Assembly (NCBI GenBank): GCA_040219175.1
Contig: JAVJSY010000090.1
Span: forward strand, 19,386 to 83,385
Direction of reading: 5' to 3'
Length of the DNA stretch: 64,000 nt
DNA from: Kiloniellales bacterium
Lineage (GTDB): Bacteria > Pseudomonadota > Alphaproteobacteria > Kiloniellales > JACOMY01
Part shown: in pieces, positions 1 through 64,000 of the stretch
Layout of the letters: every line of letters starts with the position of its first letter
Numbering within the stretch: the first letter of the stretch is position 1
The notes under the pieces: generated by a model
Seen by the model: only the letters and a program-made list of their open reading frames with translations
What the model was told of the DNA's origin: nothing
Databases searched by the model: none
Translations under genes and position numbers: made by a program

Positions 1-16
1 GTCATGGCATCCCCCA

Positions 17-781
17 TCAATGAAAGCTCCGCCCGCCGTCGACCGCCAGAGCCGTGCCGGTCACCATGGCTGACTCGGCAGAGCTCAGGTAGAGCGCGGC
101 GTTTGCGATATCGTCCGGCTTGCCGATCCGTCGGATCAGATAGCGATCCAGAATAGACTCCAGTTCCGCGTCTGCATCGGCGGCCCCCTCCAGCGACTGG
201 CGGAAAAGCGGTGTCTCGATGATACCGGGACAGATGGCGTTGACCCGGATCTCGAAACGCGCCAGGTCGACCGCGAGCGCCTTGGCAAACATGACAAGAC
301 CCGCTTTCGAGGCGCAGTAGGCCGTCCGCGCCGCCAGCGGGCGCAAGGCTGCACCGGAAGCGATTTGGACGATGGTGCCGCCCCCGGCCGCGCGCAGGTG
401 GGGCACGGCGGCCGATGTCAGGCTGAAAGCGCCGGTCAGATTGGTGTCGAGGATCGCCCGCCACTCGGCGATGCCCATCTCTTCGAAAGGCTTCAGCAAA
501 TCGATGCCGGCCGCACCGATCAGGCCGTCCAGACCGCCGAGCGCTGCCGCAGCCTCCTCCACGGCGTCGCGCACGCGGTCATCGTTCGTAAGATCGGCCC
601 TGCACGCGACGACGGGCAGTCCGCCGAGCGCTCCCAGCTCACCGGAGACCTCGGCAAGCGCAGCCTCGTCACGATCCAACAGTCCGACCGCAGCACCCTC
701 GCTGTGGAAGAGGGCCGCCGTCGCGCGCCCGATGCCGGACGCAGCGCCCGAGATCAGAATGCGCCGCCCGCTCAATCGCAT
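17..781 (-). CDS. Short-chain dehydrogenase/reductase (classical SDR)
   Basis: 254-aa ORF. Rossmann motif ISGAASGIGRA, catalytic YCASKAG, and NAICPG motif. Confidence 0.85.
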   Translation of the reverse strand: MRLSGRRILISGAASGIGRATAALFHSEGAAVGLLDRDEAALAEVSGELGALGGLPVVACRADLTNDDRVRDAVEEAAAALGGLDGLIGAAGIDLLKPFEEMGIAEWRAILDTNLTGAFSLTSAAVPHLRAAGGGTIVQIASGAALRPLAARTAYCASKAGLVMFAKALAVDLARFEIRVNAICPGIIETPLFRQSLEGAADADAELESILDRYLIRRIGKPDDIANAALYLSSAESAMVTGTALAVDGGRSFH

Positions 782-848
782 GACAAAAAAGGCCGACGCA
801 GAAAGAAGACTCTAGGTGGCATGGAACGAACCTCCGGATAGGCAAACG

Positions 849-1667
849 TCAGGCAAAGCGGTGAAAGCCGACCCAGCGCTCGGCAAGGACAAGGGCCAGG
901 CCGGTGGCCATGATCAGCATGGTCGAGATGGCGGCAATGCCGGGATCGATGCCGTGCTCGACGGCGGTGAAGATCTTCACCGGCAGGGTCGTTTGCCGCA
1001 CGCTCACCAGGAAGATCGAGACCGGCACATTGTCGAAAGAGACGATGAAGGAGAAGATGCCGCCCGCGACCAGCCCCGGCCGGATCAGCGGCAGGGTGGT
1101 CTTGGCAAAGGCCGTCCAGGCATTGGCGCCAAGGGTCCGCGCGGCCTCTTCCAAGGCGGGGTCGGAGCCGGCGATGCTGGCCAGCACGCTGCGCACGACA
1201 TAGGGCAAGGTGATCAGGACATGCGCCACCGCCAGCGCGCCGAAACTGCCGCGCACCCCGACCAGGGTGTAGTATTGCAGCAGCGCCACGGCGACGACAA
1301 CGGCCGGAAAGACCAAGGGGGCCATCAGCGCCGTGGAGATCGCCTCGGATCCCGGTACCTTGCGGCGGATCAGGGCATAGGCGGCGGCGGTTCCCAGGGC
1401 CAAGGAGAACAAGGTGGCCGCACAGGCAAGCGCCAGGCTGAAGAGAATGGCGTCTATGTAGGACTCGTCGCCCAGCACGTCCCAATACCACTCCAGGGTC
1501 AGCCCGACCGGCGGCACGGTGAGGTAGGAGGTGGTGGTGAGCGAGGCCAGCACGATGACGACGACCGGGATCTGCAGGAACAGCAGCACCAAGGCCGCGT
1601 AGAGCGGGAGCGCCGAGCCGGAGAGGCGTCGCGCGATGCGATGGCGTAGCGGCGGTTTTGCGATCAT
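849..1667 (-). CDS. ABC transporter permease (PotC-like)
   Basis: Multi-TM ORF with EAA loop LEEAARTLGANAWTAFAKTTLPLIRPG. I chose the ATG at 1667 because it overlaps the upstream stop (ATGA, 1664-1667). The track ORF extends to 1709. Confidence 0.85.
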   Translation of the reverse strand: MIAKPPLRHRIARRLSGSALPLYAALVLLFLQIPVVVIVLASLTTTSYLTVPPVGLTLEWYWDVLGDESYIDAILFSLALACAATLFSLALGTAAAYALIRRKVPGSEAISTALMAPLVFPAVVVAVALLQYYTLVGVRGSFGALAVAHVLITLPYVVRSVLASIAGSDPALEEAARTLGANAWTAFAKTTLPLIRPGLVAGGIFSFIVSFDNVPVSIFLVSVRQTTLPVKIFTAVEHGIDPGIAAISTMLIMATGLALVLAERWVGFHRFA

Positions 1668-2530
1668 CGGATCGTCGCGAAGTATTTGGCGAGCCGCCCG
1701 GCCAGCCACACCAGCAGCAGCACGATGGCGGTCAGGATGAAGGCCATGGCCGCGCCGCGCGGCCAGTTCAGGCTCTTCAGGAACTCGTCGAAGATCAGGG
1801 TCGACATGACCTGATAGGTCGGCCCGCCCAGCAGCCTGGGCGTCACCAGCGCGCTGATCGTCAGCATGAAGACCAGGATGCTGCCCGAGAGAATGCCGGA
1901 GAGGCTGAGCGGCAGGGTCACCTTGGTGAAGACCTCCAGCCGTGTCGCGCCCAGGGTCTTGGCCGCCCCTTCCAGATCGCGCGGGATGTTCTGGATGGTG
2001 CCGATCAGCACCAGCACCATGAAGGGCAGGAAGATGTGGCTGAGCCCGATCAAGAGGCCGGTGAAGTTGAACAACAGCTGGATCGGCTTCTCGATCAGAT
2101 CGAGCGCGATCAGCCAGTCATTGATCAGCCCGCGCCTGGTCAAAAGCACGATCCAGCCGAAGGAGCGCACGACCAGGTTCAAGAGCAGCGGGAAGACGAC
2201 GAGGATGATCAGCCAGGGCCGCAGGCGAGATTGCGTGCGCGCCAGGAAATAGGCGAGCGGATAGCCCACCACCAGGGTGGCCGCGACCACGATCAGCCCC
2301 AGCGCCAGGGTACGCCCGATGATCTCCAGGTAGAAGCCGTCGCCCAGGATGTGGGTGTAGTTCTCCAGGGTCCAGCTGGTGCCGATCCCCTGCCCCGGCA
2401 CATAGGGATGCAGGCTGGTGGGAACCAGAAACAGCAAGGGGGCCACGAAGACCGCCAGCAGCACAAGCAGCGCCGGCGACAGCAGTCCGTAGCCGGAGCG
2501 ATCGAGCCAGCGGGTTGCTCTTCCCGTCAT
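1664..2530 (-). CDS. ABC transporter permease (PotB-like)
   Basis: 288-aa multi-TM ORF with EAA loop LEGAAKTLGATRLEVFTKVTLPLSLSG. Lies 10 nt downstream of the ATPase stop. Confidence 0.85.
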   Translation of the reverse strand: MTGRATRWLDRSGYGLLSPALLVLLAVFVAPLLFLVPTSLHPYVPGQGIGTSWTLENYTHILGDGFYLEIIGRTLALGLIVVAATLVVGYPLAYFLARTQSRLRPWLIILVVFPLLLNLVVRSFGWIVLLTRRGLINDWLIALDLIEKPIQLLFNFTGLLIGLSHIFLPFMVLVLIGTIQNIPRDLEGAAKTLGATRLEVFTKVTLPLSLSGILSGSILVFMLTISALVTPRLLGGPTYQVMSTLIFDEFLKSLNWPRGAAMAFILTAIVLLLVWLAGRLAKYFATIR

Positions 2531-2540
2531 GCCGCGCTGC

Positions 2541-3617
2541 TCACGATCGGGACATCACGATGACGTCGGCCGGGTCGATAGCGATCCGCACCGGGGTTCC
2601 CGCGGTCGGCAGCGCACCGCCGCGTCCGACGCGCGTCTCGGCATTCAACTCGATGCCGCCCGGCAGGCGGACGACGAACTGTGCCGTGGAGCCGGCGAAG
2701 GACACCATCTCCAGCCTGCCCAGGACTCCCTCGTCCGCTGCTTGGTCAGCCGCGAGCAGCTTCACGCTCTCCTGGCGAATGGTGACATGGACCGGGTCGC
2801 CGGCCTTGGCGCCTAGGGGCAGATGCGTCGTCGCGAAGACCACCCCCTCGGCAAGCGCGACCGTCGCCGGATCGCCGGCCTGGGCCACCTTGGCATCGAA
2901 ACCGTTCGAGCGGCCAAAGAACTCGGCAACGAAGGGAGTTGCCGGATTGTCGTAGATCTCTCGTGGGGTGCCGTACTGCTGCAGCAGCCCGGAAGAGAGG
3001 ACGCAGATTCGATCCGACATCGTCAGCGCTTCCTCCTGGTCGTGCGTGACGAAGACGGTGGTGATCGAGAGCTCCTGCTGCAGACGCCTCAATTCGAAGC
3101 GCATGACATCGCGCAGTTTGGCGTCGAGGTTGCTGAGCGGTTGGACCAGCAGCAGGAATGCCGGCTGGGGGGTGATTGCCCGCGCCAGCGCGACGCGCTG
3201 CTGCTGCCCGCCGGAAAGTTCACGCGGCAGGCGGCGCTCCAGCCCGCCCAGGCGGACCAGTTCCAAGGCCTCGCCGACCCGCTTGCGGATCGCCGCCTCT
3301 TCGACCCGCCGTCGGCGCAGGCCGAAGGCGACATTCTCGAAGACGCTCATGTGCGGGAAGAGGGCATAGGATTGGAAGACCAGGCCGATGTTGCGCTTGT
3401 TCGGCGGCAACCAGGTGACCTCCCGGCCACCGACCCGAATGACGCCGGCATCGGGCTCCAGCAAGCCGGCGACCATACGCAGGATCGTACTCTTGCCGCA
3501 GCCCGAGGGACCCAAGAGCGAGACGAAATCGCCCTGCTCGACCTCGAGCGCAAAGGCATCGACCGCCCGGACCGTGCCGAACTGCTTTGTCAGATTGCTG
3601 ACTTCTAAGGTTGCCAT
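2541..3617 (-). CDS. ABC transporter ATP-binding protein (PotA-like) with degenerate Walker B
   Basis: Start is the ATG at 3617 (MATLEVSNLTKQF). The upstream 84 codons of the track ORF are Arg/Pro-rich read-through. Walker A GPSGCGKST, Q-loop VFQSYALFPHM, signature LSGGQQQRVALARA and H-loop FVTHDQ are all present. Walker B reads FLLLVQP instead of hhhhDE. Confidence 0.85.
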   Translation of the reverse strand: MATLEVSNLTKQFGTVRAVDAFALEVEQGDFVSLLGPSGCGKSTILRMVAGLLEPDAGVIRVGGREVTWLPPNKRNIGLVFQSYALFPHMSVFENVAFGLRRRRVEEAAIRKRVGEALELVRLGGLERRLPRELSGGQQQRVALARAITPQPAFLLLVQPLSNLDAKLRDVMRFELRRLQQELSITTVFVTHDQEEALTMSDRICVLSSGLLQQYGTPREIYDNPATPFVAEFFGRSNGFDAKVAQAGDPATVALAEGVVFATTHLPLGAKAGDPVHVTIRQESVKLLAADQAADEGVLGRLEMVSFAGSTAQFVVRLPGGIELNAETRVGRGGALPTAGTPVRIAIDPADVIVMSRS

Positions 3618-3633
3618 GCTCTCACCGCCAAAG

Positions 3634-3657
3634 GGTGGCGGCGTGCAAGCCGCCACC
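3634..3657 (-). promoter_or_regulatory. Intercistronic GC-rich stem-loop between the SBP and ATPase genes
   Basis: ggtggcggc-gtgcaa-gccgccacc: 9-bp perfect stem with a 6-nt loop. It sits in the 71-nt gap between the SBP stop (3689) and the ATPase start (3617). Confidence 0.45.
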
Positions 3658-3688
3658 GCTCTGTGGAAGGGGACAGGGGGGTGACGGC

Positions 3689-4729
3689 CTAGCGCGCCAC
3701 TTCCTTCTGCCAACGCTCGGTCCAGCCCGGACGCAGCTTGGAGACCGCGTCGGTGTCGGGGTACCAGAGATTGTCGTAGCTTTCGCCGAAGGGGACGATC
3801 GCCTTGACCTTGTCGCTGAGGTCGACCTTGGTGTTCACCGGGCCGGCGTACTTCTTTTCGGCGAAGCACTTCTGGCCCTCCGGCGACAGCAGCACGTCGA
3901 TGAAGGCCATCGCCAGCTCCTGGTTCTTGGCGTCCTTGGGCACGACCACGGTCGGCTGGATGCCGACAGCACCCTCCTTGGGATAGGCCACGGCCACGGG
4001 CACGCCCTTGTCTGCGGCAGAGCCGATGCGGTCGGGATACCAGGGCGCCATCACGATCTCGCCACGCTCGAAAAGCTGCACCAGCTGATCGGCCTGGGTA
4101 TAGAGCATCACCACGTTCGGCATCAGGCCCTCGATCGCCTCGAAGCCGGCATCCTGGCTCTCGAAGTCGCCGCCCTTCATCTTGTTGACCGCGACCAGGA
4201 AATGCATGCCCGAGGTGCCGGTGATGTCGCCCAGCGCGATCTTCTCGGCGTACTTCGGATCGAAGAGATCGTTCCAGGAGGTCGGCGGCGTATCGATCTC
4301 GTTGGGATTGTAGGCAATTACCGTCGCCGCGGTCATGAAGTTGACGAACTGGTTGTCCGCATCGAAGGCCTGCTTGGCCACGTCGTCATAGTTGGAGAGG
4401 CTGGCGAAATCGACCGTCTCCAGCAGTCCCTCACTCTTCATCTGTTTGGCAATGGAGATGTCCATATAGGCAACGTCGATCTCCGGATCGCCGGCGGTCG
4501 CGCGAATCTTGGCGGCATTGTCGACGGAACTGCCGAAGGTCACGATGGCCTCCGCGCCGGTCGCCTTCTCGAAGACCTCGACATGGCAGGTCTTGGTGTC
4601 GTCGCCGAAGGAGCCGCCGAAAGTCGAGATGACCAGTTCGCCGTCCGCCTGTGCGGATCCGGCAGCGCCGGCGATTGCCAGGATCGCTGCCCCGGCCAGG
4701 CTGGCCTTGAGGTACCCTATCGTTTTCAT
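3689..4729 (-). CDS. Periplasmic solute-binding protein, family 1 (PotD/PotF-like)
   Basis: Start is the ATG at 4729 (MKTIGYLKASLAGAAILAIAGAAGSAQA, a Sec signal peptide). Its ATG overlaps the stop of the preceding MarR-fragment ORF (ATGA). The rest of the 414-aa track ORF is read-through. Confidence 0.85.
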   Translation of the reverse strand: MKTIGYLKASLAGAAILAIAGAAGSAQADGELVISTFGGSFGDDTKTCHVEVFEKATGAEAIVTFGSSVDNAAKIRATAGDPEIDVAYMDISIAKQMKSEGLLETVDFASLSNYDDVAKQAFDADNQFVNFMTAATVIAYNPNEIDTPPTSWNDLFDPKYAEKIALGDITGTSGMHFLVAVNKMKGGDFESQDAGFEAIEGLMPNVVMLYTQADQLVQLFERGEIVMAPWYPDRIGSAADKGVPVAVAYPKEGAVGIQPTVVVPKDAKNQELAMAFIDVLLSPEGQKCFAEKKYAGPVNTKVDLSDKVKAIVPFGESYDNLWYPDTDAVSKLRPGWTERWQKEVAR

Positions 4730-4950
4730 TGGTGCTCTCCCTCTTCGTTGATGGTTACGGGTTCTTGGATGCGGCTCCTGGCGGCGGGTGGTGCCGGGCG
4801 CGGCTGCAGCGAGGCGGTCGGCGCACTGTTCGCCATCAGCATGCAGCTCAGCATGGCCGCAAGCTGCGACTGCTCGGCTTGCGTGAACATGGAGACCAGG
4901 GCGCGCTCCATTGCCGCCTGGTCCTGCATACAACGATCGGCAAGGTCCCG
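4635..4950. repeat. Direct repeat copy 1 (316 bp) of the MarR-3'/SBP-5' junction
   Basis: Aligns to 5238-5553 at a constant offset of 603 bp. My manual alignment gives 5 mismatches and no indels. Confidence 0.95.
4726..4950 (-). pseudogene. Duplicated C-terminal fragment of the MarR gene (no wHTH domain)
   Basis: Encodes ...LADRCMQDQAAMERALVSMFTQAEQSQLAAMLSCMLMANSAPTASLQPRPAPPAARSRIQEPVTINEEGEHQ. This is near-identical to the C-terminus of the intact MarR at 5329-5958. Confidence 0.8.
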
Positions 4951-5002
4951 GCGTGGAACCTGATGTTGACGAATTGCTCTCGCACGATCTCCCCCTTTCG
5001 CG

Positions 5003-5167
5003 CTATTCTTCCACGACCGCTTTGTGCGATCGCAGGGTGATGTCGTAGGGACCCACACAGGTGTTGCAGGCCTTCTGTGGGGTATTCCAGTAGGTGGCCT
5101 TGCACCCGCTGGCGGCGATCAGGATCACCAAAACGGCAGCCAGGACCCAGAGTGCGCGGGTCGGCAT
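5003..5167 (-). CDS. Hypothetical 54-aa lipoprotein-like ORF inside the unique insert
   Basis: MPTRALWVLAAVLVILIAASGCKATYWNTPQKACNTCVGPYDITLRSHKAVVEE. It has an n-region, a hydrophobic core and a lipobox-like AASGC. It is also in frame with the truncated SBP start at 5332, giving a 110-codon chimeric ORF. Confidence 0.4.
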   Translation of the reverse strand: MPTRALWVLAAVLVILIAASGCKATYWNTPQKACNTCVGPYDITLRSHKAVVEE

Positions 5168-5237
5168 CACTCGGAGACCCCGGGTACGCCGGCGCTGAAG
5201 GCCGGCACGTATCCCGCCTCTTGCACGGCCGTCTTCA

Positions 5238-5332
5238 AGTTCGCCGTCCGCCTGTGCGGATCCGGCAGCGCCGGCGATTGCCAGGATCGCTGCCCCGGCC
5301 AGGCTGGCCTTGAGGTACCCAATCGTTTTCAT
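5238..5332 (-). pseudogene. Truncated 5' fragment of the SBP gene (signal peptide only)
   Basis: MKTIGYLKASLAGAAILAIAGAAGSAQADGEL is identical to the N-terminus of the SBP at 3689-4729. It then diverges into insert sequence. Confidence 0.8.
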
Positions 5333-5553
5333 TGGTGCTCTCCCTCTTCGTTGATGGTCACGGGTTCTTGGATCCGGCTCCTGGCGGCGGGTGGTGCCGG
5401 GCGCGGCTGCAGCGAAGCGGTCGGCGCACTGTTCGCCATCAGCATGCGGCTCAGCATGGCCGCAAGCTGCGACTGCTCGGCTTGCGTGAACATGGAGACC
5501 AGGGCGCGCTCCATTGCCGCCTGGTCCTGCATACAACGATCGGCAAGCTCCCG
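5238..5553. repeat. Direct repeat copy 2 (316 bp)
   Basis: See copy 1. Contains the authentic MarR 3' end plus a truncated copy of the SBP signal-peptide region. Confidence 0.95.
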
Positions 5554-5958
5554 CCCTGCCGGGGTCAGCTCGACGATGACGCCACGCCCGTCCCTCGGAT
5601 CGGACAGACGGCGGATCCAGCCGATGCCTTCCAGCCGTCCCAACAGGTTGGAGGTACCGCCGGACGTCAGGAGCAAGGTTTCTCTCAGGCGGGACGGCGA
5701 CATGCGGAAGGGTGCACCGGCGGCCCGCAAGGTCGCCAGCACGGCGTAGGAGGGGTAGCGCAGACCATGGCGCTGCAGGGTTTCGTTCATGGCGCGCAGA
5801 ATGACCTCCTGCAACGCCAGGACACGGCCGACCACCGCCTTGCCGGAACAATCGATGTCCGGGCGCTCATGCCGCCACTGCGCCATCCCGCGCCCGACAA
5901 GATCGAACGCAGGGCTAATATCGCCTCCCAGCGCATGATCGCCCTCGTCTCCTTGCAC
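5329..5958 (-). CDS. MarR-family transcriptional regulator
   Basis: 209-aa ORF (GTG start at 5958; an alternative ATG gives MAQWRHERPDID). Paralogous to 12531-13085, sharing W/RxERPDIDCxGKAVxGRxL and TSGGTSNLLxRLE (wHTH). Confidence 0.85.
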   Translation of the reverse strand: MQGDEGDHALGGDISPAFDLVGRGMAQWRHERPDIDCSGKAVVGRVLALQEVILRAMNETLQRHGLRYPSYAVLATLRAAGAPFRMSPSRLRETLLLTSGGTSNLLGRLEGIGWIRRLSDPRDGRGVIVELTPAGRELADRCMQDQAAMERALVSMFTQAEQSQLAAMLSRMLMANSAPTASLQPRPAPPAARSRIQEPVTINEEGEHQ

Positions 5959-6007
5959 CCACGCACCTCCAGCCTCTTGCGATAACGAGGAGGAAAGTAG
6001 CTCATTT

Positions 6008-6035
6008 TTATCTTTTTCAAAAGGTATCTTTCGAC
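6008..6035. promoter_or_regulatory. AT-rich conserved box, site 1 (candidate MarR operator)
   Basis: ttatctttttcaaaaggtatctttcgac, 50-77 bp upstream of the MarR start. Matches 19 of 23 positions of site 2 (8119-8143) and shares the GAAAGATAC-N-GAAA(A)G architecture with site 3. Confidence 0.45.
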
Positions 6036-6068
6036 ACCCTGTCCAAGATCAGGGCCGAGGGCCGCTTC

Positions 6069-7055
6069 TCAGCCGGTCTCTTCCGGGTAGTGACAGGCGA
6101 TGAAATGGCCGGGCAGCAGTTCGCGAAAGTCGGGCACGGCCTGGCTGCACAGCGGGCTGCTTTTCGGGCAGCGGGTGCTGAAGACACAGCCCTTGGGCGG
6201 GTTTGCCGGGCTTGGGATATCGCCCTTGAGGATGACCCGTTGGCGGCTCTCTTCCAGCTCCGGGTCCGGCAGGGGAACGGCCGAGATCAGCGCCTGGGTA
6301 TAGGGATGGCGCGGCTGCTCGAGGATGGTCTTGGCGTCGGACAGCTCCATGATCTTGCCCAGATACATGACGGCGACGCGGTCGCTGATGTGGCCGACCA
6401 TGCTGAGGTCGTGGGCGATGAAGAGGTAGGCCACGCCGAGCCGTGCCTGCAGATCGACCAGCAGATTGACGATCTGTGCCTGGATCGAGACGTCGAGCGA
6501 GGCGATGGCCTCGTCGCAGACAATCAGGTCGGGTTCCAGCGCCAGGGCCCTGGCGATGCCGATCCGCTGGCGCTGGCCGCCGGAGAACTCGTGCGGGTAG
6601 CGGCTGGCGTGCGTTGGGTCCAGTCCGACCAGATCGAGCAGCCCGCTCACCCGCTGGCGCAGATCTGCGCGCGTGAGGCCGCCGCGCACCTCCAGCGGTT
6701 CGCCGACGATCTCACCCACCCGCATCCGTGGATTGAGGGCCGCATAAGGGTCCTGGAAGACCATCTGGACACGCTGCCGGGCCCGCTTCAGCGCGTCGCC
6801 TCTGAGGGCCAGAAAGTCGCTTCCTTCCAGCAGCACCTCGCCGGCCGTTGCGGCCTGCAGACCGACCAGGGTGCGCCCGACCGTGGTCTTGCCGCTGCCG
6901 CTCTCGCCGACCAGGCCCAGGGTCTCGCCCTTGGCGATGGAGAAGCTGACGCCATCGACGGCCTTGACGTCCCCGACCTTGCGCCCGAAGAGCCCCCCGC
7001 TGGTGACCGGGAAGTAGGTCTTGAGATCGCTGAGTTGGAGCAATGCCGGAGCCAT
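6069..7055 (-). CDS. Oligopeptide/dipeptide ABC transporter ATP-binding protein (OppF/DppF-like)
   Basis: Start is the ATG at 7055 ([17 protein letters not shown]). Walker [10 protein letters not shown], signature [14 protein letters not shown], Walker [13 protein letters not shown], and a C-terminal oligopeptide-type extension. Confidence 0.9.
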
Positions 7056-7056
7056 C

Positions 7057-8046
7057 TCAGACCTCCGCAGCCAGCTCTTGCCAGCGCCAGCAGCGCACCT
7101 GACGCGCCGAGCCCTCGGGCAGCATCGACGGCGGCATCTCGGCAAGGCAGCGGCTCTCGGCAAGGGCACAGCGCGGCGCAAAGGGGCAGCCGCTCCCCAG
7201 TCCGCCCAGGTTCGGCGGCCGTCCCGGGATCGAGGAGAGCTTGCCGCTGGAGGGCCGATCCAAACGCGGCACCGATGCCAAGAGGCCCTTGGTATAGGGG
7301 TGATAGGGCTGGCGATAGATCTCGCGCACCGGACCGCTCTCGATCAGGCGGCCGGCATACATCACGTTCACCCGATGGGCCAAGCCGGCGACGATGCCCA
7401 AATCGTGGCTGATCCAGATGACCGTCAGCTGCAGTTCGCGGCGCAACTCTTTAATCAGTTCAACGATCTGGGCCTGGATGGTGACATCCAGGGCCGTCGT
7501 CGGCTCGTCGGCGATCAGCAGTTTCGGACCGCACGCCAAGGCCATCGCAATCATCACCCTTTGGCGCATACCGCCCGAAAGTGCGTGCGGATAGCTGCGC
7601 AGCCGCAAGTCCGGATCGGGAATTCCTACCAGATCCAACAACTCGGCAGAGCGCCGCCTGGCAGCGCCAGCCGTCATACCCAGGTGCGCGCGCAGAGTCT
7701 CTGCCAGCTGGAAGCCGATCGAGTAGACGGGATTGAGAGAAGAGATCGGATCCTGAAAGATCATGGCGATCTCCTTGCCGCGGACCCGGCGCATCTGCGG
7801 CTCCGGCAAGGACAGAAGGTCTTGGCCCTGAAAGCGCACCCTGCCAGCCACGATACGGCCGGGCGGTGTCGGCACCAAGCGCATGATCGAGAGCGCGTGC
7901 ACCGACTTGCCGGAGCCGCTCTCCCCGACCACACCCAGAACCTCGCCCTCATCCAGCCTGTAGGAGACGCCGTCGACGGCTTGCACAGGCCCGGTCTCCG
8001 CCTCGAAGCAGGTGGTGAGGTCCTCGACCTCCAAGAGTGCCGTCAT
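7057..8046 (-). CDS. Oligopeptide/dipeptide ABC transporter ATP-binding protein (OppD/DppD-like)
   Basis: 329 aa. Walker A GESGSGKS, signature [14 protein letters not shown], Walker [13 protein letters not shown]. Confidence 0.9.
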
Positions 8047-8118
8047 CGATCCTCGCTAAGCTCTGTGGCTAGGGGGTGACCCGGCCTGCACCCCTGGCAA
8101 TGCTAGCTCTCGGCAGAT

Positions 8119-8143
8119 GCCTTTTCAAAAAGTATCTTTCATC
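8119..8143. promoter_or_regulatory. AT-rich conserved box, site 2
   Basis: gccttttcaaaaagtatctttcatc, in the divergent intergenic region between the ATPase start (8046) and the SBP start (8230). Confidence 0.45.
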
Positions 8144-8229
8144 AAACATACCTCTTGACCCCGATTTGAACCCTACGATAGCCTTCCTGCAGTCTCCGCC
8201 AGCCGCCTATCGGAAGAGGAACGTATGCC

Positions 8230-23458: not shown

Positions 23459-25744
23459 ATGTTCCGAGGACGCTGGGTGGGGTCTCTCATGCTATGTTGC
23501 GCTCTAGCCAGTTGTTCGTTTCTGCGGCCCTTGCCGCAACCCTCGTCATCCAACGAACGCCTTGCCGCGGTCCCGCAGCAAGACCTGCCGCTGAAGGGCC
23601 GTACCGTCATCTAATGGGACGAATACCAGATCCCCTTCATCGAAGCGGAACACGACGAAGACGCTGCCTTCGCGCTGGGCCTGGTGCAAGCCCACCTGAG
23701 GCTGGGTCATATGGAACTGGCGCGGCTGGTCTCGCAAGGGCGCCTTTCAGAGGCCATCGGATCCTCCACCGTGGACGTCGACCACGCGATCCGAACGATG
23801 GACTTCGACCGCGCCGTGCCGGAGACCGTGGCCTCCTTGCCACCCGACACGCGGGTCTGGCTTCAAGCCTACATCGACGGCGTCAACCACTATCTGATGA
23901 ACGTCGAGGACCTGCCGCAGGAGTTCAAGGTCGCCGGCCTGGAGCGGCAGCCCTGGACCATCGCGGATCTCTTGACCATCTCTCGGATTGGCGGGTCCGA
24001 TGCCAACTGGTCGGTCTGGATAACCTTGCTGAAGCTGCGCGAGCGCGAGGACTGGCCGCAGGTGTGGGCACGCATCGTCGAGACCGGAAGCGGCGCGCGC
24101 TCGACCTTCGACGGCATGGAGGTAGACGAGTTCGATTCAGTCCTGGGCGCCTACCGGCGTGCGGGTAGCAACGCGCTCGCCATCGCGCCGCAGCGAACCC
24201 GAACCGGAACGGCGCTCTTTGCCGCCGATCCCCACGTCGGCTATCTGGCGCCGACCATCTGGCTGCTGGCCGGGCTGAAGTCGCCCTCCTACCACGTCGT
24301 CGGGATCATGCCGACCGGCCATCCCTTCTTCGCGCTCGGCCGCAATCCCGTCGCCGCCTGGGGCGGCACCAACCTCTACGCTGCCTCCAGCAGCTTCTAC
24401 GACGTCTCGGCGGTCAGCGCCGAGGATATCAGCGTGCGTGTCGAACCCATTCGCGTCGGATCCGGCAGGACGGTCGATGTCGAGGTGCGCGAGACGGAGT
24501 ACGGGCCGATTATCTCCGACATCCCGCAGTTGCAGGGCTTCAATCTGCCCGACACGGCGCTCAAATGGGTGGGCCATCTGCCGAGCGACGAGACAAGCGC
24601 GATGCTGGCGGCCAACCGCGCCACCAGCTTCGAGGAATTCCGCGCCGCCTTTGGCCCCTACGCGGTCTCCAGCATGAACATGGTCTACGCCGATGTGAAC
24701 GGCAACATCGGCCAGATTCAGGCCGCACGCCTGCCCCGCCGCGAGCTCGACATTCCCGATGACATCGTCCGGCCGCCGCACGAGGTCGAGCCCTACTGGC
24801 AGAGCTTCGTCGATGCGACCGACTTGCCTGCTCTGCACAATCCGCCCCAGGGCTACGTCGCCACAGCCAACAATCGCCCGCCGCAGGGCGATGTCCCCGT
24901 CGGCATCTTCTTCTCCACCAACGACCGTATTACCCGTATCAACGAATTGTTCGCGGGCTGGGACAAGATAGGCGTCGAGGAACTGCAGGCGCTGCAGCAG
25001 GACGTCTACATGGCCGGGTCGGTCAGGCTGCGCGACGTCATGATCGCCAAGATCGACGAGCTTGGCCTCGCCAGGGGCGCCAGCACTGACGAACGCCAGC
25101 TGCTCGAAGAGGTGAGAGAGTGGGACGGCCACTACCGGGCAGAGTCGAAGGGTGCCTTGGCCTACGAATTGCTCCGTCGGGCAGTGATTGCCGCCAAAGC
25201 GGGCGAGGCCTTCGGGTCGGAGAACCTGACCGGCCTGACCGACGTGATCGGGGACGAGTTCAGCCTCGAAGCCTACCTTGAGGAAGGCAACCAGCGCGAA
25301 GTGGCCACGGTGCTGCGCAGCGCCATTGCGATGGGCGCAGAAGAGGCAAAGGGGAAGGCGGACTGGGGCTCGGTGCATCGACTGCAACTGGTCCATCCCT
25401 TCACCGCCATTCCGCTGGTGGGCGACCGGTACCGCTTCGGCGATGAGCCGATCGGCGGCAGCACCCAGACCTTGATGAAGTCGGGCCACAATCCCGGCGG
25501 CGAGGACTTCACTCCCTATCACGGCGCCTCGGCGCGGTTCATCTCCGACCTATCCGACCTCGACGCCAACTACTTCGTGCTGGTGGGTGGACAGGACGGC
25601 TGGCTGAACAGCGCCAATTTCCTAGACCAGATGCCGCTTTTCCTGGCTGGCGAGTACATCCAGCTTCCCTTGCGCTTGGAGAAGGTTCGCGCGCGCGCCG
25701 TGGAGACGCAGGTACTGAACCAAGGGGCGGGTGCGGTCAACTAG
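23459..25744 (+). pseudogene. Penicillin-acylase-family (Ntn-hydrolase, AHL/penicillin acylase-like) gene with one in-frame TAA
   Basis: The ATG at 23459 gives MFRGRWVGSLMLCCALASCSFL (lipoprotein-type signal), then ...LPLKGRTVI, then TAA at 23612-23614. The same frame continues WDEYQIPFIEAEHDEDAAFALGLVQAHLRLGHMELAR into the 686-aa track ORF (23684-25744). The nucleophile motif GSNALAI is present. Confidence 0.65.
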
Positions 25745-25796
25745 CCCGGCAAAGCACTGCTGGCGGTTGATGGGAGAGGGAACAGCTGCGCTGCCA

Positions 25797-25835
25797 GGGT
25801 GCGCGCGTCGGGTGCGCGCGTCGGGTGCGCGCGCC
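25797..25835. repeat. 13-bp tandem repeat x3 (gggtgcgcgcgtc, last unit gcc)
   Basis: Read directly from the sequence. Lies in the intergenic region downstream of the acylase gene. Confidence 0.9.
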
Positions 25836-25997
25836 GGGCTACCGGCAGCAGCCACTTCCTTGAGGAGAGTCGGCATCCATGTTTGCGCGGTTTCGTGAAT
25901 CCACATACGGAAGTGAGAACCTGACAAGCGAGAATCCGAGACACGTCGGGATGAGTTCTGGCTTGAAGGTAGCGTCAAAGATCTTTCGCACTTTTCT

Positions 25998-26175
25998 CAT
26001 GCGACGGCGGTCCCGGATCGATTGGATAGGACAGCTTTGAGCGGTTCCATGTTGATGTACTTTCTGGTCGACCACTGAGTTCCAGCGATGTGGCGCAGTC
26101 GGGCCGCAGCCAGCTTGAGGACGGATCGTCCGTCCGGGAAGGCCCCGACGATGCGCGTCCTACGCGACGAACCTG
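25998..26175 (-). pseudogene. IS256-family (Mutator-type) transposase C-terminal remnant
   Basis: The minus-strand frame reads ...SSRRTRIVGAFPDGRSVLKLAAARLRHIAGTQWSTRKYINMEPLKAVLSNRSGTAVA*. The RRTRVVGxFP...L(R/K)L..A.L...EW...RY pattern is the typical IS256 transposase C-terminus. The fragment starts directly at the ACAD stop codon. Confidence 0.6.
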
Positions 26176-26178
26176 GAG

Positions 26179-27357
26179 TCAGTAAGAGCGCGGCAAGCCC
26201 AGCACATGCTCGGCCAGATAGCTGAGAATGAGGTTGGTCGAGATCGGCGCCACCTGATAGAGGCGCGTCTCGCGAAACTTGCGCTCGACATCGTACTCCT
26301 CGGCGAAACCGAAACCGCCATGCGTCTGGATGCAGGCATTGGCCGCCTCGAAGGAGGCGTCGGCTGCCAGCATCTTGGCCATGTTCGCCTCGGCACCCGG
26401 ATTCTCGCCCGCCTCATAGAGCGCAAGGGCTTCCTTCACCATCAGTTCGGCCGCCCGCATGTTCGCATAGGCCTTGGCGATGGGAAACTGGATCCCCTGG
26501 TTCTGGCCGATCGGTCGGCCGAAGACCCGACGATCCTTGGCATAGCCAGAGGCCTTCTCGATGAACCACTTCGCATCGCCCACGCACTCCGCGGCGATCA
26601 AAATACGCTCGGCATTCATGCCCGAGAGGATATAGCGGAAGCCCCTGCCCTCCTCACCGATCAAGGAATTGGCGGGCACCCGGAGGTTGTCGAAGAAGAC
26701 CTCGGTGGTCGAGTGGTTCATCATCGTGCGGATCGGGTGGATAGAGATGCCATTGCCCAGGGCCGCGCGCATGTCGATGAGAAAGACGCTCAGCCCATCG
26801 CTGCGCTTCATGCCCTCGGTGATCGGCGTGGTCCGCGCCAACAGCACCATCAGATCGGAATGTTCGGCCCTGCTGGTCCAAATCTTCTGGCCACTGATAA
26901 CGAAATGATCGCCGTCGCGCTTGGCCGTGGTCTTGAGGGCCGAGGTGTCGGTGCCGCTGGAGGGCTCGGTTACGCCAAAGGCCTGCAGACGCAAGCGTCC
27001 TGCGGCAATGTCGGGCAAGTAGGCTTGCTTCTGTGCCTCCGAGCCATGTCGCAGCAGGGTCCCCATCGTATAGATCTGCGCGTGGCAGGCGCTGCTGTTG
27101 CAGCCGGCGCGCTGGATCTCCTCAAGCAGCGCTGCCGCCGCCGACAGCGGAAGACCGGCTCCGCCATAAGCCTCTGGAATCAAAACCGAAAGCCAGCCAG
27201 CCTCGGTCAGGGCATCGACGAAGGCCTCGGGATAGGCCATCTCGCGATCGAGCGCGCGCCAATAGGAACCCGGAAAGCGCGCACAGAGCTTGGCAACCGC
27301 GTCGCGAATGTCGGCATAGGGATCGGGTTCAACAGCCATCGGCATCTCCAGGAACAA
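26179..27357 (-). CDS. Acyl-CoA dehydrogenase family protein
   Basis: 392 aa with the ACAD N, middle and C domains recognisable (GVTEPSSGTDTSALKTTA, ISGQKIWTS). The start may be at one of the internal Met codons (MPMAVE). Confidence 0.85.
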   Translation of the reverse strand: MFLEMPMAVEPDPYADIRDAVAKLCARFPGSYWRALDREMAYPEAFVDALTEAGWLSVLIPEAYGGAGLPLSAAAALLEEIQRAGCNSSACHAQIYTMGTLLRHGSEAQKQAYLPDIAAGRLRLQAFGVTEPSSGTDTSALKTTAKRDGDHFVISGQKIWTSRAEHSDLMVLLARTTPITEGMKRSDGLSVFLIDMRAALGNGISIHPIRTMMNHSTTEVFFDNLRVPANSLIGEEGRGFRYILSGMNAERILIAAECVGDAKWFIEKASGYAKDRRVFGRPIGQNQGIQFPIAKAYANMRAAELMVKEALALYEAGENPGAEANMAKMLAADASFEAANACIQTHGGFGFAEEYDVERKFRETRLYQVAPISTNLILSYLAEHVLGLPRSY

Positions 27358-27582
27358 GCAAGGCGCATTTTCAGATCACCCGGCCTTCACCGCTAGAGGA
27401 TCGGGCAGGCGGCCGCCGCGAAGAAGCATCCCAGCTCCGCGGCATGACTTATGGTTCTAGGCCGATCACCCTGCGCAGCAATAGGTTATCGGCATAGCTG
27501 ATGGAGCAAAAGGATCGATGCTATCCATGGGGCGCAAGGCTAACCAGACAGAGACTGCTCACTGCATCGGGAGATTCGAATC

Positions 27583-28131
27583 GTGACGACACCTGCAGAA
27601 AGCCGCTTGGCGGGCCGCGATCTGGCCAGCGAGTGGCCGCAAGCGCTTTACGAGACCCTCAGCAAAGCCAATGTCCGCCACATGTCCTATGTGCCCGATG
27701 CCGGGCATACGACCTTGATTGGGCTTCTCGAGGCGGACAGCGCGGTCACCTGCAACCTGCTGACCAGCGAAGAAGAGGGCATCGCCATTGCGTCCGGCGC
27801 CTGGCTGGGTGGCCTGCGCAGCGTGGTGCTGATGCAGTCGTCGGGCGTGGGCAACTGCATCAACATGCTCTCGCTGCCGATCCAGGCCCGCATACCGCTC
27901 TTGCTGCTGGTGACCATGCGCGGCGAATGGGGCGAGTTCAATCCCTGGCAGGTCCCGATGGGACGAGCGACGCAGGCAGCACTGGAGGCCATCGGGGTGC
28001 GGGTATTCCGCAGCGAAACCGGCGCGGATCTGGTCGAGACCGTCGCCCAAGCAGCGGTCATGGCCTATGAAGCCGACCAGCAGATTGCGGTGCTGATCGG
28101 GCAACGCCTGCTCGGCAAGAAGAGATGGTGA
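27583..28131 (+). CDS. TPP-dependent decarboxylase, alpha (N-terminal PYR-domain) subunit; sulfopyruvate/phosphonopyruvate decarboxylase-like
   Basis: 182 aa, GTG start. The segment YVPDAGHTTLIGLL...SEEEGIAIASGAWLGG...VLMQSSGVGNCINML resembles ComD-type subunits. Confidence 0.7.
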   Translation: MTTPAESRLAGRDLASEWPQALYETLSKANVRHMSYVPDAGHTTLIGLLEADSAVTCNLLTSEEEGIAIASGAWLGGLRSVVLMQSSGVGNCINMLSLPIQARIPLLLLVTMRGEWGEFNPWQVPMGRATQAALEAIGVRVFRSETGADLVETVAQAAVMAYEADQQIAVLIGQRLLGKKRW

Positions 28132-28724
28132 CCGGCATGAGCGACACAACGATGGATCGCCGGGCGGCAGTCGCGAAGCTCTTGGCAGCACGCAGCGAGG
28201 CGCTGGTCGTCACCGGCCTGGGCTCGCCCAGCTACGACGCCCATGCCGCGGGCGACCGCGACGGCACCTACTATCTTTGGGGGGCGATGGGGGGCGCTGC
28301 CCTGCTGGGCCTCGGCCTGGCGCAGGCCCAACCGAAGAAGCAGGTGATGGTGATCACCGGTGACGGCGAGCAGCTCATGGCCTTCGGATCACTGGCAACC
28401 ATCGCAGTCGCCAAGCCCCGGAACCTCGACATCGTCGTGCTCGACAATCAGCACTATGGCGAAACTGGCATGCAGGAGAGTCACACCGGACGGGGGATCG
28501 ACCTCTGGCGCGTCGCGGAAGCCTGCGGCTTCGCCGAAACCGGTCTGGTGCAGACCCTCGCGGAGGTCGATCGCCTTTGCAGCGCCCTGAACGAACCCGC
28601 CGAGGGACCGCGCCTCTTCGTTCTCAAGATCAAGGCCGACAACCAAGCGCGCTCCCTACCGTCGCGCGATGCAGCCTTCATCAAGAACCGCTTTCGCGCC
28701 CACCTGGGGCTCAAGACCTGCTGA
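28125..28724 (+). CDS. TPP-dependent decarboxylase, beta (PP-domain) subunit
   Basis: 199 aa, overlapping the alpha-subunit stop. TPP motif ITGDGEQLMAFGSLATIAVAKPRNLDIVVLDNQHYGETG. Confidence 0.7.
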   Translation: MVTGMSDTTMDRRAAVAKLLAARSEALVVTGLGSPSYDAHAAGDRDGTYYLWGAMGGAALLGLGLAQAQPKKQVMVITGDGEQLMAFGSLATIAVAKPRNLDIVVLDNQHYGETGMQESHTGRGIDLWRVAEACGFAETGLVQTLAEVDRLCSALNEPAEGPRLFVLKIKADNQARSLPSRDAAFIKNRFRAHLGLKTC

Positions 28725-28752
28725 CGGCAAGACACCGGACTGTCGTCTGCCC

Positions 28753-29562
28753 TTATATATGGCCGTAAAAGTCCCTATGCGACGCAGCGGACCAAGCAAA
28801 GTCAAGCAGGGTTGACCAGGAGAAGACGGGTAGGCCGGTCGCCTGCTGTACCGCACGGCCGAAGGGCGGATAGCCGGTGCACTCCAGCACCATCGCCCCC
28901 AAGCGGGGCTCTGCCTTCTGCATGGCCAGGGCGGCTTCGACCATCTGCGCCTCGCAGAGATCGAAGTCGCAGCCGGGCGGATCGGGACGCTGACCGGCCG
29001 TCCCCCAGAGCTTGCGGGTCTCCGGCATGTCTGTCGAGGTCACGCAGTCGTAGAAGTTAAAGAGCCGATAGTTGGAGCCTAGGCGCACACCGACCGCTTC
29101 CAGGTGCGCATCGCTCAGCTCCTCCGGCCCGCCGGTGAAGACGCCGACCACCCTATCCGGACCGATCAGGGTCTGCGCCCAGCCGATCTGCAGCAGGCTG
29201 GACATGAAGACCGGGATTTCCAGCGCGGCTGCGACATGCCTTTGATAATAGGCAAAGAAGCCGCATTCGGCCGCGATCGCCCGACAGCCGTAAGTGTCCT
29301 GCAAGACCTTGGCAGCCTCGACGATCGGCCCGACGTGAGCGTCCAGATCCTTGTCCGGCCCGTCCACCAGGTTCCAGATGTCCAGGTCCTTGATCACCTG
29401 GTACTGGATGGGAAAGCCCCAGCCGCTGGCGTTGCGCACGTCTCCCGGAAAGCCCGGAAAGACATCGTCCAGCAGCAGGACACCCAGCCCGGCGCCATAG
29501 AGCAACTGGCCGGGCTTGGCACGGCTGTGGCGAAGGAAGCGGTCTTTGTTCATCGACTGCAT
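28753..29562 (-). CDS. Asp/Glu/hydantoin-racemase-superfamily protein
   Basis: 269 aa from the ATG at 29562 (MQSMNKD). The pattern GVLLLDDVFPGFPGDVRNASGWGFPIQYQVI...AIAAECGFF...MVLECTGYPPF is typical of this superfamily. The upstream part of the 586-aa track ORF is antisense read-through. Confidence 0.7.
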   Translation of the reverse strand: MQSMNKDRFLRHSRAKPGQLLYGAGLGVLLLDDVFPGFPGDVRNASGWGFPIQYQVIKDLDIWNLVDGPDKDLDAHVGPIVEAAKVLQDTYGCRAIAAECGFFAYYQRHVAAALEIPVFMSSLLQIGWAQTLIGPDRVVGVFTGGPEELSDAHLEAVGVRLGSNYRLFNFYDCVTSTDMPETRKLWGTAGQRPDPPGCDFDLCEAQMVEAALAMQKAEPRLGAMVLECTGYPPFGRAVQQATGLPVFSWSTLLDFAWSAASHRDFYGHI

Positions 29563-29579
29563 GTCTCTGTTTCCCAATC

Positions 29580-31115
29580 CTAAACGCCCAGTTCCGCACC
29601 GCCCTCGGCAGTACGGCGGACGGTAAACTGCTCGATTGCGGCCTTGGCCTCTTCCGCCATTGGCGGCGCGCGGTACTCTCCAAGCGCGCGCCGATAGATG
29701 CCGTGCGCGCGCGTGGTCGCGTCCTCCGCACCAGCTTCCTGCCAGGCTTCGTAGTTCGTCGTGTTGGTGATCAGCGGGCTGTAGAAGGCTGTCTCGAAGC
29801 TCTCGATCGTCCTTTCGGTACCGAAGAAATGCCCACCCGGGCCGACCGAACGAATCTCCTCGATCGAGAGGACGTCTTCGTTCACCGGAACGGGCTGCAG
29901 CCAGACCGCCATCATCTGCAGGATCTCGACGTCGAGGATGAACTTCTCGAAAGAGGCGCAGAGGCCGCCCTCCAACCAGCCGGCGGCATGCATGACCACG
30001 TTGGTGCCGCCGGTTACGGCCGCCCAGAGCGAACCCTGGGCTTCGTAGAGCGCCTGCGCATCGGGCAGATTGGCGTTGTTGAAATTGGCAGCCCGGAAAG
30101 GCAGGCCGATGTGGCGGGCAAGCTGTGCGCCGATCTGGACCGCCTTGTTCGATTCCGGCGTGGCAAAGGCCGGCGCACCGGTCTTCATGTCGACATTCAC
30201 CGTCTTGGCAGCGGTGACGACCGGTGCACCCGGACGCACCAGTTGCGCCAGCACGACACCCGCCAGCGCCTCGGCACTGGACATGGAGACAGCAGCTGCC
30301 AGGGGAACCGGCATGGTAGCACCGGCCAGCGAGAAGGGCGAGATCAAAGCCACCTGGTTGTGCCGTGCCAACTCGATGACCCCGGCTGCCATGGGGCCGT
30401 CGTACTGCAGCGGAGAGTTGGTGTTGATGATGGAGTAGGTACGCGGCCGCTCGACCAGCGCCTCGCGTCCCTCGAGCCCCAGGCCCAGCGCCACCAGGTC
30501 CAGCCCGTCCCACAGTCGCTGTCGGCCTTGTGCGAAGAGATAAGGCACCTTGTCGGAGAGCGTCAGCATGGTGCGCGTGCTCTCCAGATGGCGGATTTCC
30601 ACCGGCACGTCGTTGGGCTCGACCGGTGAGCCGGCGATCATGTGAATGATGTTGAAGTATTGGCCCAGGCGCACGAAGTCGGCGAAATCGGCGAGCGTGC
30701 CGGGACGCCGGCCGCGGTCCAGGTCGGAGCAGTTGGGCGGCCCCAGCACGGTCGAGAAAGCCAGTGCATCGCCGCCGATCTCCACCGCCTTCGCCGGGTC
30801 GCGCGGTGTCAGGGTGAAGCAGCTGGGCGCGGTGGAGAGTGCCTGGGTCACCAGCTCCTCGCCGATGCGCACCCGGCCCTGCCCATCGACGGGCGCGCCG
30901 GCCGCGCGAAAGATCGACAGCGCCTCCTCGTCGTTGAAGACGATCCCGATCTCCTGCAGGATGCGCAACGAGTTGCGATGGATAGCGGCGATCTGGTCGG
31001 TAGAGAGGATCTCAACGAAGGGCGCGCGCAGGCGCAGTTGCGACCAGGCCAGCTGCTCGATCGGCAGCGCGCGGCGGTCCGGGGTGCGCCGACGGCGCGT
31101 TCTGGGCGACGCCAT
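29580..31115 (-). CDS. MttB-superfamily methyltransferase, non-pyrrolysine type
   Basis: 511 aa from the ATG at 31115. Homology runs the full length of the trimethylamine-methyltransferase family (for example SIINTNSPLQYDGPM, VMHAAGWLEGGL, GPGGHFFG). There is no in-frame TAG. Confidence 0.8.
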   Translation of the reverse strand: MASPRTRRRRTPDRRALPIEQLAWSQLRLRAPFVEILSTDQIAAIHRNSLRILQEIGIVFNDEEALSIFRAAGAPVDGQGRVRIGEELVTQALSTAPSCFTLTPRDPAKAVEIGGDALAFSTVLGPPNCSDLDRGRRPGTLADFADFVRLGQYFNIIHMIAGSPVEPNDVPVEIRHLESTRTMLTLSDKVPYLFAQGRQRLWDGLDLVALGLGLEGREALVERPRTYSIINTNSPLQYDGPMAAGVIELARHNQVALISPFSLAGATMPVPLAAAVSMSSAEALAGVVLAQLVRPGAPVVTAAKTVNVDMKTGAPAFATPESNKAVQIGAQLARHIGLPFRAANFNNANLPDAQALYEAQGSLWAAVTGGTNVVMHAAGWLEGGLCASFEKFILDVEILQMMAVWLQPVPVNEDVLSIEEIRSVGPGGHFFGTERTIESFETAFYSPLITNTTNYEAWQEAGAEDATTRAHGIYRRALGEYRAPPMAEEAKAAIEQFTVRRTAEGGAELGV

Positions 31116-31119
31116 CCGG

Positions 31120-31962
31120 CTAAGCCTCTGCCAGAGCGGGCGCGAGGCCCAGAATGGCGCGCGCCTCGACCGGGCTGGCCGGGTGGCGGTCATAGTCGGC
31201 GCAAAGTGCGGCGACGCGGGCCACCAGTTCTGCATTGCTCTCCGCCAGGCGCTGCTTGTCGTAGCGGATGTTGTCCTCCAGCCCGGTGCGGCAGTGCCCG
31301 CCCATCTCCAGCGCCCAGTGGTTGACCTCCAGCTGATGGCGGCCCAGGCCGGCGGCGGTCCAGGTGGCGCCGGGCAGCAGCGCCTGCATCTCCGCAACTT
31401 CGAAGGCCAGGATCTGCCGCCTGGCCGGCTGCGCGCCCTTGATCCCCATCACGAACTGCAGGTGCGGCGGTGTCGTCAACAGCCCCTCGGCCACCAGATC
31501 GGCGGCGTTGTAGAGCATGGCCAGGTCGAAGATCTCACACTCCGGCTTGATCCCCTCCTCCAGCATCTGCGAGGCCAGCGCGCGGATAAACTGCGGTGGG
31601 TTCTCGTTGACGAAGGTCGGAAAGTTGACCGAGCCGGTGGCCAGCGAGGCCATGTCGGGGCGCAAGTGCAACATCCCGCCCCGCTGCTCCAGTGCACGGC
31701 CCCGCGCACCGGTGGAGAACTGCACGATCATGCCCGGACAGTGCTTGCGGATGCCGGCCTGAACGGCGGCGAACAAGTCCGGATCGGAGGAGGGCCTCTC
31801 CTCGCCATCGCGGACATGAATGTGAACCAGCGAGGCGCCGGCTTCGAAGGCGGCATGAGTCGATTCGATCTGCTCGCTGACGGTGACCGGCACCGCCGGC
31901 GTGTCGGCCTTGCGCGGCACCGAGCCGGTGATCGCGACCGTGATGATGCAGGCTGTGGTCAT
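31120..31962 (-). CDS. BKACE-family beta-keto acid cleavage enzyme (3-keto-5-aminohexanoate cleavage enzyme-like, DUF849)
   Basis: 280 aa from the ATG at 31962, which overlaps the SDR stop (ATGA). IITVAITGS, LVHIHVRD (HxH metal site), CRTGLEDN. Confidence 0.8.
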   Translation of the reverse strand: MTTACIITVAITGSVPRKADTPAVPVTVSEQIESTHAAFEAGASLVHIHVRDGEERPSSDPDLFAAVQAGIRKHCPGMIVQFSTGARGRALEQRGGMLHLRPDMASLATGSVNFPTFVNENPPQFIRALASQMLEEGIKPECEIFDLAMLYNAADLVAEGLLTTPPHLQFVMGIKGAQPARRQILAFEVAEMQALLPGATWTAAGLGRHQLEVNHWALEMGGHCRTGLEDNIRYDKQRLAESNAELVARVAALCADYDRHPASPVEARAILGLAPALAEA

Positions 31963-32762
31963 AATTCCTCCAGATCTGGCAGCGTGTCGGGGACCGGGAC
32001 GGTGTAGTTGAGATGGGCCCGGCCGCCATCGGGGTAGAGGGTTTGGCCGGTGACGTAGGAGGCCTCGTCGCTGGCCAGGAAGGAGACCACGGCGGCCACC
32101 TCCTCGGCCCGGCCGAGCCGCCCCATGGGCGTGCGCGAGAGGATGCGCCGATAGGCAGCCTCGTTCTTTCCAAGCCCCGCTGTCAGCGGAGTGAGGATCG
32201 TACCCGGCCCCACCGCATTCACCCGCACGCCCTTGTCGGCGAGCGCAATGGCGAAGATACGGGTCAGCTGATTGATTCCGGCCTTGGAGATGCCGTAGGG
32301 GACGCGGTCCGGGATCGCCAACTCGGCTTGGGCGGAGGACATGTTGACGATGGCGCCGCTGCCTTGGGCGACCATCACCTTCGCAGCCTCCTGCGTACCC
32401 CAGAAGGTCCCCTTGAGGTTGACGTTCAAGACCCGGTCCAACTCGTCTTCGCTGAGCTCGAGCGCTGCCGTGCTGCAGGAGACCGCGGCGTTGTTCACCA
32501 TGATGTCCAAGCGGCCGAAGCGCTGCACCACGGCTTCGACCAGTCCGACCACAGCAGTGCGGGAGCCGACATCGCAATCCAGCGCTACGGCGCGCGCGCC
32601 GTCGGGATCAAGTGCGGCTGCCCGCCGAACCGCGGCATCCCCTTGCACGTCGGAGAAAACGACCGTGGCGCCCTCGCGAAACAGCAGCTCGGCGCAGGCC
32701 GCGCCGATCCCCTGCGCCGCACCGGTCACCAATGCGATTTTGCCGTCATGGCGCATGCTCAT
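31959..32762 (-). CDS. Short-chain dehydrogenase/reductase
   Basis: 267 aa. TGAAQGIGAA, NNAAV, and YGISKAG in the catalytic region. Confidence 0.85.
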   Translation of the reverse strand: MSMRHDGKIALVTGAAQGIGAACAELLFREGATVVFSDVQGDAAVRRAAALDPDGARAVALDCDVGSRTAVVGLVEAVVQRFGRLDIMVNNAAVSCSTAALELSEDELDRVLNVNLKGTFWGTQEAAKVMVAQGSGAIVNMSSAQAELAIPDRVPYGISKAGINQLTRIFAIALADKGVRVNAVGPGTILTPLTAGLGKNEAAYRRILSRTPMGRLGRAEEVAAVVSFLASDEASYVTGQTLYPDGGRAHLNYTVPVPDTLPDLEEL

Positions 32763-34315
32763 CCCTCCTCTTTGCCGAAACCGCCGCCGCCGCCGGTCTC
32801 GATTGAAATCAGGTCTCCACGGTTCAGCAGATGCTGGCCGGAGGCCGGCAAGACCTGGTCGTTGATCCGAAAGCTGGCTGCTTGCCCCGCCGCACCGCCC
32901 ATCAAGCCGGGCGCCGGACAGCGCACCCGGTTCACCATGAAGGAGGCGATTGCCGGGACCTCGCCCAGAAAGCGGAAACCGAAGGAGATACCGTCGCCGC
33001 CGCGCTGCCTGCCGGCCCCGCCGGATCCCCGCCGGATCGACCGCTGCAACACCTCGATCGGTGCTTGGCCTTCCATCACCTCGATCGGCGTGTTGGAGAG
33101 GTTCGAGGGAAAGCTGACGGCACTGGCGCCGTCCTGGCCGCCGCTCGCCCCTTGTCCGGCGCCCAGGAAGGCATTGACGGCATAGTGGGCCCCGGCGCCC
33201 AGGCTGGCGATCTGCAGATTGTTCGAGGGCGAGCCGGGTGCAGCCTGCACCCGCTCCGGCAGCGCCTCTGCCAGTGCCCCGAAGATGGCCGGAGGCAGCA
33301 GGTGTCCGATCATCCCGCGTGCGCCGCAGGGTGCCGGGCGGCGTGGGTTCAGGATCGAGCCCTCGGGCGCCCTCACCTCGATCGGTCGAAAGGCGCCCTC
33401 GTTGTTCGGGATCCAGGGCGCAAAGAGCGCCTTCAGCGCGTAGGCAGAATAGGCGAAGGTGTAGTTCAAGACCGTGTTGATCGCCAACGGCAGCTGCGGG
33501 GAAGAGCCCTCGTAATCCACCGTCACCCGCTCACCGGCGATGGTGACGCGCACACAGATGGTGACCACGCCCCCCGGCAGTTCCTCCGGTCCATCGTTCT
33601 CGATCCGATAGCGCCAGGAGCCGTCCGGCGCCTCGGCAATGGCACGTCGCATCGCCGTTTCGGTGCGCGCAATCACCTCCGCGGCGAAGACCTCAAGATC
33701 GATCTCCATCTCGTCCAGCAGGCCGTTCAGGCGCTGCCCCAGGGACTGCACGCAGGCGACCATGGCCCAGACGTCGCCCAGGGTCTCGTCCGGGACGCGC
33801 ACGTTCCGGCGCAGCAGCCGCACCAGGGTCGCATCCTCCTCGCCGGCCCGCAGCAGGCGCATCGGCGGAATCTGGAAGCCTTCCTCGAAGAGCTCTCTAT
33901 TCGCCGGGTTGCGCAAACGGCCACCAATATCCGGCAAATGACTGACCACGCCGGCGAAGGCCACGACCCGGCCGTCGCGAAAGATGGGGCAAGCAATCGA
34001 GGCGTCGTTCAGGTGGCCGGAGCCGTGCCAGGGGTCGTTGGTGATGAAGACATCGCCCTCGCGCATACTCTCGAGACCATGCTCTTCGATGAAGACGCGG
34101 ATCGTAGCCGGCATGGTGGCGATGAAAGAGGGGATCGACTGCGAGGACTGCGCCAGGCTGCGCCCCTCGGCATCGGTCAGGACCACCGCGTAATCGTTGG
34201 CCTCTCGCACCAGGGTGGAAAAGGAGGCGCGCACGAAGGCGGCAGCTGCCTCGTCGACAACACTCACCAGGCGAGTCCAGAGGATCTCGATGGCGATGGG
34301 ATCGAGCCGCGTCAT
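32759..34315 (-). CDS. hyuB: Hydantoinase B / oxoprolinase-family protein (HyuB)
   Basis: 518 aa. Typical N-terminus DPIAIEILWTRLVSVVDEAAAAFVRASFSTLVREANDYAVVL. Confidence 0.85.
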   Translation of the reverse strand: MTRLDPIAIEILWTRLVSVVDEAAAAFVRASFSTLVREANDYAVVLTDAEGRSLAQSSQSIPSFIATMPATIRVFIEEHGLESMREGDVFITNDPWHGSGHLNDASIACPIFRDGRVVAFAGVVSHLPDIGGRLRNPANRELFEEGFQIPPMRLLRAGEEDATLVRLLRRNVRVPDETLGDVWAMVACVQSLGQRLNGLLDEMEIDLEVFAAEVIARTETAMRRAIAEAPDGSWRYRIENDGPEELPGGVVTICVRVTIAGERVTVDYEGSSPQLPLAINTVLNYTFAYSAYALKALFAPWIPNNEGAFRPIEVRAPEGSILNPRRPAPCGARGMIGHLLPPAIFGALAEALPERVQAAPGSPSNNLQIASLGAGAHYAVNAFLGAGQGASGGQDGASAVSFPSNLSNTPIEVMEGQAPIEVLQRSIRRGSGGAGRQRGGDGISFGFRFLGEVPAIASFMVNRVRCPAPGLMGGAAGQAASFRINDQVLPASGQHLLNRGDLISIETGGGGGFGKEEG

Positions 34316-36375
34316 GCCGCGACCTCCTCCAGCAGGACTTCGATTGTCGCATCATCCAAGACCCTGACATCGGCGGGGCGCGCGATCACCAAGGTCGATT
34401 CCGCCTCGCAGATGACGCAAGGGCCGCGCAGGACGCATCCAGGCAAGAGGCAGCCGCGGTCGTACTCCGGCACCGAGGCAAAGTCGCCCTGGTCGGGTAG
34501 ATAGATCGAGCGCGCGCGCGCTGTCCTCTCTTTTGTCTGTGCAGTTTCGGCCAAGCGATAGCGACGGAGGCCAAGCCCGGCGAGCCCCCAGACTCGCCAG
34601 GTAACGGCCTCCGGTAGGCCGCCGGGAACGGTCACGCCGAAGACCTCGGCATAGGCCTCCAGAAAAGCCGCTTCCAGATCGCTCGCGTTCGGTGGCCGAC
34701 GTGGGTCGATCGCCACCTCGACGTTGGCGCCCTGGCCGCGATAGCGCAGCTCCGCTGCCGCTTGCAGGCTGTCGGCGGCCATACCGCTATCCGCCAGCTC
34801 GCGCTCGATCTCCTGACAGGCCTGGTCCAGACGCGCTTTCAGAAAAGCATGATCGAGGTCCTGCAGCATCTCGATCCGCGACCAAGAGCGATCCGCTCTG
34901 GCGGGTGCGGCAAGGAAGCCGAGGCAAGAGCCGACACCGGAGGCGATCGGGCAGAGGATGCGGCGAATGCGCAGCCGTCTGGCGACCTCGACCGCGTGCA
35001 AGGGACCAGCGCCACCCGTGGCGACCAGCGCGAAACCTCTTGCGTCCAGCCCCTTCTCGGCGATGTGGGTGCGTGCCGCCGAGGCCATGGCCTCGTTCAC
35101 GATGTCATGGATGCCCCAGGCAGTCGCAAGCGCATCCAAGCCGACCTCTGCGCCGACACGGGCCAGGGCCGTGCGCGCCTGCTCGGGATAGAGCCGCATG
35201 CGTCCGCCCAGGAAACCATCGGGGTCGAGGTAGCCCAGCAATAGATCGGCATCGGTGACCGTGGCCGCCTCCCCGCCTAGGCCATAGCAGGCCGGGCCCG
35301 GCTCGGAGCCGGCACTCTCCGGCCCGACCTTCAAGAGGCCGAGCGCGTCGCAGCGGGCGAGCGAGCCGCCGCCGGCGCCGATCTCGATCAGGTCGATGGA
35401 GGGCGCGACGGCCGGCAGGCCGCTGCCCTTCTTGAAGCGTTTCTCGCGGGCGAACTCGAAGACATGGGTGATGTCCGGTCGCCCCTCGACCGCGACGCAG
35501 GCCTTCGCCGTCGTGCCGCCCATGTCGAAGGCGAGTACCTGCTGGGCGCCCTGTGCGCCGGCGCAGTTGATGGCACTGATGACGCCGCCGGCCGGCCCCG
35601 ATTCCAGCAGGCGGATGGGATAGCGGGCGGCCTGTTCTGCCGTGGTGAAGCCGCCGTTCGACACCATGATGTCGAGCCGCCCTGCGATGCCGAGCCGACC
35701 CAGACGCTCCTTCAGGCTATCCAGATAGCGCTCGACCAGCGGGCGGACATAGGAGTTGGCCGCGGTGGTGGACATGCGCTCGTACTCGCCGATCTCACCG
35801 GCAACCTCGGCCGAGAGCGAGACCGGCAGGTCCGGCGCCTTGGCCGCCAGCGCCTGGCGCACCTGTTGCTCCTGACGAGCGGAAACGGGTGCGTGCAGCA
35901 GACAAACGGCCACCGAGAGAACGCCGCTGTCGGCGATGGACGTCGCAAGCGCCTCCAAGTCCTCGCTGTTGGCTGCCTGCCATTCGCTGCCGTCCGGCCC
36001 CATGCGAACGGCCAGCTCGAAACGGTCCCCGCGCGCAACCAGCGCCTGGGGATAGGTCAGTCCCAGGTCGTAGGTGTCGTAGCGCAGCTCCCGCCCGATA
36101 TCGAGCGCGTCGGCCATACCGCAGTTGGTCACAAGCGCCGTGCGCGCGCCCTTGCGTTCCAGCAGGCTGTTGGTGATCAAGGTGGTGCCGTGCACGACCT
36201 GCCCGACTGTGCCGTCTTGCGCAGCAAGCAGGTCCTCCGCGACCCGTGCGAGTCCCGCGCCGGGGTCGGCAGGCGTGGTCAGAGACTTTGCAAGCCGGAT
36301 CCGTCCGCTCTCCGGCTCCAGCAGCACACCGTCGGTGAAGGTGCCGCCAATGTCGATGGCAATGCGCAGGCTCAT
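34312..36375 (-). CDS. hyuA: Hydantoinase A / oxoprolinase-family protein (HyuA)
   Basis: 687 aa. IAIDIGGTFTDGVL and FDMGGTTAK (ASKHA ATPase motifs). Confidence 0.85.
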   Translation of the reverse strand: MSLRIAIDIGGTFTDGVLLEPESGRIRLAKSLTTPADPGAGLARVAEDLLAAQDGTVGQVVHGTTLITNSLLERKGARTALVTNCGMADALDIGRELRYDTYDLGLTYPQALVARGDRFELAVRMGPDGSEWQAANSEDLEALATSIADSGVLSVAVCLLHAPVSARQEQQVRQALAAKAPDLPVSLSAEVAGEIGEYERMSTTAANSYVRPLVERYLDSLKERLGRLGIAGRLDIMVSNGGFTTAEQAARYPIRLLESGPAGGVISAINCAGAQGAQQVLAFDMGGTTAKACVAVEGRPDITHVFEFAREKRFKKGSGLPAVAPSIDLIEIGAGGGSLARCDALGLLKVGPESAGSEPGPACYGLGGEAATVTDADLLLGYLDPDGFLGGRMRLYPEQARTALARVGAEVGLDALATAWGIHDIVNEAMASAARTHIAEKGLDARGFALVATGGAGPLHAVEVARRLRIRRILCPIASGVGSCLGFLAAPARADRSWSRIEMLQDLDHAFLKARLDQACQEIERELADSGMAADSLQAAAELRYRGQGANVEVAIDPRRPPNASDLEAAFLEAYAEVFGVTVPGGLPEAVTWRVWGLAGLGLRRYRLAETAQTKERTARARSIYLPDQGDFASVPEYDRGCLLPGCVLRGPCVICEAESTLVIARPADVRVLDDATIEVLLEEVAA

Positions 36376-36380
36376 GGGAA

Positions 36381-37466
36381 TCAGGCGCCGATCGTAAAAT
36401 GGGTGAAGGCCGCAGCCTCGCTGCGTGCCTTGGCCAAGGCATTGGCTAAGGCCGGCGTGACCAAGATGCCGTTTCGCTCTGCCTCTCGTCTTGCTGCTGC
36501 CGCCCGCGCGCCCGGCAGGCGGACCGGGCTGTCGGCCTCGACCGGCTCTACGGATTCGATGGCCGCAGCGATCTCGGCGACCCTATCGGACAAGGCAGCG
36601 GCACCGCCGAAGGCCTCGGGATCGAAGGCAAGGAAGAGGTGACTGACGTCGGCGGGCTGGCTGCTCGGGTCCTGCGGTGGCCTGACCTCGGCGCCGAGCG
36701 CACCGCCGGAGAGCGAGACGCAAAGCAGTTCCACCAGCAGGCAGAGCAAGGTCCCCTTGGCGCCGCCTAGCGCCTGCATGCTGCCCTGAAGTGCCGCTTC
36801 GGCCGAGGTCGTCGGCTGGCCCTCGGCATCGAGCGCCCAGTCGGCCGGTATCTCCTCGCCCGCTGCCGCCGCCTTGCGTATGCGGGCGCGCGAGCCAAGC
36901 GTGCTGGCAAGATCGATGACCAGCGGCTGGCCGTCTGCGCGCGGAAAGCCGGCGGCGATGGGATTGGTCCCGAAGAGGGGCTGACGTCCGCCGCGCGGCG
37001 CAACGCTGGGCGAGGCGTTGGAAAAAACCAGGCCGACCTGCTGCTGGCCGAGCATGCGATGGACGAAGTAGGAGGCCACGCCGAAATGGCCGGAATTGCG
37101 CACGGCAACGGCCCCCACCCCGGCCTGCTTCGCCAAGGCGCTCGCCCGGTCGGAAGCCGCAAGAGCTGCCAGGATGCCCGGTGCCTGCTCGGCATCCAGG
37201 CTGGCGGCAGCCGCGCGCTCTGCGGTAAAGACAAAGCGCGGTCGGGGATTGAGCGCAGAGCGCCTAAGGCCATTGAGGTAGGCAGGCAGGTGCATCAAGC
37301 CATGGCTGTCGATGCCGCTGGACTGCGCGAAGACCAGGCAGTCGGCCATAGCACGAGCGTCATCGCTGCGAAGGCCCGCGTGCACCAGCAGACTGGCGGC
37401 GAAGCCGGAAAGCTGGGCGATCCTGGCGCGTTCTCCGGACATTGGCGTCAGTGGCAGCGAGGGCAT
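36381..37466 (-). CDS. Ldh_2-family (malate/L-lactate dehydrogenase type 2) NAD(P)H oxidoreductase
   Basis: 361 aa. DSHGLMHLPAYL, AVRNSGHFGVASYF, FGTNPIAAGFP. Confidence 0.8.
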   Translation of the reverse strand: MPSLPLTPMSGERARIAQLSGFAASLLVHAGLRSDDARAMADCLVFAQSSGIDSHGLMHLPAYLNGLRRSALNPRPRFVFTAERAAAASLDAEQAPGILAALAASDRASALAKQAGVGAVAVRNSGHFGVASYFVHRMLGQQQVGLVFSNASPSVAPRGGRQPLFGTNPIAAGFPRADGQPLVIDLASTLGSRARIRKAAAAGEEIPADWALDAEGQPTTSAEAALQGSMQALGGAKGTLLCLLVELLCVSLSGGALGAEVRPPQDPSSQPADVSHLFLAFDPEAFGGAAALSDRVAEIAAAIESVEPVEADSPVRLPGARAAAARREAERNGILVTPALANALAKARSEAAAFTHFTIGA

Positions 37467-37469
37467 GGT

Positions 37470-38396
37470 TCAGCCCACCCCTTCCAGATCATAGACCGGG
37501 CTGATCCAGCCATGGTCTCGCGCGCTGTCGCCCAAGGTTGCCGAGAAGTAGGCCTGCTGCAGCAGCCGGGTGACGGGACCAACGGCGCCCCTGCCGATCG
37601 CCAGTCCGTCCAACGCGACGATCGGCAGAACCTCGGCAGCCGACCCGGCAAAGAAGAGCTCGTCGGCGGCATAGAGTTCGCTGCGATCGACGCTGCGTTC
37701 CTCAACTGCGATGCCGTTCTCGACAGCCAGTGTCAGGACCGTTGCCCTGGTGATGCTCTCCAGAATCCCGCTGGTCTGGTCCGGAGTCACCAAGCGACCC
37801 TTGCGGACGAGAAAGAGGCAGGCGCCCGGCCCCTCACCGACCTTGCCGGCTTCGTTCAGCATGACTGCATCGTCGTAGCCATCGGCCCTGGCCTGAAAGC
37901 GGGCAAGCCGTGCGTTGGCATAGTTCGCACCGCACTTGATGCGCGGCGGCATGGCATTGTCGGAGAGGCGCCGCCAGGAAGAGATCTGGGCGCGAATGCC
38001 GCTCTCGACCTTGGCCGAGCGCGGTCTCGCCCCGGCATAGACCATCCAGCTGACCGGACCGGCAACATGGTGCTCGGAGGCTTCGGCCAGATAGGCGGTC
38101 GCACGAATGTGGCAGTTCTCGCGATGCCCATGGGTCCGAAGCAAGGTGACGATGGCGTCGCCCACCGCCTCCACCTCAACCTCCGGGGCAAAGCGCAGCA
38201 GCTTCATCGATTGCGCCAAGCGCTCCAGGTGTTCTTCCAAGCGAAAGATGTAAAGCTGTTCCTCTTTTGGATTCCAGTAGGCGCGCAGGCCCTCGAAGAC
38301 ATTGAGGCCATAACGCATGGCGGCCGACATCAGGTGCACGGTCGCCGCCTCATAGGGCACCAGAGCCCCATTCACGATCATGGGTTTCTTGCTCAT
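37470..38396 (-). CDS. Class IV (branched-chain/D-amino-acid) aminotransferase, copy 1
   Basis: 308 aa. FEGLRAYWN, AMPPRIKCGANY, CLFLVRKGRLVTP, ILESITR. Confidence 0.85.
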   Translation of the reverse strand: MSKKPMIVNGALVPYEAATVHLMSAAMRYGLNVFEGLRAYWNPKEEQLYIFRLEEHLERLAQSMKLLRFAPEVEVEAVGDAIVTLLRTHGHRENCHIRATAYLAEASEHHVAGPVSWMVYAGARPRSAKVESGIRAQISSWRRLSDNAMPPRIKCGANYANARLARFQARADGYDDAVMLNEAGKVGEGPGACLFLVRKGRLVTPDQTSGILESITRATVLTLAVENGIAVEERSVDRSELYAADELFFAGSAAEVLPIVALDGLAIGRGAVGPVTRLLQQAYFSATLGDSARDHGWISPVYDLEGVG

Positions 38397-38806
38397 GACG
38401 AAGCCTCCCTATCGGCCAGCCGAAAGCGGGCGAGCCACAGCCCTTCCTCTTCTTCGAGCGCGAGGGACACGCGGGCGCCGACCGCAAAGCCTTCGCCCTC
38501 GGCGGAATCGATGATGTTGGTCAAGAGGCGCGGTCCTTCGTCCAGCTCGACGATGGCGACGTTGTAGGGCAGGCGCTCTTTCAGATGATCGGCATAGGCT
38601 TGGCGATAGACCACCCAGGAAACCAGGCGTCCCTGCCCGCTCGACACCGCCCAGCCCGGCTCCGGCGCCAGGCAAGCGGGACAGGCAGCGCGTGGCGGCA
38701 GCCAGGCCGTATCGCAGGCAGAACAGCGCTGAAACTGCAATCGGCCCTCCGCGAGGCCCTCCCAATAGGCGCGGTTCACCTCGGTGATCTCGGGGTGCGG
38801 GATCAT
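38393..38806 (-). CDS. DUF35 Zn-ribbon/OB-fold protein (thiolase partner)
   Basis: 137 aa. Zn ribbon CSACDTAW...CPAC followed by an OB-fold region. 4-nt overlaps on both sides. Confidence 0.8.
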   Translation of the reverse strand: MIPHPEITEVNRAYWEGLAEGRLQFQRCSACDTAWLPPRAACPACLAPEPGWAVSSGQGRLVSWVVYRQAYADHLKERLPYNVAIVELDEGPRLLTNIIDSAEGEGFAVGARVSLALEEEEGLWLARFRLADREASS

Positions 38807-39933
38807 GTCGGCTGTCCCAGAATCAAGGTCGCGTGGGTGTGCATCGAGCCGCCTTGGTTGGAGACGATGCAGGTCTTCGGGTCGCGCACCTGCAGGCGGG
38901 CATCGCCGCGCATTTGGCGCGTGCCCTCGATCACCAGCTGCAGACCCGGCGTGCCACTTTCCGATAGCAGACCGCCCGAGGTGTTGAGCGGCAGGGCGCC
39001 CTCCGGCCCGATCCCCTCGGCCAAGGCGAAGGCGCCGGCCTGGCCGCGCGGAGCCAGCCCGTAATCCTCCATGGTCTGCAGCACGGTGACGGTGAAGCAG
39101 TCGTAGAGCTGGGCAACATCGATGTCTTCCGGCCCCACGCCCGCCATGCGATAGGCGGTATCGGCCGAGACCTCGGCCATGGTGTGGGTGAGGTCCGGGC
39201 GCAGGTGCACGTCCCAGCTTTCCTGCCCCTGGCCGAAACCCAGGATGGGGACGGCTTGCGTGAGTCCAAGCGCGCGCGCCCGCTCGGCGCTGGTCACGAT
39301 CACGGCCGCGCCGCCGTCGGAGACCAGGCAGCAGTCGTCGCGCCGCAGCGGATCGATCAGCAAACGGCTCTCAAGATAGGCCTCCATCGACAGCGCCTGG
39401 CGCAGGTGCCCGGCCGGATTCTCCAGACCGTTCGCGCGGGTCTGGACGGCAACGGCGCCGAAATGCGTGTCGGGCGGCGTGTAGCGCTGCTTGTAGGCCT
39501 GGTGGATCATGGCGTAGCCAGCCGCGGTCGCATACCAGCCATAGACCGCATCGTCGCCGCGCGGCCGGTGATAGACCGCGCGAGAGCCGCTGCGCGGCGT
39601 GTCGCCATAGCAAATCAGCGCCATCTCCATCAGCCCGGCTTCGATCGCCATGGCTGCATAGGAGATAAGCGCGATGTTGGCGGCCCCGCCCTGATCCAAG
39701 GCCCCCCCCACACGTGGGCGCAGGCCCAGGGCCTCGGCCACCTTCTGGCCATAAAGGATCGAGGGCGCGGAGTTGGCCATCTTGACCAGCACGCCGTCCA
39801 GGCTGTCCTTCTCGATGCCCGCGTCGGCGACCGCATTGCGCGCGGCCTCGACGATCAGGTCGATGCGCTCGCGTCCGGGATGCTTGCCATAGCGGGTATG
39901 GCCGACGCCGGCGATGACCGCGCGCCCGCGCAT
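38803..39933 (-). CDS. Thiolase-superfamily protein (SCP-x/non-specific lipid-transfer-type thiolase)
   Basis: 376 aa. AVIAGVGHTRYGK and NTSGGLLSESGTPGLQ. Paired with DUF35, as is usual for this subclass. Confidence 0.8.
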   Translation of the reverse strand: MRGRAVIAGVGHTRYGKHPGRERIDLIVEAARNAVADAGIEKDSLDGVLVKMANSAPSILYGQKVAEALGLRPRVGGALDQGGAANIALISYAAMAIEAGLMEMALICYGDTPRSGSRAVYHRPRGDDAVYGWYATAAGYAMIHQAYKQRYTPPDTHFGAVAVQTRANGLENPAGHLRQALSMEAYLESRLLIDPLRRDDCCLVSDGGAAVIVTSAERARALGLTQAVPILGFGQGQESWDVHLRPDLTHTMAEVSADTAYRMAGVGPEDIDVAQLYDCFTVTVLQTMEDYGLAPRGQAGAFALAEGIGPEGALPLNTSGGLLSESGTPGLQLVIEGTRQMRGDARLQVRDPKTCIVSNQGGSMHTHATLILGQPT

Positions 39934-41123
39934 CAGATCACCCCCTCGCGCGACAGCGCCTCGAGATCGCAGCCCAAGTCCCCGAAGATCGCGGCATTGT
40001 CGGCGCCATAGGCGGGACTGGGGCGATAGTCGGCCTGGGGCGTGTCTTCATAACGCAAGGCCGAGCGCATGACGGTGATCGCGCCATAGTCGGGATGATC
40101 GATATCCAACAAAGCGTCTCTTGCGCGCAGGGTCTCGTCGCCAACGACCTCCGGCAAATCCCTTACCGGCGCGCAAGGCACGCGGTGTCTTGTGAGCAGC
40201 TCGGCGATCCGGGCTTTCTCTCGCGCAGCGGTCCAGTCGGAGACCAGGGCGTCGACCATCTCCATGTTGGCGACGCGCGCGCGCATGCTGCGGGTCTCCG
40301 GCGCCTGCTTGAGATCGGGCCGCTCGATGCAGTCGGCCAGGGCCTGCCAGTGCTTGTCGCTGTTGCATATGATGGCGACGTGACCGTCCTTGGCCGGATA
40401 GACATTGTAGGGGCAGAGGCTGAGGCCGCCATGGCGATTGCCGGTGCGCAGCGGGATGTCGTCGCGCGCGCCGTAGGTCATGCCGATGTTGGAGGCAAGC
40501 GATGGATAGACCGCCTCCAGCATGGAGACGTCGATCCGCGCGCCCTCGCCGCTGCGTTCGCGGCGAAAGAGCGCCGTTGCAATGGCACCGTAGAGATGCA
40601 CGCCGCCGAAGAAATCGCAGAGCGCCGCGCCGGACTTGACCGGCGGATTCTCGGCAAAGCCGGTGACGCTCATGACGCCCGACAGCGCCTGCACCGTCAG
40701 ATCCATCGCCGGCAGGTCGCGATAGGCGCCGTCCTGGCCGTATCCGGATCCCGACGCCAGGATCACCCCCGGATTGCGCGCCTTCAAGGCTGCGTAGCCG
40801 AGGCCGAGGCGGTCCATGACACCCGGCGCATAGTTCTCCGCCACCACATCGGCGGTCTCGACCAATCGCAGGAAGAGGTCCCGTCCCTTGTCCGTCTTGA
40901 GATTGAGCGAGATCGAGCGCTTGCAGGCATTCAGCATCGCAAAGGGCACGCCGGCGCCGGAGCGGGCATCGCGGCGGCGCAGGAACTCGCCGCCCGGCGG
41001 CTCCACCTTGATCACCTCGGCGCCCGCCATGGCCATCAGGAAGGTGGCGTAAGGACCGTTGTAGATCTGCGTCAGATCGAGAACGCGCAGGCCGGCAAAG
41101 GGAAGGCTTCCGACCATGCTCAC
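39933..41123 (-). CDS. Family III CoA-transferase (CaiB/BaiF)
   Basis: 396 aa. GLRVLDLTQIYNGPYATFLMAMAGAEVIKVEPP and ENYAPGVMDRLGLGY. Confidence 0.85.
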   Translation of the reverse strand: MSMVGSLPFAGLRVLDLTQIYNGPYATFLMAMAGAEVIKVEPPGGEFLRRRDARSGAGVPFAMLNACKRSISLNLKTDKGRDLFLRLVETADVVAENYAPGVMDRLGLGYAALKARNPGVILASGSGYGQDGAYRDLPAMDLTVQALSGVMSVTGFAENPPVKSGAALCDFFGGVHLYGAIATALFRRERSGEGARIDVSMLEAVYPSLASNIGMTYGARDDIPLRTGNRHGGLSLCPYNVYPAKDGHVAIICNSDKHWQALADCIERPDLKQAPETRSMRARVANMEMVDALVSDWTAAREKARIAELLTRHRVPCAPVRDLPEVVGDETLRARDALLDIDHPDYGAITVMRSALRYEDTPQADYRPSPAYGADNAAIFGDLGCDLEALSREGVI

Positions 41124-41893
41124 CGCCCCCGAAAGCTGGGCTTGCGCTTCTCGGCGAAAGCCGCCTTGGCGGTCTTGGTGTCCTCGCTGTGGTGCAGAAT
41201 CCGATTGACCAGCTGCTCCATGCGCAGGCCCGACGCCAGGTCCATGTCCTGCGAGCGGACGGCCAGCTCCTTGGCCGCCTGCACGGCAAGCGGCGCGTTC
41301 TCGGCGATCTGCAGCGCCATGTCTCTTGCCGTCTGCAGCAAGGCCTCCGCCGACACCACGCGGTTGATCAGGCCCCAGCGCGCCGCCGTCTCGGCATCGA
41401 TGCGCTCGCCCAGCAAGAGCATCTCCATGGCGACTGCGTAGGGCAGCTGCTTCATCACCCGCTGCGTACCGCCGTTGGCCGCAATGATCCCGCGCTTGAC
41501 CTCGGCCAGGCCGAAGCTCGCGCCCGTAGCGGCGACGCGCAGATCGGTGCCCAGCAACAGGGTCATGCCGCCGCCGACACAGAAGCCGTTAACCGCGGCG
41601 ATCACCGGCTTCCAGATCTCCAGGCCGCGGTTCAGCAGCGGGTCTTTCTGCGTCAGCCACAGCTCCGAGAGTTCCTGTTCGCGACCGACGAAGGACTTGA
41701 TGTCCGCACCGGCGCAGAAGGCCTTGTCGCCGGCCCCGGTGACGATGGCGACGCGGATCTCCGTCTCGTCGCGCACCCGCTGCCAGGCAGCCGAGAGCAG
41801 CTTGTAGTGCTCGGCATCCAGCGCATTGCGCCGCTCCGGCCGGTTGATGGTGATGGTGGCGATGCCTTGGCTGACCTCGAAGTCGATGGGCAT
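41120..41893 (-). CDS. Enoyl-CoA hydratase/isomerase (crotonase) family protein
   Basis: 257 aa from the ATG at 41893 (MPIDFEVSQGIATITINRPERRNAL). FCAGADIK and GGGMTLLLGTDLRV...GLAEVKRGI. Confidence 0.85.
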   Translation of the reverse strand: MPIDFEVSQGIATITINRPERRNALDAEHYKLLSAAWQRVRDETEIRVAIVTGAGDKAFCAGADIKSFVGREQELSELWLTQKDPLLNRGLEIWKPVIAAVNGFCVGGGMTLLLGTDLRVAATGASFGLAEVKRGIIAANGGTQRVMKQLPYAVAMEMLLLGERIDAETAARWGLINRVVSAEALLQTARDMALQIAENAPLAVQAAKELAVRSQDMDLASGLRMEQLVNRILHHSEDTKTAKAAFAEKRKPSFRGR

Positions 41894-41898
41894 GGCGC

Positions 41899-43086
41899 TC
41901 AGCCCCGCAGCAGGTCGCGGGCCAGCACCATGCGCTGCACCTCCGACGGCCCCTCGCCGATGCGCTTGATGCGCAGTTCGCGGTACCAACGCTCCAGCGG
42001 CATCTCCTTGGCCAGGCCCATGGCGCCCAGGATCTGCACACAGCGATCGATCACCCGCCCGGCGGTCTCCGTCGCATAGACCTTGGCGATCGAGGCTTCG
42101 GTCTTGATATCGCGACCCAGGTCGCCGTTCCAGGCGGCCTGCCAGGTCAAGAGGCGAGCGGCGCGCAGCTCCATCTCGCTGTCGGCGATCATCCACTGGA
42201 TCGCCTGCTTGTCGGCCAGCAAGGACTTGTGGACCTTGCGCTGGCGCGCCCAGTCGATGGCCAGACGCAAGGCCTCCTGGGCGACGCCGATGACACCGGC
42301 GGCATAGGGCAGCCGGGCATGGATCAACCACTTCTGGCATATGGCGAAGCCTTCTCCCTCTTCGCCCAGACGGTTCTCCAGCGGCACGCGGACCCCGTCG
42401 AAGACAAGTTCATAGGGCGAGTAAGAGCGGATGACGCCGATCTCGCTGGCCGACAGGCCGGGGGTGTCGCGATCGACGATGAAGGCGCTTATGCCGGATC
42501 CCTTGCCGGCCTCGCCGGTGCGAGCGAAGACCAGGCCCCAGTCGGCGTCGCCGGCGGCGGTGATCCACATCTTGGTGCCGCTGATGACATAGTGATCGCC
42601 GTCGCGCACCGCCCGGGTCTGGATCTTCCGGGCCGGGTCGGACCCACCCGATGCCTCTGAGATGGCGACGAAGCACTTGCGGCCCTTCTGGATGGCAGGC
42701 AGGCCATAGCGCTCCCGCTGCTCCGCGCTGCCGAGCCAGATCACGCTGGGCGGGTCGATGCCGAAGGCCCCGCAGGCCGGCACGTAACAGCCCATCCGGC
42801 ATTTGGCGGCCTCTTCGGCGACCAGCACCTGGGCCAAGAGGCCAAGGCCGCCACCGCCGTACTGGGCCGGGGAAGCCAGGCACCAAAGGCCCAGCGCCCT
42901 GGCCTTCGCCTGCACCGCGGCGAGATCGTCCGCCGGCAGTGCGTAGGCGTCGTGCGCTTGGCGCTCGTCCAGCGGGCGCACCTCATCGGTCATGAAGCGC
43001 ACCACGGTCTCGCGCAGCATTCGTAGCTCTTCGGGCAGCTCCCAAGCGCCGCTCGGCAGCTCGCCCAGGGTCGAGGCTCCATCCAT
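41899..43086 (-). CDS. Acyl-CoA dehydrogenase
   Basis: 395 aa. ISEASGGSDP, ISGTKMWIT, and C-terminal RIGEGPSEVQ (catalytic Glu region). Confidence 0.85.
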   Translation of the reverse strand: MDGASTLGELPSGAWELPEELRMLRETVVRFMTDEVRPLDERQAHDAYALPADDLAAVQAKARALGLWCLASPAQYGGGGLGLLAQVLVAEEAAKCRMGCYVPACGAFGIDPPSVIWLGSAEQRERYGLPAIQKGRKCFVAISEASGGSDPARKIQTRAVRDGDHYVISGTKMWITAAGDADWGLVFARTGEAGKGSGISAFIVDRDTPGLSASEIGVIRSYSPYELVFDGVRVPLENRLGEEGEGFAICQKWLIHARLPYAAGVIGVAQEALRLAIDWARQRKVHKSLLADKQAIQWMIADSEMELRAARLLTWQAAWNGDLGRDIKTEASIAKVYATETAGRVIDRCVQILGAMGLAKEMPLERWYRELRIKRIGEGPSEVQRMVLARDLLRG

Positions 43087-43141
43087 CGCCGCACCTACAC
43101 TTTCATCGTATAGTGAACTATCGTGTCTTTATTCGGTCTCG

Positions 43142-44080
43142 TCAATCGTTCTGAGCGACAGACGACAGGGCAATCGCTCGGCGCCAGCCTTGCGGATCGG
43201 CAGAGCGTCCCTCGACCAGGTCGAGGTAGCGCTGCTGCAGCTTGCGCACGAAGGGGCCGGGCTTGCCCGTACCGATCGGCAAGCCGTCGATTGCGACCAC
43301 CGGGCAGACCTCCTGGTGCGTGCCGGTGATGAAGGCCTCTTCAGCCAGATAGGTCTCGCTGCGGTCGACGGCGCGTTCTTCGACGGTGATGCCATCCTCG
43401 GCGAGCAGAGACAGCACCGTATCCCGCGTGATGCTCTCGAGAATGTCGGAGGTGACGGAGGGGGTGACGACCCGGCCACGCTTGACGAGGAAGAGGCAAG
43501 AGCCGGCGGTCTCGGCCACCTTGCCGGCTTCGGTCAGAAAGAGCGGATAGTCGAAGCCCTGCTGCTGGGCATCCAGGATGCCGAGCCGGCCGTTGTGATA
43601 GTTGGCGATGCACTTGACCCGCGGCGGCATGGCGCGATCGGCCACCCGCACCCAAGAGCTGACGCCCAGGCGGAAGCCACGCTCGAACTCGACGCCGCGA
43701 CCCAGTGGCGCCTGGGTGACGATGAAGCTGACCGGTCCGCGCGCGCCCTGATCGCCGCGGCCGTCGATGAAGGCCAGAATGCGGAAGTAGAGACCCTGGC
43801 GCTCGCCCTGGCGTTGGATCAGTTCCAATACCCACTTGGTCAGGGTTTCGCGATCGATCTCGGCCTCGAAACGCAGGATGCGCATGCCGTCGAAGAGGCG
43901 GTCGATGTGATCGGCCAGGCGAAAGGCCAGCAGCGTCTGCTGTTCCGCGTTCCAATAGGCGCGGCAGCCCTCGAAGAGGGCCGAGGCATACTTCACCGCC
44001 GGCGAGAGCGCATGAATCTTCGCCTCGTCTTCCGCAATGATCTGGCCGTTGTAGCTGGCCAAGCGCTTAGAGGATGTCAT
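43142..44080 (-). CDS. Class IV aminotransferase, copy 2
   Basis: 312 aa. FEGCRAYWN, AMPPRVKCIANY, CLFLVKRGRVVTP, ILESITR. Alignable end to end with copy 1. Confidence 0.85.
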   Translation of the reverse strand: MTSSKRLASYNGQIIAEDEAKIHALSPAVKYASALFEGCRAYWNAEQQTLLAFRLADHIDRLFDGMRILRFEAEIDRETLTKWVLELIQRQGERQGLYFRILAFIDGRGDQGARGPVSFIVTQAPLGRGVEFERGFRLGVSSWVRVADRAMPPRVKCIANYHNGRLGILDAQQQGFDYPLFLTEAGKVAETAGSCLFLVKRGRVVTPSVTSDILESITRDTVLSLLAEDGITVEERAVDRSETYLAEEAFITGTHQEVCPVVAIDGLPIGTGKPGPFVRKLQQRYLDLVEGRSADPQGWRRAIALSSVAQND

Positions 44081-44089
44081 GCCAAGACC

Positions 44090-46507
44090 TCACTGCCGTA
44101 GCTTGATGCCGTCGGGATCGTAGGGCGCTTGCGCCAGCAAGCGGGCCGGACGCAGGTCGCCGACCACGGGAATGCGATAGTCGGCACCGCAGTCGGCATC
44201 GGCCCGCGAGACATAGGCCAGGGCCAGGCTCTGCCCGACCGCGAAGCCATAGCCGCCAGAGGTGGTTTCGCCGACGATGCGGCCGTTCTTCCAAACCGGC
44301 TCGCCGCCGATACAGTCGGCCGCCTCGCTCTCGACGGCGAAGAGCCGAAGGGTAACCGCACTTTCTTGTTGGGCCGCTTGGGCAAGTGCATCGCGCCCCT
44401 GGAAGGGTCCCTTGTCCAGCTTGACGAAGCGCTCCAGGCCGGCATCGAAGGGGCTGTAGTCTGCGGTGTACTCGCTAAAGACCGAACCATAACCCTTCTC
44501 GAGCCGCAGGCTGTCTTGCGCGAGGGTTCCGCAGAAGGCGATGTCGAGTTTGGCTGCAGCACGGCGCATGGCGGCATAGACCGAAGCATAGCCACGATCC
44601 GGCGTATAGACCTCGAAGCCCAGCTCGCCGGTGAAGGAGAGCCGCAGGATGATTGCCGTTTGACCTGCCACCGCAGCCTCGCCGCCGGAGAGAAACGGCA
44701 GGGCTTCGCCCGAAAGGTCGCTGTCCGTCAGTCGCTGCAGAAAATCCCGCGCGCGCGGGCCGGAGACGGAGAATCCGGCCCAGCTATCGGTCAGGTCCTG
44801 GAAGAAGATGCCGGGACCGGACAGCCGGTCGCACAGGAGGCGCTGGTGGAACTTCACGGCAGAGCCGGAGCCGACCAGGAAGAAGCGTTCCGGCCCCAAC
44901 CGCGTGACGGTGAAGTCGGCGACCAAGCCACCCTTCTCGTTCACCATGGGGCAGAGCGTGATCCGGCCCAGGCCCTGCGGCAGCCGGTTGGTGACCAGAC
45001 CGTCCAGCCAGGCCTCGGCGCCGGACCCGGTCACCAGATACTTGGCATAGGGCGAGGTATCGATGATCCCGCCGGAGCGGCGCAGCGCACGCACCTCGCG
45101 GCCGACAGGCTCGAACCACTTGGCGCGGCGGTAGGCATAGCCGGAATCGCGCTCGGCCTCGCAGGCGGCGAAGTACTGCGGATTCTCCCAACCAAACGAG
45201 ACGCCGAAGACGGCCCCCTGCTCGACCTGCTGGGCATAGTTCTTGCGAACCCGCTGCGGCCGGCCGCTGGTCAGTTGCTCCTTGGGGAAGTGCATGCGGA
45301 AGCGGGTGCCGTAGTTCTCGGCCGAGCGCGCCAGCAGGAACTCCGGCGTGAAGTAGTCGCCGAAGCGCGCGATATCCAGCGAGGCGACATCCCATTCCGG
45401 CGTGCCCTCGACGATCCACTCGGCCACACACTTGCCCAAGCCGCCGCCGGAGCCGATGCCGGTCATGATGCCCACGGCTGCATAGTAGTTCCGCAAGCCC
45501 GGCACCGGCCCCAGCATGCCGGAGGTGTCGGGCGACCACATCATCGGCCCGTTGATGACCCGCTTGATGCCGACCTTGCCCAATGCAGGCGTGCGGGCAA
45601 TTGCACGCTCCATGTTTTCCGAGATGCGCTCCAGGTCGTCGGGCAGCAGCTCATGGCCGAAATCCCATGGCGTGCCCTCGACCGACCAGTGCTTGCCGCG
45701 CCGTTCGTAGGCGCCGACCAGCAGACCTTGGCCTTCCTGGCGCATGTAGTATTCGGCATCGCGGTCCGAGACCGAGGGCAGCTCGCTGTTGAGCGCCGCG
45801 ATCTCCGGGATCGTCTCGGTCACCAGGTACATGTGCTCCATCGGGATGATGGGTAGCTCCAGGCCGGCCATGCGCCCCACCTCGCGCGCCCAAAGCCCGG
45901 CCGCATTGACCAGGTATTCGGCAATGACCGTGCCCTTGTCGGTCACGATCTCCCAACTGCCGTCACCGCGCGGATTGGTCTCCACTACCTTGGTGAAGCG
46001 GTGCACCTCGGCCCCCAGTTGCCGGGCGCCCTTGGCCAATGCATGGGTCATGCCGGAGGGGTCGAGATGGCCTTCGTCGGGCTGATACCAGGCGCCCTTC
46101 AGGCGGCTTGCATCGAGCAGCGGATGGCGATCGCGAATCTCGTTGGGAGACAGCGGCTCGAAGGCGAAACCCAGGTGGCGCGCCTTGGCCTCCATGATGC
46201 GCAGCTGGTCCATGCGGGCCTCGGTCTCGGCCAGGTAGAGCGCACCGGTGGTGTGGATGCCGCAGGACTGCCCGGTCTCCGCCTCCAGCCCGCGATAGCA
46301 GGAGATGGTGTAATAGTTCAGCCGGGCCATGTTGGTGTCGTCGTGCAGCACGCCGAAGCCCGCCGCTGCATGCCAGGTGGAGCCCGAGGTCAGCTCCGAA
46401 CGCTCGAAAAGCGCGATGTCGGTCCAGCCGAGATGGGCCAGGTGATAGAGCGTCGAGCAGCCGATGACGCCGCCGCCGATGACCGCCACTCTCACGTGAG
46501 ACTTCAT
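44090..46507 (-). CDS. Dimethylglycine/sarcosine-dehydrogenase-like FAD oxidoreductase fused to a GcvT aminomethyltransferase domain
   Basis: 805 aa. N-terminal VAVIGGGVIGCSTLYHLA (DAO domain) and a C-terminal folate-binding GcvT-type region. Confidence 0.85.
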   Translation of the reverse strand: MKSHVRVAVIGGGVIGCSTLYHLAHLGWTDIALFERSELTSGSTWHAAAGFGVLHDDTNMARLNYYTISCYRGLEAETGQSCGIHTTGALYLAETEARMDQLRIMEAKARHLGFAFEPLSPNEIRDRHPLLDASRLKGAWYQPDEGHLDPSGMTHALAKGARQLGAEVHRFTKVVETNPRGDGSWEIVTDKGTVIAEYLVNAAGLWAREVGRMAGLELPIIPMEHMYLVTETIPEIAALNSELPSVSDRDAEYYMRQEGQGLLVGAYERRGKHWSVEGTPWDFGHELLPDDLERISENMERAIARTPALGKVGIKRVINGPMMWSPDTSGMLGPVPGLRNYYAAVGIMTGIGSGGGLGKCVAEWIVEGTPEWDVASLDIARFGDYFTPEFLLARSAENYGTRFRMHFPKEQLTSGRPQRVRKNYAQQVEQGAVFGVSFGWENPQYFAACEAERDSGYAYRRAKWFEPVGREVRALRRSGGIIDTSPYAKYLVTGSGAEAWLDGLVTNRLPQGLGRITLCPMVNEKGGLVADFTVTRLGPERFFLVGSGSAVKFHQRLLCDRLSGPGIFFQDLTDSWAGFSVSGPRARDFLQRLTDSDLSGEALPFLSGGEAAVAGQTAIILRLSFTGELGFEVYTPDRGYASVYAAMRRAAAKLDIAFCGTLAQDSLRLEKGYGSVFSEYTADYSPFDAGLERFVKLDKGPFQGRDALAQAAQQESAVTLRLFAVESEAADCIGGEPVWKNGRIVGETTSGGYGFAVGQSLALAYVSRADADCGADYRIPVVGDLRPARLLAQAPYDPDGIKLRQ

Positions 46508-46595
46508 CTGGACCTCCCCCGCCTTTCGATGACTCCCAGGTACACGAGCACCTTCCGGCGATCAATCAAATAAATCACTATTCAATGCATTAGAT

Positions 46596-47138
46596 CTAAT
46601 ATTGCATCATCGCCCAAGACTCCACGAACCAGTCGACAAGCGCGGCGGCGAAGCTGGTCGGTATGAGCAGGCGAAAACGCTCTGGCGACAGCCGGTGAAC
46701 AAGGATGCTCGCGTCGTGCAGCCGGGTCTGCGCAAAGGCGCCGGGGGTTAGGCCTGCCGGTCCCAGATCGATCGCTATCCCGCGGGTCAGAAGAGAGACC
46801 GCCTCGCTGCCGTCGAGATCGAGGATGCGCTTGGCGTGACCGATGTCGCTGACCGCTCCGTCCTGCCCGACGGCAGACCGGCATTCCTGCAGCAGCGGTC
46901 GCGCCCGATCGCTCAAGAGCAGCAGGCGGTCCGGCGCGATGCGATAGGCCCAACCGTCAGGGAATCCGGCAACCTGCCGGCCGTCCGCAGGCATTTCGAA
47001 CGCCAAGGCTTCTGCCAGCCGCAATGCGGCCGCGCCGCGCGCACCACGCCAGAAGCCGACCTGCACCAGCGGTCGGCAGGGTTGGAGCTGCAGCTGAAGG
47101 GCGGCGCCCTGGTCTAGGATGCTATGCCTATCATCCAC
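46596..47138 (-). CDS. soxG: Sarcosine oxidase gamma subunit
   Basis: Position after soxA. I chose the GTG at 47138 (VDDRHSILDQ), which overlaps the soxA stop (GTGGATGA). About 180 aa fits SoxG size. The upstream part of the track ORF overlaps soxA. Confidence 0.65.
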   Translation of the reverse strand: MDDRHSILDQGAALQLQLQPCRPLVQVGFWRGARGAAALRLAEALAFEMPADGRQVAGFPDGWAYRIAPDRLLLLSDRARPLLQECRSAVGQDGAVSDIGHAKRILDLDGSEAVSLLTRGIAIDLGPAGLTPGAFAQTRLHDASILVHRLSPERFRLLIPTSFAAALVDWFVESWAMMQY

Positions 47139-49938
47139 GCTGCCGCACTCCTTCGGGATCGAGGAAGTGCGGATCGCGAACCAGCGCCTTGCAGAGGCGA
47201 CCGCGCGCCGGGTCGTGCACGGCGACCTCGCGGCCATGCTGGGCGCGCCCGTCGCGCAGGAGCGCCAAGGCCAGATAGCAGCCAAGCGAGGGCGACCAGG
47301 TGGCCGCTGTGATGCGCCCCTCGCCCAGGCCTGCGAAGGGCCCAAAGGACAGCACCGCACCGCTGCTGAGCGGCGTCTCGGCGGTCAAGCCGACCAGTTG
47401 CTTGCGATCCTTTGCCTGCAGACCCGGCCGCTCGGCCATGACCTGACCGACGAAGGCTTTCTTGCGGCTGGCCATAGCGGCCAGACCGAGATCGTCGAGG
47501 GTGGTGCGGCCGTCCAGCTCTCCAGCGGAGACATGGCCCTTCTCGATCCTGAGCGCGCCCAAGGCCTCGAGGCCATAGGCACCGGCGCCGGCTCGCCGCA
47601 GGGCCCGCCAAACGCTCGGTGCATCCTGCGCAGGGCAGTAGACCTCATAGCCAAGCTCACCGGAAAAGCTGACCCGGATCAACCGCACAGGCGCGCCCGC
47701 CAGCTCTGTCTCAAGCAGACCGAGAAAGGGCAGGTCACGCGCCTGCTCTGCACCGATCAGCTTGGCCAGCACCTTGCGCGCGTTGGGTCCGGAGAGCGCG
47801 ATGGCCGCCCAGTGATCGGTCACATCGCAGACCTGGACTCGAAGATCGCGCCAGGCAGTCTGCAGAAGGAACTCTATTCTGGAGAGCACTTGTTCGGCCT
47901 TGGCGGTCGTCGTGGTCATGACATAGCGGGTCTCACCCAGCCTTGCCGTCGTGCCGTCGTCGAAGACATAGCCATCGTCGCGCAACATCACCCCCCAGCG
48001 CGCCTTGCCGACGGCGAGCTTGCTCCAGCCGTTGCAATAGAGCCGGTTCAACAGTTCCGCGGCATCGGGGCCCTCGATCTCGAACTTGCCCAGGGTCGAG
48101 ACGTCGGAGATGGCGGCGTCGCTACGCACTATCTCCATCTCCCGACAACTCGCGCTCTCCAGGTCCGGGCCGTTCTCGCGAAAGTACCAGGCGCGCTCCC
48201 ACAGGCCTGAGTGGGTCATAACGGCCCCCTCCTCTCGAAGGAGCGAGTCCAAGGGCGTGCGGCGGCGCAGATGAAATGCGCCGCCGACCTCAGCCCCGGC
48301 GAGCGCGCCGAGCGAGACGGCTGCATAGGGTGGGCGGAAGGTCGTCGTGCCGGTCTCGGCAATCGTGCGCCCGCTGGCCTCGGCCATCAGGGCAAGACCA
48401 AGGACATTGGAGGTACGCCCCTGATCGCTGCCCATGCCAAGTGTCGTGTAGCGCTTCAGATGCTCGACCGAGACAAAGCCTTCGTCATGCGCCTGGCGAA
48501 CATCCTTTGCCGTCACGTCGTTCTGCAGATCGACGAAAGCCATAGGTCCTTCGCCGCTGCGCCAGAGCGGCTGTAGCGGTCTGGACCAGCCTGTTTCGGG
48601 TACGACCTCGCCGTCCGCCACTCGGCGAAAGTCGCCGGCCGCGGCCCCGACCACAGCCATTCCACCGGGCAAGGATCCCGGCAGGAAGGCGGCATGGGGA
48701 TCGCTCCAGCGCGGCCTCGCACCGGCTTGACTGGCCAGGTGCAAGACCGGCGACCAGCCGCCGGCAAGGCAGAGCAGATCGCAAGGCAGACGTGCCCTGT
48801 CGCGCGCGCCGCTCACCTCCACCACACGCAAGCGCCGACCGAATGCGGCGGTTATTCGACTGCCGAGCCGCAGGATGATACCAGCCGATTCCAGGCTCTT
48901 GCGCCGCTCGGCGTCCAGATTCTCGCGCGGATCGACCAGCGTCACCGCAGCACCTGCCTGAGCCAGCTCCAATGCGACGGCCTCGCCGCTATCGTTGTTC
49001 TGGAAGACAACGGCGCGCTCACCGCAGAGAACGCCATAGCGATTGAGGTAGGTTCTGGCCGCACCGGCCAACATCACGCCCGGCCGATCGTTGCCGGGAA
49101 AGACGAAGCCGCGTTCAAGGGCACCGCTGGCGAGGACAGCCCGCTCGGCCCGAATGAGCCACAGCTGCAGGACCTCGCCCTCCTCCACAGCGGCAAAGCA
49201 GCCGTGGTCGTAGGTGCCGAAGACCTGCGTGTTGGTTAGGACTTGCACGTTGGACTGCGCGGCAAGCGCCGTCAGCAGCGTCTCAAGATGCGCACGCTCT
49301 TGACTGCCGGGCGGTGTCGAGAGCGCAGCCCCACCGAGAAGGCTATCGCGTTCGACCAGGAGGACACTGTCTCCTTCCCGCGCGGCTTCCAGCGCGGCCG
49401 CAATGCCGGCGAGGCCGGCACCGACGACCAGGACCCGGCAGTGCGCATGCAGGGTCTCGGCCGGACGCGGGTCGGGGCCTGTCGGCGGAGGACCGAGGCC
49501 GGCGGCCTTGCGGATAAAATGCTCGTAAAGCATCCAGGCGCGCGCATTCGGGCCCATGAAGGTCTTGTAATAGAAGCCCGCGCCGGTGAGCGGCGCTGCC
49601 AGCCCGGTCAGCGACTGCAGGTCCAGATGCAGGCTGGGCCAGCGGTTCTGGCTTACCGCCTCCAGGCCTTCACTCAAGGGCACTGCAGTTGCCTGGATGT
49701 TGGGACGACGCGCATCGCCGCGGCCGATGCTGACCAGCGCGTTGGGCTCCTCCAGGCCGGCGGCATAGATCCCGCGCGGGCGGTGGTACTTGAAGGAGCG
49801 CCCGACCAGGCGCACGCCGTTCGCCAGCAGCGCCGAGGCCAGGCTGTCGCCGGCATAGCCCGTGAGCGCACGACCATCGAAACGGAAGCGCAGGGGACGC
49901 GCGCGATCGATCTCGCCGCGGTCGGGAAGGCGCCTCAC
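47131..49938 (-). CDS. soxA: Sarcosine oxidase alpha subunit
   Basis: 935 aa. N-terminus LRFRFDGRALTGYAGDSLASALLANGVRLVGRSFKYHRPRG, an NAD-binding region and a GcvT-like C-terminus. Confidence 0.9.
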   Translation of the reverse strand: MRRLPDRGEIDRARPLRFRFDGRALTGYAGDSLASALLANGVRLVGRSFKYHRPRGIYAAGLEEPNALVSIGRGDARRPNIQATAVPLSEGLEAVSQNRWPSLHLDLQSLTGLAAPLTGAGFYYKTFMGPNARAWMLYEHFIRKAAGLGPPPTGPDPRPAETLHAHCRVLVVGAGLAGIAAALEAAREGDSVLLVERDSLLGGAALSTPPGSQERAHLETLLTALAAQSNVQVLTNTQVFGTYDHGCFAAVEEGEVLQLWLIRAERAVLASGALERGFVFPGNDRPGVMLAGAARTYLNRYGVLCGERAVVFQNNDSGEAVALELAQAGAAVTLVDPRENLDAERRKSLESAGIILRLGSRITAAFGRRLRVVEVSGARDRARLPCDLLCLAGGWSPVLHLASQAGARPRWSDPHAAFLPGSLPGGMAVVGAAAGDFRRVADGEVVPETGWSRPLQPLWRSGEGPMAFVDLQNDVTAKDVRQAHDEGFVSVEHLKRYTTLGMGSDQGRTSNVLGLALMAEASGRTIAETGTTTFRPPYAAVSLGALAGAEVGGAFHLRRRTPLDSLLREEGAVMTHSGLWERAWYFRENGPDLESASCREMEIVRSDAAISDVSTLGKFEIEGPDAAELLNRLYCNGWSKLAVGKARWGVMLRDDGYVFDDGTTARLGETRYVMTTTTAKAEQVLSRIEFLLQTAWRDLRVQVCDVTDHWAAIALSGPNARKVLAKLIGAEQARDLPFLGLLETELAGAPVRLIRVSFSGELGYEVYCPAQDAPSVWRALRRAGAGAYGLEALGALRIEKGHVSAGELDGRTTLDDLGLAAMASRKKAFVGQVMAERPGLQAKDRKQLVGLTAETPLSSGAVLSFGPFAGLGEGRITAATWSPSLGCYLALALLRDGRAQHGREVAVHDPARGRLCKALVRDPHFLDPEGVRQRG

Positions 49939-50198
49939 GATCCCACTTCCTCGGCGAAAGTGACCAGGGTCACCTCATGCGTGCGCGTGTCGCGCTCGAC
50001 CAGCAGCCAGCGGCGGCAGCCAAAGCGATGCTGCCAGTATTCGCGGTGCGGCCCACGCGGATTGTCCCGCTGGTAGAGGTAGGCGAGCCAGGCCTCTGGA
50101 TCGCTCTCCGCCTGCGCGGGCCGCTGGGCCCAGGCATCGCCGCCATAGGCGAACTCCTCGCTGTCGCGCGAGCCGCACCAGGGACAGATCAAGCGCAT
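49935..50198 (-). CDS. soxD: Sarcosine oxidase delta subunit
   Basis: 87 aa. MRLICPWCGSRDSEEFAYGGDA (zinc-finger-type N-terminus). 4-nt overlap with soxA. Confidence 0.9.
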   Translation of the reverse strand: MRLICPWCGSRDSEEFAYGGDAWAQRPAQAESDPEAWLAYLYQRDNPRGPHREYWQHRFGCRRWLLVERDTRTHEVTLVTFAEEVGS

Positions 50199-50207
50199 GG
50201 CATAGCC

Positions 50208-51494
50208 TCAATGGAGATGCGGATAGGGGCCGCTGCCTTCCTCGTCCAGCTCGCGCCCGGTGGCGAAGCGGTCGAGGCGGAAGCAGGCGCTCAAGGGGTG
50301 CGGCTCGTCCTTGGCGACGGTCCAGGCGGTGCAGAAGCCCGAAGCCGGAATCGCCTTGAAGCCGCCATAGCACCAGCCGCCGGTCAGGTAGAGGCCGGGG
50401 ACGGGCGCAGCAGAGATGAAGGGGGATCCGTCCATAGTCTGATCGACCACCCCGCCCCACTGCCGAAGCAAGCGGGCCTTGCCCAAGGCCGGGATAAGCG
50501 AGACGGCGGCGGCCGCGGCCTTGCGCGCGACTGCGATCCCACCCCGCCCGCTGTAGGAGGCATGACCGTCCATATCGCTGCCGAAGACCAGGCCGCCCTT
50601 GTCGGATTGCGAGATGTAGAAGTGGCCGCCGGACCAGGAGATGACATGGTCGATCATCGGCTTCAGTCCCTCGGTCACGAAGGCCTGCAGCAGGTGGCTC
50701 TCCAAGGGCAGGCGCAGCCCCGCTTTCGCCGCCAGCAGCGAGGTGTGGCCAGCCACAGCGAGCACGACCTTGTCGGCCCGGACCGGGCCCTTCCCGGTCT
50801 CGACTCCGGCAATGCGCTGGCCCTTCCACAGGTAGCCGGTGACCTCGCAGCCTTCGACGATGTCGACGCCCAGGCGGTCGGCGGCTCTGGCATAGCCCCA
50901 GGCCACGGCATCGTGCCTTGCCGTCCCGGCATCGTGCTGGATCATCCCGCCCACCACCGGAAAGCGCGCGCGCTGAGAATAGTCGAGGTAGGGCAGCAGT
51001 CTCTGCATCTGCCCCAGATCCAAGAGTTCTGCGCGCAACCCGTTCAGAGTCATGACATTGACCCGCTGGGCATAGGCATCCATGGCGTCCGGGCTGTGCG
51101 CCACACCGACCATGCCGCGCGGCGAGAACATGACGTTGTAGTTCAGGGTCCGGCTCAGATCCCGCCAAAGGTCGAGCGAGAAGCGATAGAACTGGAAGTT
51201 GCCCTCTTCCATATAGTTGGCGCGCACGATGGTGGTGTTGCGTCCGGTGTTGCCGCCGCCCAGCCAGCTTTTCTCCAGCACCGCGACACGGCGAAGACCA
51301 TGCTCCTTCGCCAGGTAGAAGGCTGTTGCCAGGCCATGACCGCCACCGCCCACGACAACGACGTCATAGGCCTCCGCCGGCTCGGCGGCGCGCCACTGGC
51401 GCGGCCAGGCACGCCCGCTCAAGGCATGGGACAGCAGTGAGAAGGCAGAGAAGGTCACCGGCGCGCCAATCCTTCCAGCGGTGAGCCGCAGCAT
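50208..51494 (-). CDS. soxB: Sarcosine oxidase beta subunit
   Basis: ATG at 51494 (MLRLTAG); the track ORF begins at a TTG four codons upstream (51506). YDVVVVGGGGHGLATAFYLAKEHG. Confidence 0.9.
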   Translation of the reverse strand: MLRLTAGRIGAPVTFSAFSLLSHALSGRAWPRQWRAAEPAEAYDVVVVGGGGHGLATAFYLAKEHGLRRVAVLEKSWLGGGNTGRNTTIVRANYMEEGNFQFYRFSLDLWRDLSRTLNYNVMFSPRGMVGVAHSPDAMDAYAQRVNVMTLNGLRAELLDLGQMQRLLPYLDYSQRARFPVVGGMIQHDAGTARHDAVAWGYARAADRLGVDIVEGCEVTGYLWKGQRIAGVETGKGPVRADKVVLAVAGHTSLLAAKAGLRLPLESHLLQAFVTEGLKPMIDHVISWSGGHFYISQSDKGGLVFGSDMDGHASYSGRGGIAVARKAAAAAVSLIPALGKARLLRQWGGVVDQTMDGSPFISAAPVPGLYLTGGWCYGGFKAIPASGFCTAWTVAKDEPHPLSACFRLDRFATGRELDEEGSGPYPHLH

Positions 51495-51577
51495 ACGGCA
51501 ATGCAATCCGATTTATCTTATATCGATGCATTGCGTCAATTTCCGATACATGCATCAATGACTGAAGGATCGAATTT

Positions 51578-51652
51578 GTGGAGGAAGGCACGGTGGAGGA
51601 AGACAGGGTGGAGGAAGGCAGGGTGGAGAAAGGCGGGGCGGAGGAAAGCGGG
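51578..51652 (+). repeat. 15-bp tandem repeat x5 (consensus GTGGAGGAAGGCAGG)
   Basis: Units at 51578, 51593, 51608, 51623 and 51638. Each contains GGAGGA-like purines, and the first four begin with an in-frame GTG. Confidence 0.9.
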
Positions 51653-53635
51653 GCGCGCGGCGTTCGCATCGAGGATGACCTGCGGATTCCCCTGACGGAC
51701 GGGACGGAACTCTCGGCCCGGGTTTGGTTCCCGGAAGGCGATGAGCCGCAGCCGGCAATCCTGGAGTATCACCCCTACCCCAAACGCTATTCGACCGCCG
51801 AGCGGGACGAGATCGCCCACGGCTATTTTGCCGAAAAAGGCTATGTCGCCATCCGGGTCGACACGCGCGGCTCGGGCGACAGCCAGGGTCGGATCTCGGA
51901 CGAATACAGCGATCAGGAGCGCGCCGATGCGATCGAGGTGATCGACTGGATCGCGGCGCAGGAATGGTGTTCGGGCGCGCTCGGCATGTATGGCCTTTCC
52001 TGGGGCGGCTTCAGCGCGCTGCAGGCAGCAGCCGCGCCGCCAGCCGCGCTGAAGGCCGTCGCAGTGGCCGGCGCGACCGACGACCGCTTCGCCGAGGACT
52101 GCCACTTCATGGGCGGTGTCATGGCCAGCGAGCACATCGGCTGGGCCGCGACCCTGCTCTCCTTCCTGACGCGGCCACCCGATCCCGCGATCGTCGGGTC
52201 CGGCTGGCGCGACCTCTGGCGCGATCGCCTGGAGCACTTGGACTGGGTGCTGCCCGACTGGCTGGAGCACCCCAGTCGCGACAGCTTCTGGACCAAAGGC
52301 TTTCCTTGCGACGCGCCTGACGGGCTGGCCGTGCCGACCCTGGCCGCCGGCGGCACGGCGGATGTCTTCGCCGCCAGCGTGCTGCGCATGGTGGCGCGCC
52401 AGCCCGATCTGGTGCGCGGGATCGTCGGCCCCTGGGCGCATAAGTTCCCGCACATGGGCATCCCCGGGCCCGCCATCGACTGGTGCAACCTCTGCACCCT
52501 CTGGTTCGATCGCTGGCTCAGGAACGCGCGCAACGGCGCCGAGGAGGCACCGGCACTGCGAGTCTTTCTCGCCGACAGCTATCCGCCGGAGGAGAACTCC
52601 GAGAGCGAGCGACCGGGGCGCTGGGTGGCGCTGCCTAACTGGCCGCTGCAAGAGGCAAGCGAGACCTCTCTGCATCTGGGCGACGCAGGCCGCTTGGGTC
52701 CGGCGGCCGGCAAGGGCCGCTTCGAGATCGCCACGCCGCCCGACCTCGGCACCGCCGGTGGGGAAATCATGCCGATGGGCTGGGGGGCCGATCTACCGGG
52801 CGATCAGCGCTGCGACGACGCCCGTTCCCTCTGCTTCGAGACCGAGGCCTTGAGCGCACCTTTGACCATCCTCGGCACACCCAGCCTGGCCCTGCGTCTG
52901 GCAGCCCAGCAAAGCGCCGGCTTCTGCGTGGCGCGCCTGTGCGACGTGGCACCTGACGGGCGCTCGACCCGCATTGCGCTTGGCGTGCTCAACCTCGCCC
53001 TGCGGGACGGCTATGGCGAGCCGAAACCGATGGTTCCCGGCGAAGAGATGGAGGTCACCTTGGCCTTCGGCGCCGTCGCCCATCGTCTGGCCGCCGGGCA
53101 CCGCCTGCGCCTGGCGCTCTCCACCAGTTACTGGCCGCTGCTCTGGCCGAGCCGTGAGCCCTTGGCACTGACGCTTGCTGCAAGTGCAAGCAAGCTGACC
53201 CTGCCGCAGATGCCCAGCGAGGCTGAGGATTGGACCGGCTTTGGTCCGCCTGACGGAGCCGAGGCTCTAGCGCGCCGTCGCTTGCGGCCGGCCGAGAGCA
53301 GCCGAGAGGTCACGCGCGACATCGCCAATGCCATGACGATCTATGCCGTGACGGACAAAGCCGCCGTCACCTTGGCCGAAGACAACGGCCTGCAGACCGG
53401 CGGCGAGACCATCCGTCGCTACAAGGTCAGCGATCGCAATCCCGCTGCCGCTCGGCTGGAAACCCTGCGCCGGCTCTCGGTGGAACGCGGCGACTGGAAA
53501 GTCTCCACTGAAACGGAAGTCACCTTCTTCGGCGACCGGGAGCACTACATGACGGAGGCGAAGATCGCCGCCTGGGAGGGCGAGGACCTCCTGATCGAAC
53601 GCAGCTTCCGCTCCCGCACCCCACGGAGCGATTGA
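51578..53635 (+). CDS. CocE/NonD-family (X-Pro dipeptidyl-peptidase S15-like) hydrolase
   Basis: IPLTDGTELSARVWFP...ILEYHPYPKRY...GYVAIRVDTRGSGDSQG, with nucleophile region GLSWGG. The true start is ambiguous among the in-frame GTGs at 51578, 51593, 51608 and 51623. Confidence 0.8.
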   Translation: MEEGTVEEDRVEEGRVEKGGAEESGARGVRIEDDLRIPLTDGTELSARVWFPEGDEPQPAILEYHPYPKRYSTAERDEIAHGYFAEKGYVAIRVDTRGSGDSQGRISDEYSDQERADAIEVIDWIAAQEWCSGALGMYGLSWGGFSALQAAAAPPAALKAVAVAGATDDRFAEDCHFMGGVMASEHIGWAATLLSFLTRPPDPAIVGSGWRDLWRDRLEHLDWVLPDWLEHPSRDSFWTKGFPCDAPDGLAVPTLAAGGTADVFAASVLRMVARQPDLVRGIVGPWAHKFPHMGIPGPAIDWCNLCTLWFDRWLRNARNGAEEAPALRVFLADSYPPEENSESERPGRWVALPNWPLQEASETSLHLGDAGRLGPAAGKGRFEIATPPDLGTAGGEIMPMGWGADLPGDQRCDDARSLCFETEALSAPLTILGTPSLALRLAAQQSAGFCVARLCDVAPDGRSTRIALGVLNLALRDGYGEPKPMVPGEEMEVTLAFGAVAHRLAAGHRLRLALSTSYWPLLWPSREPLALTLAASASKLTLPQMPSEAEDWTGFGPPDGAEALARRRLRPAESSREVTRDIANAMTIYAVTDKAAVTLAEDNGLQTGGETIRRYKVSDRNPAAARLETLRRLSVERGDWKVSTETEVTFFGDREHYMTEAKIAAWEGEDLLIERSFRSRTPRSD

Positions 53636-53657
53636 GGGAGTCTGCCCATCTATCAAT

Positions 53658-53680
53658 CCCGCGCTGGCGCGGGTTTTCTT
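53658..53680 (+). terminator. Candidate Rho-independent terminator after the CocE/NonD gene
   Basis: cccgcg-ctgg-cgcggg followed by ttttctt. Confidence 0.5.
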
Positions 53681-53824
53681 ACCGCTTGCCTGGCCAGTGG
53701 CCGCCTCCCGCACCCCGCAAGAGACGGCCCATCGGGTCTGTCCTAGTGGTGCAACCCAGAGGGATGGTTCCCATCCGCCTGGATGAGTTGCCCCACCAGA
53801 TCAACACGTTAGTGGGCCGATTCA

Positions 53825-53851
53825 CCGAACGCTTGGGATCCAAGCGTTCGG
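53825..53851. other. 12-bp-stem palindromic hairpin between convergent genes
   Basis: ccgaacgcttgg-gat-ccaagcgttcgg, 12 nt beyond the SBP stop (53863). No T-run on either strand. Confidence 0.5.
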
Positions 53852-53862
53852 ATCGGGCCACT

Positions 53863-55470
53863 CTAGCTGGCGAACCACCAGCGTTCTGCTGCGCGCGAGC
53901 CATCCAGCGGAGAGATGCCGCTGATCTTGGCCTCATGCTCGACGTTGGTACGCCTGCCCATCACGCGGTTACGGAAGAAGGGGATCACCACGCCGCCGTC
54001 GTCGCGCACGATCTGCATCATCTCGTGATAGAGCTCGGTGCGCTTGACGTTGTCGAGTTCGCTCTTGGCCTCGGCCAGCAACTTGTCGAAGCGTTCGTTC
54101 GAGAACCGGCTCTCGTTCCAGTCCGCGCCGCTCTTGTAGGCGGTGGAGAACATGACGTCCGGCGTCGGCCGGGCGCTCCAGGTCGAGACCACGAAGGGTT
54201 TCTTCATCCAGACGTTCGACCAGTAGCCATCGTTGGGCTCGCGCTTGACCTCGATGTCGATGCCGGCCTTCTTGGCGTCCTCGGAATAGAGCACGGCCAG
54301 ATCGACCGCCCCGTTGAAGGCGGAATCGGCGGCCGAGAGGGTGACCTTCAGGCTGTCGAGCCCGGCCTTCTTCAGATGATGCTTGGCTTTCTCGGGATCG
54401 TATTCGCGCTGCGGCAGCGGCGTATAATAAGGCATGCTGGGCGAGATCGGCTGATCGTTGCCGATCGACCCGAAGCCGCGCAGCGCACGATCCACGGCGC
54501 CTTGCCGGTCGATGGCCAGCTTCAAGGCCATGCGCACATCGTGATTGTCGAAGGGAGCGACCCGCATATCCATCGGCAGGGTCGCATGCGCGCCGCTGGG
54601 GACGTCGTCGATGACGACCTCATCCTGCTGGGCAAAGAGACGTGCCGTCTTCAACTCGATGTCGCTGATCGCGTCGACCTCGTCGGTCAAAAGCGCATTG
54701 GCGCGCGCGGCCGGATCGTTGATCGCCAGGAACTTCACGCCGTCGAAGTGTGCCCGCCCGTCTTTGAAGTAGTTCGGATTCCGGGTCAGGTCCGCGCCAA
54801 CGCCGGCCTCGAACATCTCCACGACATAGGGCCCGGTTCCGGGTCCGGAGACATCGATCTTGCCCGCGCCGTCCGAGGGGCAAACGGTGAAGTGGAAATC
54901 CGCCAGGGCATAGGGCAGGTCGGCGTAGCCGCTGCTGGTGGTGATGATCACCTTGTTGCCGTCGGCCTTGATATCCGTGACCGTGGCCAGCAGGGCCTTG
55001 CCGCCCGACTTGGAGTCTTCGCCCAGGTGATAGAGGAGCGAATCGCGGACGTCGGCTGCGGTCAGCGGCTTGCCGTTGTGGAAGGTGATGCCCTCGCGCA
55101 AGGTGAAGGTCCATTGGGCCGCGTCTGACGAGGCCTCCCAGCCCTCGGCCAGCTCTCCGACCACGGTGCCGTCCGGCAGGATCTCGGTCAGGCAGTTGCG
55201 GATTGCATAGGCCATCTCCACCGTGAACTCGCCGTTTGCGGTTGCCGGATCCAAGGTATCTGCGGTGTTGGCGTCGTGCAGGCCGACGCGGAAGATACCG
55301 CCGCGTTTGGGCGTTCCGGCCTCAGCCTGGCCCGGCCGCCAAAGCGAGGCAGCACCCAGGGCTGCACCGCTGGCGACTGCGCCTTGCAGAACTCTGCGGC
55401 GTGACCAGCGTCCGCCCTCCACGCCCGCAATCAGGGCACCAAGTGGCTTTCCGTCGTACCGATCAGACAT
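53863..55470 (-). CDS. ABC transporter substrate-binding protein, family 5, Tat-type signal (no cognate permease or ATPase adjacent)
   Basis: 535 aa. Twin-arginine signal SRRRVLQGAVASGAALGAASL...AEA, and FHNGKPLTAADV. Confidence 0.85.
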   Translation of the reverse strand: MSDRYDGKPLGALIAGVEGGRWSRRRVLQGAVASGAALGAASLWRPGQAEAGTPKRGGIFRVGLHDANTADTLDPATANGEFTVEMAYAIRNCLTEILPDGTVVGELAEGWEASSDAAQWTFTLREGITFHNGKPLTAADVRDSLLYHLGEDSKSGGKALLATVTDIKADGNKVIITTSSGYADLPYALADFHFTVCPSDGAGKIDVSGPGTGPYVVEMFEAGVGADLTRNPNYFKDGRAHFDGVKFLAINDPAARANALLTDEVDAISDIELKTARLFAQQDEVVIDDVPSGAHATLPMDMRVAPFDNHDVRMALKLAIDRQGAVDRALRGFGSIGNDQPISPSMPYYTPLPQREYDPEKAKHHLKKAGLDSLKVTLSAADSAFNGAVDLAVLYSEDAKKAGIDIEVKREPNDGYWSNVWMKKPFVVSTWSARPTPDVMFSTAYKSGADWNESRFSNERFDKLLAEAKSELDNVKRTELYHEMMQIVRDDGGVVIPFFRNRVMGRRTNVEHEAKISGISPLDGSRAAERWWFAS

Positions 55471-55696
55471 GAACTGGCTCTCCCATCGTTAGCCCACGGT
55501 CCAAGCACCGTGGATCGTTGCCGGTGGCCCGGATTGTAAGGGTCAAAACTCGATGCTGTAAATCACATTCCGACAAACAATGCAAAATAATGACACTTTA
55601 TCGTGGATACAGCCGTGGCGCTTCGCCAGACTGGACGCCAGCCGCGCTTAGAGCCCGTCCGGACCACAGAGCGTTATGAGAAGGAAAATCGAACCG

Positions 55697-56482
55697 TCAG
55701 GCGGTGAGCGCCTGTGCGTTCCGCTGCAAGGTGGCACCACCCAAGGCCGCGGTCGCGTCGTCGGCCATGCCGGCTACCATGGCGCCAACCTCTTCGAAAC
55801 GCTCCTCCGTCAGCTTCTGCTCGTCGGCGGTCAGGATGAGAGAGCCATAGGGCTCGGTTTCGCGCCACCAGATCGCCGCGGCGACCGAATTGACACCGGG
55901 CTTCAGGCCACCCGCCGAGGTGGCGTAGCGTCGCCTGCGCACCTCGGCCAGCTCCGCGCGAAGGCCCGAGATGTCGCCCGACTTGAAAGGCAGATAGCCG
56001 GTCCAATCGGTGTGCGGCTCGTCCAAACGCGCGATGTCCTCCTCCGGCAAATAGGCCAGAACAGCCTTGCCGGCGGCCGTGGTGGTGATCGGGACGCGGC
56101 TGCCCGGCTCTGCGGAATAGGGGCGGCCGTGCGTCCCCTCAACCTTGTCGAGGTAGACGATGAAGGGAAAAGAGCGATAGGCGAGAAAGGCCGTGTAGCC
56201 ACTGTTCTGCGCCCCGAACCTGAGGATGGGATGCAGCAGGCGGCGTGCCTCATGGCGTTCCACCACATGCGAACCCAGTTCCCAGATCGAGAGCGTCAGC
56301 TGGTACTTGGAGGTGCCCGGCGCCTTCTCGACGTAGTCGGTGGCGTGCAGGGTGTTCAGGATCCGCTGCACGGCGCTCTTGTTCAGATCGATGGCGCGCG
56401 CGATCTCCGACATGCCCTGCGGCGCTGGCGCGTGGGCAAGATATTGCAGAACCTGGAGACCTTTACGGATCGTGGTGCTCAT
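55697..56482 (-). CDS. IclR-family transcriptional regulator
   Basis: 261 aa. N-terminal HTH IRKGLQVLQYLAHAPAPQGMSEIARAIDLNKSAVQRILNTL plus a C-terminal effector domain. Confidence 0.85.
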   Translation of the reverse strand: MSTTIRKGLQVLQYLAHAPAPQGMSEIARAIDLNKSAVQRILNTLHATDYVEKAPGTSKYQLTLSIWELGSHVVERHEARRLLHPILRFGAQNSGYTAFLAYRSFPFIVYLDKVEGTHGRPYSAEPGSRVPITTTAAGKAVLAYLPEEDIARLDEPHTDWTGYLPFKSGDISGLRAELAEVRRRRYATSAGGLKPGVNSVAAAIWWRETEPYGSLILTADEQKLTEERFEEVGAMVAGMADDATAALGGATLQRNAQALTA

Positions 56483-56589
56483 CGTTCCTCCAACGTGACC
56501 CTGTTCCCTGCTCGTGTCGTATCGATATTCGACACGCGCCAGAAGCCTCTATCGCCACGGACCTCAGAAAATCATAGACATAGTTCAAT

Positions 56590-57807
56590 ATGCGCTCCAT
56601 TAAGTCAATTAACGATCCAATCTCTGAAAGACTCGACGGCATGTACGATGTGGCGATCGTCGGTGGCGCGCTCACCGGATGCAGCACGGCCTACCACCTG
56701 CTGACGCGCGAACCGGGCTTGAAGGTGGTCGTGATCGAGAAGGATCCGAGCTACGAGTACGCGGCCTCGGCGCGCTCCAACGCCATGGTGCGGCTGGTCT
56801 TCTCGCAGCCCGAGAACCTCTTGATGTCGCGCTACGGGCAAGACTTCTACACGCGCTTTCCCGAACTGATGCAGATCGGCGCCGAACGGCCGCCCTTGGA
56901 CTATCGCCGCGGCGGCCTCTTGATCGTGGCCAATGACCAGGCGCAAGCGCAAGACATTCGCATCAATGCGGAGTTCCAGCGCGGCATGGGCTGCAGCCTG
57001 GAGCTGCTGGATCCCGACGCCATCGCCAGCCGCTGGCCGGCCTTGCAGACCGAGGACATGGTGAACGCCGTCTTCTCGGCCGATGCCGGCTGGATCGACC
57101 CGCACGGCGCGCTCACCGGTCTGCGCAAGAAGGCCAAGGACCTCGGCGCCTGCTTTCTCCAAGCCGAAGTCACCGGGTTCCAAAGCGATGGAGAGAGGCT
57201 TTCGTCCCTGCAGCTGCGGGATGGCAGCAGCCTGTCCGCCGGCACCTTCGTCAATGCAGCGGGCGCTTGGGCCGGCTCCCTCTGTCGCAGGCTCGCCATC
57301 GCGCTGCCGGTCGAACCGCTACCGCGCATGGTCTTCTATTTCGAAACCGAGGACCCGGTGCAGGGACTGCCCTACATCCGCGACGGCTTCGGCGTCGGCT
57401 TCCGGCCGGAGGGGCGCGGCTTCATCTCCGGCATCACCGATTTTTCCCTGGCCGGCGACTTCTGCTTCGACGTGCGCCACGAGTGGTTCGAGGAACGGGT
57501 CTGGCCCGGTCTGGCGACCCGCGTGCCCGCCTTCGAGCGCCTGAAGGTCAAGAACGCCTGGGTCGGCCACTACGCCCAGTGCCTCTTCGACGGTAACATG
57601 GTGATCGGTGCCTGGCCGGGGGGGCCGCAGAACTTCCTGATCGCCACCGGCTTCTCCGGTCACGGCCTGCAGCACGCGCCGGCCGTCGGCCGCGCGCTGG
57701 CCGAGCTGATCCTGGACGGCGGTTTTGTCTCTATCGATCTCAGCCGGCTGACCGGACAGCGGATACTCGACAATGCCCCCTATGCCGAGCGTGGCTGGAA
57801 AGCCTAG
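56590..57807 (+). CDS. FAD-dependent oxidoreductase (DAO family)
   Basis: YDVAIVGGALTGCSTAYHL dinucleotide motif. The alternative ATG at 56641 (MYDVAIVGG) is equally plausible. Confidence 0.8.
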   Translation: MRSIKSINDPISERLDGMYDVAIVGGALTGCSTAYHLLTREPGLKVVVIEKDPSYEYAASARSNAMVRLVFSQPENLLMSRYGQDFYTRFPELMQIGAERPPLDYRRGGLLIVANDQAQAQDIRINAEFQRGMGCSLELLDPDAIASRWPALQTEDMVNAVFSADAGWIDPHGALTGLRKKAKDLGACFLQAEVTGFQSDGERLSSLQLRDGSSLSAGTFVNAAGAWAGSLCRRLAIALPVEPLPRMVFYFETEDPVQGLPYIRDGFGVGFRPEGRGFISGITDFSLAGDFCFDVRHEWFEERVWPGLATRVPAFERLKVKNAWVGHYAQCLFDGNMVIGAWPGGPQNFLIATGFSGHGLQHAPAVGRALAELILDGGFVSIDLSRLTGQRILDNAPYAERGWKA

Positions 57808-59423
57808 CTTGCCCAGTCTCCGCCACCCTCGCGCACTTCGATCAGCGTCGGCCCGTCTGCCTGCAAGCCACCTTCGACCAGGTCTGCCAGGTCTTCTAGC
57901 GATTGCGCCGCCTCGGCACGCCAAGCGAAGGCGCGGGCCATGGCCAGGAAGTCCGGGTTCCGCCCCTCGACCGCCGCCGGTGCGATCTGTGCGGCCGTCA
58001 TGGCATCGCGGATTTCGCCCAGCGCCTCGTTATTCCAGAGGATCTGCACCAGCGGCAGCTTCAGTTCCGCTGCGGTCGCCATCTCCTGACAGGTAAAGAG
58101 GAATCCGCAGTCGCCGGCCAAGGACACCACCGGCCGTCGGGGCGCGGCCAGCTTCGCGCCGATGGCCGTCGGTAGCGCGTAGCCCAAGGTGGCGTAGGAG
58201 GCCGGATGCAGCCAGGTCCTGGGCTGGTCCACCGGGAAGGCGTGGTTACCGCTGTAGGCCAGCTGCGTCATGTCGCCGACGACGATCGCGTCAGCCGGTA
58301 GCGAGCGGCGCAAGGTATCGAGCACCCGACGATGCTCCCCGGCCTTGGGTCCGCCAAGCCGACTTAGGCAGTCGCGCGCGTGAGCCAGGTCGTCTCGCCA
58401 GGCTGCTGCCAAACCGGAGGTCTCAGCAGTCGCGAGCCTCTCCGCCAGGGCCTGGGCGGCGAGACCGGCGTCCGCCAGGATCGCCAGGTCGGCGGGATAG
58501 CGGTCGACCATCTTGCGCGGATCGATGTCCACCCGAATGAGCCGCCCGCTGATATCGAGGGTGTTGTTCGAGGCGTCGACCGTCGAGAGCTCGCTGCCGA
58601 TCGCCAAGACCACATCGGCCTTGGCGACCAAGGCGCGGGCTTCCGGCAGGGAGAGGGCCGCGCCCAGCACCTGCGCGTGGCCTTCCGGCACCACCCCCTT
58701 GCCGCAGAAGGAAGTGATGACAAGCGCACCGCTGCGTTCCACCACCTCCAACAGCGGCTCGGCAGCCTCTGCGGCGCCGGCGCCGACCAGCATCAGCGGA
58801 CGCTGGGCCTCCCGCAGCATAGCGGCCGCCTGGTCGATGGCCTCCAGCCGCGGTGCGGGACGGGCTGCGGGAAGGCGCGGCGACCAGTCGCCTGCCGCCG
58901 GCTCGGAGAGCAGATCGCGCGGCAGCTCGATGTAGACCGGCCTCGGCCGCCCGGCCATCGCCGCGAAGGCTTGCGCCACGACGTCCGGGATATCTTCAGG
59001 CGAGAGCGCCTGGCCGGCATAGGCGGTGAACTGCTCGGCGATCAGCCGCTGATTGCGCAGCTCGTGAAAGGGACCCCAGCCCTTGCCGATCTCGCGCCGC
59101 GTGTTGGTGGTGGCGACGACCAGCATCGGCTGGCTGTCGGAATAGGCCTGTGCGATCGGCGTGGCCGCGTTGGTGAGCCCCGGCCCGGAGATCAGGAAAC
59201 AGGCCGCCGGCCGCCCGCTCGCACGCGCGAAGCCATCGGCCATGAAGCCAGCCCCCTGCTCGTGCCGGGTCAGCACATGGCGCAGGCCCTGCCGTTCCAG
59301 CCCGCGATAGAGCTCGATCGTATGCACGCCCGGAATGCCGAAGGCCGTGTCGATCCCATAGTCTGCCAACAAGGCTACCAGCGCCTCGCCACAGCGCCTC
59401 TCGTGCACTCCAGTCATGACCAC
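57804..59423 (-). CDS. Thiamine-pyrophosphate enzyme of the acetolactate-synthase / 5-guanidino-2-oxopentanoate-decarboxylase (AruI)-like group
   Basis: 539 aa. FGIPGVHTIELYRGL...TRHEQGAGFMADGFARASG, with TPP motif GDCGFLFTCQEMATAAELKLPLVQILWNN. Confidence 0.8.
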   Translation of the reverse strand: MVMTGVHERRCGEALVALLADYGIDTAFGIPGVHTIELYRGLERQGLRHVLTRHEQGAGFMADGFARASGRPAACFLISGPGLTNAATPIAQAYSDSQPMLVVATTNTRREIGKGWGPFHELRNQRLIAEQFTAYAGQALSPEDIPDVVAQAFAAMAGRPRPVYIELPRDLLSEPAAGDWSPRLPAARPAPRLEAIDQAAAMLREAQRPLMLVGAGAAEAAEPLLEVVERSGALVITSFCGKGVVPEGHAQVLGAALSLPEARALVAKADVVLAIGSELSTVDASNNTLDISGRLIRVDIDPRKMVDRYPADLAILADAGLAAQALAERLATAETSGLAAAWRDDLAHARDCLSRLGGPKAGEHRRVLDTLRRSLPADAIVVGDMTQLAYSGNHAFPVDQPRTWLHPASYATLGYALPTAIGAKLAAPRRPVVSLAGDCGFLFTCQEMATAAELKLPLVQILWNNEALGEIRDAMTAAQIAPAAVEGRNPDFLAMARAFAWRAEAAQSLEDLADLVEGGLQADGPTLIEVREGGGDWAS

Positions 59424-59643
59424 CTCCTGAAGAGTAGATTGGCTTTAGATCATATTTCGCTCCGCCAAATCAAATAGTGATTAGCCTTTCTCTGAGATTT
59501 GGCGACACCGCTGTGCCGGGCTAGGGGGCGTCATCCAGGGGACTGCGCTTTCGCTCTTTCGGTAGGGGCCATGCGCCTCTAGCGATCCTGCACCTGGCTG
59601 AATTTGCTATAGAGGGAACAGCGAGCTTGAGACGAGGAACGAG

Positions 59644-61260
59644 ATGCGCGCCAAAGCCATGATCAGCACGCCGCAGCCCGAGGCCAGCGAGACCGGGGTC
59701 GAGATCCTCCGCCGTGGCGGCAATGCGGTCGACGCCGCGATCGCGACCGCATTGGTCCAGGGGGTTGTCGACCCGCAGATGTGCGGCATCGCCGGATTCG
59801 GCAGTATGCAAATCTATATGCCGAAGAAAGGCTTCCACGGTTTCATTGACTTTCACGGCAAGACACCGGCCGCCGCCAGACCCGACATGTGGGAGGATCT
59901 GATCGAAGGCGAGACCCGCGACGGCTTCGGCTTTATCCTCAAGGGGCGGGTGAACGATGCCGGCTATCAGTCGATCACCGTTCCAGGCAGCCTGAAGGCC
60001 TATTTCGAAGCACAGACGACGCACGGTCTGATGGATTGGACGGATATCGTCCAGCCGGCAATCGAGCATGCCGAGGCCGGGGTTACCATCCGTCCGCACG
60101 TCCACCACTTCTGGACCGTGGAAGACGACTTTGGCCGAGTCCTGACCTCGGAACGCCTGGCGCTGACTCCATCCGGCCGGCGCATCTACTTCCATCCCGA
60201 CGGCCGCCTGAAGCGCCCCGGCGAGCGCCTGGACAATCCTGACATGGCACGAACTCTGCGCCTTATTGCCAAGGAGGGTGCGGATGTTTTCTACAGAGGC
60301 GAGATCGCCGAGAGGATCGCTGCCGACATGAAGGCCAACGGCGGCCTGCTATCTGCCGAAGACCTCAAAGCCTATCGCACCAGCAATCTGCCACCACTGC
60401 GCGGCCGCTTCCGCGGCTATGAGGTGGCGAGCAACCAGCCACCCGGTGGCGGCATCATGCTGATCGAGATGCTGCAGATCCTGGAGGCCTTCGACCTCAA
60501 GGCCATGGGGCACAACAGCGCCGACTATCTGCGCACCGTCTGCGAAACCATGAAACGCGCCACCTCCGACAAGGATAACTTCGTCGGCGACCCGGACTTC
60601 TATGACGTACCGGTCGCGCGCCTTACCGATCCGGCCTATGCGCGCGAACAGGCCGAGCGGATCAAGGCCGGCGAGGTCGCCCATGTCGAGCGTCACGGCG
60701 GCGGCTTCGAGGAATCCAAGAACACCACGCAGATCTCTGTGGCCGATGCCCAGGGCAACATCGTCTCCATGACCCACTCGCTGGGCATGCCGTCGGGCGT
60801 CATCACCGAGGGCTTGGGCTTCATGTACAACGGCTGCATGGGTGTCTTCGACCCGCGCCCGGGCCGTGCTGGATCGATCGCACCGGGCAAGGCCCGCTTC
60901 AGCTCCGTGTGCCCGACCATCGTCTTCAGGGAGGGCGAGCCGCAGCTGGTGATCGGTGCGCCGGGCGGCACCCAGATCGCCATGGGGGTCCTGCTTGCAA
61001 CCCTGAACGTGCTGGAGTTCGACATGTCGATCCTTGAGGCGATCGTCGCGCCCCGCTTTTCCGCCACCAGCAACTTGATCGACGTGAGCAACCGCATCCC
61101 CCGCTTCGTCACGCGCGAGCTGGAGAGGCAAGGCTACCAAGTCGCACGCAGCTACCAGAGCTATGGCTTCGCCGCTGTGCATGGCCTGAAGCGCCACGCC
61201 GACGGCACCTGGTCCGGCGCCGCCGATCCTGGCCACGACGGCATGCCACTCGGCGTTTGA
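59644..61260 (+). CDS. Gamma-glutamyltransferase-family Ntn hydrolase (no signal peptide)
   Basis: 538 aa. GGNAVDAAIATAL, the autoprocessing/nucleophile region KNTTQISVAD, and GAPGGTQI. Confidence 0.85.
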   Translation: MRAKAMISTPQPEASETGVEILRRGGNAVDAAIATALVQGVVDPQMCGIAGFGSMQIYMPKKGFHGFIDFHGKTPAAARPDMWEDLIEGETRDGFGFILKGRVNDAGYQSITVPGSLKAYFEAQTTHGLMDWTDIVQPAIEHAEAGVTIRPHVHHFWTVEDDFGRVLTSERLALTPSGRRIYFHPDGRLKRPGERLDNPDMARTLRLIAKEGADVFYRGEIAERIAADMKANGGLLSAEDLKAYRTSNLPPLRGRFRGYEVASNQPPGGGIMLIEMLQILEAFDLKAMGHNSADYLRTVCETMKRATSDKDNFVGDPDFYDVPVARLTDPAYAREQAERIKAGEVAHVERHGGGFEESKNTTQISVADAQGNIVSMTHSLGMPSGVITEGLGFMYNGCMGVFDPRPGRAGSIAPGKARFSSVCPTIVFREGEPQLVIGAPGGTQIAMGVLLATLNVLEFDMSILEAIVAPRFSATSNLIDVSNRIPRFVTRELERQGYQVARSYQSYGFAAVHGLKRHADGTWSGAADPGHDGMPLGV

Positions 61261-61318
61261 TGCGGGCGCCAGCATCACTGAAACAGCCGTCCAGACAGCG
61301 TGACCGGGAGACCCCCTT

Positions 61319-61708
61319 ATGAGGCGGAAAGCCATCGTACCCAATGAGTTGCAGGCCTATTATGACGACTGGAGAATGTCGCCCGGCCATCTCTCAGGCG
61401 ATCATGTCTTCTTGACCGGTTTTACCGGTGCGAACACTGACGGCACACTTTCGGAAGATCCCGAAACCCAGATGCGCAGCGCATTCGATAAGATCGGTCT
61501 TGTGCTTCGTGAAGCCGGACTGGATTTCGGCGCATTGGTTGAAATGACGACATACCATGTCGGCCTGAAAGACCACCTCGCACTCTTCAAGGCCGTGCGG
61601 GCTGAGTATGTGGTGGAACCCTATCCAGCATGGACCGCAATCGAGGTTGCAGGGTTCGTCCGCGATGGGGCAATCATCGAGATTCGAGCCATCGCCCGAC
61701 AGGAATGA
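61319..61708 (+). CDS. RidA/YjgF/UK114-family protein
   Basis: 129 aa. Typical C-terminal segment PAWTAIEVAGFVRDGAIIEIRAIA. Confidence 0.8.
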   Translation: MRRKAIVPNELQAYYDDWRMSPGHLSGDHVFLTGFTGANTDGTLSEDPETQMRSAFDKIGLVLREAGLDFGALVEMTTYHVGLKDHLALFKAVRAEYVVEPYPAWTAIEVAGFVRDGAIIEIRAIARQE

Positions 61709-61733
61709 ACCCGGACCCTTGCCCACCATCAGC

Positions 61734-61770
61734 CAAGAAGGCCCCCAACTCGGGGGCCTTCTTGCGTTTT
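61734..61770 (+). terminator. Rho-independent terminator after the RidA-family gene
   Basis: caagaaggccccc-aactc-gggggccttcttg (13-bp stem) followed by cgtttt. Confidence 0.8.
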
Positions 61771-61948
61771 GGAGCAGAGGACCCGTGATCTCAGCCGACC
61801 CGGTTTGCTGATCCGTACTGACATCATAGCCGCGAAACAAATTCAACATTAACCACAAATTCCAAAATTCCCTTTGACTCCTTTCGGTCAATTAGATTAA
61901 CCACATAATCAACAAAACCCACAAAACTGCACATTGCTCGCTGATACA

Positions 61949-63361
61949 ATGGAACCACTCACACATACAACCACGAACTCCCGCTCTTCTGTGACGGTGG
62001 TTCGTGATTCCATAGAGTCCATAAATACCAGAAACAGCGAGATTAATGCTTTCGTCGAAATCTACGCTGACGAAGCCTTGCAGATCGCAGCCGATTGCGA
62101 TGCGGAGCGTGAAAGGGGCATCAGCAGAGGCCCGCTCCATGGCCTCCCCTTCGGCGTCAAAGACCTCTTCTTGACGAAGAACCGGCGGACGGCGCGTGGC
62201 TCGCGGGCTTTCCGGAACTTCGTCCCCAGCGAGTCGGCGCCGGTGGTGGAGAGGATGGAGAAGGCCGGCGCGATCCTGCTCGGCAAGACCACCACCACGG
62301 AACTCGGATGGTCCGGATCCAGCGTCTCCGAACTCTACGGGCCGACGCGCAACCCCTGGAACACGGCGCTGACAAGCGGCGGTTCGAGCAGTGGCTCTGC
62401 CGCGGCCATCGCTGCCGGAATGGTGCCCTTCACGCTTGGTTCCGACGGCGGCGGCTCGGTGCGCATCCCGGCCTCGTTTTGTGGAATCTTTGCCATGAAA
62501 GGCAGCCTCGGGCGCATCCCGGCCTATCCCTGGAGCGCCACCGAGATGCTCTCGCACGCGGGTCCGATGACCAGAACGGCAGCCGACAGCGCGTTGCTCT
62601 TCAACATCCTGAAAGGGCCCGACCCGCGCGATCACCTGGCCCTGCCCGATGACGCTCTCGACTACGTCCAAGCGGGCATCGACCCGAAGACGCTGAGGAT
62701 CGCCTATGCACCGACGCTGTTCGGTTTCCCGGTCGACGACCAGGTTGCCAGGGTCGTGGGGGAGGCTGTCGAGAGGCTCTCACAGGCTTTCGGCGTCGCG
62801 CCGCAACCCGTCCTGCCGGACTGGCAGGATCCCATCCGCATCTTCGAAACGCTTTGGGTCGCCGGCCGCGGCGTCGCTTACGGCCGTGACGCCGCCAGCG
62901 CGGATTTCGGCACTGGATTTGGCGGCCTTGTTGACCGGGCGGCCGCCTACAGCCTCGCCGACTACCTGGATGCGATGAAGGCCAGAGCCCGCTTTGCCGG
63001 GCAGGTTCACGCCTTCTTCGAAGACCACGACCTGCTGCTCCTGCCGACAGTGCCGATCCAGCCCTTCGAGGCCGAACTGGAGAAGCCGTCCTGGCTTGCA
63101 GCCACCTCGGAAGCGCTGCCTTGGACGGCTTGGACGCCCTTCACCTACCCCTTCAACCTGAGCGGCAATCCGGCAGCCTCGATTCCCGCAGGTCTCTCCG
63201 CGTCCGGCCTACCGGTCGGCCTGCAGGTCGTCGGCCGGCGCTACGCGGACTGCACGGTCCTTTCCTTCTGCCGACTGCTGGAAGAGCAGGCCGGCTTTCA
63301 TCTTCCACTGCTCGAAACCCTGCCCACACAGTCGGGCGTCACCCAAGGAGGTATGTCATGA
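61949..63361 (+). CDS. Amidase-signature (AS) family amidase
   Basis: ATG at 61949 (MEPLTHTT); the track starts at a TTG at 61934. GVKDLF and the GGSSSGSAAAIAAG...GSDGGGSVRIPASFCG signature. Confidence 0.85.
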   Translation: MEPLTHTTTNSRSSVTVVRDSIESINTRNSEINAFVEIYADEALQIAADCDAERERGISRGPLHGLPFGVKDLFLTKNRRTARGSRAFRNFVPSESAPVVERMEKAGAILLGKTTTTELGWSGSSVSELYGPTRNPWNTALTSGGSSSGSAAAIAAGMVPFTLGSDGGGSVRIPASFCGIFAMKGSLGRIPAYPWSATEMLSHAGPMTRTAADSALLFNILKGPDPRDHLALPDDALDYVQAGIDPKTLRIAYAPTLFGFPVDDQVARVVGEAVERLSQAFGVAPQPVLPDWQDPIRIFETLWVAGRGVAYGRDAASADFGTGFGGLVDRAAAYSLADYLDAMKARARFAGQVHAFFEDHDLLLLPTVPIQPFEAELEKPSWLAATSEALPWTAWTPFTYPFNLSGNPAASIPAGLSASGLPVGLQVVGRRYADCTVLSFCRLLEEQAGFHLPLLETLPTQSGVTQGGMS

Positions 63362-64000
63362 AGTTTGATCGTCGTCAGTTCCTCTCCGCATCGGCAATGG
63401 CAGGCGTCGCTGCCGGTCTCCCCGCCCTCAATACCGGCTTCTTCTCCAGCCCGGCCTTTGCCGCCCAGGACAAGCCGCTGACCTTCCTCTCGGCCGAGAA
63501 CCTGACCGGGAACTGGGACCCCTCCTCCCACACGACCTTGGCCCAGATCAATCTGGAGAGCTTCGTCTTCGGATACCTGACCCGCGCCCCGATGCGGCCG
63601 GAAAACCCGGACGAGCTGGTGATGGAACTGGCAACCGACATGAAGATCATCGGTCCGCACACCTTGGAGTTCAAACTGCGCAAGGGCGTCAAGTTTCACG
63701 ACGGCAAGGATTTCTCCGCAGAGGACGTCAAGGCGACCTACGAGTATGCATCAGGGCCCGACCGCCCGGCGCAGTGGTATCCCGGCCAATGCAGGGTGGA
63801 TATCGTCGACCAGCACACCGTCCACATCCAGACCGGCGACTACAACTACCCCGCCAGCCTCTTCTGGTTCCTCTCCGCCTTCCTGCCGATCATGTCGGCC
63901 AAGGACATCGCCGACGGTCAGGCGCTGGCCAAGCGACCGAACGGAACCGGACCCTTCAAGTTCGATCGACAGGACGGCAACACCACGGTCCTCACCGCCT
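63358..64000 (+). CDS. ABC transporter substrate-binding protein, family 5, Tat signal (3'-truncated by the window edge)
   Basis: My own translation gives MKFDRRQFLSASAMAGVAAGLPALNTGFFSSPAFAQDKPLTFL...KFHDGKDFSAEDVKATYEY. The ATG overlaps the amidase stop (ATGA). Not listed in the ORF track because it has no stop codon in the window. Confidence 0.8.
   Translation, partial: MKFDRRQFLSASAMAGVAAGLPALNTGFFSSPAFAAQDKPLTFLSAENLTGNWDPSSHTTLAQINLESFVFGYLTRAPMRPENPDELVMELATDMKIIGPHTLEFKLRKGVKFHDGKDFSAEDVKATYEYASGPDRPAQWYPGQCRVDIVDQHTVHIQTGDYNYPASLFWFLSAFLPIMSAKDIADGQALAKRPNGTGPFKFDRQDGNTTVLTA

What the first reader, a model, noticed from the sequence alone, without database searches (positions are those of the whole stretch)
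4635..5553. Recent H-P-H duplication-insertion at the MarR/binding-protein junction (Campbell-type signature)
Seen:
- A 316-bp segment (4635-4950) recurs at 5238-5553 at a constant 603-bp offset. My manual alignment gives 5 mismatches and no indels.
- The repeat spans the last ~70 codons of marR, the ATGA stop/start overlap, and the first ~31 codons (signal peptide) of the SBP gene.
- The two copies flank 287 bp of unique DNA (4951-5237).

Consequences: the intact marR (5329-5958) is now followed by a truncated SBP start. The intact SBP gene (3689-4729) is preceded by, and still ATGA-coupled to, a headless marR C-terminal fragment.

Inference: the topology is homology - payload - homology. Single-crossover integration of a small circular or templated DNA carrying 316 bp of homology would produce exactly this, whereas a simple tandem duplication would give H-P-H-P. 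The insertion physically uncouples the regulator from the transporter genes and should be unstable, because recombination between the repeats would excise it.
Basis: partly seen in the sequence, partly recalled or inferred. Interest (0 to 1): 0.6.

Follow-up and report, generated by a model that had tools for sequence, protein, structure and literature searches.

The report
Phage DNA scrap between duplicated gene junction
A 310-base stretch spanning the end of a regulator gene and the start of a transporter gene is present twice, with about 290 bases of captured phage DNA between the copies. It looks like a real but ordinary scar of sloppy short-homology DNA joining, not the integration of a small DNA circle.

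Summary
Window 4635-4950 recurs at 5238-5553 (offset 603, no indels) with 6 mismatches, not 5. The sixth (4945/5548) belongs to the junction, so the duplicated segment is about 4635-4944 (310 bp, 5 mismatches).

- **Derived state:** five relatives carry one marR-SBP junction and no payload.
- **Payload is a phage fragment:** it holds the last 23 codons of one gene and a 54-aa lipoprotein-like gene. The only two homologue clusters of that gene, among 1.8 billion representatives, sit in phage-like gene arrays. It ends with a ribosome-binding site, GTG and the first 15 codons of a phrog_6247 ("DNA topoisomerase") gene.
- **Junction:** at the one that can be judged, donor and marR share an imperfect 10-of-11 microhomology.
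- **No mobility functions:** there is no integrase, no terminal inverted repeats and no second copy.
- **Assembly support:** Logan contigs of run SRR26147846 (same strain) end exactly 30 nt inside each outer repeat edge.

Best reading: microhomology-mediated illegitimate recombination or template switching duplicated 310 bp and captured phage DNA at the joint. H-P-H topology is not diagnostic of Campbell integration.

This scan has noted similar captured fragments flanked by target duplications on other DNA. Interest is low to moderate.

The parts
3689..4729 (-). Intact periplasmic substrate-binding protein gene (346 aa, PotD/PhnS-like). It is the first transporter gene and is followed by ATPase and two permease genes.
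   Evidence: Pfam SBP_bac_8 E 7.6e-32. NCBIfam PotD/PhnS hits fall below the equivalog cut-offs. Relatives have the same marR-SBP-ATPase-permease-permease order.
4635..4944 (.). Repeat copy A (H_A), 310 bp: SBP codons 1-31 plus the last 73 codons of marR.
   Evidence: It has 5 mismatches to copy B. The last 31-mer shared by the two copies starts at 4914.
4726..4944 (-). Headless marR 3' fragment, still ATGA-overlapped with the SBP start. It carries Cys where intact MarR and both aligned relatives' MarR proteins (L025, L026) have Arg.
   Evidence: R170 is invariant in MarR; the fragment has C. Outgroup DNA has C at that base.
4941..4955 (.). Junction J1 (payload to copy A): imperfect microhomology. 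The donor reads ...GCCGGGACCTTG and marR reads ...GGCGGGAGCTTG (minus strand).
   Evidence: The alignment of the two copies fades out over 4945-4955. The conserved Thr-Leu codons of the phrog_6247 N-terminus run into the shared CTTG.
4941..4985 (-). GTG plus the first 15 codons (VREQFVNIRFHAGTL) of a phage phrog_6247-type ('DNA topoisomerase') gene, cut off by the junction. It is preceded by GGGGGAG at 4989-4995.
   Evidence: It matches the N-termini of L027 (MKEKFIDINFRAPTL), own-genome C51 (MKEAFITKRFQQKTL) and Variovorax phage VCLv21 (MKEAFVEIAFRRKTL). Only 2 of 333,872 start-anchored 15-mers in the genome score as high, and the other is the true C51 gene.
4945..5237 (-). Payload: a 293-bp contiguous internal fragment of a phage-like gene array (gene X tail, lipoprotein gene, start of a phrog_6247 gene).
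   Evidence: Single copy in the own genome. Absent from five relatives. Coding-like GC3 in the two frames used. Homologues sit in phage-like contigs.
5003..5167 (-). 54-aa lipoprotein-like ORF: a signal-like helix, then SGC, then a Cys-x2-Cys-x-GPYDxTLRSH motif.
   Evidence: phmmer against 1.84e9 representatives finds only P0123 (E 5e-6) as a homologue outside the window. A profile search adds P0126. GC by codon position is 0.55/0.49/0.80. There is no Pfam or PHROG family.
5167..5237 (-). Last 23 codons (…KTAVQEAGYVPAFSAGVPGVSE) of an unidentified upstream gene X. Its TGA overlaps the ATG of the lipoprotein ORF (TGATG).
   Evidence: GC by codon position is 0.67/0.54/0.83. No homologue was found.
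5238..5547 (.). Repeat copy B (H_B), 310 bp.
   Evidence: Logan contig L035 ends at 5518, 30 nt inside its marR-side edge.
5003..5332 (-). 109-aa fused ORF: the orphaned SBP start (ribosome-binding site plus 31-codon signal peptide) runs in frame through a 24-codon linker into the lipoprotein ORF. It is ATGA-coupled to intact marR.
   Evidence: It is present as a called gene product, P0121. Expression is untested.
5329..5958 (-). Intact marR (209 aa).
   Evidence: Pfam MarR_2 and MarR. It is 81% and 75% identical to the MarR of L025 and L026.

Best explanation
This is a lineage-specific structural scar made by illegitimate, microhomology-guided DNA joining.

**Ancestral state.** The locus was marR followed directly by the transporter's binding-protein gene.

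**The event (inferred).** In an ancestor of this strain, a replication or repair accident duplicated 310 bp spanning the marR 3' end and the SBP 5' end. The accident could have been a nascent strand switching templates, or broken ends or staggered nicks rejoined out of register. The new joint was filled with about 293 bp copied or captured from phage DNA then present in the cell, either an infecting phage or a prophage now absent from the assembly. One donor/target junction used an imperfect 10-of-11-base match (CGGGAsCTTG).

**Result (shown).** On the minus strand the order is now:
1. Intact marR.
2. A duplicated ribosome-binding site plus SBP signal peptide, fused in frame to a phage lipoprotein ORF.
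3. A 15-codon stub of a phage gene.
4. A dead marR tail.
5. The intact SBP gene with its own ribosome-binding site.

**Shown versus inferred.** The duplication, the empty site in relatives, the phage origin of the payload and the microhomology at one junction are shown. The one-step, replication- or repair-associated route is inferred. So is the view that the event is neutral or nearly so.
For: - **Repeat and payload coordinates:**
- **Empty, single-copy junction in five relatives:**
- **Payload is a contiguous phage fragment cut without regard to gene borders:**
  - The lipoprotein ORF has homologues only in arrays of tiny 4-nt-overlapping genes.
  - One of those arrays carries phrog_6247 (E 9e-107), phrog_1362 and a phage ACP-like gene.
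  - The 15-codon stub matches phrog_6247 N-termini, with an empirical rank of 2 among 333,872.
  - phrog_6247 genes are widespread in phages: 84 records.
- **Junction J1** shows imperfect microhomology, and the similarity fades rather than ending cleanly.
- **No transposon-like or element features:** no inverted repeats at the payload ends, and no other copy in the genome. Nor is there a copy in the phage, viral, genome or metagenome collections.
- **No Ku or LigD polymerase domain** in a marker-complete genome. This favours template switching or alternative end joining over classical NHEJ.
- **Both outer repeat edges are graph branch points** in an independent k=31 assembly of the same strain.
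- **Background:** bacterial tandem duplications without flanking homology are attributed to microhomology-mediated end joining or template switching (bioRxiv 10.64898/2026.05.22.727201). A 9-bp microhomology suffices for precise illegitimate duplication (PMC11111574).
Against: - The donor phage sequence is unknown. Microhomology at the second junction (5237/5238) therefore cannot be judged, and the microhomology at J1 rests partly on conserved Thr-Leu codons.
- The copies differ at 5 of 310 bases (1.6%). That is surprisingly old for a 310-bp direct repeat only 293 bp apart, which RecA-dependent or RecA-independent deletion should remove quickly. A one-step endogenous event starts with identical copies and does not explain this divergence. 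Retention by selection, or an incoming diverged allele, would explain it.
- No reads could be examined. Copy number, circles and mixed alleles are all untested.
Confidence: 0.55

Rival explanations
1. Exogenous DNA carrying a homologous anchor. A hybrid molecule from a related strain, made of phage fragment P joined to marR/SBP sequence H', entered the cell. It integrated in one of two ways. One is a Campbell-type single crossover of a 603-bp H'+P circle. The other is homology-facilitated illegitimate recombination, with one homologous end and one microhomology end landing 310 bp out of register.
For: - The topology fits.
- The 1.6% divergence between the copies is of within-species size. It would already be present at birth if H' came from another strain, which removes the persistence problem.
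- Four of the five differences are synonymous third-position changes.
- The payload is phage DNA, and phages make phage-host hybrid molecules.
Against: - A 603-bp circle, or an H'+P hybrid, needs its own illegitimate joins first, so the model needs at least as many steps.
- The payload has no replicon, integrase or att features. It is a collinear scrap, not the remainder of an element.
- The synonymous bias is not significant. Copy B is under selection and copy A decays freely, so about 46% synonymous changes are expected, and 3 of 4 in the marR part gives P of about 0.25 by my calculation.
- The one non-synonymous change is a derived Arg-to-Cys in the dead fragment, as in-situ decay predicts.
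- No sister-strain allele is available.
Confidence: 0.22
2. Two separate events. First came a plain 310-bp tandem duplication of the marR/SBP junction. Later a phage fragment inserted exactly at the joint. Alternatively, a larger phage insertion with a target duplication was later trimmed by deletion.
For: - The genome carries other small tandem duplications, for example a perfect 97-bp one on C39.
- The divergence suggests that the structure has had a long history.
Against: - An insertion landing exactly at the duplication joint, to the base, is improbable.
- The payload is collinear with the natural phage gene order and shows no internal deletion scar.
Confidence: 0.08
3. Assembly artefact or strain-mixture chimera. 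On this view the chromosome has one H, and the second copy and the payload come from misjoined reads or from a co-occurring variant.
For: - The assembly is a 109-contig draft.
- G000 differs from the Logan assembly of the same strain by four clustered bases at 3143-3173, so local assembly noise or strain heterogeneity does exist.
- No reads could be laid.
- The payload ORF was not found among the gene products on record from the Logan run.
Against: - The two junctions share at most about 11 bases of similarity, so no k-mer graph can bridge them without real junction reads.
- The copies differ at 5 sites and share no exact stretch longer than 99 bp, so a standard assembler can resolve them.
- An independent k=31 assembly breaks exactly 30 nt inside both outer repeat edges, one of them predicted in advance.
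Confidence: 0.07

Closest known systems
Microhomology-mediated illegitimate recombination or template switching that produces tandem duplications with inserted 'filler' at the joint. Examples are RecA-independent template switching and alternative end joining in bacteria, and FoSTeS/MMBIR-type events in eukaryotes.
   Same: - Duplication in direct orientation with no flanking homology that could have made it.
- Foreign sequence sits exactly at the novel joint.
- The assessable junction shows short imperfect microhomology.
- The payload is cut without regard to gene borders.
- Relatives have the empty site.
   Different: - The mechanism is inferred from the scar only.
- The filler comes from phage DNA rather than from a nearby chromosomal template.
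- The copies have since diverged by 1.6%.
Double illegitimate recombination and homology-facilitated illegitimate recombination of foreign DNA, known from natural transformation of Acinetobacter baylyi, Pseudomonas stutzeri and Streptococcus pneumoniae. This comparison rests on my own knowledge. SPDIR is summarised in bioRxiv 10.1101/2023.11.22.568220 (listed).
   Same: A short foreign segment is integrated through GC-rich microhomologies, without any element-encoded recombinase.
   Different: - Those events usually replace or delete recipient DNA. Here 310 bp of recipient DNA is duplicated.
- Competence of this organism is unknown.
- A homologous anchor has not been demonstrated.
Campbell-type single-crossover integration, as seen with suicide plasmids, specialised transducing phages and integrative vectors.
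   Same: The homologous segment is duplicated in direct orientation on both sides of the insert, and the insert can be lost by recombination between the copies.
   Different: - The insert is not the rest of a replicon or element. It is 293 bp with truncated genes at both ends.
- No donor circle is known.
- The junction shows a microhomology fade-out.
Activation or capture of horizontally transferred genes by duplication that places them behind a host promoter or gene start (PMC11111574). Analogous cases were noted earlier in this scan (e1-4539546, e1-1950389).
   Same: A foreign ORF ends up in frame behind a duplicated host ribosome-binding site and first codons, while the duplication preserves the host gene.
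   Different: There is no evidence here of selection or expression. The in-frame fusion has a one-in-three chance expectation.

Membership tests
Campbell-type integration of a circular replicon or element | A direct duplication of the shared homologous segment flanks the insert. | tested here: met
   4635-4944 and 5238-5547 flank the payload.
Campbell-type integration of a circular replicon or element | The insert is the remainder of a circular donor (plasmid, phage or ICE) with recognisable replicon or element functions. | tested here: not met
   The payload is 293 bp: a 23-codon gene tail, one 54-aa ORF and a 15-codon gene stub. It has no Pfam, NCBIfam or PHROG replicon or integrase hit.
Campbell-type integration of a circular replicon or element | A donor molecule carrying H next to P exists. 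| not testable with these tools
   No other copy of the payload was found in the own genome, phage records, viral, genome or metagenome contigs.
Site-specific prophage or integrative element | An integrase plus att core repeats, usually at a tRNA or another conserved site. | tested here: not met
   There is no integrase-sized ORF. The flanking repeat is 310 bp of coding sequence, not an att core.
IS, MITE or transposon insertion | Terminal inverted repeats, a short (2-14 bp) target duplication and multiple genomic copies. | tested here: not met
   No inverted repeat lies at the payload ends. The duplication is 310 bp. The payload is single-copy.
Microhomology-mediated illegitimate recombination or template switching | No extended homology between insert and target, with short (micro)homology at the junctions. 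| tested here: inconclusive
   J1 shows an imperfect 10-of-11 match and fading similarity over 4945-4955. J2 cannot be judged because the donor sequence upstream of the payload is unknown.
Microhomology-mediated illegitimate recombination or template switching | Relatives have the ancestral empty site. | tested here: met
   G003, G004, G008, L025 and L026 each have one marR-SBP junction without the payload.
Classical Ku/LigD non-homologous end joining | The genome encodes Ku and LigD. | tested here: not met
   PF02735 and TIGR02778 give no match in the 100%-complete genome, and the control genome Bacillus subtilis is detected.
phrog_6247 (phage 'DNA topoisomerase'-annotated family), for the 4941-4985 stub | A full-length match of about 300 aa to the family profile. 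| tested here: not met
   Only the first 15 codons are present. They match the family's N-terminal pattern (E3, F5, I/V6, F10, T14, L15) at an empirical rank of 2 among 333,872. It is a fragment of a member, not a gene.
Bacterial or phage lipoprotein, for the 54-aa ORF | An N-terminal signal helix followed by a lipobox Cys. | tested here: inconclusive
   A hydrophobic helix followed by (A/F/L)(S/T)(G/S)C is conserved in all three family members. No signal-peptide predictor was available. The NCBIfam 'invert_tail' hit is below its cut-off (17.5 against 37 bits).

The most novel reading that the evidence does not exclude
The scar may be a selected gene birth. The duplication supplied a spare copy of the MarR-controlled promoter context, ribosome-binding site and Sec signal peptide. 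That copy now drives a rare phage lipoprotein (three known family members), possibly a superinfection-exclusion-type moron, as a 109-aa fusion protein. The original transporter gene stays intact. Selection for this fusion would explain why an intrinsically unstable 310-bp direct repeat has persisted long enough to diverge by 1.6%.
Probability: 0.1. Interest if true: 0.5.

Novelty: new member of a known kind. Interest (0 to 1): 0.27.

Why it matters
This is a clean natural example of how bacteria pick up scraps of phage DNA without any mobile-element machinery. The duplication that accompanies such a capture can preserve the interrupted host genes and also hand the newcomer a promoter, ribosome-binding site and signal peptide. 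The case has some value for people who study illegitimate recombination and the origin of chimeric genes, and as a caution for annotation: the locus now yields a fused 109-aa ORF and a headless marR fragment. It does not open a new biological question. The payload also adds a third member, and the first one embedded in a chromosome, to a very rare family of small phage lipoproteins.

Tried and rejected
**Searching for the donor of the payload: nothing found**
- blastn against the own genome.
- Protein search of 41 relatives.
- Word-indexed protein search.
- Pattern scans of genome contigs, metagenome contigs and viral contigs.
- tblastn and blastn against 50,697 phage records.
- Only the exhaustive phmmer search found relatives.

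**Other payload checks**
- The gene X tail (23 aa) matched nothing.
- Pfam, NCBIfam and PHROGs gave no family for the 54-aa ORF.

**Polarising the five copy differences with outgroups**
- Only one site (4845/5448) is alignable and informative.
- I first read the excess of synonymous differences as evidence for a foreign allele. I rejected this once the null model allowed for selection on copy B only (P about 0.25).

**Read and contig look-ups**
- Exact-product look-ups of the SBP, MarR and the 109-aa fusion found nothing.
- An 87-aa partial product predicted for a payload contig also found nothing, probably because so short a contig has no gene call.

**Models and side leads rejected**
- A simple tandem-duplication model (H-P-H-P followed by an exact deletion) is unparsimonious.
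- Whole-prophage integration followed by internal deletion is rejected because the payload is collinear with the natural gene order.
- I looked for an ectopic donor of the 4-mismatch patch at 3143-3173 and found none.
Full report
**1. Observation**

The repeat is real. Three methods place window 4635-4950 again at 5238-5553, at a constant 603-bp offset with no indels: the repeat finder, a MAFFT alignment with flanks and blastn against the whole 5.6-Mb assembly.

- Five lie in 4635-4944, at 4718, 4756, 4771, 4813 and 4845.
- The sixth (4945/5548) opens an 11-base zone where similarity fades (8 of 11 bases) instead of stopping.
- I therefore take the duplicated segment as 4635-4944 / 5238-5547 (310 bp) and the payload as 4945-5237 (293 bp).

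These are the only copies in the genome, and the payload is single-copy. Genome-wide, this is the only local direct repeat longer than 300 bp at 98% identity or more.

- marR at 5329-5958 (minus strand) is intact (Pfam MarR/MarR_2; 81% identical to a relative's MarR).
- The SBP gene at 3689-4729 (minus strand) is intact (SBP_bac_8).
- Both ATGA stop/start overlaps are present.

**2. Is it an assembly artefact?**

Exact-product look-ups did find Logan contigs of run SRR26147846 that belong to the same strain.

| Locus | Window range | Identity |
|---|---|---|
| L034 | 6884-14046 | 100% |
| L035 | 5518-6589 | 100% |
| L033 | 1-4664 | 4 clustered mismatches |

- L033 stops at 4664, which is 4634+30.
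- L035 stops at 5518, which is 5548-30.
- Logan assembles with k=31 (my own knowledge), so a contig is expected to run k-1 = 30 bases into a repeat and stop where the graph branches.
- I predicted the L035 end, as a 147-aa truncated MarR product, before the look-up, and the look-up found it.
- Logan contigs also break elsewhere for unknown reasons (6589 and 6884), but two breaks at the exact predicted bases are very unlikely to be chance.
- The two novel junctions share at most about 11 bases with the target, so no k-mer graph could bridge them without real junction reads.
- The copies share no exact stretch longer than 99 bp.

I put an artefact at about 7%. I cannot exclude other copy numbers, such as arrays, or an excised circle alongside a single-H chromosome.

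**3. Polarity**

The nearest sampled relatives all carry one marR directly followed by one SBP gene, with no payload. They are G003 (also retrieved as OY770029.1, a Rhodospirillales MAG), G004, G008, the Logan contig L025 (SBP 93% identical in protein) and the Tara contig L026. Both window copies map onto the same single segment in these relatives. The duplication-insertion is therefore derived in this lineage. No sister strain of intermediate distance was available, so the date is open.

**4. What the payload is**

Read on the minus strand, which is the gene direction, the payload has three parts.

(a) **A 23-codon gene tail.**
- It reads …KTAVQEAGYVPAFSAGVPGVSE.
- GC by codon position is coding-like (0.67/0.54/0.83).
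- Its TGA overlaps the next ATG.

(b) **A 54-aa ORF (5167 to 5003).**
- It has a hydrophobic helix, then SGC, then CxxCxGPYDxTLRSH.
- GC by codon position is 0.55/0.49/0.80.
- An exhaustive phmmer search of 1.84 billion representatives found only one homologue outside the window, P0123 (82 aa, E 5e-6).
- A profile search added P0126. The motif is conserved in all three.

(c) **A gene start.**
- After the stop come GGGGGAG, a GTG and 15 codons, VREQFVNIRFHAGTL.

Both homologues of the 54-aa ORF lie in arrays of many tiny genes with 4-nt overlaps on short metagenomic contigs. One of these, L027, also carries:
- a 328-aa phrog_6247 protein ('DNA topoisomerase', E 9e-107);
- a phrog_1362 protein;
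- a phage ACP-like protein.

phrog_6247 relatives occur in 84 phage records.

The 15-codon stub matches the N-termini of three phrog_6247 proteins:

| Source | First 15 residues |
|---|---|
| Payload stub | VREQFVNIRFHAGTL |
| L027 | MKEKFIDINFRAPTL |
| Own genome, contig C51 | MKEAFITKRFQQKTL |
| Variovorax phage VCLv21 | MKEAFVEIAFRRKTL |

I scored every start-codon-anchored 15-mer in all six frames of the genome. Only 2 of 333,872 reach the payload's score, and the other is the genuine C51 gene.

The payload is therefore a contiguous internal scrap of a phage replication or early-gene module, cut inside genes at both ends. The C51 island is not the donor, because it shows no DNA similarity to the payload.

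**5. The junctions**

At J1 the donor reads …GCC GGG ACC TTG (…A G T L, with T-L conserved in the family). marR reads …GGC GGG AGC TTG CC…. The two share CGGGAsCTTG, and the crossover lies in or just after CTTG. That is imperfect, GC-rich microhomology, typical of illegitimate recombination. J2 (5237/5238) cannot be judged without the donor sequence.

Other relevant features:
- The payload has no terminal inverted repeats.
- It has no integrase or replicon function.
- The genome lacks Ku and the LigD polymerase domain. This speaks against classical NHEJ and for template switching or alternative end joining.

**6. Mechanism**

H-P-H is produced by Campbell integration of an H+P circle. It is produced equally well by a duplication of H with filler captured at the novel joint, which is the same as an insertion with a 310-bp target duplication. 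A 603-bp H+P circle would itself need two illegitimate joins, and nothing in the payload suggests a replicon.

I therefore favour (0.55) a one-step, microhomology-guided replication or repair accident that captured phage DNA. Background on non-homologous routes to bacterial duplications is in bioRxiv 10.64898/2026.05.22.727201 and PMC11111574.

One fact does not fit well. The copies differ by 1.6%, which is old for an unstable close direct repeat. An incoming diverged allele would explain this, and I give that rival 0.22; it covers Campbell integration or homology-facilitated illegitimate recombination of a phage-host hybrid from a related strain. Selection for retention would also explain it.

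Four of the five differences are synonymous. Once copy B is treated as constrained and copy A as free, this is not significant (about 0.25 by my calculation). The one non-synonymous change is a derived Arg-to-Cys in the dead fragment, as in-situ decay predicts.

**7. Consequences**

- Intact marR is now ATGA-coupled to a 109-aa fused ORF made of the SBP signal peptide, a linker and the lipoprotein ORF. The same ORF appears among the protein-library hits as P0121.
- The SBP gene keeps its own ribosome-binding site behind the dead marR tail.
- No terminator-like site is predicted in the insert, so co-transcription is probably kept.
- The in-frame fusion has a one-in-three chance expectation. Expression is untested.

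**8. Comparison and verdict**

This is a new instance of a known kind of event: illegitimate capture of foreign DNA with a target duplication. Notes from this scan describe analogous cases on other DNA (e1-4539546, e1-1950389, e1-2329073, e1-3226637). I did not check those notes, and they do not count as support.

The Campbell reading is only partly supported. Interest is low to moderate.

Noticed in passing
window 3143-3173 (ABC ATPase gene, minus strand): The window differs from the Logan contig of the same strain (L033, run SRR26147846) at four clustered bases: 3143, 3145, 3156 and 3173. All four changes are non-synonymous. Logan reads AIAPQPALLLLDEPLSNLD, with a canonical Walker B D-E. The window reads AITPQPAFLLLVQPLSNLD. 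The odd Walker B noted earlier (e1-4126459) may therefore be an assembly error or a strain variant. No ectopic donor for the patch exists in the genome.
   Followed up: partly
own genome contig C51:28607-32470 (L031): A full-length phrog_6247 'DNA topoisomerase' gene (E 6e-104) sits next to two further ORFs (210 aa and 257 aa) that I did not characterise. It is probably part of a phage-like island. It has no DNA similarity to the payload, so it is not the donor.
   Followed up: partly
L027 (Logan SRR35925452), L028 and L029 (ENA), L030 (Logan SRR33770990): A very rare family of small phage lipoprotein-like proteins has the motif C-x2-C-[IV]-GPYD-[IV]-TL-x-SH. Only three clusters exist among about 15 billion proteins. 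Their function is unknown, and they always sit among tiny overlapping early-type genes.
   Followed up: partly
window 4726-4790 and 5329-5393 (marR 3' end): This MarR has a C-terminal tail about 10 residues longer than its relatives. Small indels relative to G003 and L025 create the ATGA overlap with the SBP start. Relatives have a 27-67 nt spacer instead.
   Followed up: partly
own genome C39:134437-134630, C67:9195-12514 and C98:9841-13982: Other local direct repeats: a perfect 97-bp tandem duplication on C39, a 428-bp pair (96%) with a 2.5-kb spacer on C67, and a 323-bp pair (95%) with a 3.5-kb spacer on C98.
   Followed up: no
window 6589-6884: Logan contigs of the same strain break at 6589 and 6884, although no 31-mer there is repeated in the assembly. 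This may reflect a coverage gap or heterogeneity in that run.
   Followed up: no

Follow-up and report, generated by a model that had tools for sequence, protein, structure and literature searches.

A conserved array of 19 genes in a Kiloniellales bacterium as part of a putative catabolic regulon for a methylated amino compound

The window analyzed here is a 64,000-nucleotide stretch of a Kiloniellales contig, whose list of open reading frames places 19 genes between 28753 and 51494, all on the minus strand (the outer bound is 51494 or 51506, according to the soxB start). The families below were assigned from Pfam and NCBIfam profile matches, which agree with the families named in a preliminary description of this DNA.

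50208-51494, minus: soxB-like beta subunit (FAD); PF01266; TIGR01373 590.8, cut-off 529
49935-50198, minus: soxD-like delta subunit; PF04267; TIGR01374 108.7, slightly below cut-off 116.5
47131-49938, minus: soxA-like alpha subunit with folate-binding GCV_T domain; Fer2_4, SO_alpha_A3, GCV_T; TIGR01372 1089, below cut-off 1164
46596-47138, minus: soxG-like gamma subunit, divergent; TIGR01375 66, below cut-off 144
44090-46507, minus: DMGDH-like FAD + GcvT fusion; DAO, FAO_M, GCV_T, GCV_T_C; 586 bits to human DMGDH
43142-44080, minus: class IV (BCAT-like) aminotransferase a; PF01063; TIGR01122 248.7, cut-off 245.6
41899-43086, minus: acyl-CoA dehydrogenase (ACAD); four ACAD Pfam domains
41120-41893, minus: crotonase-type enoyl-CoA hydratase; PF00378, 219 bits
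39933-41123, minus: family III CoA-transferase; PF02515, 390 bits
38803-39933, minus: Ltp2-like thiolase-fold protein; aligned to 7yvy, 7pxp_C and 6ok1
38393-38806, minus: DUF35 partner (zinc ribbon and OB fold); PF12172, PF01796
37470-38396, minus: class IV (BCAT-like) aminotransferase b; NF005146 291.6, cut-off 279; best PDB matches BCATs
36381-37466, minus: Ldh_2-family oxidoreductase (2-oxo/2-hydroxy acid or cyclic imine); PF02615, 340 bits
34312-36375, minus: HyuA-type subunit, ATP-dependent amidohydrolase; PF05378, PF01968; caprolactamase alpha model 391, below cut-off 1000
32759-34315, minus: HyuB-type subunit; PF02538, 478 bits
31959-32762, minus: short-chain dehydrogenase (SDR); PF13561, PF00106
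31120-31962, minus: BKACE, 3-oxoadipate subfamily; NF053568 455, cut-off 350 (PMC8963497)
29580-31115, minus: non-pyrrolysine MttB-superfamily methyltransferase; PF06253, 602 bits; uninterrupted ORF
28753-29562, minus: Asp/Glu/hydantoin-racemase-superfamily protein; PRK07475 227, below cut-off 231

All junctions were recomputed and match those first described. Four-nucleotide ATGA/GTGA overlaps lie at 49935-49938, 41120-41123, 38803-38806, 38393-38396, 34312-34315, 32759-32762 and 31959-31962, and two further junctions overlap by 8 nt (47131-47138) and by 1 nt (39933); the remaining gaps are 3 to 17 nt, except for 88 nt at 46508-46595 and 55 nt at 43087-43141. The 41120-41123 overlap, at the CoA-transferase/hydratase junction, requires a GTG start at 41123; a public gene call for an identical contig uses ATG 41117, which leaves a 2-nt gap instead. 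For soxB, the start codon is either ATG 51494 or GTG 51458, and not TTG 51506. A minus-strand ORF at 51536-52675, an apparent 20th array gene, is spurious: the plus strand here carries a Peptidase_S15 (CocE/NonD) gene, which matches Pfam strongly and has a high GC content at third codon positions. Close spacing with 4-nt overlaps is common in bacterial operons; the unusual feature of the array is its gene composition.

Conservation as a block, as opposed to scattered modules, had been set beforehand as one test of the preliminary description, and close relatives do not carry the modules scattered. Colinear arrays occur in at least eight other contigs, down to ~60 to 75% amino acid identity and, among those named, mostly from Rhodospirillales-type alphaproteobacteria (L002, L003, L006, L091 and L005/L086/L090, the last three being the isolate Rhodovibrionaceae bacterium A322; variants L085/L097 and L087). 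Relatives also retain the gaps of 88 and 55 nt. The 19 genes do not form an indivisible set, however, as soxBDAG is missing in L085, HyuAB in L087, and SDR plus BKACE in L097. The core of ACAD, hydratase, CoA-transferase, "thiolase" and DUF35 genes stands alone in many alpha- and betaproteobacteria; dozens of loci in these classes carry the core, either by itself or accompanied by HyuAB and BKACE.

The three tiers of N-demethylation proposed at the outset are all represented by family, although the Sox tier is dispensable in natural variants. The alpha, delta and gamma subunits all score under their NCBIfam cut-offs, so the Sox substrate may be something other than sarcosine; the soxG-like subunit is only 34% identical in relatives otherwise at 75%. 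The DMGDH-like protein is a putative demethylase whose substrate would be an N-methyl amine, tertiary or secondary. Structures nearest to the MttB-superfamily protein are 4yyc and MtgB. The scan of window genes gave no corrinoid partner for it; the MttB-family enzymes of aerobic alphaproteobacteria have corrinoid partners whose genes lie at other sites in the genome (PMC12478193). MttB and DMGDH-like orthologs are also paired in other places, in small LysR-MttB-M24-DMGDH-like operons. By itself, the racemase-like gene gives only a weak match to the Asp/Glu/hydantoin racemase family; its homologs at 50 to 55% identity carry PF01177. It is found with MttB in each of the four arrays that show both genes, following it directly in L086 and L087 and lying upstream of it in L097, with an ABC transporter inserted between the two.

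The center of the array encodes predicted acid-degrading functions. Aminotransferases a and b are 46% identical to each other, no NCBIfam equivalog passed its cut-off for the ACAD or Ldh_2-family genes, and the best sub-threshold matches of the CoA-transferase are succinyl-CoA:mesaconate, formyl-CoA and succinate-glutarate transferases. The label "thiolase" given earlier to the next protein does not hold, as the thiolase nucleophilic Cys and catalytic His are replaced by G/A and Tyr (orthologs have DQGGA(A/S)N in 37 of 40 cases and YDCF in all 40). The steroid aldolase Ltp2 shows the same Cys/His replacement, and the Tyr aligns with that of the Ltp2 LYDHF motif. Because of this resemblance and the absence of the thiolase residues, the protein is probably a retro-aldolase. 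The second catalytic Tyr of Ltp2 is not conserved in it, which leaves room for a protein that could be another kind of C-C lyase or an acyltransferase, like PhlC.

HyuA and HyuB families are present, as first described, but the putative lactam-opening module is one of those missing in some natural variants. HyuB is nearer to N-methylhydantoinase (184 bits) and caprolactamase (133) than to the ketone carboxylases (99 and 66) among its PDB matches. The BKACE family was likewise confirmed and can be narrowed: by profile match the enzyme is assigned to the 3-oxoadipate subfamily, and homologs at 57 to 69% identity adjoin maleylacetate reductase or pcaG.

The system also extends past the limits first drawn at 28753 and 51506, to take in the following genes.

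51578-53635, plus: CocE/NonD (Peptidase_S15) hydrolase, divergent from soxB, start uncertain; PF02129, PF08530
53863-55470, minus: orphan SBP_bac_5 solute-binding protein; PF00496
55697-56482, minus: IclR-family regulator; PF09339, PF01614
56590-57807, plus: DAO-family FAD oxidoreductase; PF01266
57804-59423, minus: ThDP-dependent 2-oxo-acid decarboxylase, AruI-like subfamily; NF005712 601.6, cut-off 500

The hydrolase holds the same position in L085, L090 and L091, and in at least 12 genomes an IclR ortholog is oriented divergently from the ACAD gene. Linkage to the core is seen for the DAO-family oxidoreductase in L012, L016, L019, L085 and L091, and for the decarboxylase in L012, L019, L085 and L091. 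The window genes that were scanned include no aldehyde dehydrogenase.

A putative, conserved operator of ~27 nt (consensus ATATATTGCATCGTATATTGATACATA) recurs across these genes. As an IUPAC pattern it has five matches in the window against 0.46 expected, all intergenic and within the system; a weight matrix built from other genomes only gave six matches scoring 20.2 bits or more, where 0.017 would be expected, and these fall in the first four regions listed below. About 20 other genomes have this motif upstream of DMGDH-like or ACAD orthologs. When each intergenic segment was shuffled (n = 500), the scores of the strong matches were reached in 0 to 1 shuffles.

51510-51556, minus: two sites, soxB/S15-hydrolase divergent region; matrix 23.3 and 22.0; 1/500 shuffles
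46569-46595, minus: site in the 88-nt soxG/DMGDH-like gap; matrix 28.7; 0/500
55537-55563: site upstream of the SBP_bac_5 gene; matrix 23.3; 0/500
56599-56625: site in the IclR/DAO divergent region, just within the DAO ORF as called; matrix 28.1; 0/500
43096-43122, plus: weak operator-like site, 55-nt gap before the ACAD gene; matrix 11.8, rank 15 of 128,000 positions; 8/500

The score of the last site is no better than the best chance match in a shuffled window; beside it lies a sigma-70-like hexamer pair, TTGACG-17-GATAGT (43145-43117, minus strand). The 88-nt site is conserved in L002, L003, L006 and L085. Promoter and terminator scans inside the array yielded nothing over chance, so read-through into one long transcript is possible. 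Because the 88-nt gap contains a conserved operator and is also where the array starts in genomes without sox, it is improbable that the single 19-gene super-operon first proposed is always transcribed as one unit. The putative operator ties the array units together, and its presence before the orphan binding protein and the IclR/FAD-oxidase pair as well points to a regulon of tandem units. The IclR regulator is the candidate that most likely binds it.

We therefore read the locus as a catabolic regulon of several co-regulated units and not a single operon, with a probability of roughly 55% for this explanation as a whole. The array would comprise three units in tandem, all in one direction (soxBDAG; a pair made up of the DMGDH-like and aminotransferase a genes; and 13 genes from ACAD to the racemase-like gene); with the genes beyond the array, most of them are joined by the operator. 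The system probably arose from a widespread IclR-controlled core (family III CoA-transferase, ACAD, crotonase, Ltp2-like lyase and DUF35, usually with a BCAT-like aminotransferase and Ldh_2), extended with N-demethylation genes in a few Rhodospirillales-type alphaproteobacteria.

Each catalytic step of the pathway that we infer, like the earlier idea of one complete route, is a proposal. An N-methylated amino compound, quaternary at most, would be imported and would pass its methyl groups to the folate pool: first through MttB, together with a corrinoid protein and a methyl-cobalamin:THF methyltransferase from other loci, then through the DMGDH-like enzyme, and last through the Sox-like oxidase, where present, or the DAO oxidase. 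The two BCAT-like transaminases would remove the freed amino group(s), leaving a 2-oxo acid that either Ldh_2 would reduce or the AruI-like enzyme would decarboxylate. The resulting acid would undergo CoA transfer, desaturation, hydration and retro-aldol cleavage, not thiolysis, to give an aldehyde or ketone and an acyl-CoA. As optional branches, SDR and BKACE might convert a 3-hydroxy dicarboxylic acid to succinyl-CoA (or a close analogue) and acetoacetate, and HyuAB might use ATP to reopen a lactam that is a substrate analogue or a cyclized amino-acyl intermediate.

Our favored guess for the substrate, held with low confidence, is an N-methylated basic or cyclic amino acid. Polar-amino-acid ABC transporters lie within or adjoin the arrays of A322 and L097, and a Lys/Arg/Orn-like binding protein is present in mid-size loci. 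The BCAT-like transaminases and the Liv-type transporters of betaproteobacterial versions point instead to branched-chain-like substrates, in conflict with this guess. Within the basic or cyclic class, the lysine/pipecolate family (e.g., N6-trimethyllysine or pipecolate betaine) leads, as a rather doubtful candidate. A 3-oxoadipate-type BKACE is hard to reach from a lysine skeleton.

In sum, the array probably encodes a pathway not described before, acting on a methylated amino compound, which makes it a good target for pathway discovery.

The gene layout held up when the junctions were recomputed. All of those given in the preliminary description were reproduced (seven 4-nt ATGA/GTGA overlaps, one overlap of 8 nt, and one of 1 nt), as were the remaining gaps of 3 to 17 nt and the two larger ones.

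28753-51494, minus strand: the array of 19 genes, numbered g1 to g19 in the order of transcription
46508-46595: the 88-nt gap, between g4 and g5
43087-43141: the 55-nt gap, between g6 and g7
38803-39933, minus strand: g10, encoding a thiolase-fold enzyme

The genes run in the order soxB, soxD, soxA, and soxG (g1 to g4); a DAO + FAO_M + GcvT fusion, here called DMGDH-like (g5); BCAT-like aminotransferase a (g6); ACAD (g7); crotonase (g8); family III CoA-transferase (g9); the thiolase-fold enzyme (g10); a DUF35 protein (g11); BCAT-like aminotransferase b (g12); Ldh_2 (g13); HyuA and HyuB (g14 and g15); SDR (g16); BKACE (g17); a nonpyrrolysine MttB (g18); and a 269-aa racemase-like protein (g19). 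Coding sequence accounts for 22,584 of the 22,742 nt. Operons are normally this tightly coupled; the unusual feature is the gene composition, and no description of this combination was found in the literature searched. The overlap at 41120-41123 requires a GTG start, and the public gene call on an identical contig starts at the ATG at 41117. A 20th minus-strand open reading frame (ORF) upstream of soxB (51536-52675) was discarded as an artifact, having no family match and lying opposite a plus-strand Peptidase_S15 (CocE/NonD) gene. A plasmid origin was likewise rejected, as megablast of the whole array against PLSDB gave only short matches of 72 to 83%. On the downstream side, only 28 nt separate the array from a convergent, split ThDP enzyme (27583-28724, plus strand) that resembles the alpha and beta parts of sulfopyruvate/phosphonopyruvate decarboxylase at sub-threshold scores. 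A second ACAD (26179-27357, minus strand) lies beside it, and neither is kept next to the array in relatives.

Synteny was examined by a CoA-transferase scan of one genome per GTDB species and by tblastn with 20 proteins (the 19 genes plus the spurious ORF), supplemented by context look-ups at individual loci. The preliminary description had named synteny as the check on whether the genes form one block or split into modules, and the answer is mixed: the block is colinear in several relatives, but sox, HyuAB, and SDR+BKACE are each optional, and the modules also occur separately elsewhere. Full colinear arrays are present in two Rhodospirillales metagenome-assembled genomes (MAGs; ~90% amino acid identity), an Alphaproteobacteria MAG (~75%), the isolate Rhodovibrionaceae bacterium A322 (GCA_052078155.1; ~74%), and the Logan contig L091; another Logan contig, L001, is identical to the window across the 13 genes it spans. 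Order and orientation are kept down to ~60 to 75% identity in several lineages. One ENA contig (L085/L097) lacks sox and SDR/BKACE and has a polar-amino-acid ABC transporter inserted before MttB, and a JGI contig (L087) lacks HyuAB. Because of these variants, the invariant set of the N-methyl array can be narrowed to the DMGDH-like enzyme, aminotransferase a, ACAD, crotonase, CoA-transferase, thiolase-fold enzyme, DUF35 protein, aminotransferase b, Ldh_2, MttB, and the racemase-like protein. All of the variants seen have MttB and the racemase-like gene attached to the distal end of the core.

Smaller versions are more widespread. A mid-size module (ACAD through HyuB, plus BKACE) without demethylases is carried by one isolate, Phyllobacterium sp. 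YR531, and by MAGs labeled Ferrovibrio, Xanthobacteraceae, Phreatobacter, and Mesorhizobium. The five-gene core of ACAD, crotonase, CoA-transferase, thiolase-fold enzyme, and DUF35 protein is found alone in many further alpha- and betaproteobacteria. Recurrent neighbors of the core are ThDP enzymes, an SSADH-like aldehyde dehydrogenase, SDRs, RidA, and an RraA-like protein, and its linked transporters vary among polar-amino-acid, Liv-type, and tripartite tricarboxylate systems. At betaproteobacterial loci (L039 and L043 to L079, from Polaromonas, Rhodoferax, Achromobacter, etc.), the same ACAD, crotonase, and CoA-transferase are present, most with the Cys-less thiolase-fold enzyme and DUF35 protein as well; the neighbors there include a HyuAB pair (~34% identity), GntR, a Liv-type ABC transporter, AtuA, and a BKACE of the 3,5-dioxohexanoate equivalog. 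Upstream of the array, a CocE/NonD hydrolase gene diverges from the first array gene wherever this is visible (the window, L085, A322 contig L090, and L091). Just beyond it lie genes for IclR (55697-56482), a DAO-family oxidase, and a ThDP decarboxylase, which are directly beside the core at three other loci (L012, L016, and L019). The count of 19 genes thus stands, but the system has further members outside the boundaries first drawn, namely the hydrolase, a binding protein, IclR, the DAO oxidase, and the decarboxylase.

The region upstream of soxB and the two larger gaps are AT-rich (39 to 49% G+C; ~65% for the window). The pattern TGCATYGNWWWDWGA, with at most one mismatch, matches the window 5 times against 0.46 expected, always between genes of this system. 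In ~20 other genomes, this putative operator, for which IclR is the candidate binder, lies ahead of g5 or g7 orthologs, typically in the divergent IclR-ACAD region. To avoid circularity, a 27-nt weight matrix was built from 14 sites taken exclusively from other genomes. Its best matches in the window fall in the g4-g5 gap (28.7), between the IclR and DAO oxidase genes (28.1), and upstream of the gene for an orphan SBP_bac_5 binding protein (23.3), and two sites upstream of soxB score 23.3 and 22.0. Scores of 20.2 or more occur at six window positions, where 0.017 would be expected; they represent five sites, one of which also matches on the opposite strand. The scores of the strong sites were reached in 0 or 1 of 500 shuffles of their own intergenic segments. 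In the g6-g7 gap, the match is weak (11.8; reached in 8 of 500 shuffles), with a TTGACG-17-GATAGT hexamer pair next to it. Relatives retain both gaps, and the 88-nt gap is the start of the array in a genome without sox. A scan of the array gave counts of internal sigma-70 promoters and intrinsic terminators no higher than those in shuffles.

These observations modify the proposal of a single super-operon. The tight coupling is there, but the 88-nt gap holds a conserved operator and the 55-nt gap a weak site. The simplest reading of the sequence is a regulon of tandem units (soxBDAG, g5-g6, and g7-g19) plus flanking genes, and transcription may read through from one unit into the next. On this reading, the core under IclR control would be the older part, and the demethylation units would have come under its operator later.

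The same data bear on the view that the 19 genes are unrelated modules (glycine-betaine demethylation, a lactamase, and acid degradation) that happen to be adjacent, their spacing reflecting genome compaction. It is true that each module occurs separately elsewhere, that sox, HyuAB, and SDR+BKACE are individually dispensable, and that g5 orthologs (61 to 66% identity) are found in unrelated contexts. Yet gene order and orientation are conserved to ~60 to 75% identity in several lineages, a common operator precedes sox, g5, the binding protein gene, and IclR/DAO, and no variant seen separates MttB and the racemase-like gene from the far end of the core. We therefore regard simple adjacency as very unlikely.

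Several other features lie around the array. Adjoining the operator sites, at the 5' end of the S15 hydrolase ORF, is a 15-nt tandem repeat (51578-51646; GTGGAGGAAGGCAGG, 4.6 copies) that would encode VEEGx pentapeptide repeats if translated; because the Pfam domain starts at residue 41, the true start of the hydrolase may be downstream of the repeat. The DNA around the array is also rich in genes for amide or peptide metabolism (23684-25744, 59644-61260, 61934-63361, and 6069-12497: a penicillin amidase, a gamma-glutamyltranspeptidase, an amidase, and a Dpp-type ABC transporter), and no operator site scoring above 20 was found beside them. The only match nearby, a weak one of 14.7 (59444-59470), falls in the region common to the decarboxylase and gamma-glutamyltranspeptidase genes. 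Farther off, a 508-aa protein (16036-17562, minus strand) matches the RTX calcium-binding repeat family in six stretches.

The assignment that changed most is that of g10, which had been read as a thiolase. Its product lacks the nucleophilic Cys, with DQGGAAN aligning with EAACASG of 7yvy and QSACSAG of BbsB, and in pairwise alignments it has LYDCF where thiolases carry the catalytic His (VHDAF, LHDAF). Among 40 orthologs from alpha- and betaproteobacteria, YDCF is found in all 40, DQGGA(A/S)N in 37, and a Cys at the nucleophile position in none. Ltp2 (6ok1) has both of the same changes, its LYDHF pairing with LYDCF; we take the Tyr of this motif to be the catalytic Tyr294 of Ltp2. The second catalytic Tyr of Ltp2, presumably Tyr344, is missing in g10 (SESGTPG versus GEAYIHG in the aligned stretch). 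The adjoining g11, which overlaps g10 by 4 nt, combines PF12172 and PF01796 (a zinc ribbon and an OB fold). Taken together, the residue changes in g10, the DUF35 neighbor, and the preceding ACAD and hydratase point to a retro-aldol split of a 3-hydroxyacyl-CoA into an aldehyde or ketone and an acyl-CoA as the probable reaction. Such a step would explain why the core often lacks a 3-hydroxyacyl-CoA dehydrogenase and is often linked to an aldehyde dehydrogenase.

Two known systems resemble this part of the array. The Ltp2-ChsH2(DUF35) steroid aldolase of Mycobacterium/Thermomonospora shares the Cys-less thiolase fold, the Tyr at the position of the HDCF His, an obligatory-looking DUF35 partner encoded next door, and an ACAD and hydratase ahead. 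It differs in that the array hydratase is a crotonase rather than MaoC-type, the array DUF35 is a separate small protein, the second catalytic Tyr is not kept, and the context is amino-acid/carboxylate catabolism in alpha- and betaproteobacteria rather than steroid degradation. The Bbs benzylsuccinate module (BbsEF,G,H,CD,AB) likewise combines a family III CoA-transferase, ACAD, crotonase, SDR, and a thiolase fold with a DUF35/zinc-ribbon protein. BbsB, however, retains the catalytic Cys and His that g10 has lost, and in the array the SDR is optional, there is no glycyl-radical enzyme, and the organisms are apparently aerobes.

The demethylases are less easily tied to a substrate. The four sox genes are ordered beta-delta-alpha-gamma, and by its Pfam architecture the alpha subunit includes a GcvT folate domain. 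Against the NCBIfam cut-offs, beta passes (590.8 versus 529), and alpha (1089 versus 1164), delta (108.7 versus 116.5), and gamma (66 versus 144) do not. The g5 product is a DAO + FAO_M + GCV_T + GCV_T_C fusion scoring 586 bits to human DMGDH. Because its orthologs at >60% identity stand apart from the bulk of the DMGDH/SARDH family at ~50 to 55%, its specificity may differ from dimethylglycine. MttB is a full-length PF06253 protein (602 bits) encoded by an uninterrupted 511-codon ORF with no in-frame amber codon; its nearest structures are the unnamed 4yyc, which we take to be a Sinorhizobium meliloti protein, and then glycine betaine methyltransferases. No corrinoid protein or methyl-corrinoid:THF methyltransferase for MttB was found among the window genes scanned. 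Membership of the MttB superfamily is still allowed, because the MttB-family enzymes of aerobic alphaproteobacteria rely on MtgC/MtgD encoded at other places in the genome (PMC12478193). The genomes of these aerobes contain up to seven MttB-family paralogs without assigned specificity (PMC12478193). The 269-aa g19 product by itself matches the Asp/Glu/hydantoin racemase family no more than weakly, although homologs at 50 to 55% identity have PF01177; a single-sequence AlphaFold model was unusable (mean pLDDT of 44). We rejected the idea that this gene is a general MttB partner, as distant homologs instead adjoin Opp transporters and GcvP.

Elsewhere, orthologs of g5 (61 to 66% identity) occur in LysR-MttB-M24-DMGDH-like operons, so MttB and the DMGDH-like enzyme appear to be partners independently of the core. 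In two such LysR-controlled three-gene operons (L082, 7144-12412; L083, 7171-12418), the DMGDH-like and MttB (~61%) orthologs flank a creatinase/M24 protein whose best match, sub-threshold, is the DMSP lyase DddP. Beside the sox-less variant, L097 carries (11722-21551) a second MttB, PrpD/MmgE, an Oxidored_FMN flavoprotein, a class III aminotransferase, and a second DMGDH-like gene, which looks like a further N-methyl-amine cluster; the flavoprotein presumably has the StcD/trimethylamine-dehydrogenase architecture. In the window, ~10 kb past the array end, an AraC-family regulator (17587-18738, plus strand) has an N-terminal DJ-1/PfpI domain, an architecture that we take to be that of the Pseudomonas betaine/carnitine/sarcosine regulators GbdR, CdhR, and SouR.

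The closest precedent for this part of the array is the aerobic alphaproteobacterial glycine betaine series (an MttB-family enzyme, MtgB, with MtgC/MtgD, then DMGDH and SoxBDAG; PMC12478193), in that the same three families could strip three N-methyl groups to the folate pool and that no corrinoid partner adjoins MttB, as in Ruegeria and Phaeobacter (PMC12478193). The array differs in wiring the three demethylases into one regulon with a 13-gene carbon-skeleton module and in having a racemase-family gene accompany MttB wherever both are visible. Its Sox alpha, delta, and gamma subunits are under family cut-offs, and the substrate need not be glycine betaine.

One rival reading is a pathway of the gamma-butyrobetaine/carnitine type that ends in glycine betaine. 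In this scheme, carnitinyl-CoA would be made by the CoA-transferase, ACAD, and hydratase in the manner of CaiB, CaiA, and CaiD, the aldolase would release betaine aldehyde (or SDR and BKACE would give betainyl-CoA), and MttB, the DMGDH-like enzyme, and SoxBDAG would take glycine betaine through dimethylglycine and sarcosine to glycine. The enzyme classes fit this logic, as do the glycine betaine methyltransferases that follow an uncharacterized family member among the nearest MttB structures, the 586-bit DMGDH match of g5, and the passing score of SoxB; in other genomes, the aldehyde dehydrogenase linked to the core scores well, if sub-threshold, against betaine-aldehyde dehydrogenase models. 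However, the ACAD, hydratase, and CoA-transferase fall so far below the CaiA, CaiD, and CaiB equivalog cut-offs (119 versus 540, 190 versus 500, and 132 versus 413) that we rejected a Cai-like reading of the CoA module. Moreover, BKACE belongs to an anionic 3-oxoadipate subfamily rather than the dehydrocarnitine type; the two BCAT-like transaminases, Ldh_2, HyuAB, and the AruI-like decarboxylase are left without a role; and the core is widely found alongside transporters for amino acids or tricarboxylates, with betaine genes absent. We consider a carnitine-type pathway unlikely.

The g17 product, BKACE, passes the 3-oxoadipate:acetyl-CoA acetyltransferase equivalog NF053568 (455 versus 350), is 68% identical to a Skermanella gene product encoded after an intradiol dioxygenase and a maleylacetate reductase, and is 57 to 59% identical to the products of genes adjoining pcaG. 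DUF849 genes linked to pca have been placed in the beta-ketoadipate (G4) group (PMC8963497). Relative to BKACE G4 of Cupriavidus necator and the pca-linked DUF849 genes, g17 thus shares the equivalog and 57 to 69% identity with homologs linked to maleylacetate reductase or pcaG, but it sits in a nonaromatic context, after HyuAB and SDR, and is optional among array variants. The BKACE of betaproteobacterial cores is different, of the 3,5-dioxohexanoate type.

HyuA and HyuB are both full length. Their best NCBIfam matches are caprolactamase subunits, but at 391 and 165 bits against cut-offs of 1000. By bit score, HyuB is nearest N-methylhydantoinase (184) and caprolactamase (133), followed by acetophenone carboxylase (99) and acetone carboxylase (66), so ATP-dependent opening of an amide or lactam, as the preliminary description proposed, is the better reading. 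A ketone carboxylase supplying BKACE (levulinate + CO2 to 3-oxoadipate) looks attractive on paper but is kept only as a minor possibility, given how much nearer HyuB is to the hydantoinase and caprolactamase.

With these two assignments in hand, a synthetic or rare lactam (caprolactam, N-methylcaprolactam, or N-methylpyrrolidone) comes into question as the substrate: ring opening by HyuAB and loss of the amine to a transaminase would be followed by adipate-type beta-oxidation to 3-oxoadipate, which BKACE would cleave. The top-ranking caprolactamase matches and the 3-oxoadipate-type BKACE are as expected, and the sole publication with matching enzyme vocabulary concerns the caprolactam pathway. 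But the caprolactamase scores are far too low, one array that is complete in every other respect lacks HyuAB, and the transaminases belong to class IV, whereas the caprolactam pathway has class III omega-transaminases. A natural substrate is also favored by the wide occurrence of the core in MAGs with soil, lake, or marine names or sampling sites. Of the explanations weighed here, we rate this one lowest.

The transaminases point in another direction. Both are at or above ilvE cut-offs, with BCATs as their best Protein Data Bank matches. N-methyl or N,N-dimethyl branched-chain-type amino acids, derived for example from N-methylated peptides via the S15 peptidase, might be demethylated and passed through BCAT, decarboxylase, CoA-transferase, ACAD, and hydratase to an alpha- or beta-branched 3-hydroxyacyl-CoA, which the retro-aldolase would split into, e.g., acetaldehyde and propionyl-CoA or acetone and acetyl-CoA. 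Besides the transaminase scores, this would accord with the Liv-type transporters and AtuA of betaproteobacterial cores, with an S15 X-Pro-peptidase-family hydrolase and a peptide-type binding protein in the regulon, and with the general preference of Ltp2-/SCPx-type enzymes for branched acyl-CoAs. It is weakened by the standard branched-chain pathways already present in such bacteria, the placement of the ThDP decarboxylase in the AruI (cationic 2-oxo acid) subfamily, whose "5-guanidino-2-oxopentanoate decarboxylase" cut-off it passes (601.6 versus 500), the polar-amino-acid type of the transporters in alphaproteobacterial arrays, and the unexplained 3-oxoadipate-type BKACE. It also leaves MttB unexplained, as we know of no quaternary branched-chain betaine that is a common metabolite. 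A branched-chain substrate is about as doubtful as a carnitine-type one.

The farthest-reaching interpretation we consider, at a tentative probability of about 0.4, is an undescribed aerobic pathway for a quaternary or N-methylated amino acid (N6-trimethyllysine, pipecolate betaine, or a related betaine), in which MttB, DMGDH, and Sox enzymes of new specificities would feed an IclR-controlled, Ltp2-like retro-aldolase module widespread in alpha- and betaproteobacteria. In our best-supported model, the pathway would begin with import of a methylated amino compound: the arrays of A322 and L097 have polar-amino-acid ABC systems attached, and the window regulon includes a peptide/opine-type binding protein. 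The CocE/NonD hydrolase may release the compound beforehand from an ester or amide. Demethylation by MttB, then the DMGDH-like enzyme, and then Sox or the DAO oxidase would be followed by transamination by the BCAT-like enzymes, and the 2-oxo acid would be reduced by Ldh_2 or decarboxylated by the AruI-like enzyme. The resulting acid would undergo CoA transfer, desaturation, hydration, and splitting by the Ltp2-like lyase, with SDR+BKACE and HyuAB as putative optional side branches.

As for the substrate itself, our leading guess, possible though still improbable, is a member of the lysine/pipecolate family, based on the AruI-like decarboxylase, the Lys/Arg/Orn-like binding proteins, Ldh_2 (a family that includes piperideine-2-carboxylate reductase), and the lactamase, which could reopen 6-oxopipecolate or valerolactam. 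The BCAT-like transaminases, the betaproteobacterial Liv transporters, and the 3-oxoadipate-type BKACE pull in other directions. None of the paper pathways we drew up (lysine via 5-aminovalerate to glutarate, 2-aminoadipate via a 6-CoA ester, trimethyllysine to valerobetaine, and DGTS-derived homoserine betaine) uses all of the genes. The arginine pathway (AruH/AruI) offers the same logic of transaminase, ThDP decarboxylase, and aldehyde oxidation, and the caprolactam pathway (CapAB) offers an ATP-dependent two-subunit lactamase. Unlike these, however, the array has class IV transaminases, a HyuAB well below caprolactamase cut-offs, and no guanidinobutyrase or omega-transaminase.

In summary, the array comes closest to the aerobic glycine-betaine demethylation series, the Ltp2-ChsH2 aldolase system, the Bbs module, and the pca-linked BKACE. 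All of the components come from known families, and the array is credible as a candidate undescribed catabolic pathway, not as a new category of system. The first reading needs correcting mainly on four points: the regulon structure, the aldolase-like enzyme, the three optional blocks, and the members outside the original boundaries. The array is made more tractable by a cultured isolate, A322, that carries it in full.

The conservation of a Cys-less, Tyr-bearing thiolase fold and a DUF35 protein with ACAD, crotonase, and CoA-transferase across proteobacteria suggests that Ltp2-type retro-aldol cleavage extends beyond steroids; if that is confirmed, it also suggests that many "acetyl-CoA acetyltransferase" annotations are wrong. 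Long catabolic arrays of this kind would, if the regulon is confirmed, apparently be built by stacking existing promoter/operator junctions and recruiting new units into an existing IclR regulon. Finally, aerobic alphaproteobacteria have many MttB paralogs without assigned substrates, and the linkage of MttB to second- and third-tier demethylases and a carbon-skeleton pathway, if confirmed, would provide a direct handle on the substrate of one of them.

Follow-up and report, generated by a model that had tools for sequence, protein, structure and literature searches.

The 64-kb stretch of DNA analyzed here (the window) encodes a non-pyrrolysine MttB-superfamily methyltransferase whose mechanism we judge to be ordinary for its family; the member is new, and the interesting part is the operon that carries it. 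MttB (511 aa; 29580..31115, minus strand; PF06253) is the second-to-last gene of a 19-gene operon that lies entirely on the minus strand; the operon's 18 gene-to-gene junctions range from -8 to +88 nt, and eight of them are overlaps. On balance, we favor the reading that MttB is a cobalamin-dependent quaternary-amine:corrinoid methyltransferase with unlinked partners, acting inside an operon for sequential demethylation and carbon-skeleton degradation. Neither this operon nor X269, a racemase-like companion gene within it, appears to have been described so far.

Read directly, the MttB reading frame has an ATG start, a TAG stop, and 511 codons with zero internal stops, and PF06253 (MttB superfamily/COG5598) covers the product at full length (601.7 bits; profile positions 3-500 of 500). 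The same 511-, 280-, and 265/267-aa products for MttB, BKACE, and SDR, respectively, came from a gene call made independently on a Logan contig. The pyrrolysine trimethylamine methyltransferase, MttB sensu stricto, was rejected as an identity: TIGR02369 scored 277.5 against a cut-off of 525, and there is no in-frame UAG. A preliminary description of this DNA had reported a 511-aa non-pyrrolysine homolog with no in-frame TAG, lying 4 nt downstream of a BKACE gene whose start overlaps the stop of an SDR gene (ATGA); the reading frame, the family, and the spacing were all borne out, and a transcriptional tie of MttB to both genes is supported by the predicted operon.

In comparisons with the PDB, MttB scored 335 bits to 4yyc (38% identity) and 312 bits to 2qne, the MtgB of D. 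hafniense (36% identity). MtgB binds glycine betaine through Y97, R312, H348, and F356, with Y97 and F356 holding the trimethylammonium group, and Arg312 is conserved in all characterised members of the family (PMC13080624). At these positions the window MttB aligns as L, R, H, and G: the carboxylate contacts Arg312 and His348 are kept, both aromatic residues are replaced (by Leu and Gly), and the protein does not carry the glycine-betaine motif. The LRHG pattern is constant among the orthologs (L004-L009). The window enzyme thus shares with D. hafniense MtgB (2qne/9yce) its fold family, the Arg/His contacts, and the lack of pyrrolysine but differs in both aromatics, in having no adjacent MtgC or MtgA, and in its aerobic host. 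As MttB keeps the Arg/His pair without either aromatic, its binding of a quaternary amine is an assumption, and these residues do not point to one particular substrate.

The operon opens with four genes resembling those of heterotetrameric sarcosine oxidase (Sox), whose boundaries (46596..51458) follow the gene calls from locus L116: SoxB (50208-51458; TIGR01373 590.8 bits, above the subfamily cut-off of 529), SoxD (49935-50198; a clear Pfam match), SoxA (47131-49938; TIGR01372 1089 bits, slightly below the cut-off of 1164), and a SoxG-like protein (46596-47138; a weak match, E 0.006). These are followed by an 805-aa DMGDH-family FAD/folate oxidative N-demethylase (44090..46507; DAO, FAO_M, GCV_T, and GCV_T_C domains), whose score against the dimethylglycine dehydrogenases of human and rat (PDB 5l46/4p9s) is 586 bits, and by AT4b, a BCAT-like class IV aminotransferase (43142..44080; PF01063; TIGR01122 248.7 bits, cut-off 245.55). 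A CoA module (38393..43086) comprises, by Pfam, an acyl-CoA dehydrogenase (41899-43086), an enoyl-CoA hydratase (41120-41893), a family III CoA-transferase (39933-41117), a thiolase-like protein (38803-39933), and a DUF35/ChsH2-OB protein (38393-38806); its best NCBIfam matches, all below cut-off, were of dicarboxylate type (mesaconate/glutarate CoA-transferases, glutaryl-CoA dehydrogenase, and PaaF). Next come AT4a, a second BCAT-like class IV aminotransferase (37470-38396; PF01063) that lies above ilvE equivalog cut-offs; an Ldh_2 family oxidoreductase (36381-37466; PF02615) with no specific closeness to Pip2C reductase; and HyuA (34312-36375) and HyuB (32759-34315), an ATP-dependent hydantoinase/oxoprolinase/lactamase-type pair (PF02538, PF01968, and PF05378) with weak NCBIfam similarity to caprolactamase. 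The last four genes encode a 267-aa SDR oxidoreductase (31959..32762; PF13561/PF00106) that reached no specific NCBIfam equivalog, a 280-aa BKACE (31120..31962; PF05853 321.7 bits), MttB, and, 17 nt downstream of MttB, the 269-aa X269 (28753..29562), a protein of Asp/Glu-racemase fold. Only BKACE and the two BCAT-like transaminases reached an equivalog-level assignment. Divergent from the operon is a CocE/NonD (S15) hydrolase gene (51593..53635, plus strand; PF02129 and PF08530; TIGR00976 211 bits), which holds the same position in L108, L110, L111, and L116 and is also present in L109.

Synteny of the operon extends to at least six further genomes or contigs of Alphaproteobacteria, and its entire order is kept in Rhodovibrionaceae bacterium A322 (a carrier genome without a MAG label), three Rhodospirillales MAGs, Alphaproteobacteria MAG F4-SAH-03, and one metagenome lineage. 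HyuAB is absent from the otherwise syntenic L026/L110 and is dispensable in that one lineage. The order SDR-BKACE-MttB-X269 is retained, tightly coupled, in at least six lineages whose proteins are as little as ~75% identical. In the variant L109, the one locus on which the observed joint loss rests, Sox, DMGDH, BKACE, MttB, and X269 are all missing together and the other genes, including SDR, are present. MttB was earlier described as fused into an SDR-BKACE module: the coupling is real, but that description is too narrow for a 19-gene operon in which SDR can occur (L109) without BKACE or MttB. The earlier link of MttB to the DMGDH-like and Sox genes fared better, as they share one operon, conserved synteny, and, in the single variant locus seen, joint absence. 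A DMGDH-like gene also adjoins MttB in unrelated contexts (L010, L012, L019/L020, L069, and S. meliloti pSymA), which together with the joint absence in L109 argues for a sequential demethylation logic.

From this gene content we infer both the class of substrate and the order of reactions. MttB would serve as "MT1", the component that sets substrate specificity in an MttB-type system, and most likely takes the first methyl group off a trimethylammonium compound that bears a carboxylate; the two methyl groups that remain would then pass oxidatively to folate through the DMGDH-like enzyme and the SoxBDAG-like oxidase. The freed amino group would be removed by the two BCAT-like transaminases, and the carbon skeleton degraded by the CoA-transferase, acyl-CoA dehydrogenase, enoyl-CoA hydratase, thiolase-DUF35, SDR, and BKACE, with acetoacetate and a succinyl-CoA-like thioester as the predicted end products. 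Counting against this pathway, it leaves the roles of HyuAB, Ldh_2, and thiolase-DUF35 unexplained.

The corrinoid protein, the methyl-corrinoid:tetrahydrofolate methyltransferase, and the reactivation proteins needed for such a pathway are probably encoded elsewhere in the genome. Among the ~58 called ORFs of the window, Pfam found no B12-binding domain (PF02310/PF02607), PF00809, MtrH methyltransferase, or RamA-like protein; the motif DxHxxG..SxL..GG was absent from all six frames of the window, tblastn with a genuine corrinoid protein (E<=1) gave zero matches in it, and Rfam found no cobalamin riboswitch there. Searches for corrinoid, pterin-methyltransferase, and activase genes covered the window and the adjoining 10 kb on the left and found none, so the Pfam, motif, and tblastn results uphold the preliminary finding that B12-binding, methyl-THF methyltransferase, and activase proteins are absent from these 64 kb. 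Nor was a corrinoid gene present in the fetched flanks of the alphaproteobacterial homologs (L002-L016, L019-L020, and S. meliloti pSymA at ±15 kb), and an anaerobe-type MtxB-MtxC-MtxA-RamA operon was rejected, as neither the window nor the orthologous loci have an adjacent corrinoid gene. The motif scan and tblastn did detect the corrinoid gene adjoining the MttB homolog of the anaerobe Desulfoluna (L017), which served as the positive control.

Such an arrangement has been anticipated in aerobic bacteria. The proposal for Ruegeria is that its PF06253 proteins share an MtgC/MtgD core to which they are not linked; the MttB-family proteins SPO2108 and SPO2134 are stand-alone ORFs, and genomes with one mtgC and one mtgD carry as many as seven PF06253 paralogs; R. 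pomeroyi genetics show the corrinoid core to be needed for glycine betaine demethylation (Mausz 2025, PMC12478193). Every characterised MttB-family member methylates cob(I)alamin (PMC13080624). A missing nearby corrinoid gene is the norm in aerobes and is already explained by the proposal in PMC12478193; it is therefore no evidence for a different mechanism. Of the two options offered earlier, corrinoid components encoded elsewhere thus become the most likely, in agreement with PMC12478193, and a different mechanism finds no support, as the absence of the partner is not unusual. The window MttB would then depend on an unlinked corrinoid system, with parts common to other MttB paralogs and methionine synthesis, as in the MtgBCD of aerobic Alphaproteobacteria. 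Like the MtgBCD(E) systems of Ruegeria pomeroyi and S. meliloti (PMC12478193), it is a PF06253 enzyme of an aerobic alphaproteobacterium with nonadjacent corrinoid and THF-methyltransferase genes; those systems likewise have several paralogs per genome and often have DMGDH/Sox-type genes for later demethylations nearby. Unlike them, it falls in a different clade (36-38% identity to MtgB/4yyc, Leu for Tyr97) and is embedded among the CoA-dependent carbon-skeleton enzymes of a 19-gene operon, which suggests that its substrate is probably not glycine betaine.

X269, a gene that was not in the preliminary description, follows MttB in every syntenic locus. It had no Pfam match, no significant match to PF01177, and no PDB relative in a sequence-profile search, and it scored just below the cut-off for NCBIfam PRK07475 (227.3 versus 231 bits). 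An AlphaFold2 model (pLDDT 81) gave as top Foldseek matches arylmalonate decarboxylase and glutamate, aspartate, and hydantoin racemases (probability 1.0; TM 0.5-0.6). Three cysteines are invariant, two of them in the motifs ECG (C100) and ECTG (C228), where each Cys comes right after a predicted strand (93-98 and 221-226). The model accordingly places X269 in the Asp/Glu/hydantoin racemase superfamily, with a two-domain fold and one Cys after a beta-strand in each domain. We know of no PLP enzyme that can racemise a quaternary amine. Proline-betaine and hydroxyproline-betaine catabolism, reportedly described in 2013 by Zhao and in 2014 by Kumar, is said to use a cofactor-independent betaine racemase, HpbD, of the enolase superfamily and a Rieske demethylase. 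The S. meliloti pSymA locus encodes an MttB 48% identical to that of the window, a DMGDH-like protein, an MR/MLE racemase non-homologous to X269, an Ldh family oxidoreductase, and a betaine ABC transporter. The window resembles both in its proposed combination of a racemase, a first demethylase, a flavin N-demethylase, and an Ldh_2-family reductase; it differs from the proline-betaine route in that X269 has the Asp/Glu-racemase rather than the enolase-superfamily fold and in having MttB where the published route has a Rieske enzyme. The fold, the conserved Cys pair, and the racemase in the S. meliloti MttB locus together suggest a racemase role, and X269 probably interconverts the D and L enantiomers of the betaine or its N-methylated products. 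We advance only tentatively, though as far likelier than a corrinoid-free mechanism, a fuller proposal: X269 would represent a new kind of racemase, independent of cofactors and acting on amino-acid betaines or N-methyl amino acids, and the quaternary amine degraded by the operon would be new as a bacterial growth substrate.

By sequence, BKACE belongs to the 3-oxoadipate-type clade: it passed the equivalog cut-off of NF053568 (3-oxoadipate:acetyl-CoA acetyltransferase; 455.2 versus 350 bits), its closest PDB entry is 3no5, and it is 55.8% identical to the BKACE within the Phaeobacter inhibens pca operon (pcaHG/pcaD) and 69% to a Caballeronia homolog. It differs from the 3-oxoadipate BKACEs of the beta-ketoadipate pathway (3no5/3chv) in lying outside a pca (protocatechuate) operon, coupled to SDR and MttB, and the beta-keto acid that it cleaves in the cell may be 3-oxoadipate itself or an analogue with substituents. 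The "carnitine-type logic" of the preliminary description supposed otherwise. On that account, SDR makes 3-dehydrocarnitine from carnitine (or acts on another beta-hydroxy betaine), BKACE and acetyl-CoA yield betainyl-CoA and acetoacetate, and MttB, DMGDH, and Sox take glycine betaine to glycine. The translational coupling of SDR, BKACE, and MttB, the co-presence of BKACE, MttB, DMGDH, and Sox in at least six loci with their co-absence in L109, the strong resemblance of the DMGDH-like protein to true DMGDH, and the precedent of deoxyribonate catabolism, where an SDR and a BKACE together process a beta-hydroxy acid (bioRxiv 10.1101/205583), are all consistent with it. The BKACE, however, is only 29.3% and 31.0% identical to those beside carnitine 3-dehydrogenase in Rhizobium and Leisingera, and no carnitine 3-dehydrogenase occurs in the window, so a dehydrocarnitine-cleaving BKACE was rejected. 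The cdh-type carnitine clusters (as annotated on the Rhizobium ruizarguesonis p3 and Leisingera caerulea plasmids) share with the window a BKACE giving acetoacetate and an acyl-CoA and possibly an upstream dehydrogenase, yet the window has an SDR in place of the HADH-type enzyme, no BCCT transporter, and no GlxA regulator. By Pfam, the operon lacks an HADH-type carnitine dehydrogenase, a BCCT transporter, and a betainyl-CoA thioesterase; the Y97 and F356 contacts for glycine betaine are missing from MttB, and 11 of the 19 genes would have no role. We consider this route unlikely.

That MttB and X269 are a recent add-on with no role in the main pathway, MttB being inactive or acting on a non-methylamine, would fit the core genes kept in L109 without MttB, X269, BKACE, DMGDH, and Sox, as well as the replaced aromatic cage residues; the retained SDR-BKACE-MttB-X269 order and the conservation of Arg312 and His348 across orthologs make it quite improbable.

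Very improbable, too, is a corrinoid-free MttB that passes the methyl group directly to tetrahydrofolate or a thiol, with X269 as its real partner (e.g., a cysteine-based acceptor or relay). In its favor, 32 of 35 metagenome loci with good flanks place an X269-subfamily gene no more than 8 kb from a member of the MttB family (<=400 bp in 23), most of these loci show no corrinoid gene, and three cysteines are invariant. BHMT, in which a thiolate attacks the methyl group of betaine, is a precedent. Against it, genuine corrinoid proteins occur in five X269 loci (L040, L041, L050, L060, and L063), and X269 is therefore no replacement for them; it is present in only 4 of 17 genome loci carrying relatives of the window MttB and is thus no general requirement; and it has the fold seen in two-base racemases, decarboxylases, and isomerases. 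The corrinoid dependence of R. pomeroyi (PMC12478193) and the cob(I)alamin methylation common to characterised members (PMC13080624) weigh in the same direction. The specific version in which MttB and X269 jointly demethylate quaternary amines without a corrinoid protein, the invariant cysteines serving as methyl acceptor or relay, is the least credible of all. Were it true, it would be a new mechanism of aerobic betaine demethylation; otherwise, the view of how MttB enzymes work is unchanged.

How wide a range of substrates the non-pyrrolysine MttB superfamily covers matters for one-carbon metabolism in the gut, the sea, and soil, and only a handful of its members have known substrates. Here, a complete and conserved operon ties an MttB to two follow-up demethylases and a carbon-skeleton pathway, which makes its substrate experimentally findable. 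Many MttB systems may include, so far unrecognised, a member of the X269 subfamily; the subfamily's near-obligate linkage to MttB provides a new marker for a subclass of these systems and suggests that chiral betaines are important substrates.

The MttB gene described in the window is real. Its open reading frame (29580-31115, minus strand) comprises 511 codons from ATG to TAG with no internal stop, and the encoded protein matched the Pfam MTTB profile end to end (601.7 bits). Against the curated TIGR-type model for pyrrolysine-containing trimethylamine methyltransferases, it scored 277.5 bits and thus fell below the cutoff of 525, such that its preliminary description as a non-pyrrolysine homolog was correct. 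The gene spacing reported there was also borne out: 4 nt separate the stop of a beta-keto acid cleavage enzyme (BKACE) gene (31120-31962, minus strand) from the MttB start, and the start of BKACE overlaps as ATGA with the stop of the SDR oxidoreductase gene (31959-32762, minus strand). Independent gene calling on a Logan contig yielded the same proteins for MttB, BKACE, and SDR; the only record of the exact MttB protein is one 8.9-kb Logan contig. A megablast search of positions 27000-37000 against plasmids yielded only short hydantoinase matches and thus no close relative with annotation. The MttB frame ends in TAG (29580-29582), which true MttB hosts read as pyrrolysine; there was no indication of read-through, and the following gene has its own ATG 17 nt further on.

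SDR, BKACE, and MttB lie near the end of a 19-gene operon, which encodes, in order of transcription, SoxB, SoxD, SoxA, and a SoxG-like protein (genes 1 to 4); an 805-amino-acid DMGDH-family enzyme (gene 5; 586 bits against mammalian DMGDH); AT4b, a BCAT-like transaminase (gene 6); an acyl-CoA dehydrogenase, an enoyl-CoA hydratase, and a family III CoA-transferase (genes 7 to 9); a thiolase-like protein and a DUF35/ChsH2-OB protein (genes 10 and 11); AT4a, a second BCAT-like transaminase, and an Ldh_2 oxidoreductase (genes 12 and 13); the hydantoinase/oxoprolinase-type pair HyuA and HyuB (genes 14 and 15); and SDR, BKACE, MttB, and X269, a racemase-fold protein (genes 16 to 19). The 18 junctions measure -8 to +88 nt, 8 of them being overlaps, and a CocE/NonD hydrolase gene (S15) is transcribed divergently from the operon. 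Assignment of the Ldh_2 protein as a Pip2C/Pyr2C reductase found no specific support (135 bits for DpkA versus 181 bits for generic type-2 MDH/LDH).

The preliminary description had recognized no corrinoid protein, partner methyltransferase, or activase in the 64 kb, and this negative was upheld by three approaches. No B12-binding domain, pterin-binding/MtrH methyltransferase, or RamA-type activase was found among the approximately 58 window ORFs, called by GC3 bias and then scanned with Pfam; the DxHxxG..SxL..GG motif was absent from all six frames of the window; and tblastn with a genuine corrinoid protein gave no window match at an E value of ≤1. As a positive control, the corrinoid gene adjoining MttB in the anaerobe Desulfoluna (L017) was detected by both motif scan and tblastn. 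An Rfam search revealed no cobalamin riboswitch, nor a riboswitch of any kind, and the 10 kb to the left of the window held only transporters, SDRs, and one amidase. No corrinoid gene was found beside alphaproteobacterial MttB relatives in any fetched flank, including 15 kb on either side of a 48%-identical homolog on Sinorhizobium meliloti pSymA (L106; CP140953.1, 697009-728475). Such a missing neighbor is not unusual and is already explained in the literature. In the aerobe Ruegeria pomeroyi, glycine betaine demethylation cannot proceed without MtgC (a cobalamin-binding core protein) and MtgD (a methyltransferase), which also serve together as a split methionine synthase and whose genes lie apart from those for the PF06253 proteins SPO2108 and SPO2134; as many as seven PF06253 paralogs occur in genomes having one mtgC and mtgD, and those authors suggest that the paralogs channel other methylated compounds into the common MtgC/MtgD core (Mausz et al. 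2025, PMC12478193). Rhodospirillales and Rhodovibrio are not among the entries of the supplement to that study (PMC12478193). Given that study and the agreement of the alphaproteobacterial loci fetched here, corrinoid partners encoded elsewhere would be the expected state for this MttB.

What this MttB might demethylate can be narrowed by comparison to MtgB, whose glycine betaine site consists of Y97, R312, H348, and F356; R312 is kept in every characterized family member, and the substrates of all of these are acidic quaternary amines (Picking et al. 2026, PMC13080624). The corresponding residues are L, R, H, and G in both the window MttB, which shares 36% identity with MtgB and 38% with 4yyc, and its orthologs. 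The carboxylate-binding half of the site is thus common to both enzymes, whereas both aromatic residues of MtgB are gone. From the kept R/H and lost aromatics, the ligand is probably not glycine betaine but another methylammonium compound that bears a carboxylate. MttB and DMGDH-like genes pair repeatedly in otherwise unrelated surroundings (L010, L012, L019/L020, L069, and S. meliloti pSymA), in support of a demethylase role. On pSymA, the MttB homolog is flanked by a LysR gene, itself adjoining the DMGDH-like gene, and a GlxA regulator, with a glycine betaine ABC transporter, an MR/MLE-family racemase, and an Ldh family oxidoreductase further downstream and Rieske oxygenase genes upstream. 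Nε-trimethyllysine, pipecolate betaine, and gamma-butyrobetaine were considered as substrates; each fits some operon genes, and none fits all.

The carnitine-type logic that had been read into the SDR-BKACE-MttB arrangement did not hold for BKACE. BKACEs that adjoin a carnitine 3-dehydrogenase are only 29.3% (Rhizobium ruizarguesonis) and 31.0% (Leisingera caerulea) identical to that of the window; in contrast, identity is 55.8% to a Phaeobacter BKACE within a pcaC-pcaH-pcaG-BKACE-CoA-transferase-pcaD operon and 69% to a Caballeronia homolog. The window BKACE passed the NCBIfam equivalog NF053568 for 3-oxoadipate:acetyl-CoA acetyltransferase (455.2 bits versus a cutoff of 350), and its nearest solved structure is 3no5. 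The CoA-transferase, acyl-CoA dehydrogenase, and enoyl-CoA hydratase of the operon were nearer dicarboxylate-type enzymes than CaiB, CaiA, and CaiD, with no cutoff reached. Our best guess from these similarities is that BKACE acts on a beta-keto dicarboxylate, either 3-oxoadipate or an analogue. A carnitine route, for which the gene arrangement would speak, is therefore unlikely, weakened chiefly by this typing of BKACE. A literature search on MttB together with BKACE returned nothing relevant.

Operon order was kept in Rhodovibrionaceae bacterium A322 (L005, L108), three Rhodospirillales MAGs (L002, L003, L111), an Alphaproteobacteria MAG (L004), and a metagenome lineage (L026/L110) in which HyuAB was the sole absence. 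Protein identities across these syntenic loci were as low as about 50-80%; MttB relatives of ≤62% identity had different gene neighbors. One related genome carries a core-only variant (L109; ERZ25072999 ctg322072, 873063-893980), with S15, HyuBA, a TPP enzyme, IclR, the genes from AT4b to SDR, SBP_bac_5, and DAO. The window counterparts of SBP_bac_5 (53863-55470), IclR (55697-56482), DAO (56590-57807), and the TPP enzyme (57804-59423) lie just upstream of the operon. Because Sox, DMGDH, BKACE, MttB, and X269 are jointly missing from L109, which keeps the core genes, these five functions behave as a single add-on to a core pathway, as judged from this single locus. That MttB and X269 are a decorative or inactive part of such an add-on is opposed by their conservation, and we consider it very unlikely.

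Other genes of the window bear on its general character. Split TPP decarboxylase genes (27583-28724, plus strand), sulfopyruvate/phosphonopyruvate decarboxylase alpha/beta-like, are convergent with the end of the operon; the same organism's Logan contig carries them, but syntenic L002-L005 do not. The window is rich in amide/ester hydrolases (23684-25744, 59644-61260, 61934-63361, 11661-12497, and 13069-14127), namely penicillin amidase, gamma-glutamyltranspeptidase, amidase, CN hydrolase, and polysaccharide deacetylase, and has two Opp/Dpp-type ABC systems. This content suggests a region given over to peptide-like or amide-linked nitrogen compounds. A 508-amino-acid protein with seven RTX calcium-binding nonapeptide repeat matches (16036-17562, minus strand) is unrelated to the operon.

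X269, the 269-amino-acid product of the gene following MttB (28753-29562, minus strand), had no Pfam match, fell slightly under the NCBIfam PRK07475 cutoff, and found only chance matches in a profile search against PDB sequences. Its AlphaFold2 model (pLDDT 81) resembles glutamate, aspartate, and hydantoin racemases, arylmalonate decarboxylase, and maleate isomerase. Twenty homologs share a PGFPGDxRNAS motif and invariant ECG and ECTG cysteines, each just past a strand and one per half. By analogy and from this model, X269 may racemize betaines or N-methyl amino acids by a two-base mechanism; racemization of such compounds is beyond the reach of PLP enzymes. The S. meliloti MttB locus has its MR/MLE-family racemase, which is not homologous to X269, and Ldh family oxidoreductase in an analogous place.

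Among the best 80 metagenome loci for X269 (L026-L105; 49-74% identity), 35 were flanked by at least 1.6 kb on each side, and 32 of these had an MttB-family gene within 8 kb (23 within 400 bp); an earlier genome sample showed the linkage in two of three loci. Some loci had up to five MttB paralogs. Other repeated neighbors were Cys/Met-PLP enzymes, PALP enzymes, class I/II aminotransferases, and Opp-type transporters, and a protein of ~424 amino acids with no Pfam match (e.g., L044, 5754-7028) occurred in 9 of the 80 loci. Arg312 is missing from most of the MttB paralogs adjoining X269 homologs (L030-L105; e.g., L047, 3640-7984, and L068, 243-7726), with patterns at positions 97/312/348/356 of SFHG, PMHA, SFHA, and TWHG that may be imprecise at ~25% alignment identity; this suggests non-acidic or otherwise different substrates for these paralogs. 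Since X269 homologs of 33-38% identity on Ruegeria and Leisingera (roseobacter) plasmids had no MttB neighbor, the linkage is limited to the closer subfamily. Literature searches for MttB with racemase or glutamate racemase returned nothing relevant to this genomic link, which is strong and apparently undescribed. That X269 partners MttB in a corrinoid-independent mechanism, as such linkage could be read, is highly improbable, as corrinoid genes accompany X269 in five loci.

We therefore lean toward a corrinoid-dependent demethylation by MttB as the opening step of the pathway. MttB would remove the first methyl group via unlinked, shared partners, the DMGDH-like and Sox-like enzymes would take off the second and third, transamination would follow, and CoA-dependent breakdown would close with BKACE cleavage. 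This scheme gives no step to HyuAB, Ldh_2, or the thiolase-like and DUF35 proteins. The lasting interest of the locus lies in a conserved, experimentally tractable operon that would serve a methylated amine and in a racemase-fold subfamily tied genomically to MttB genes.
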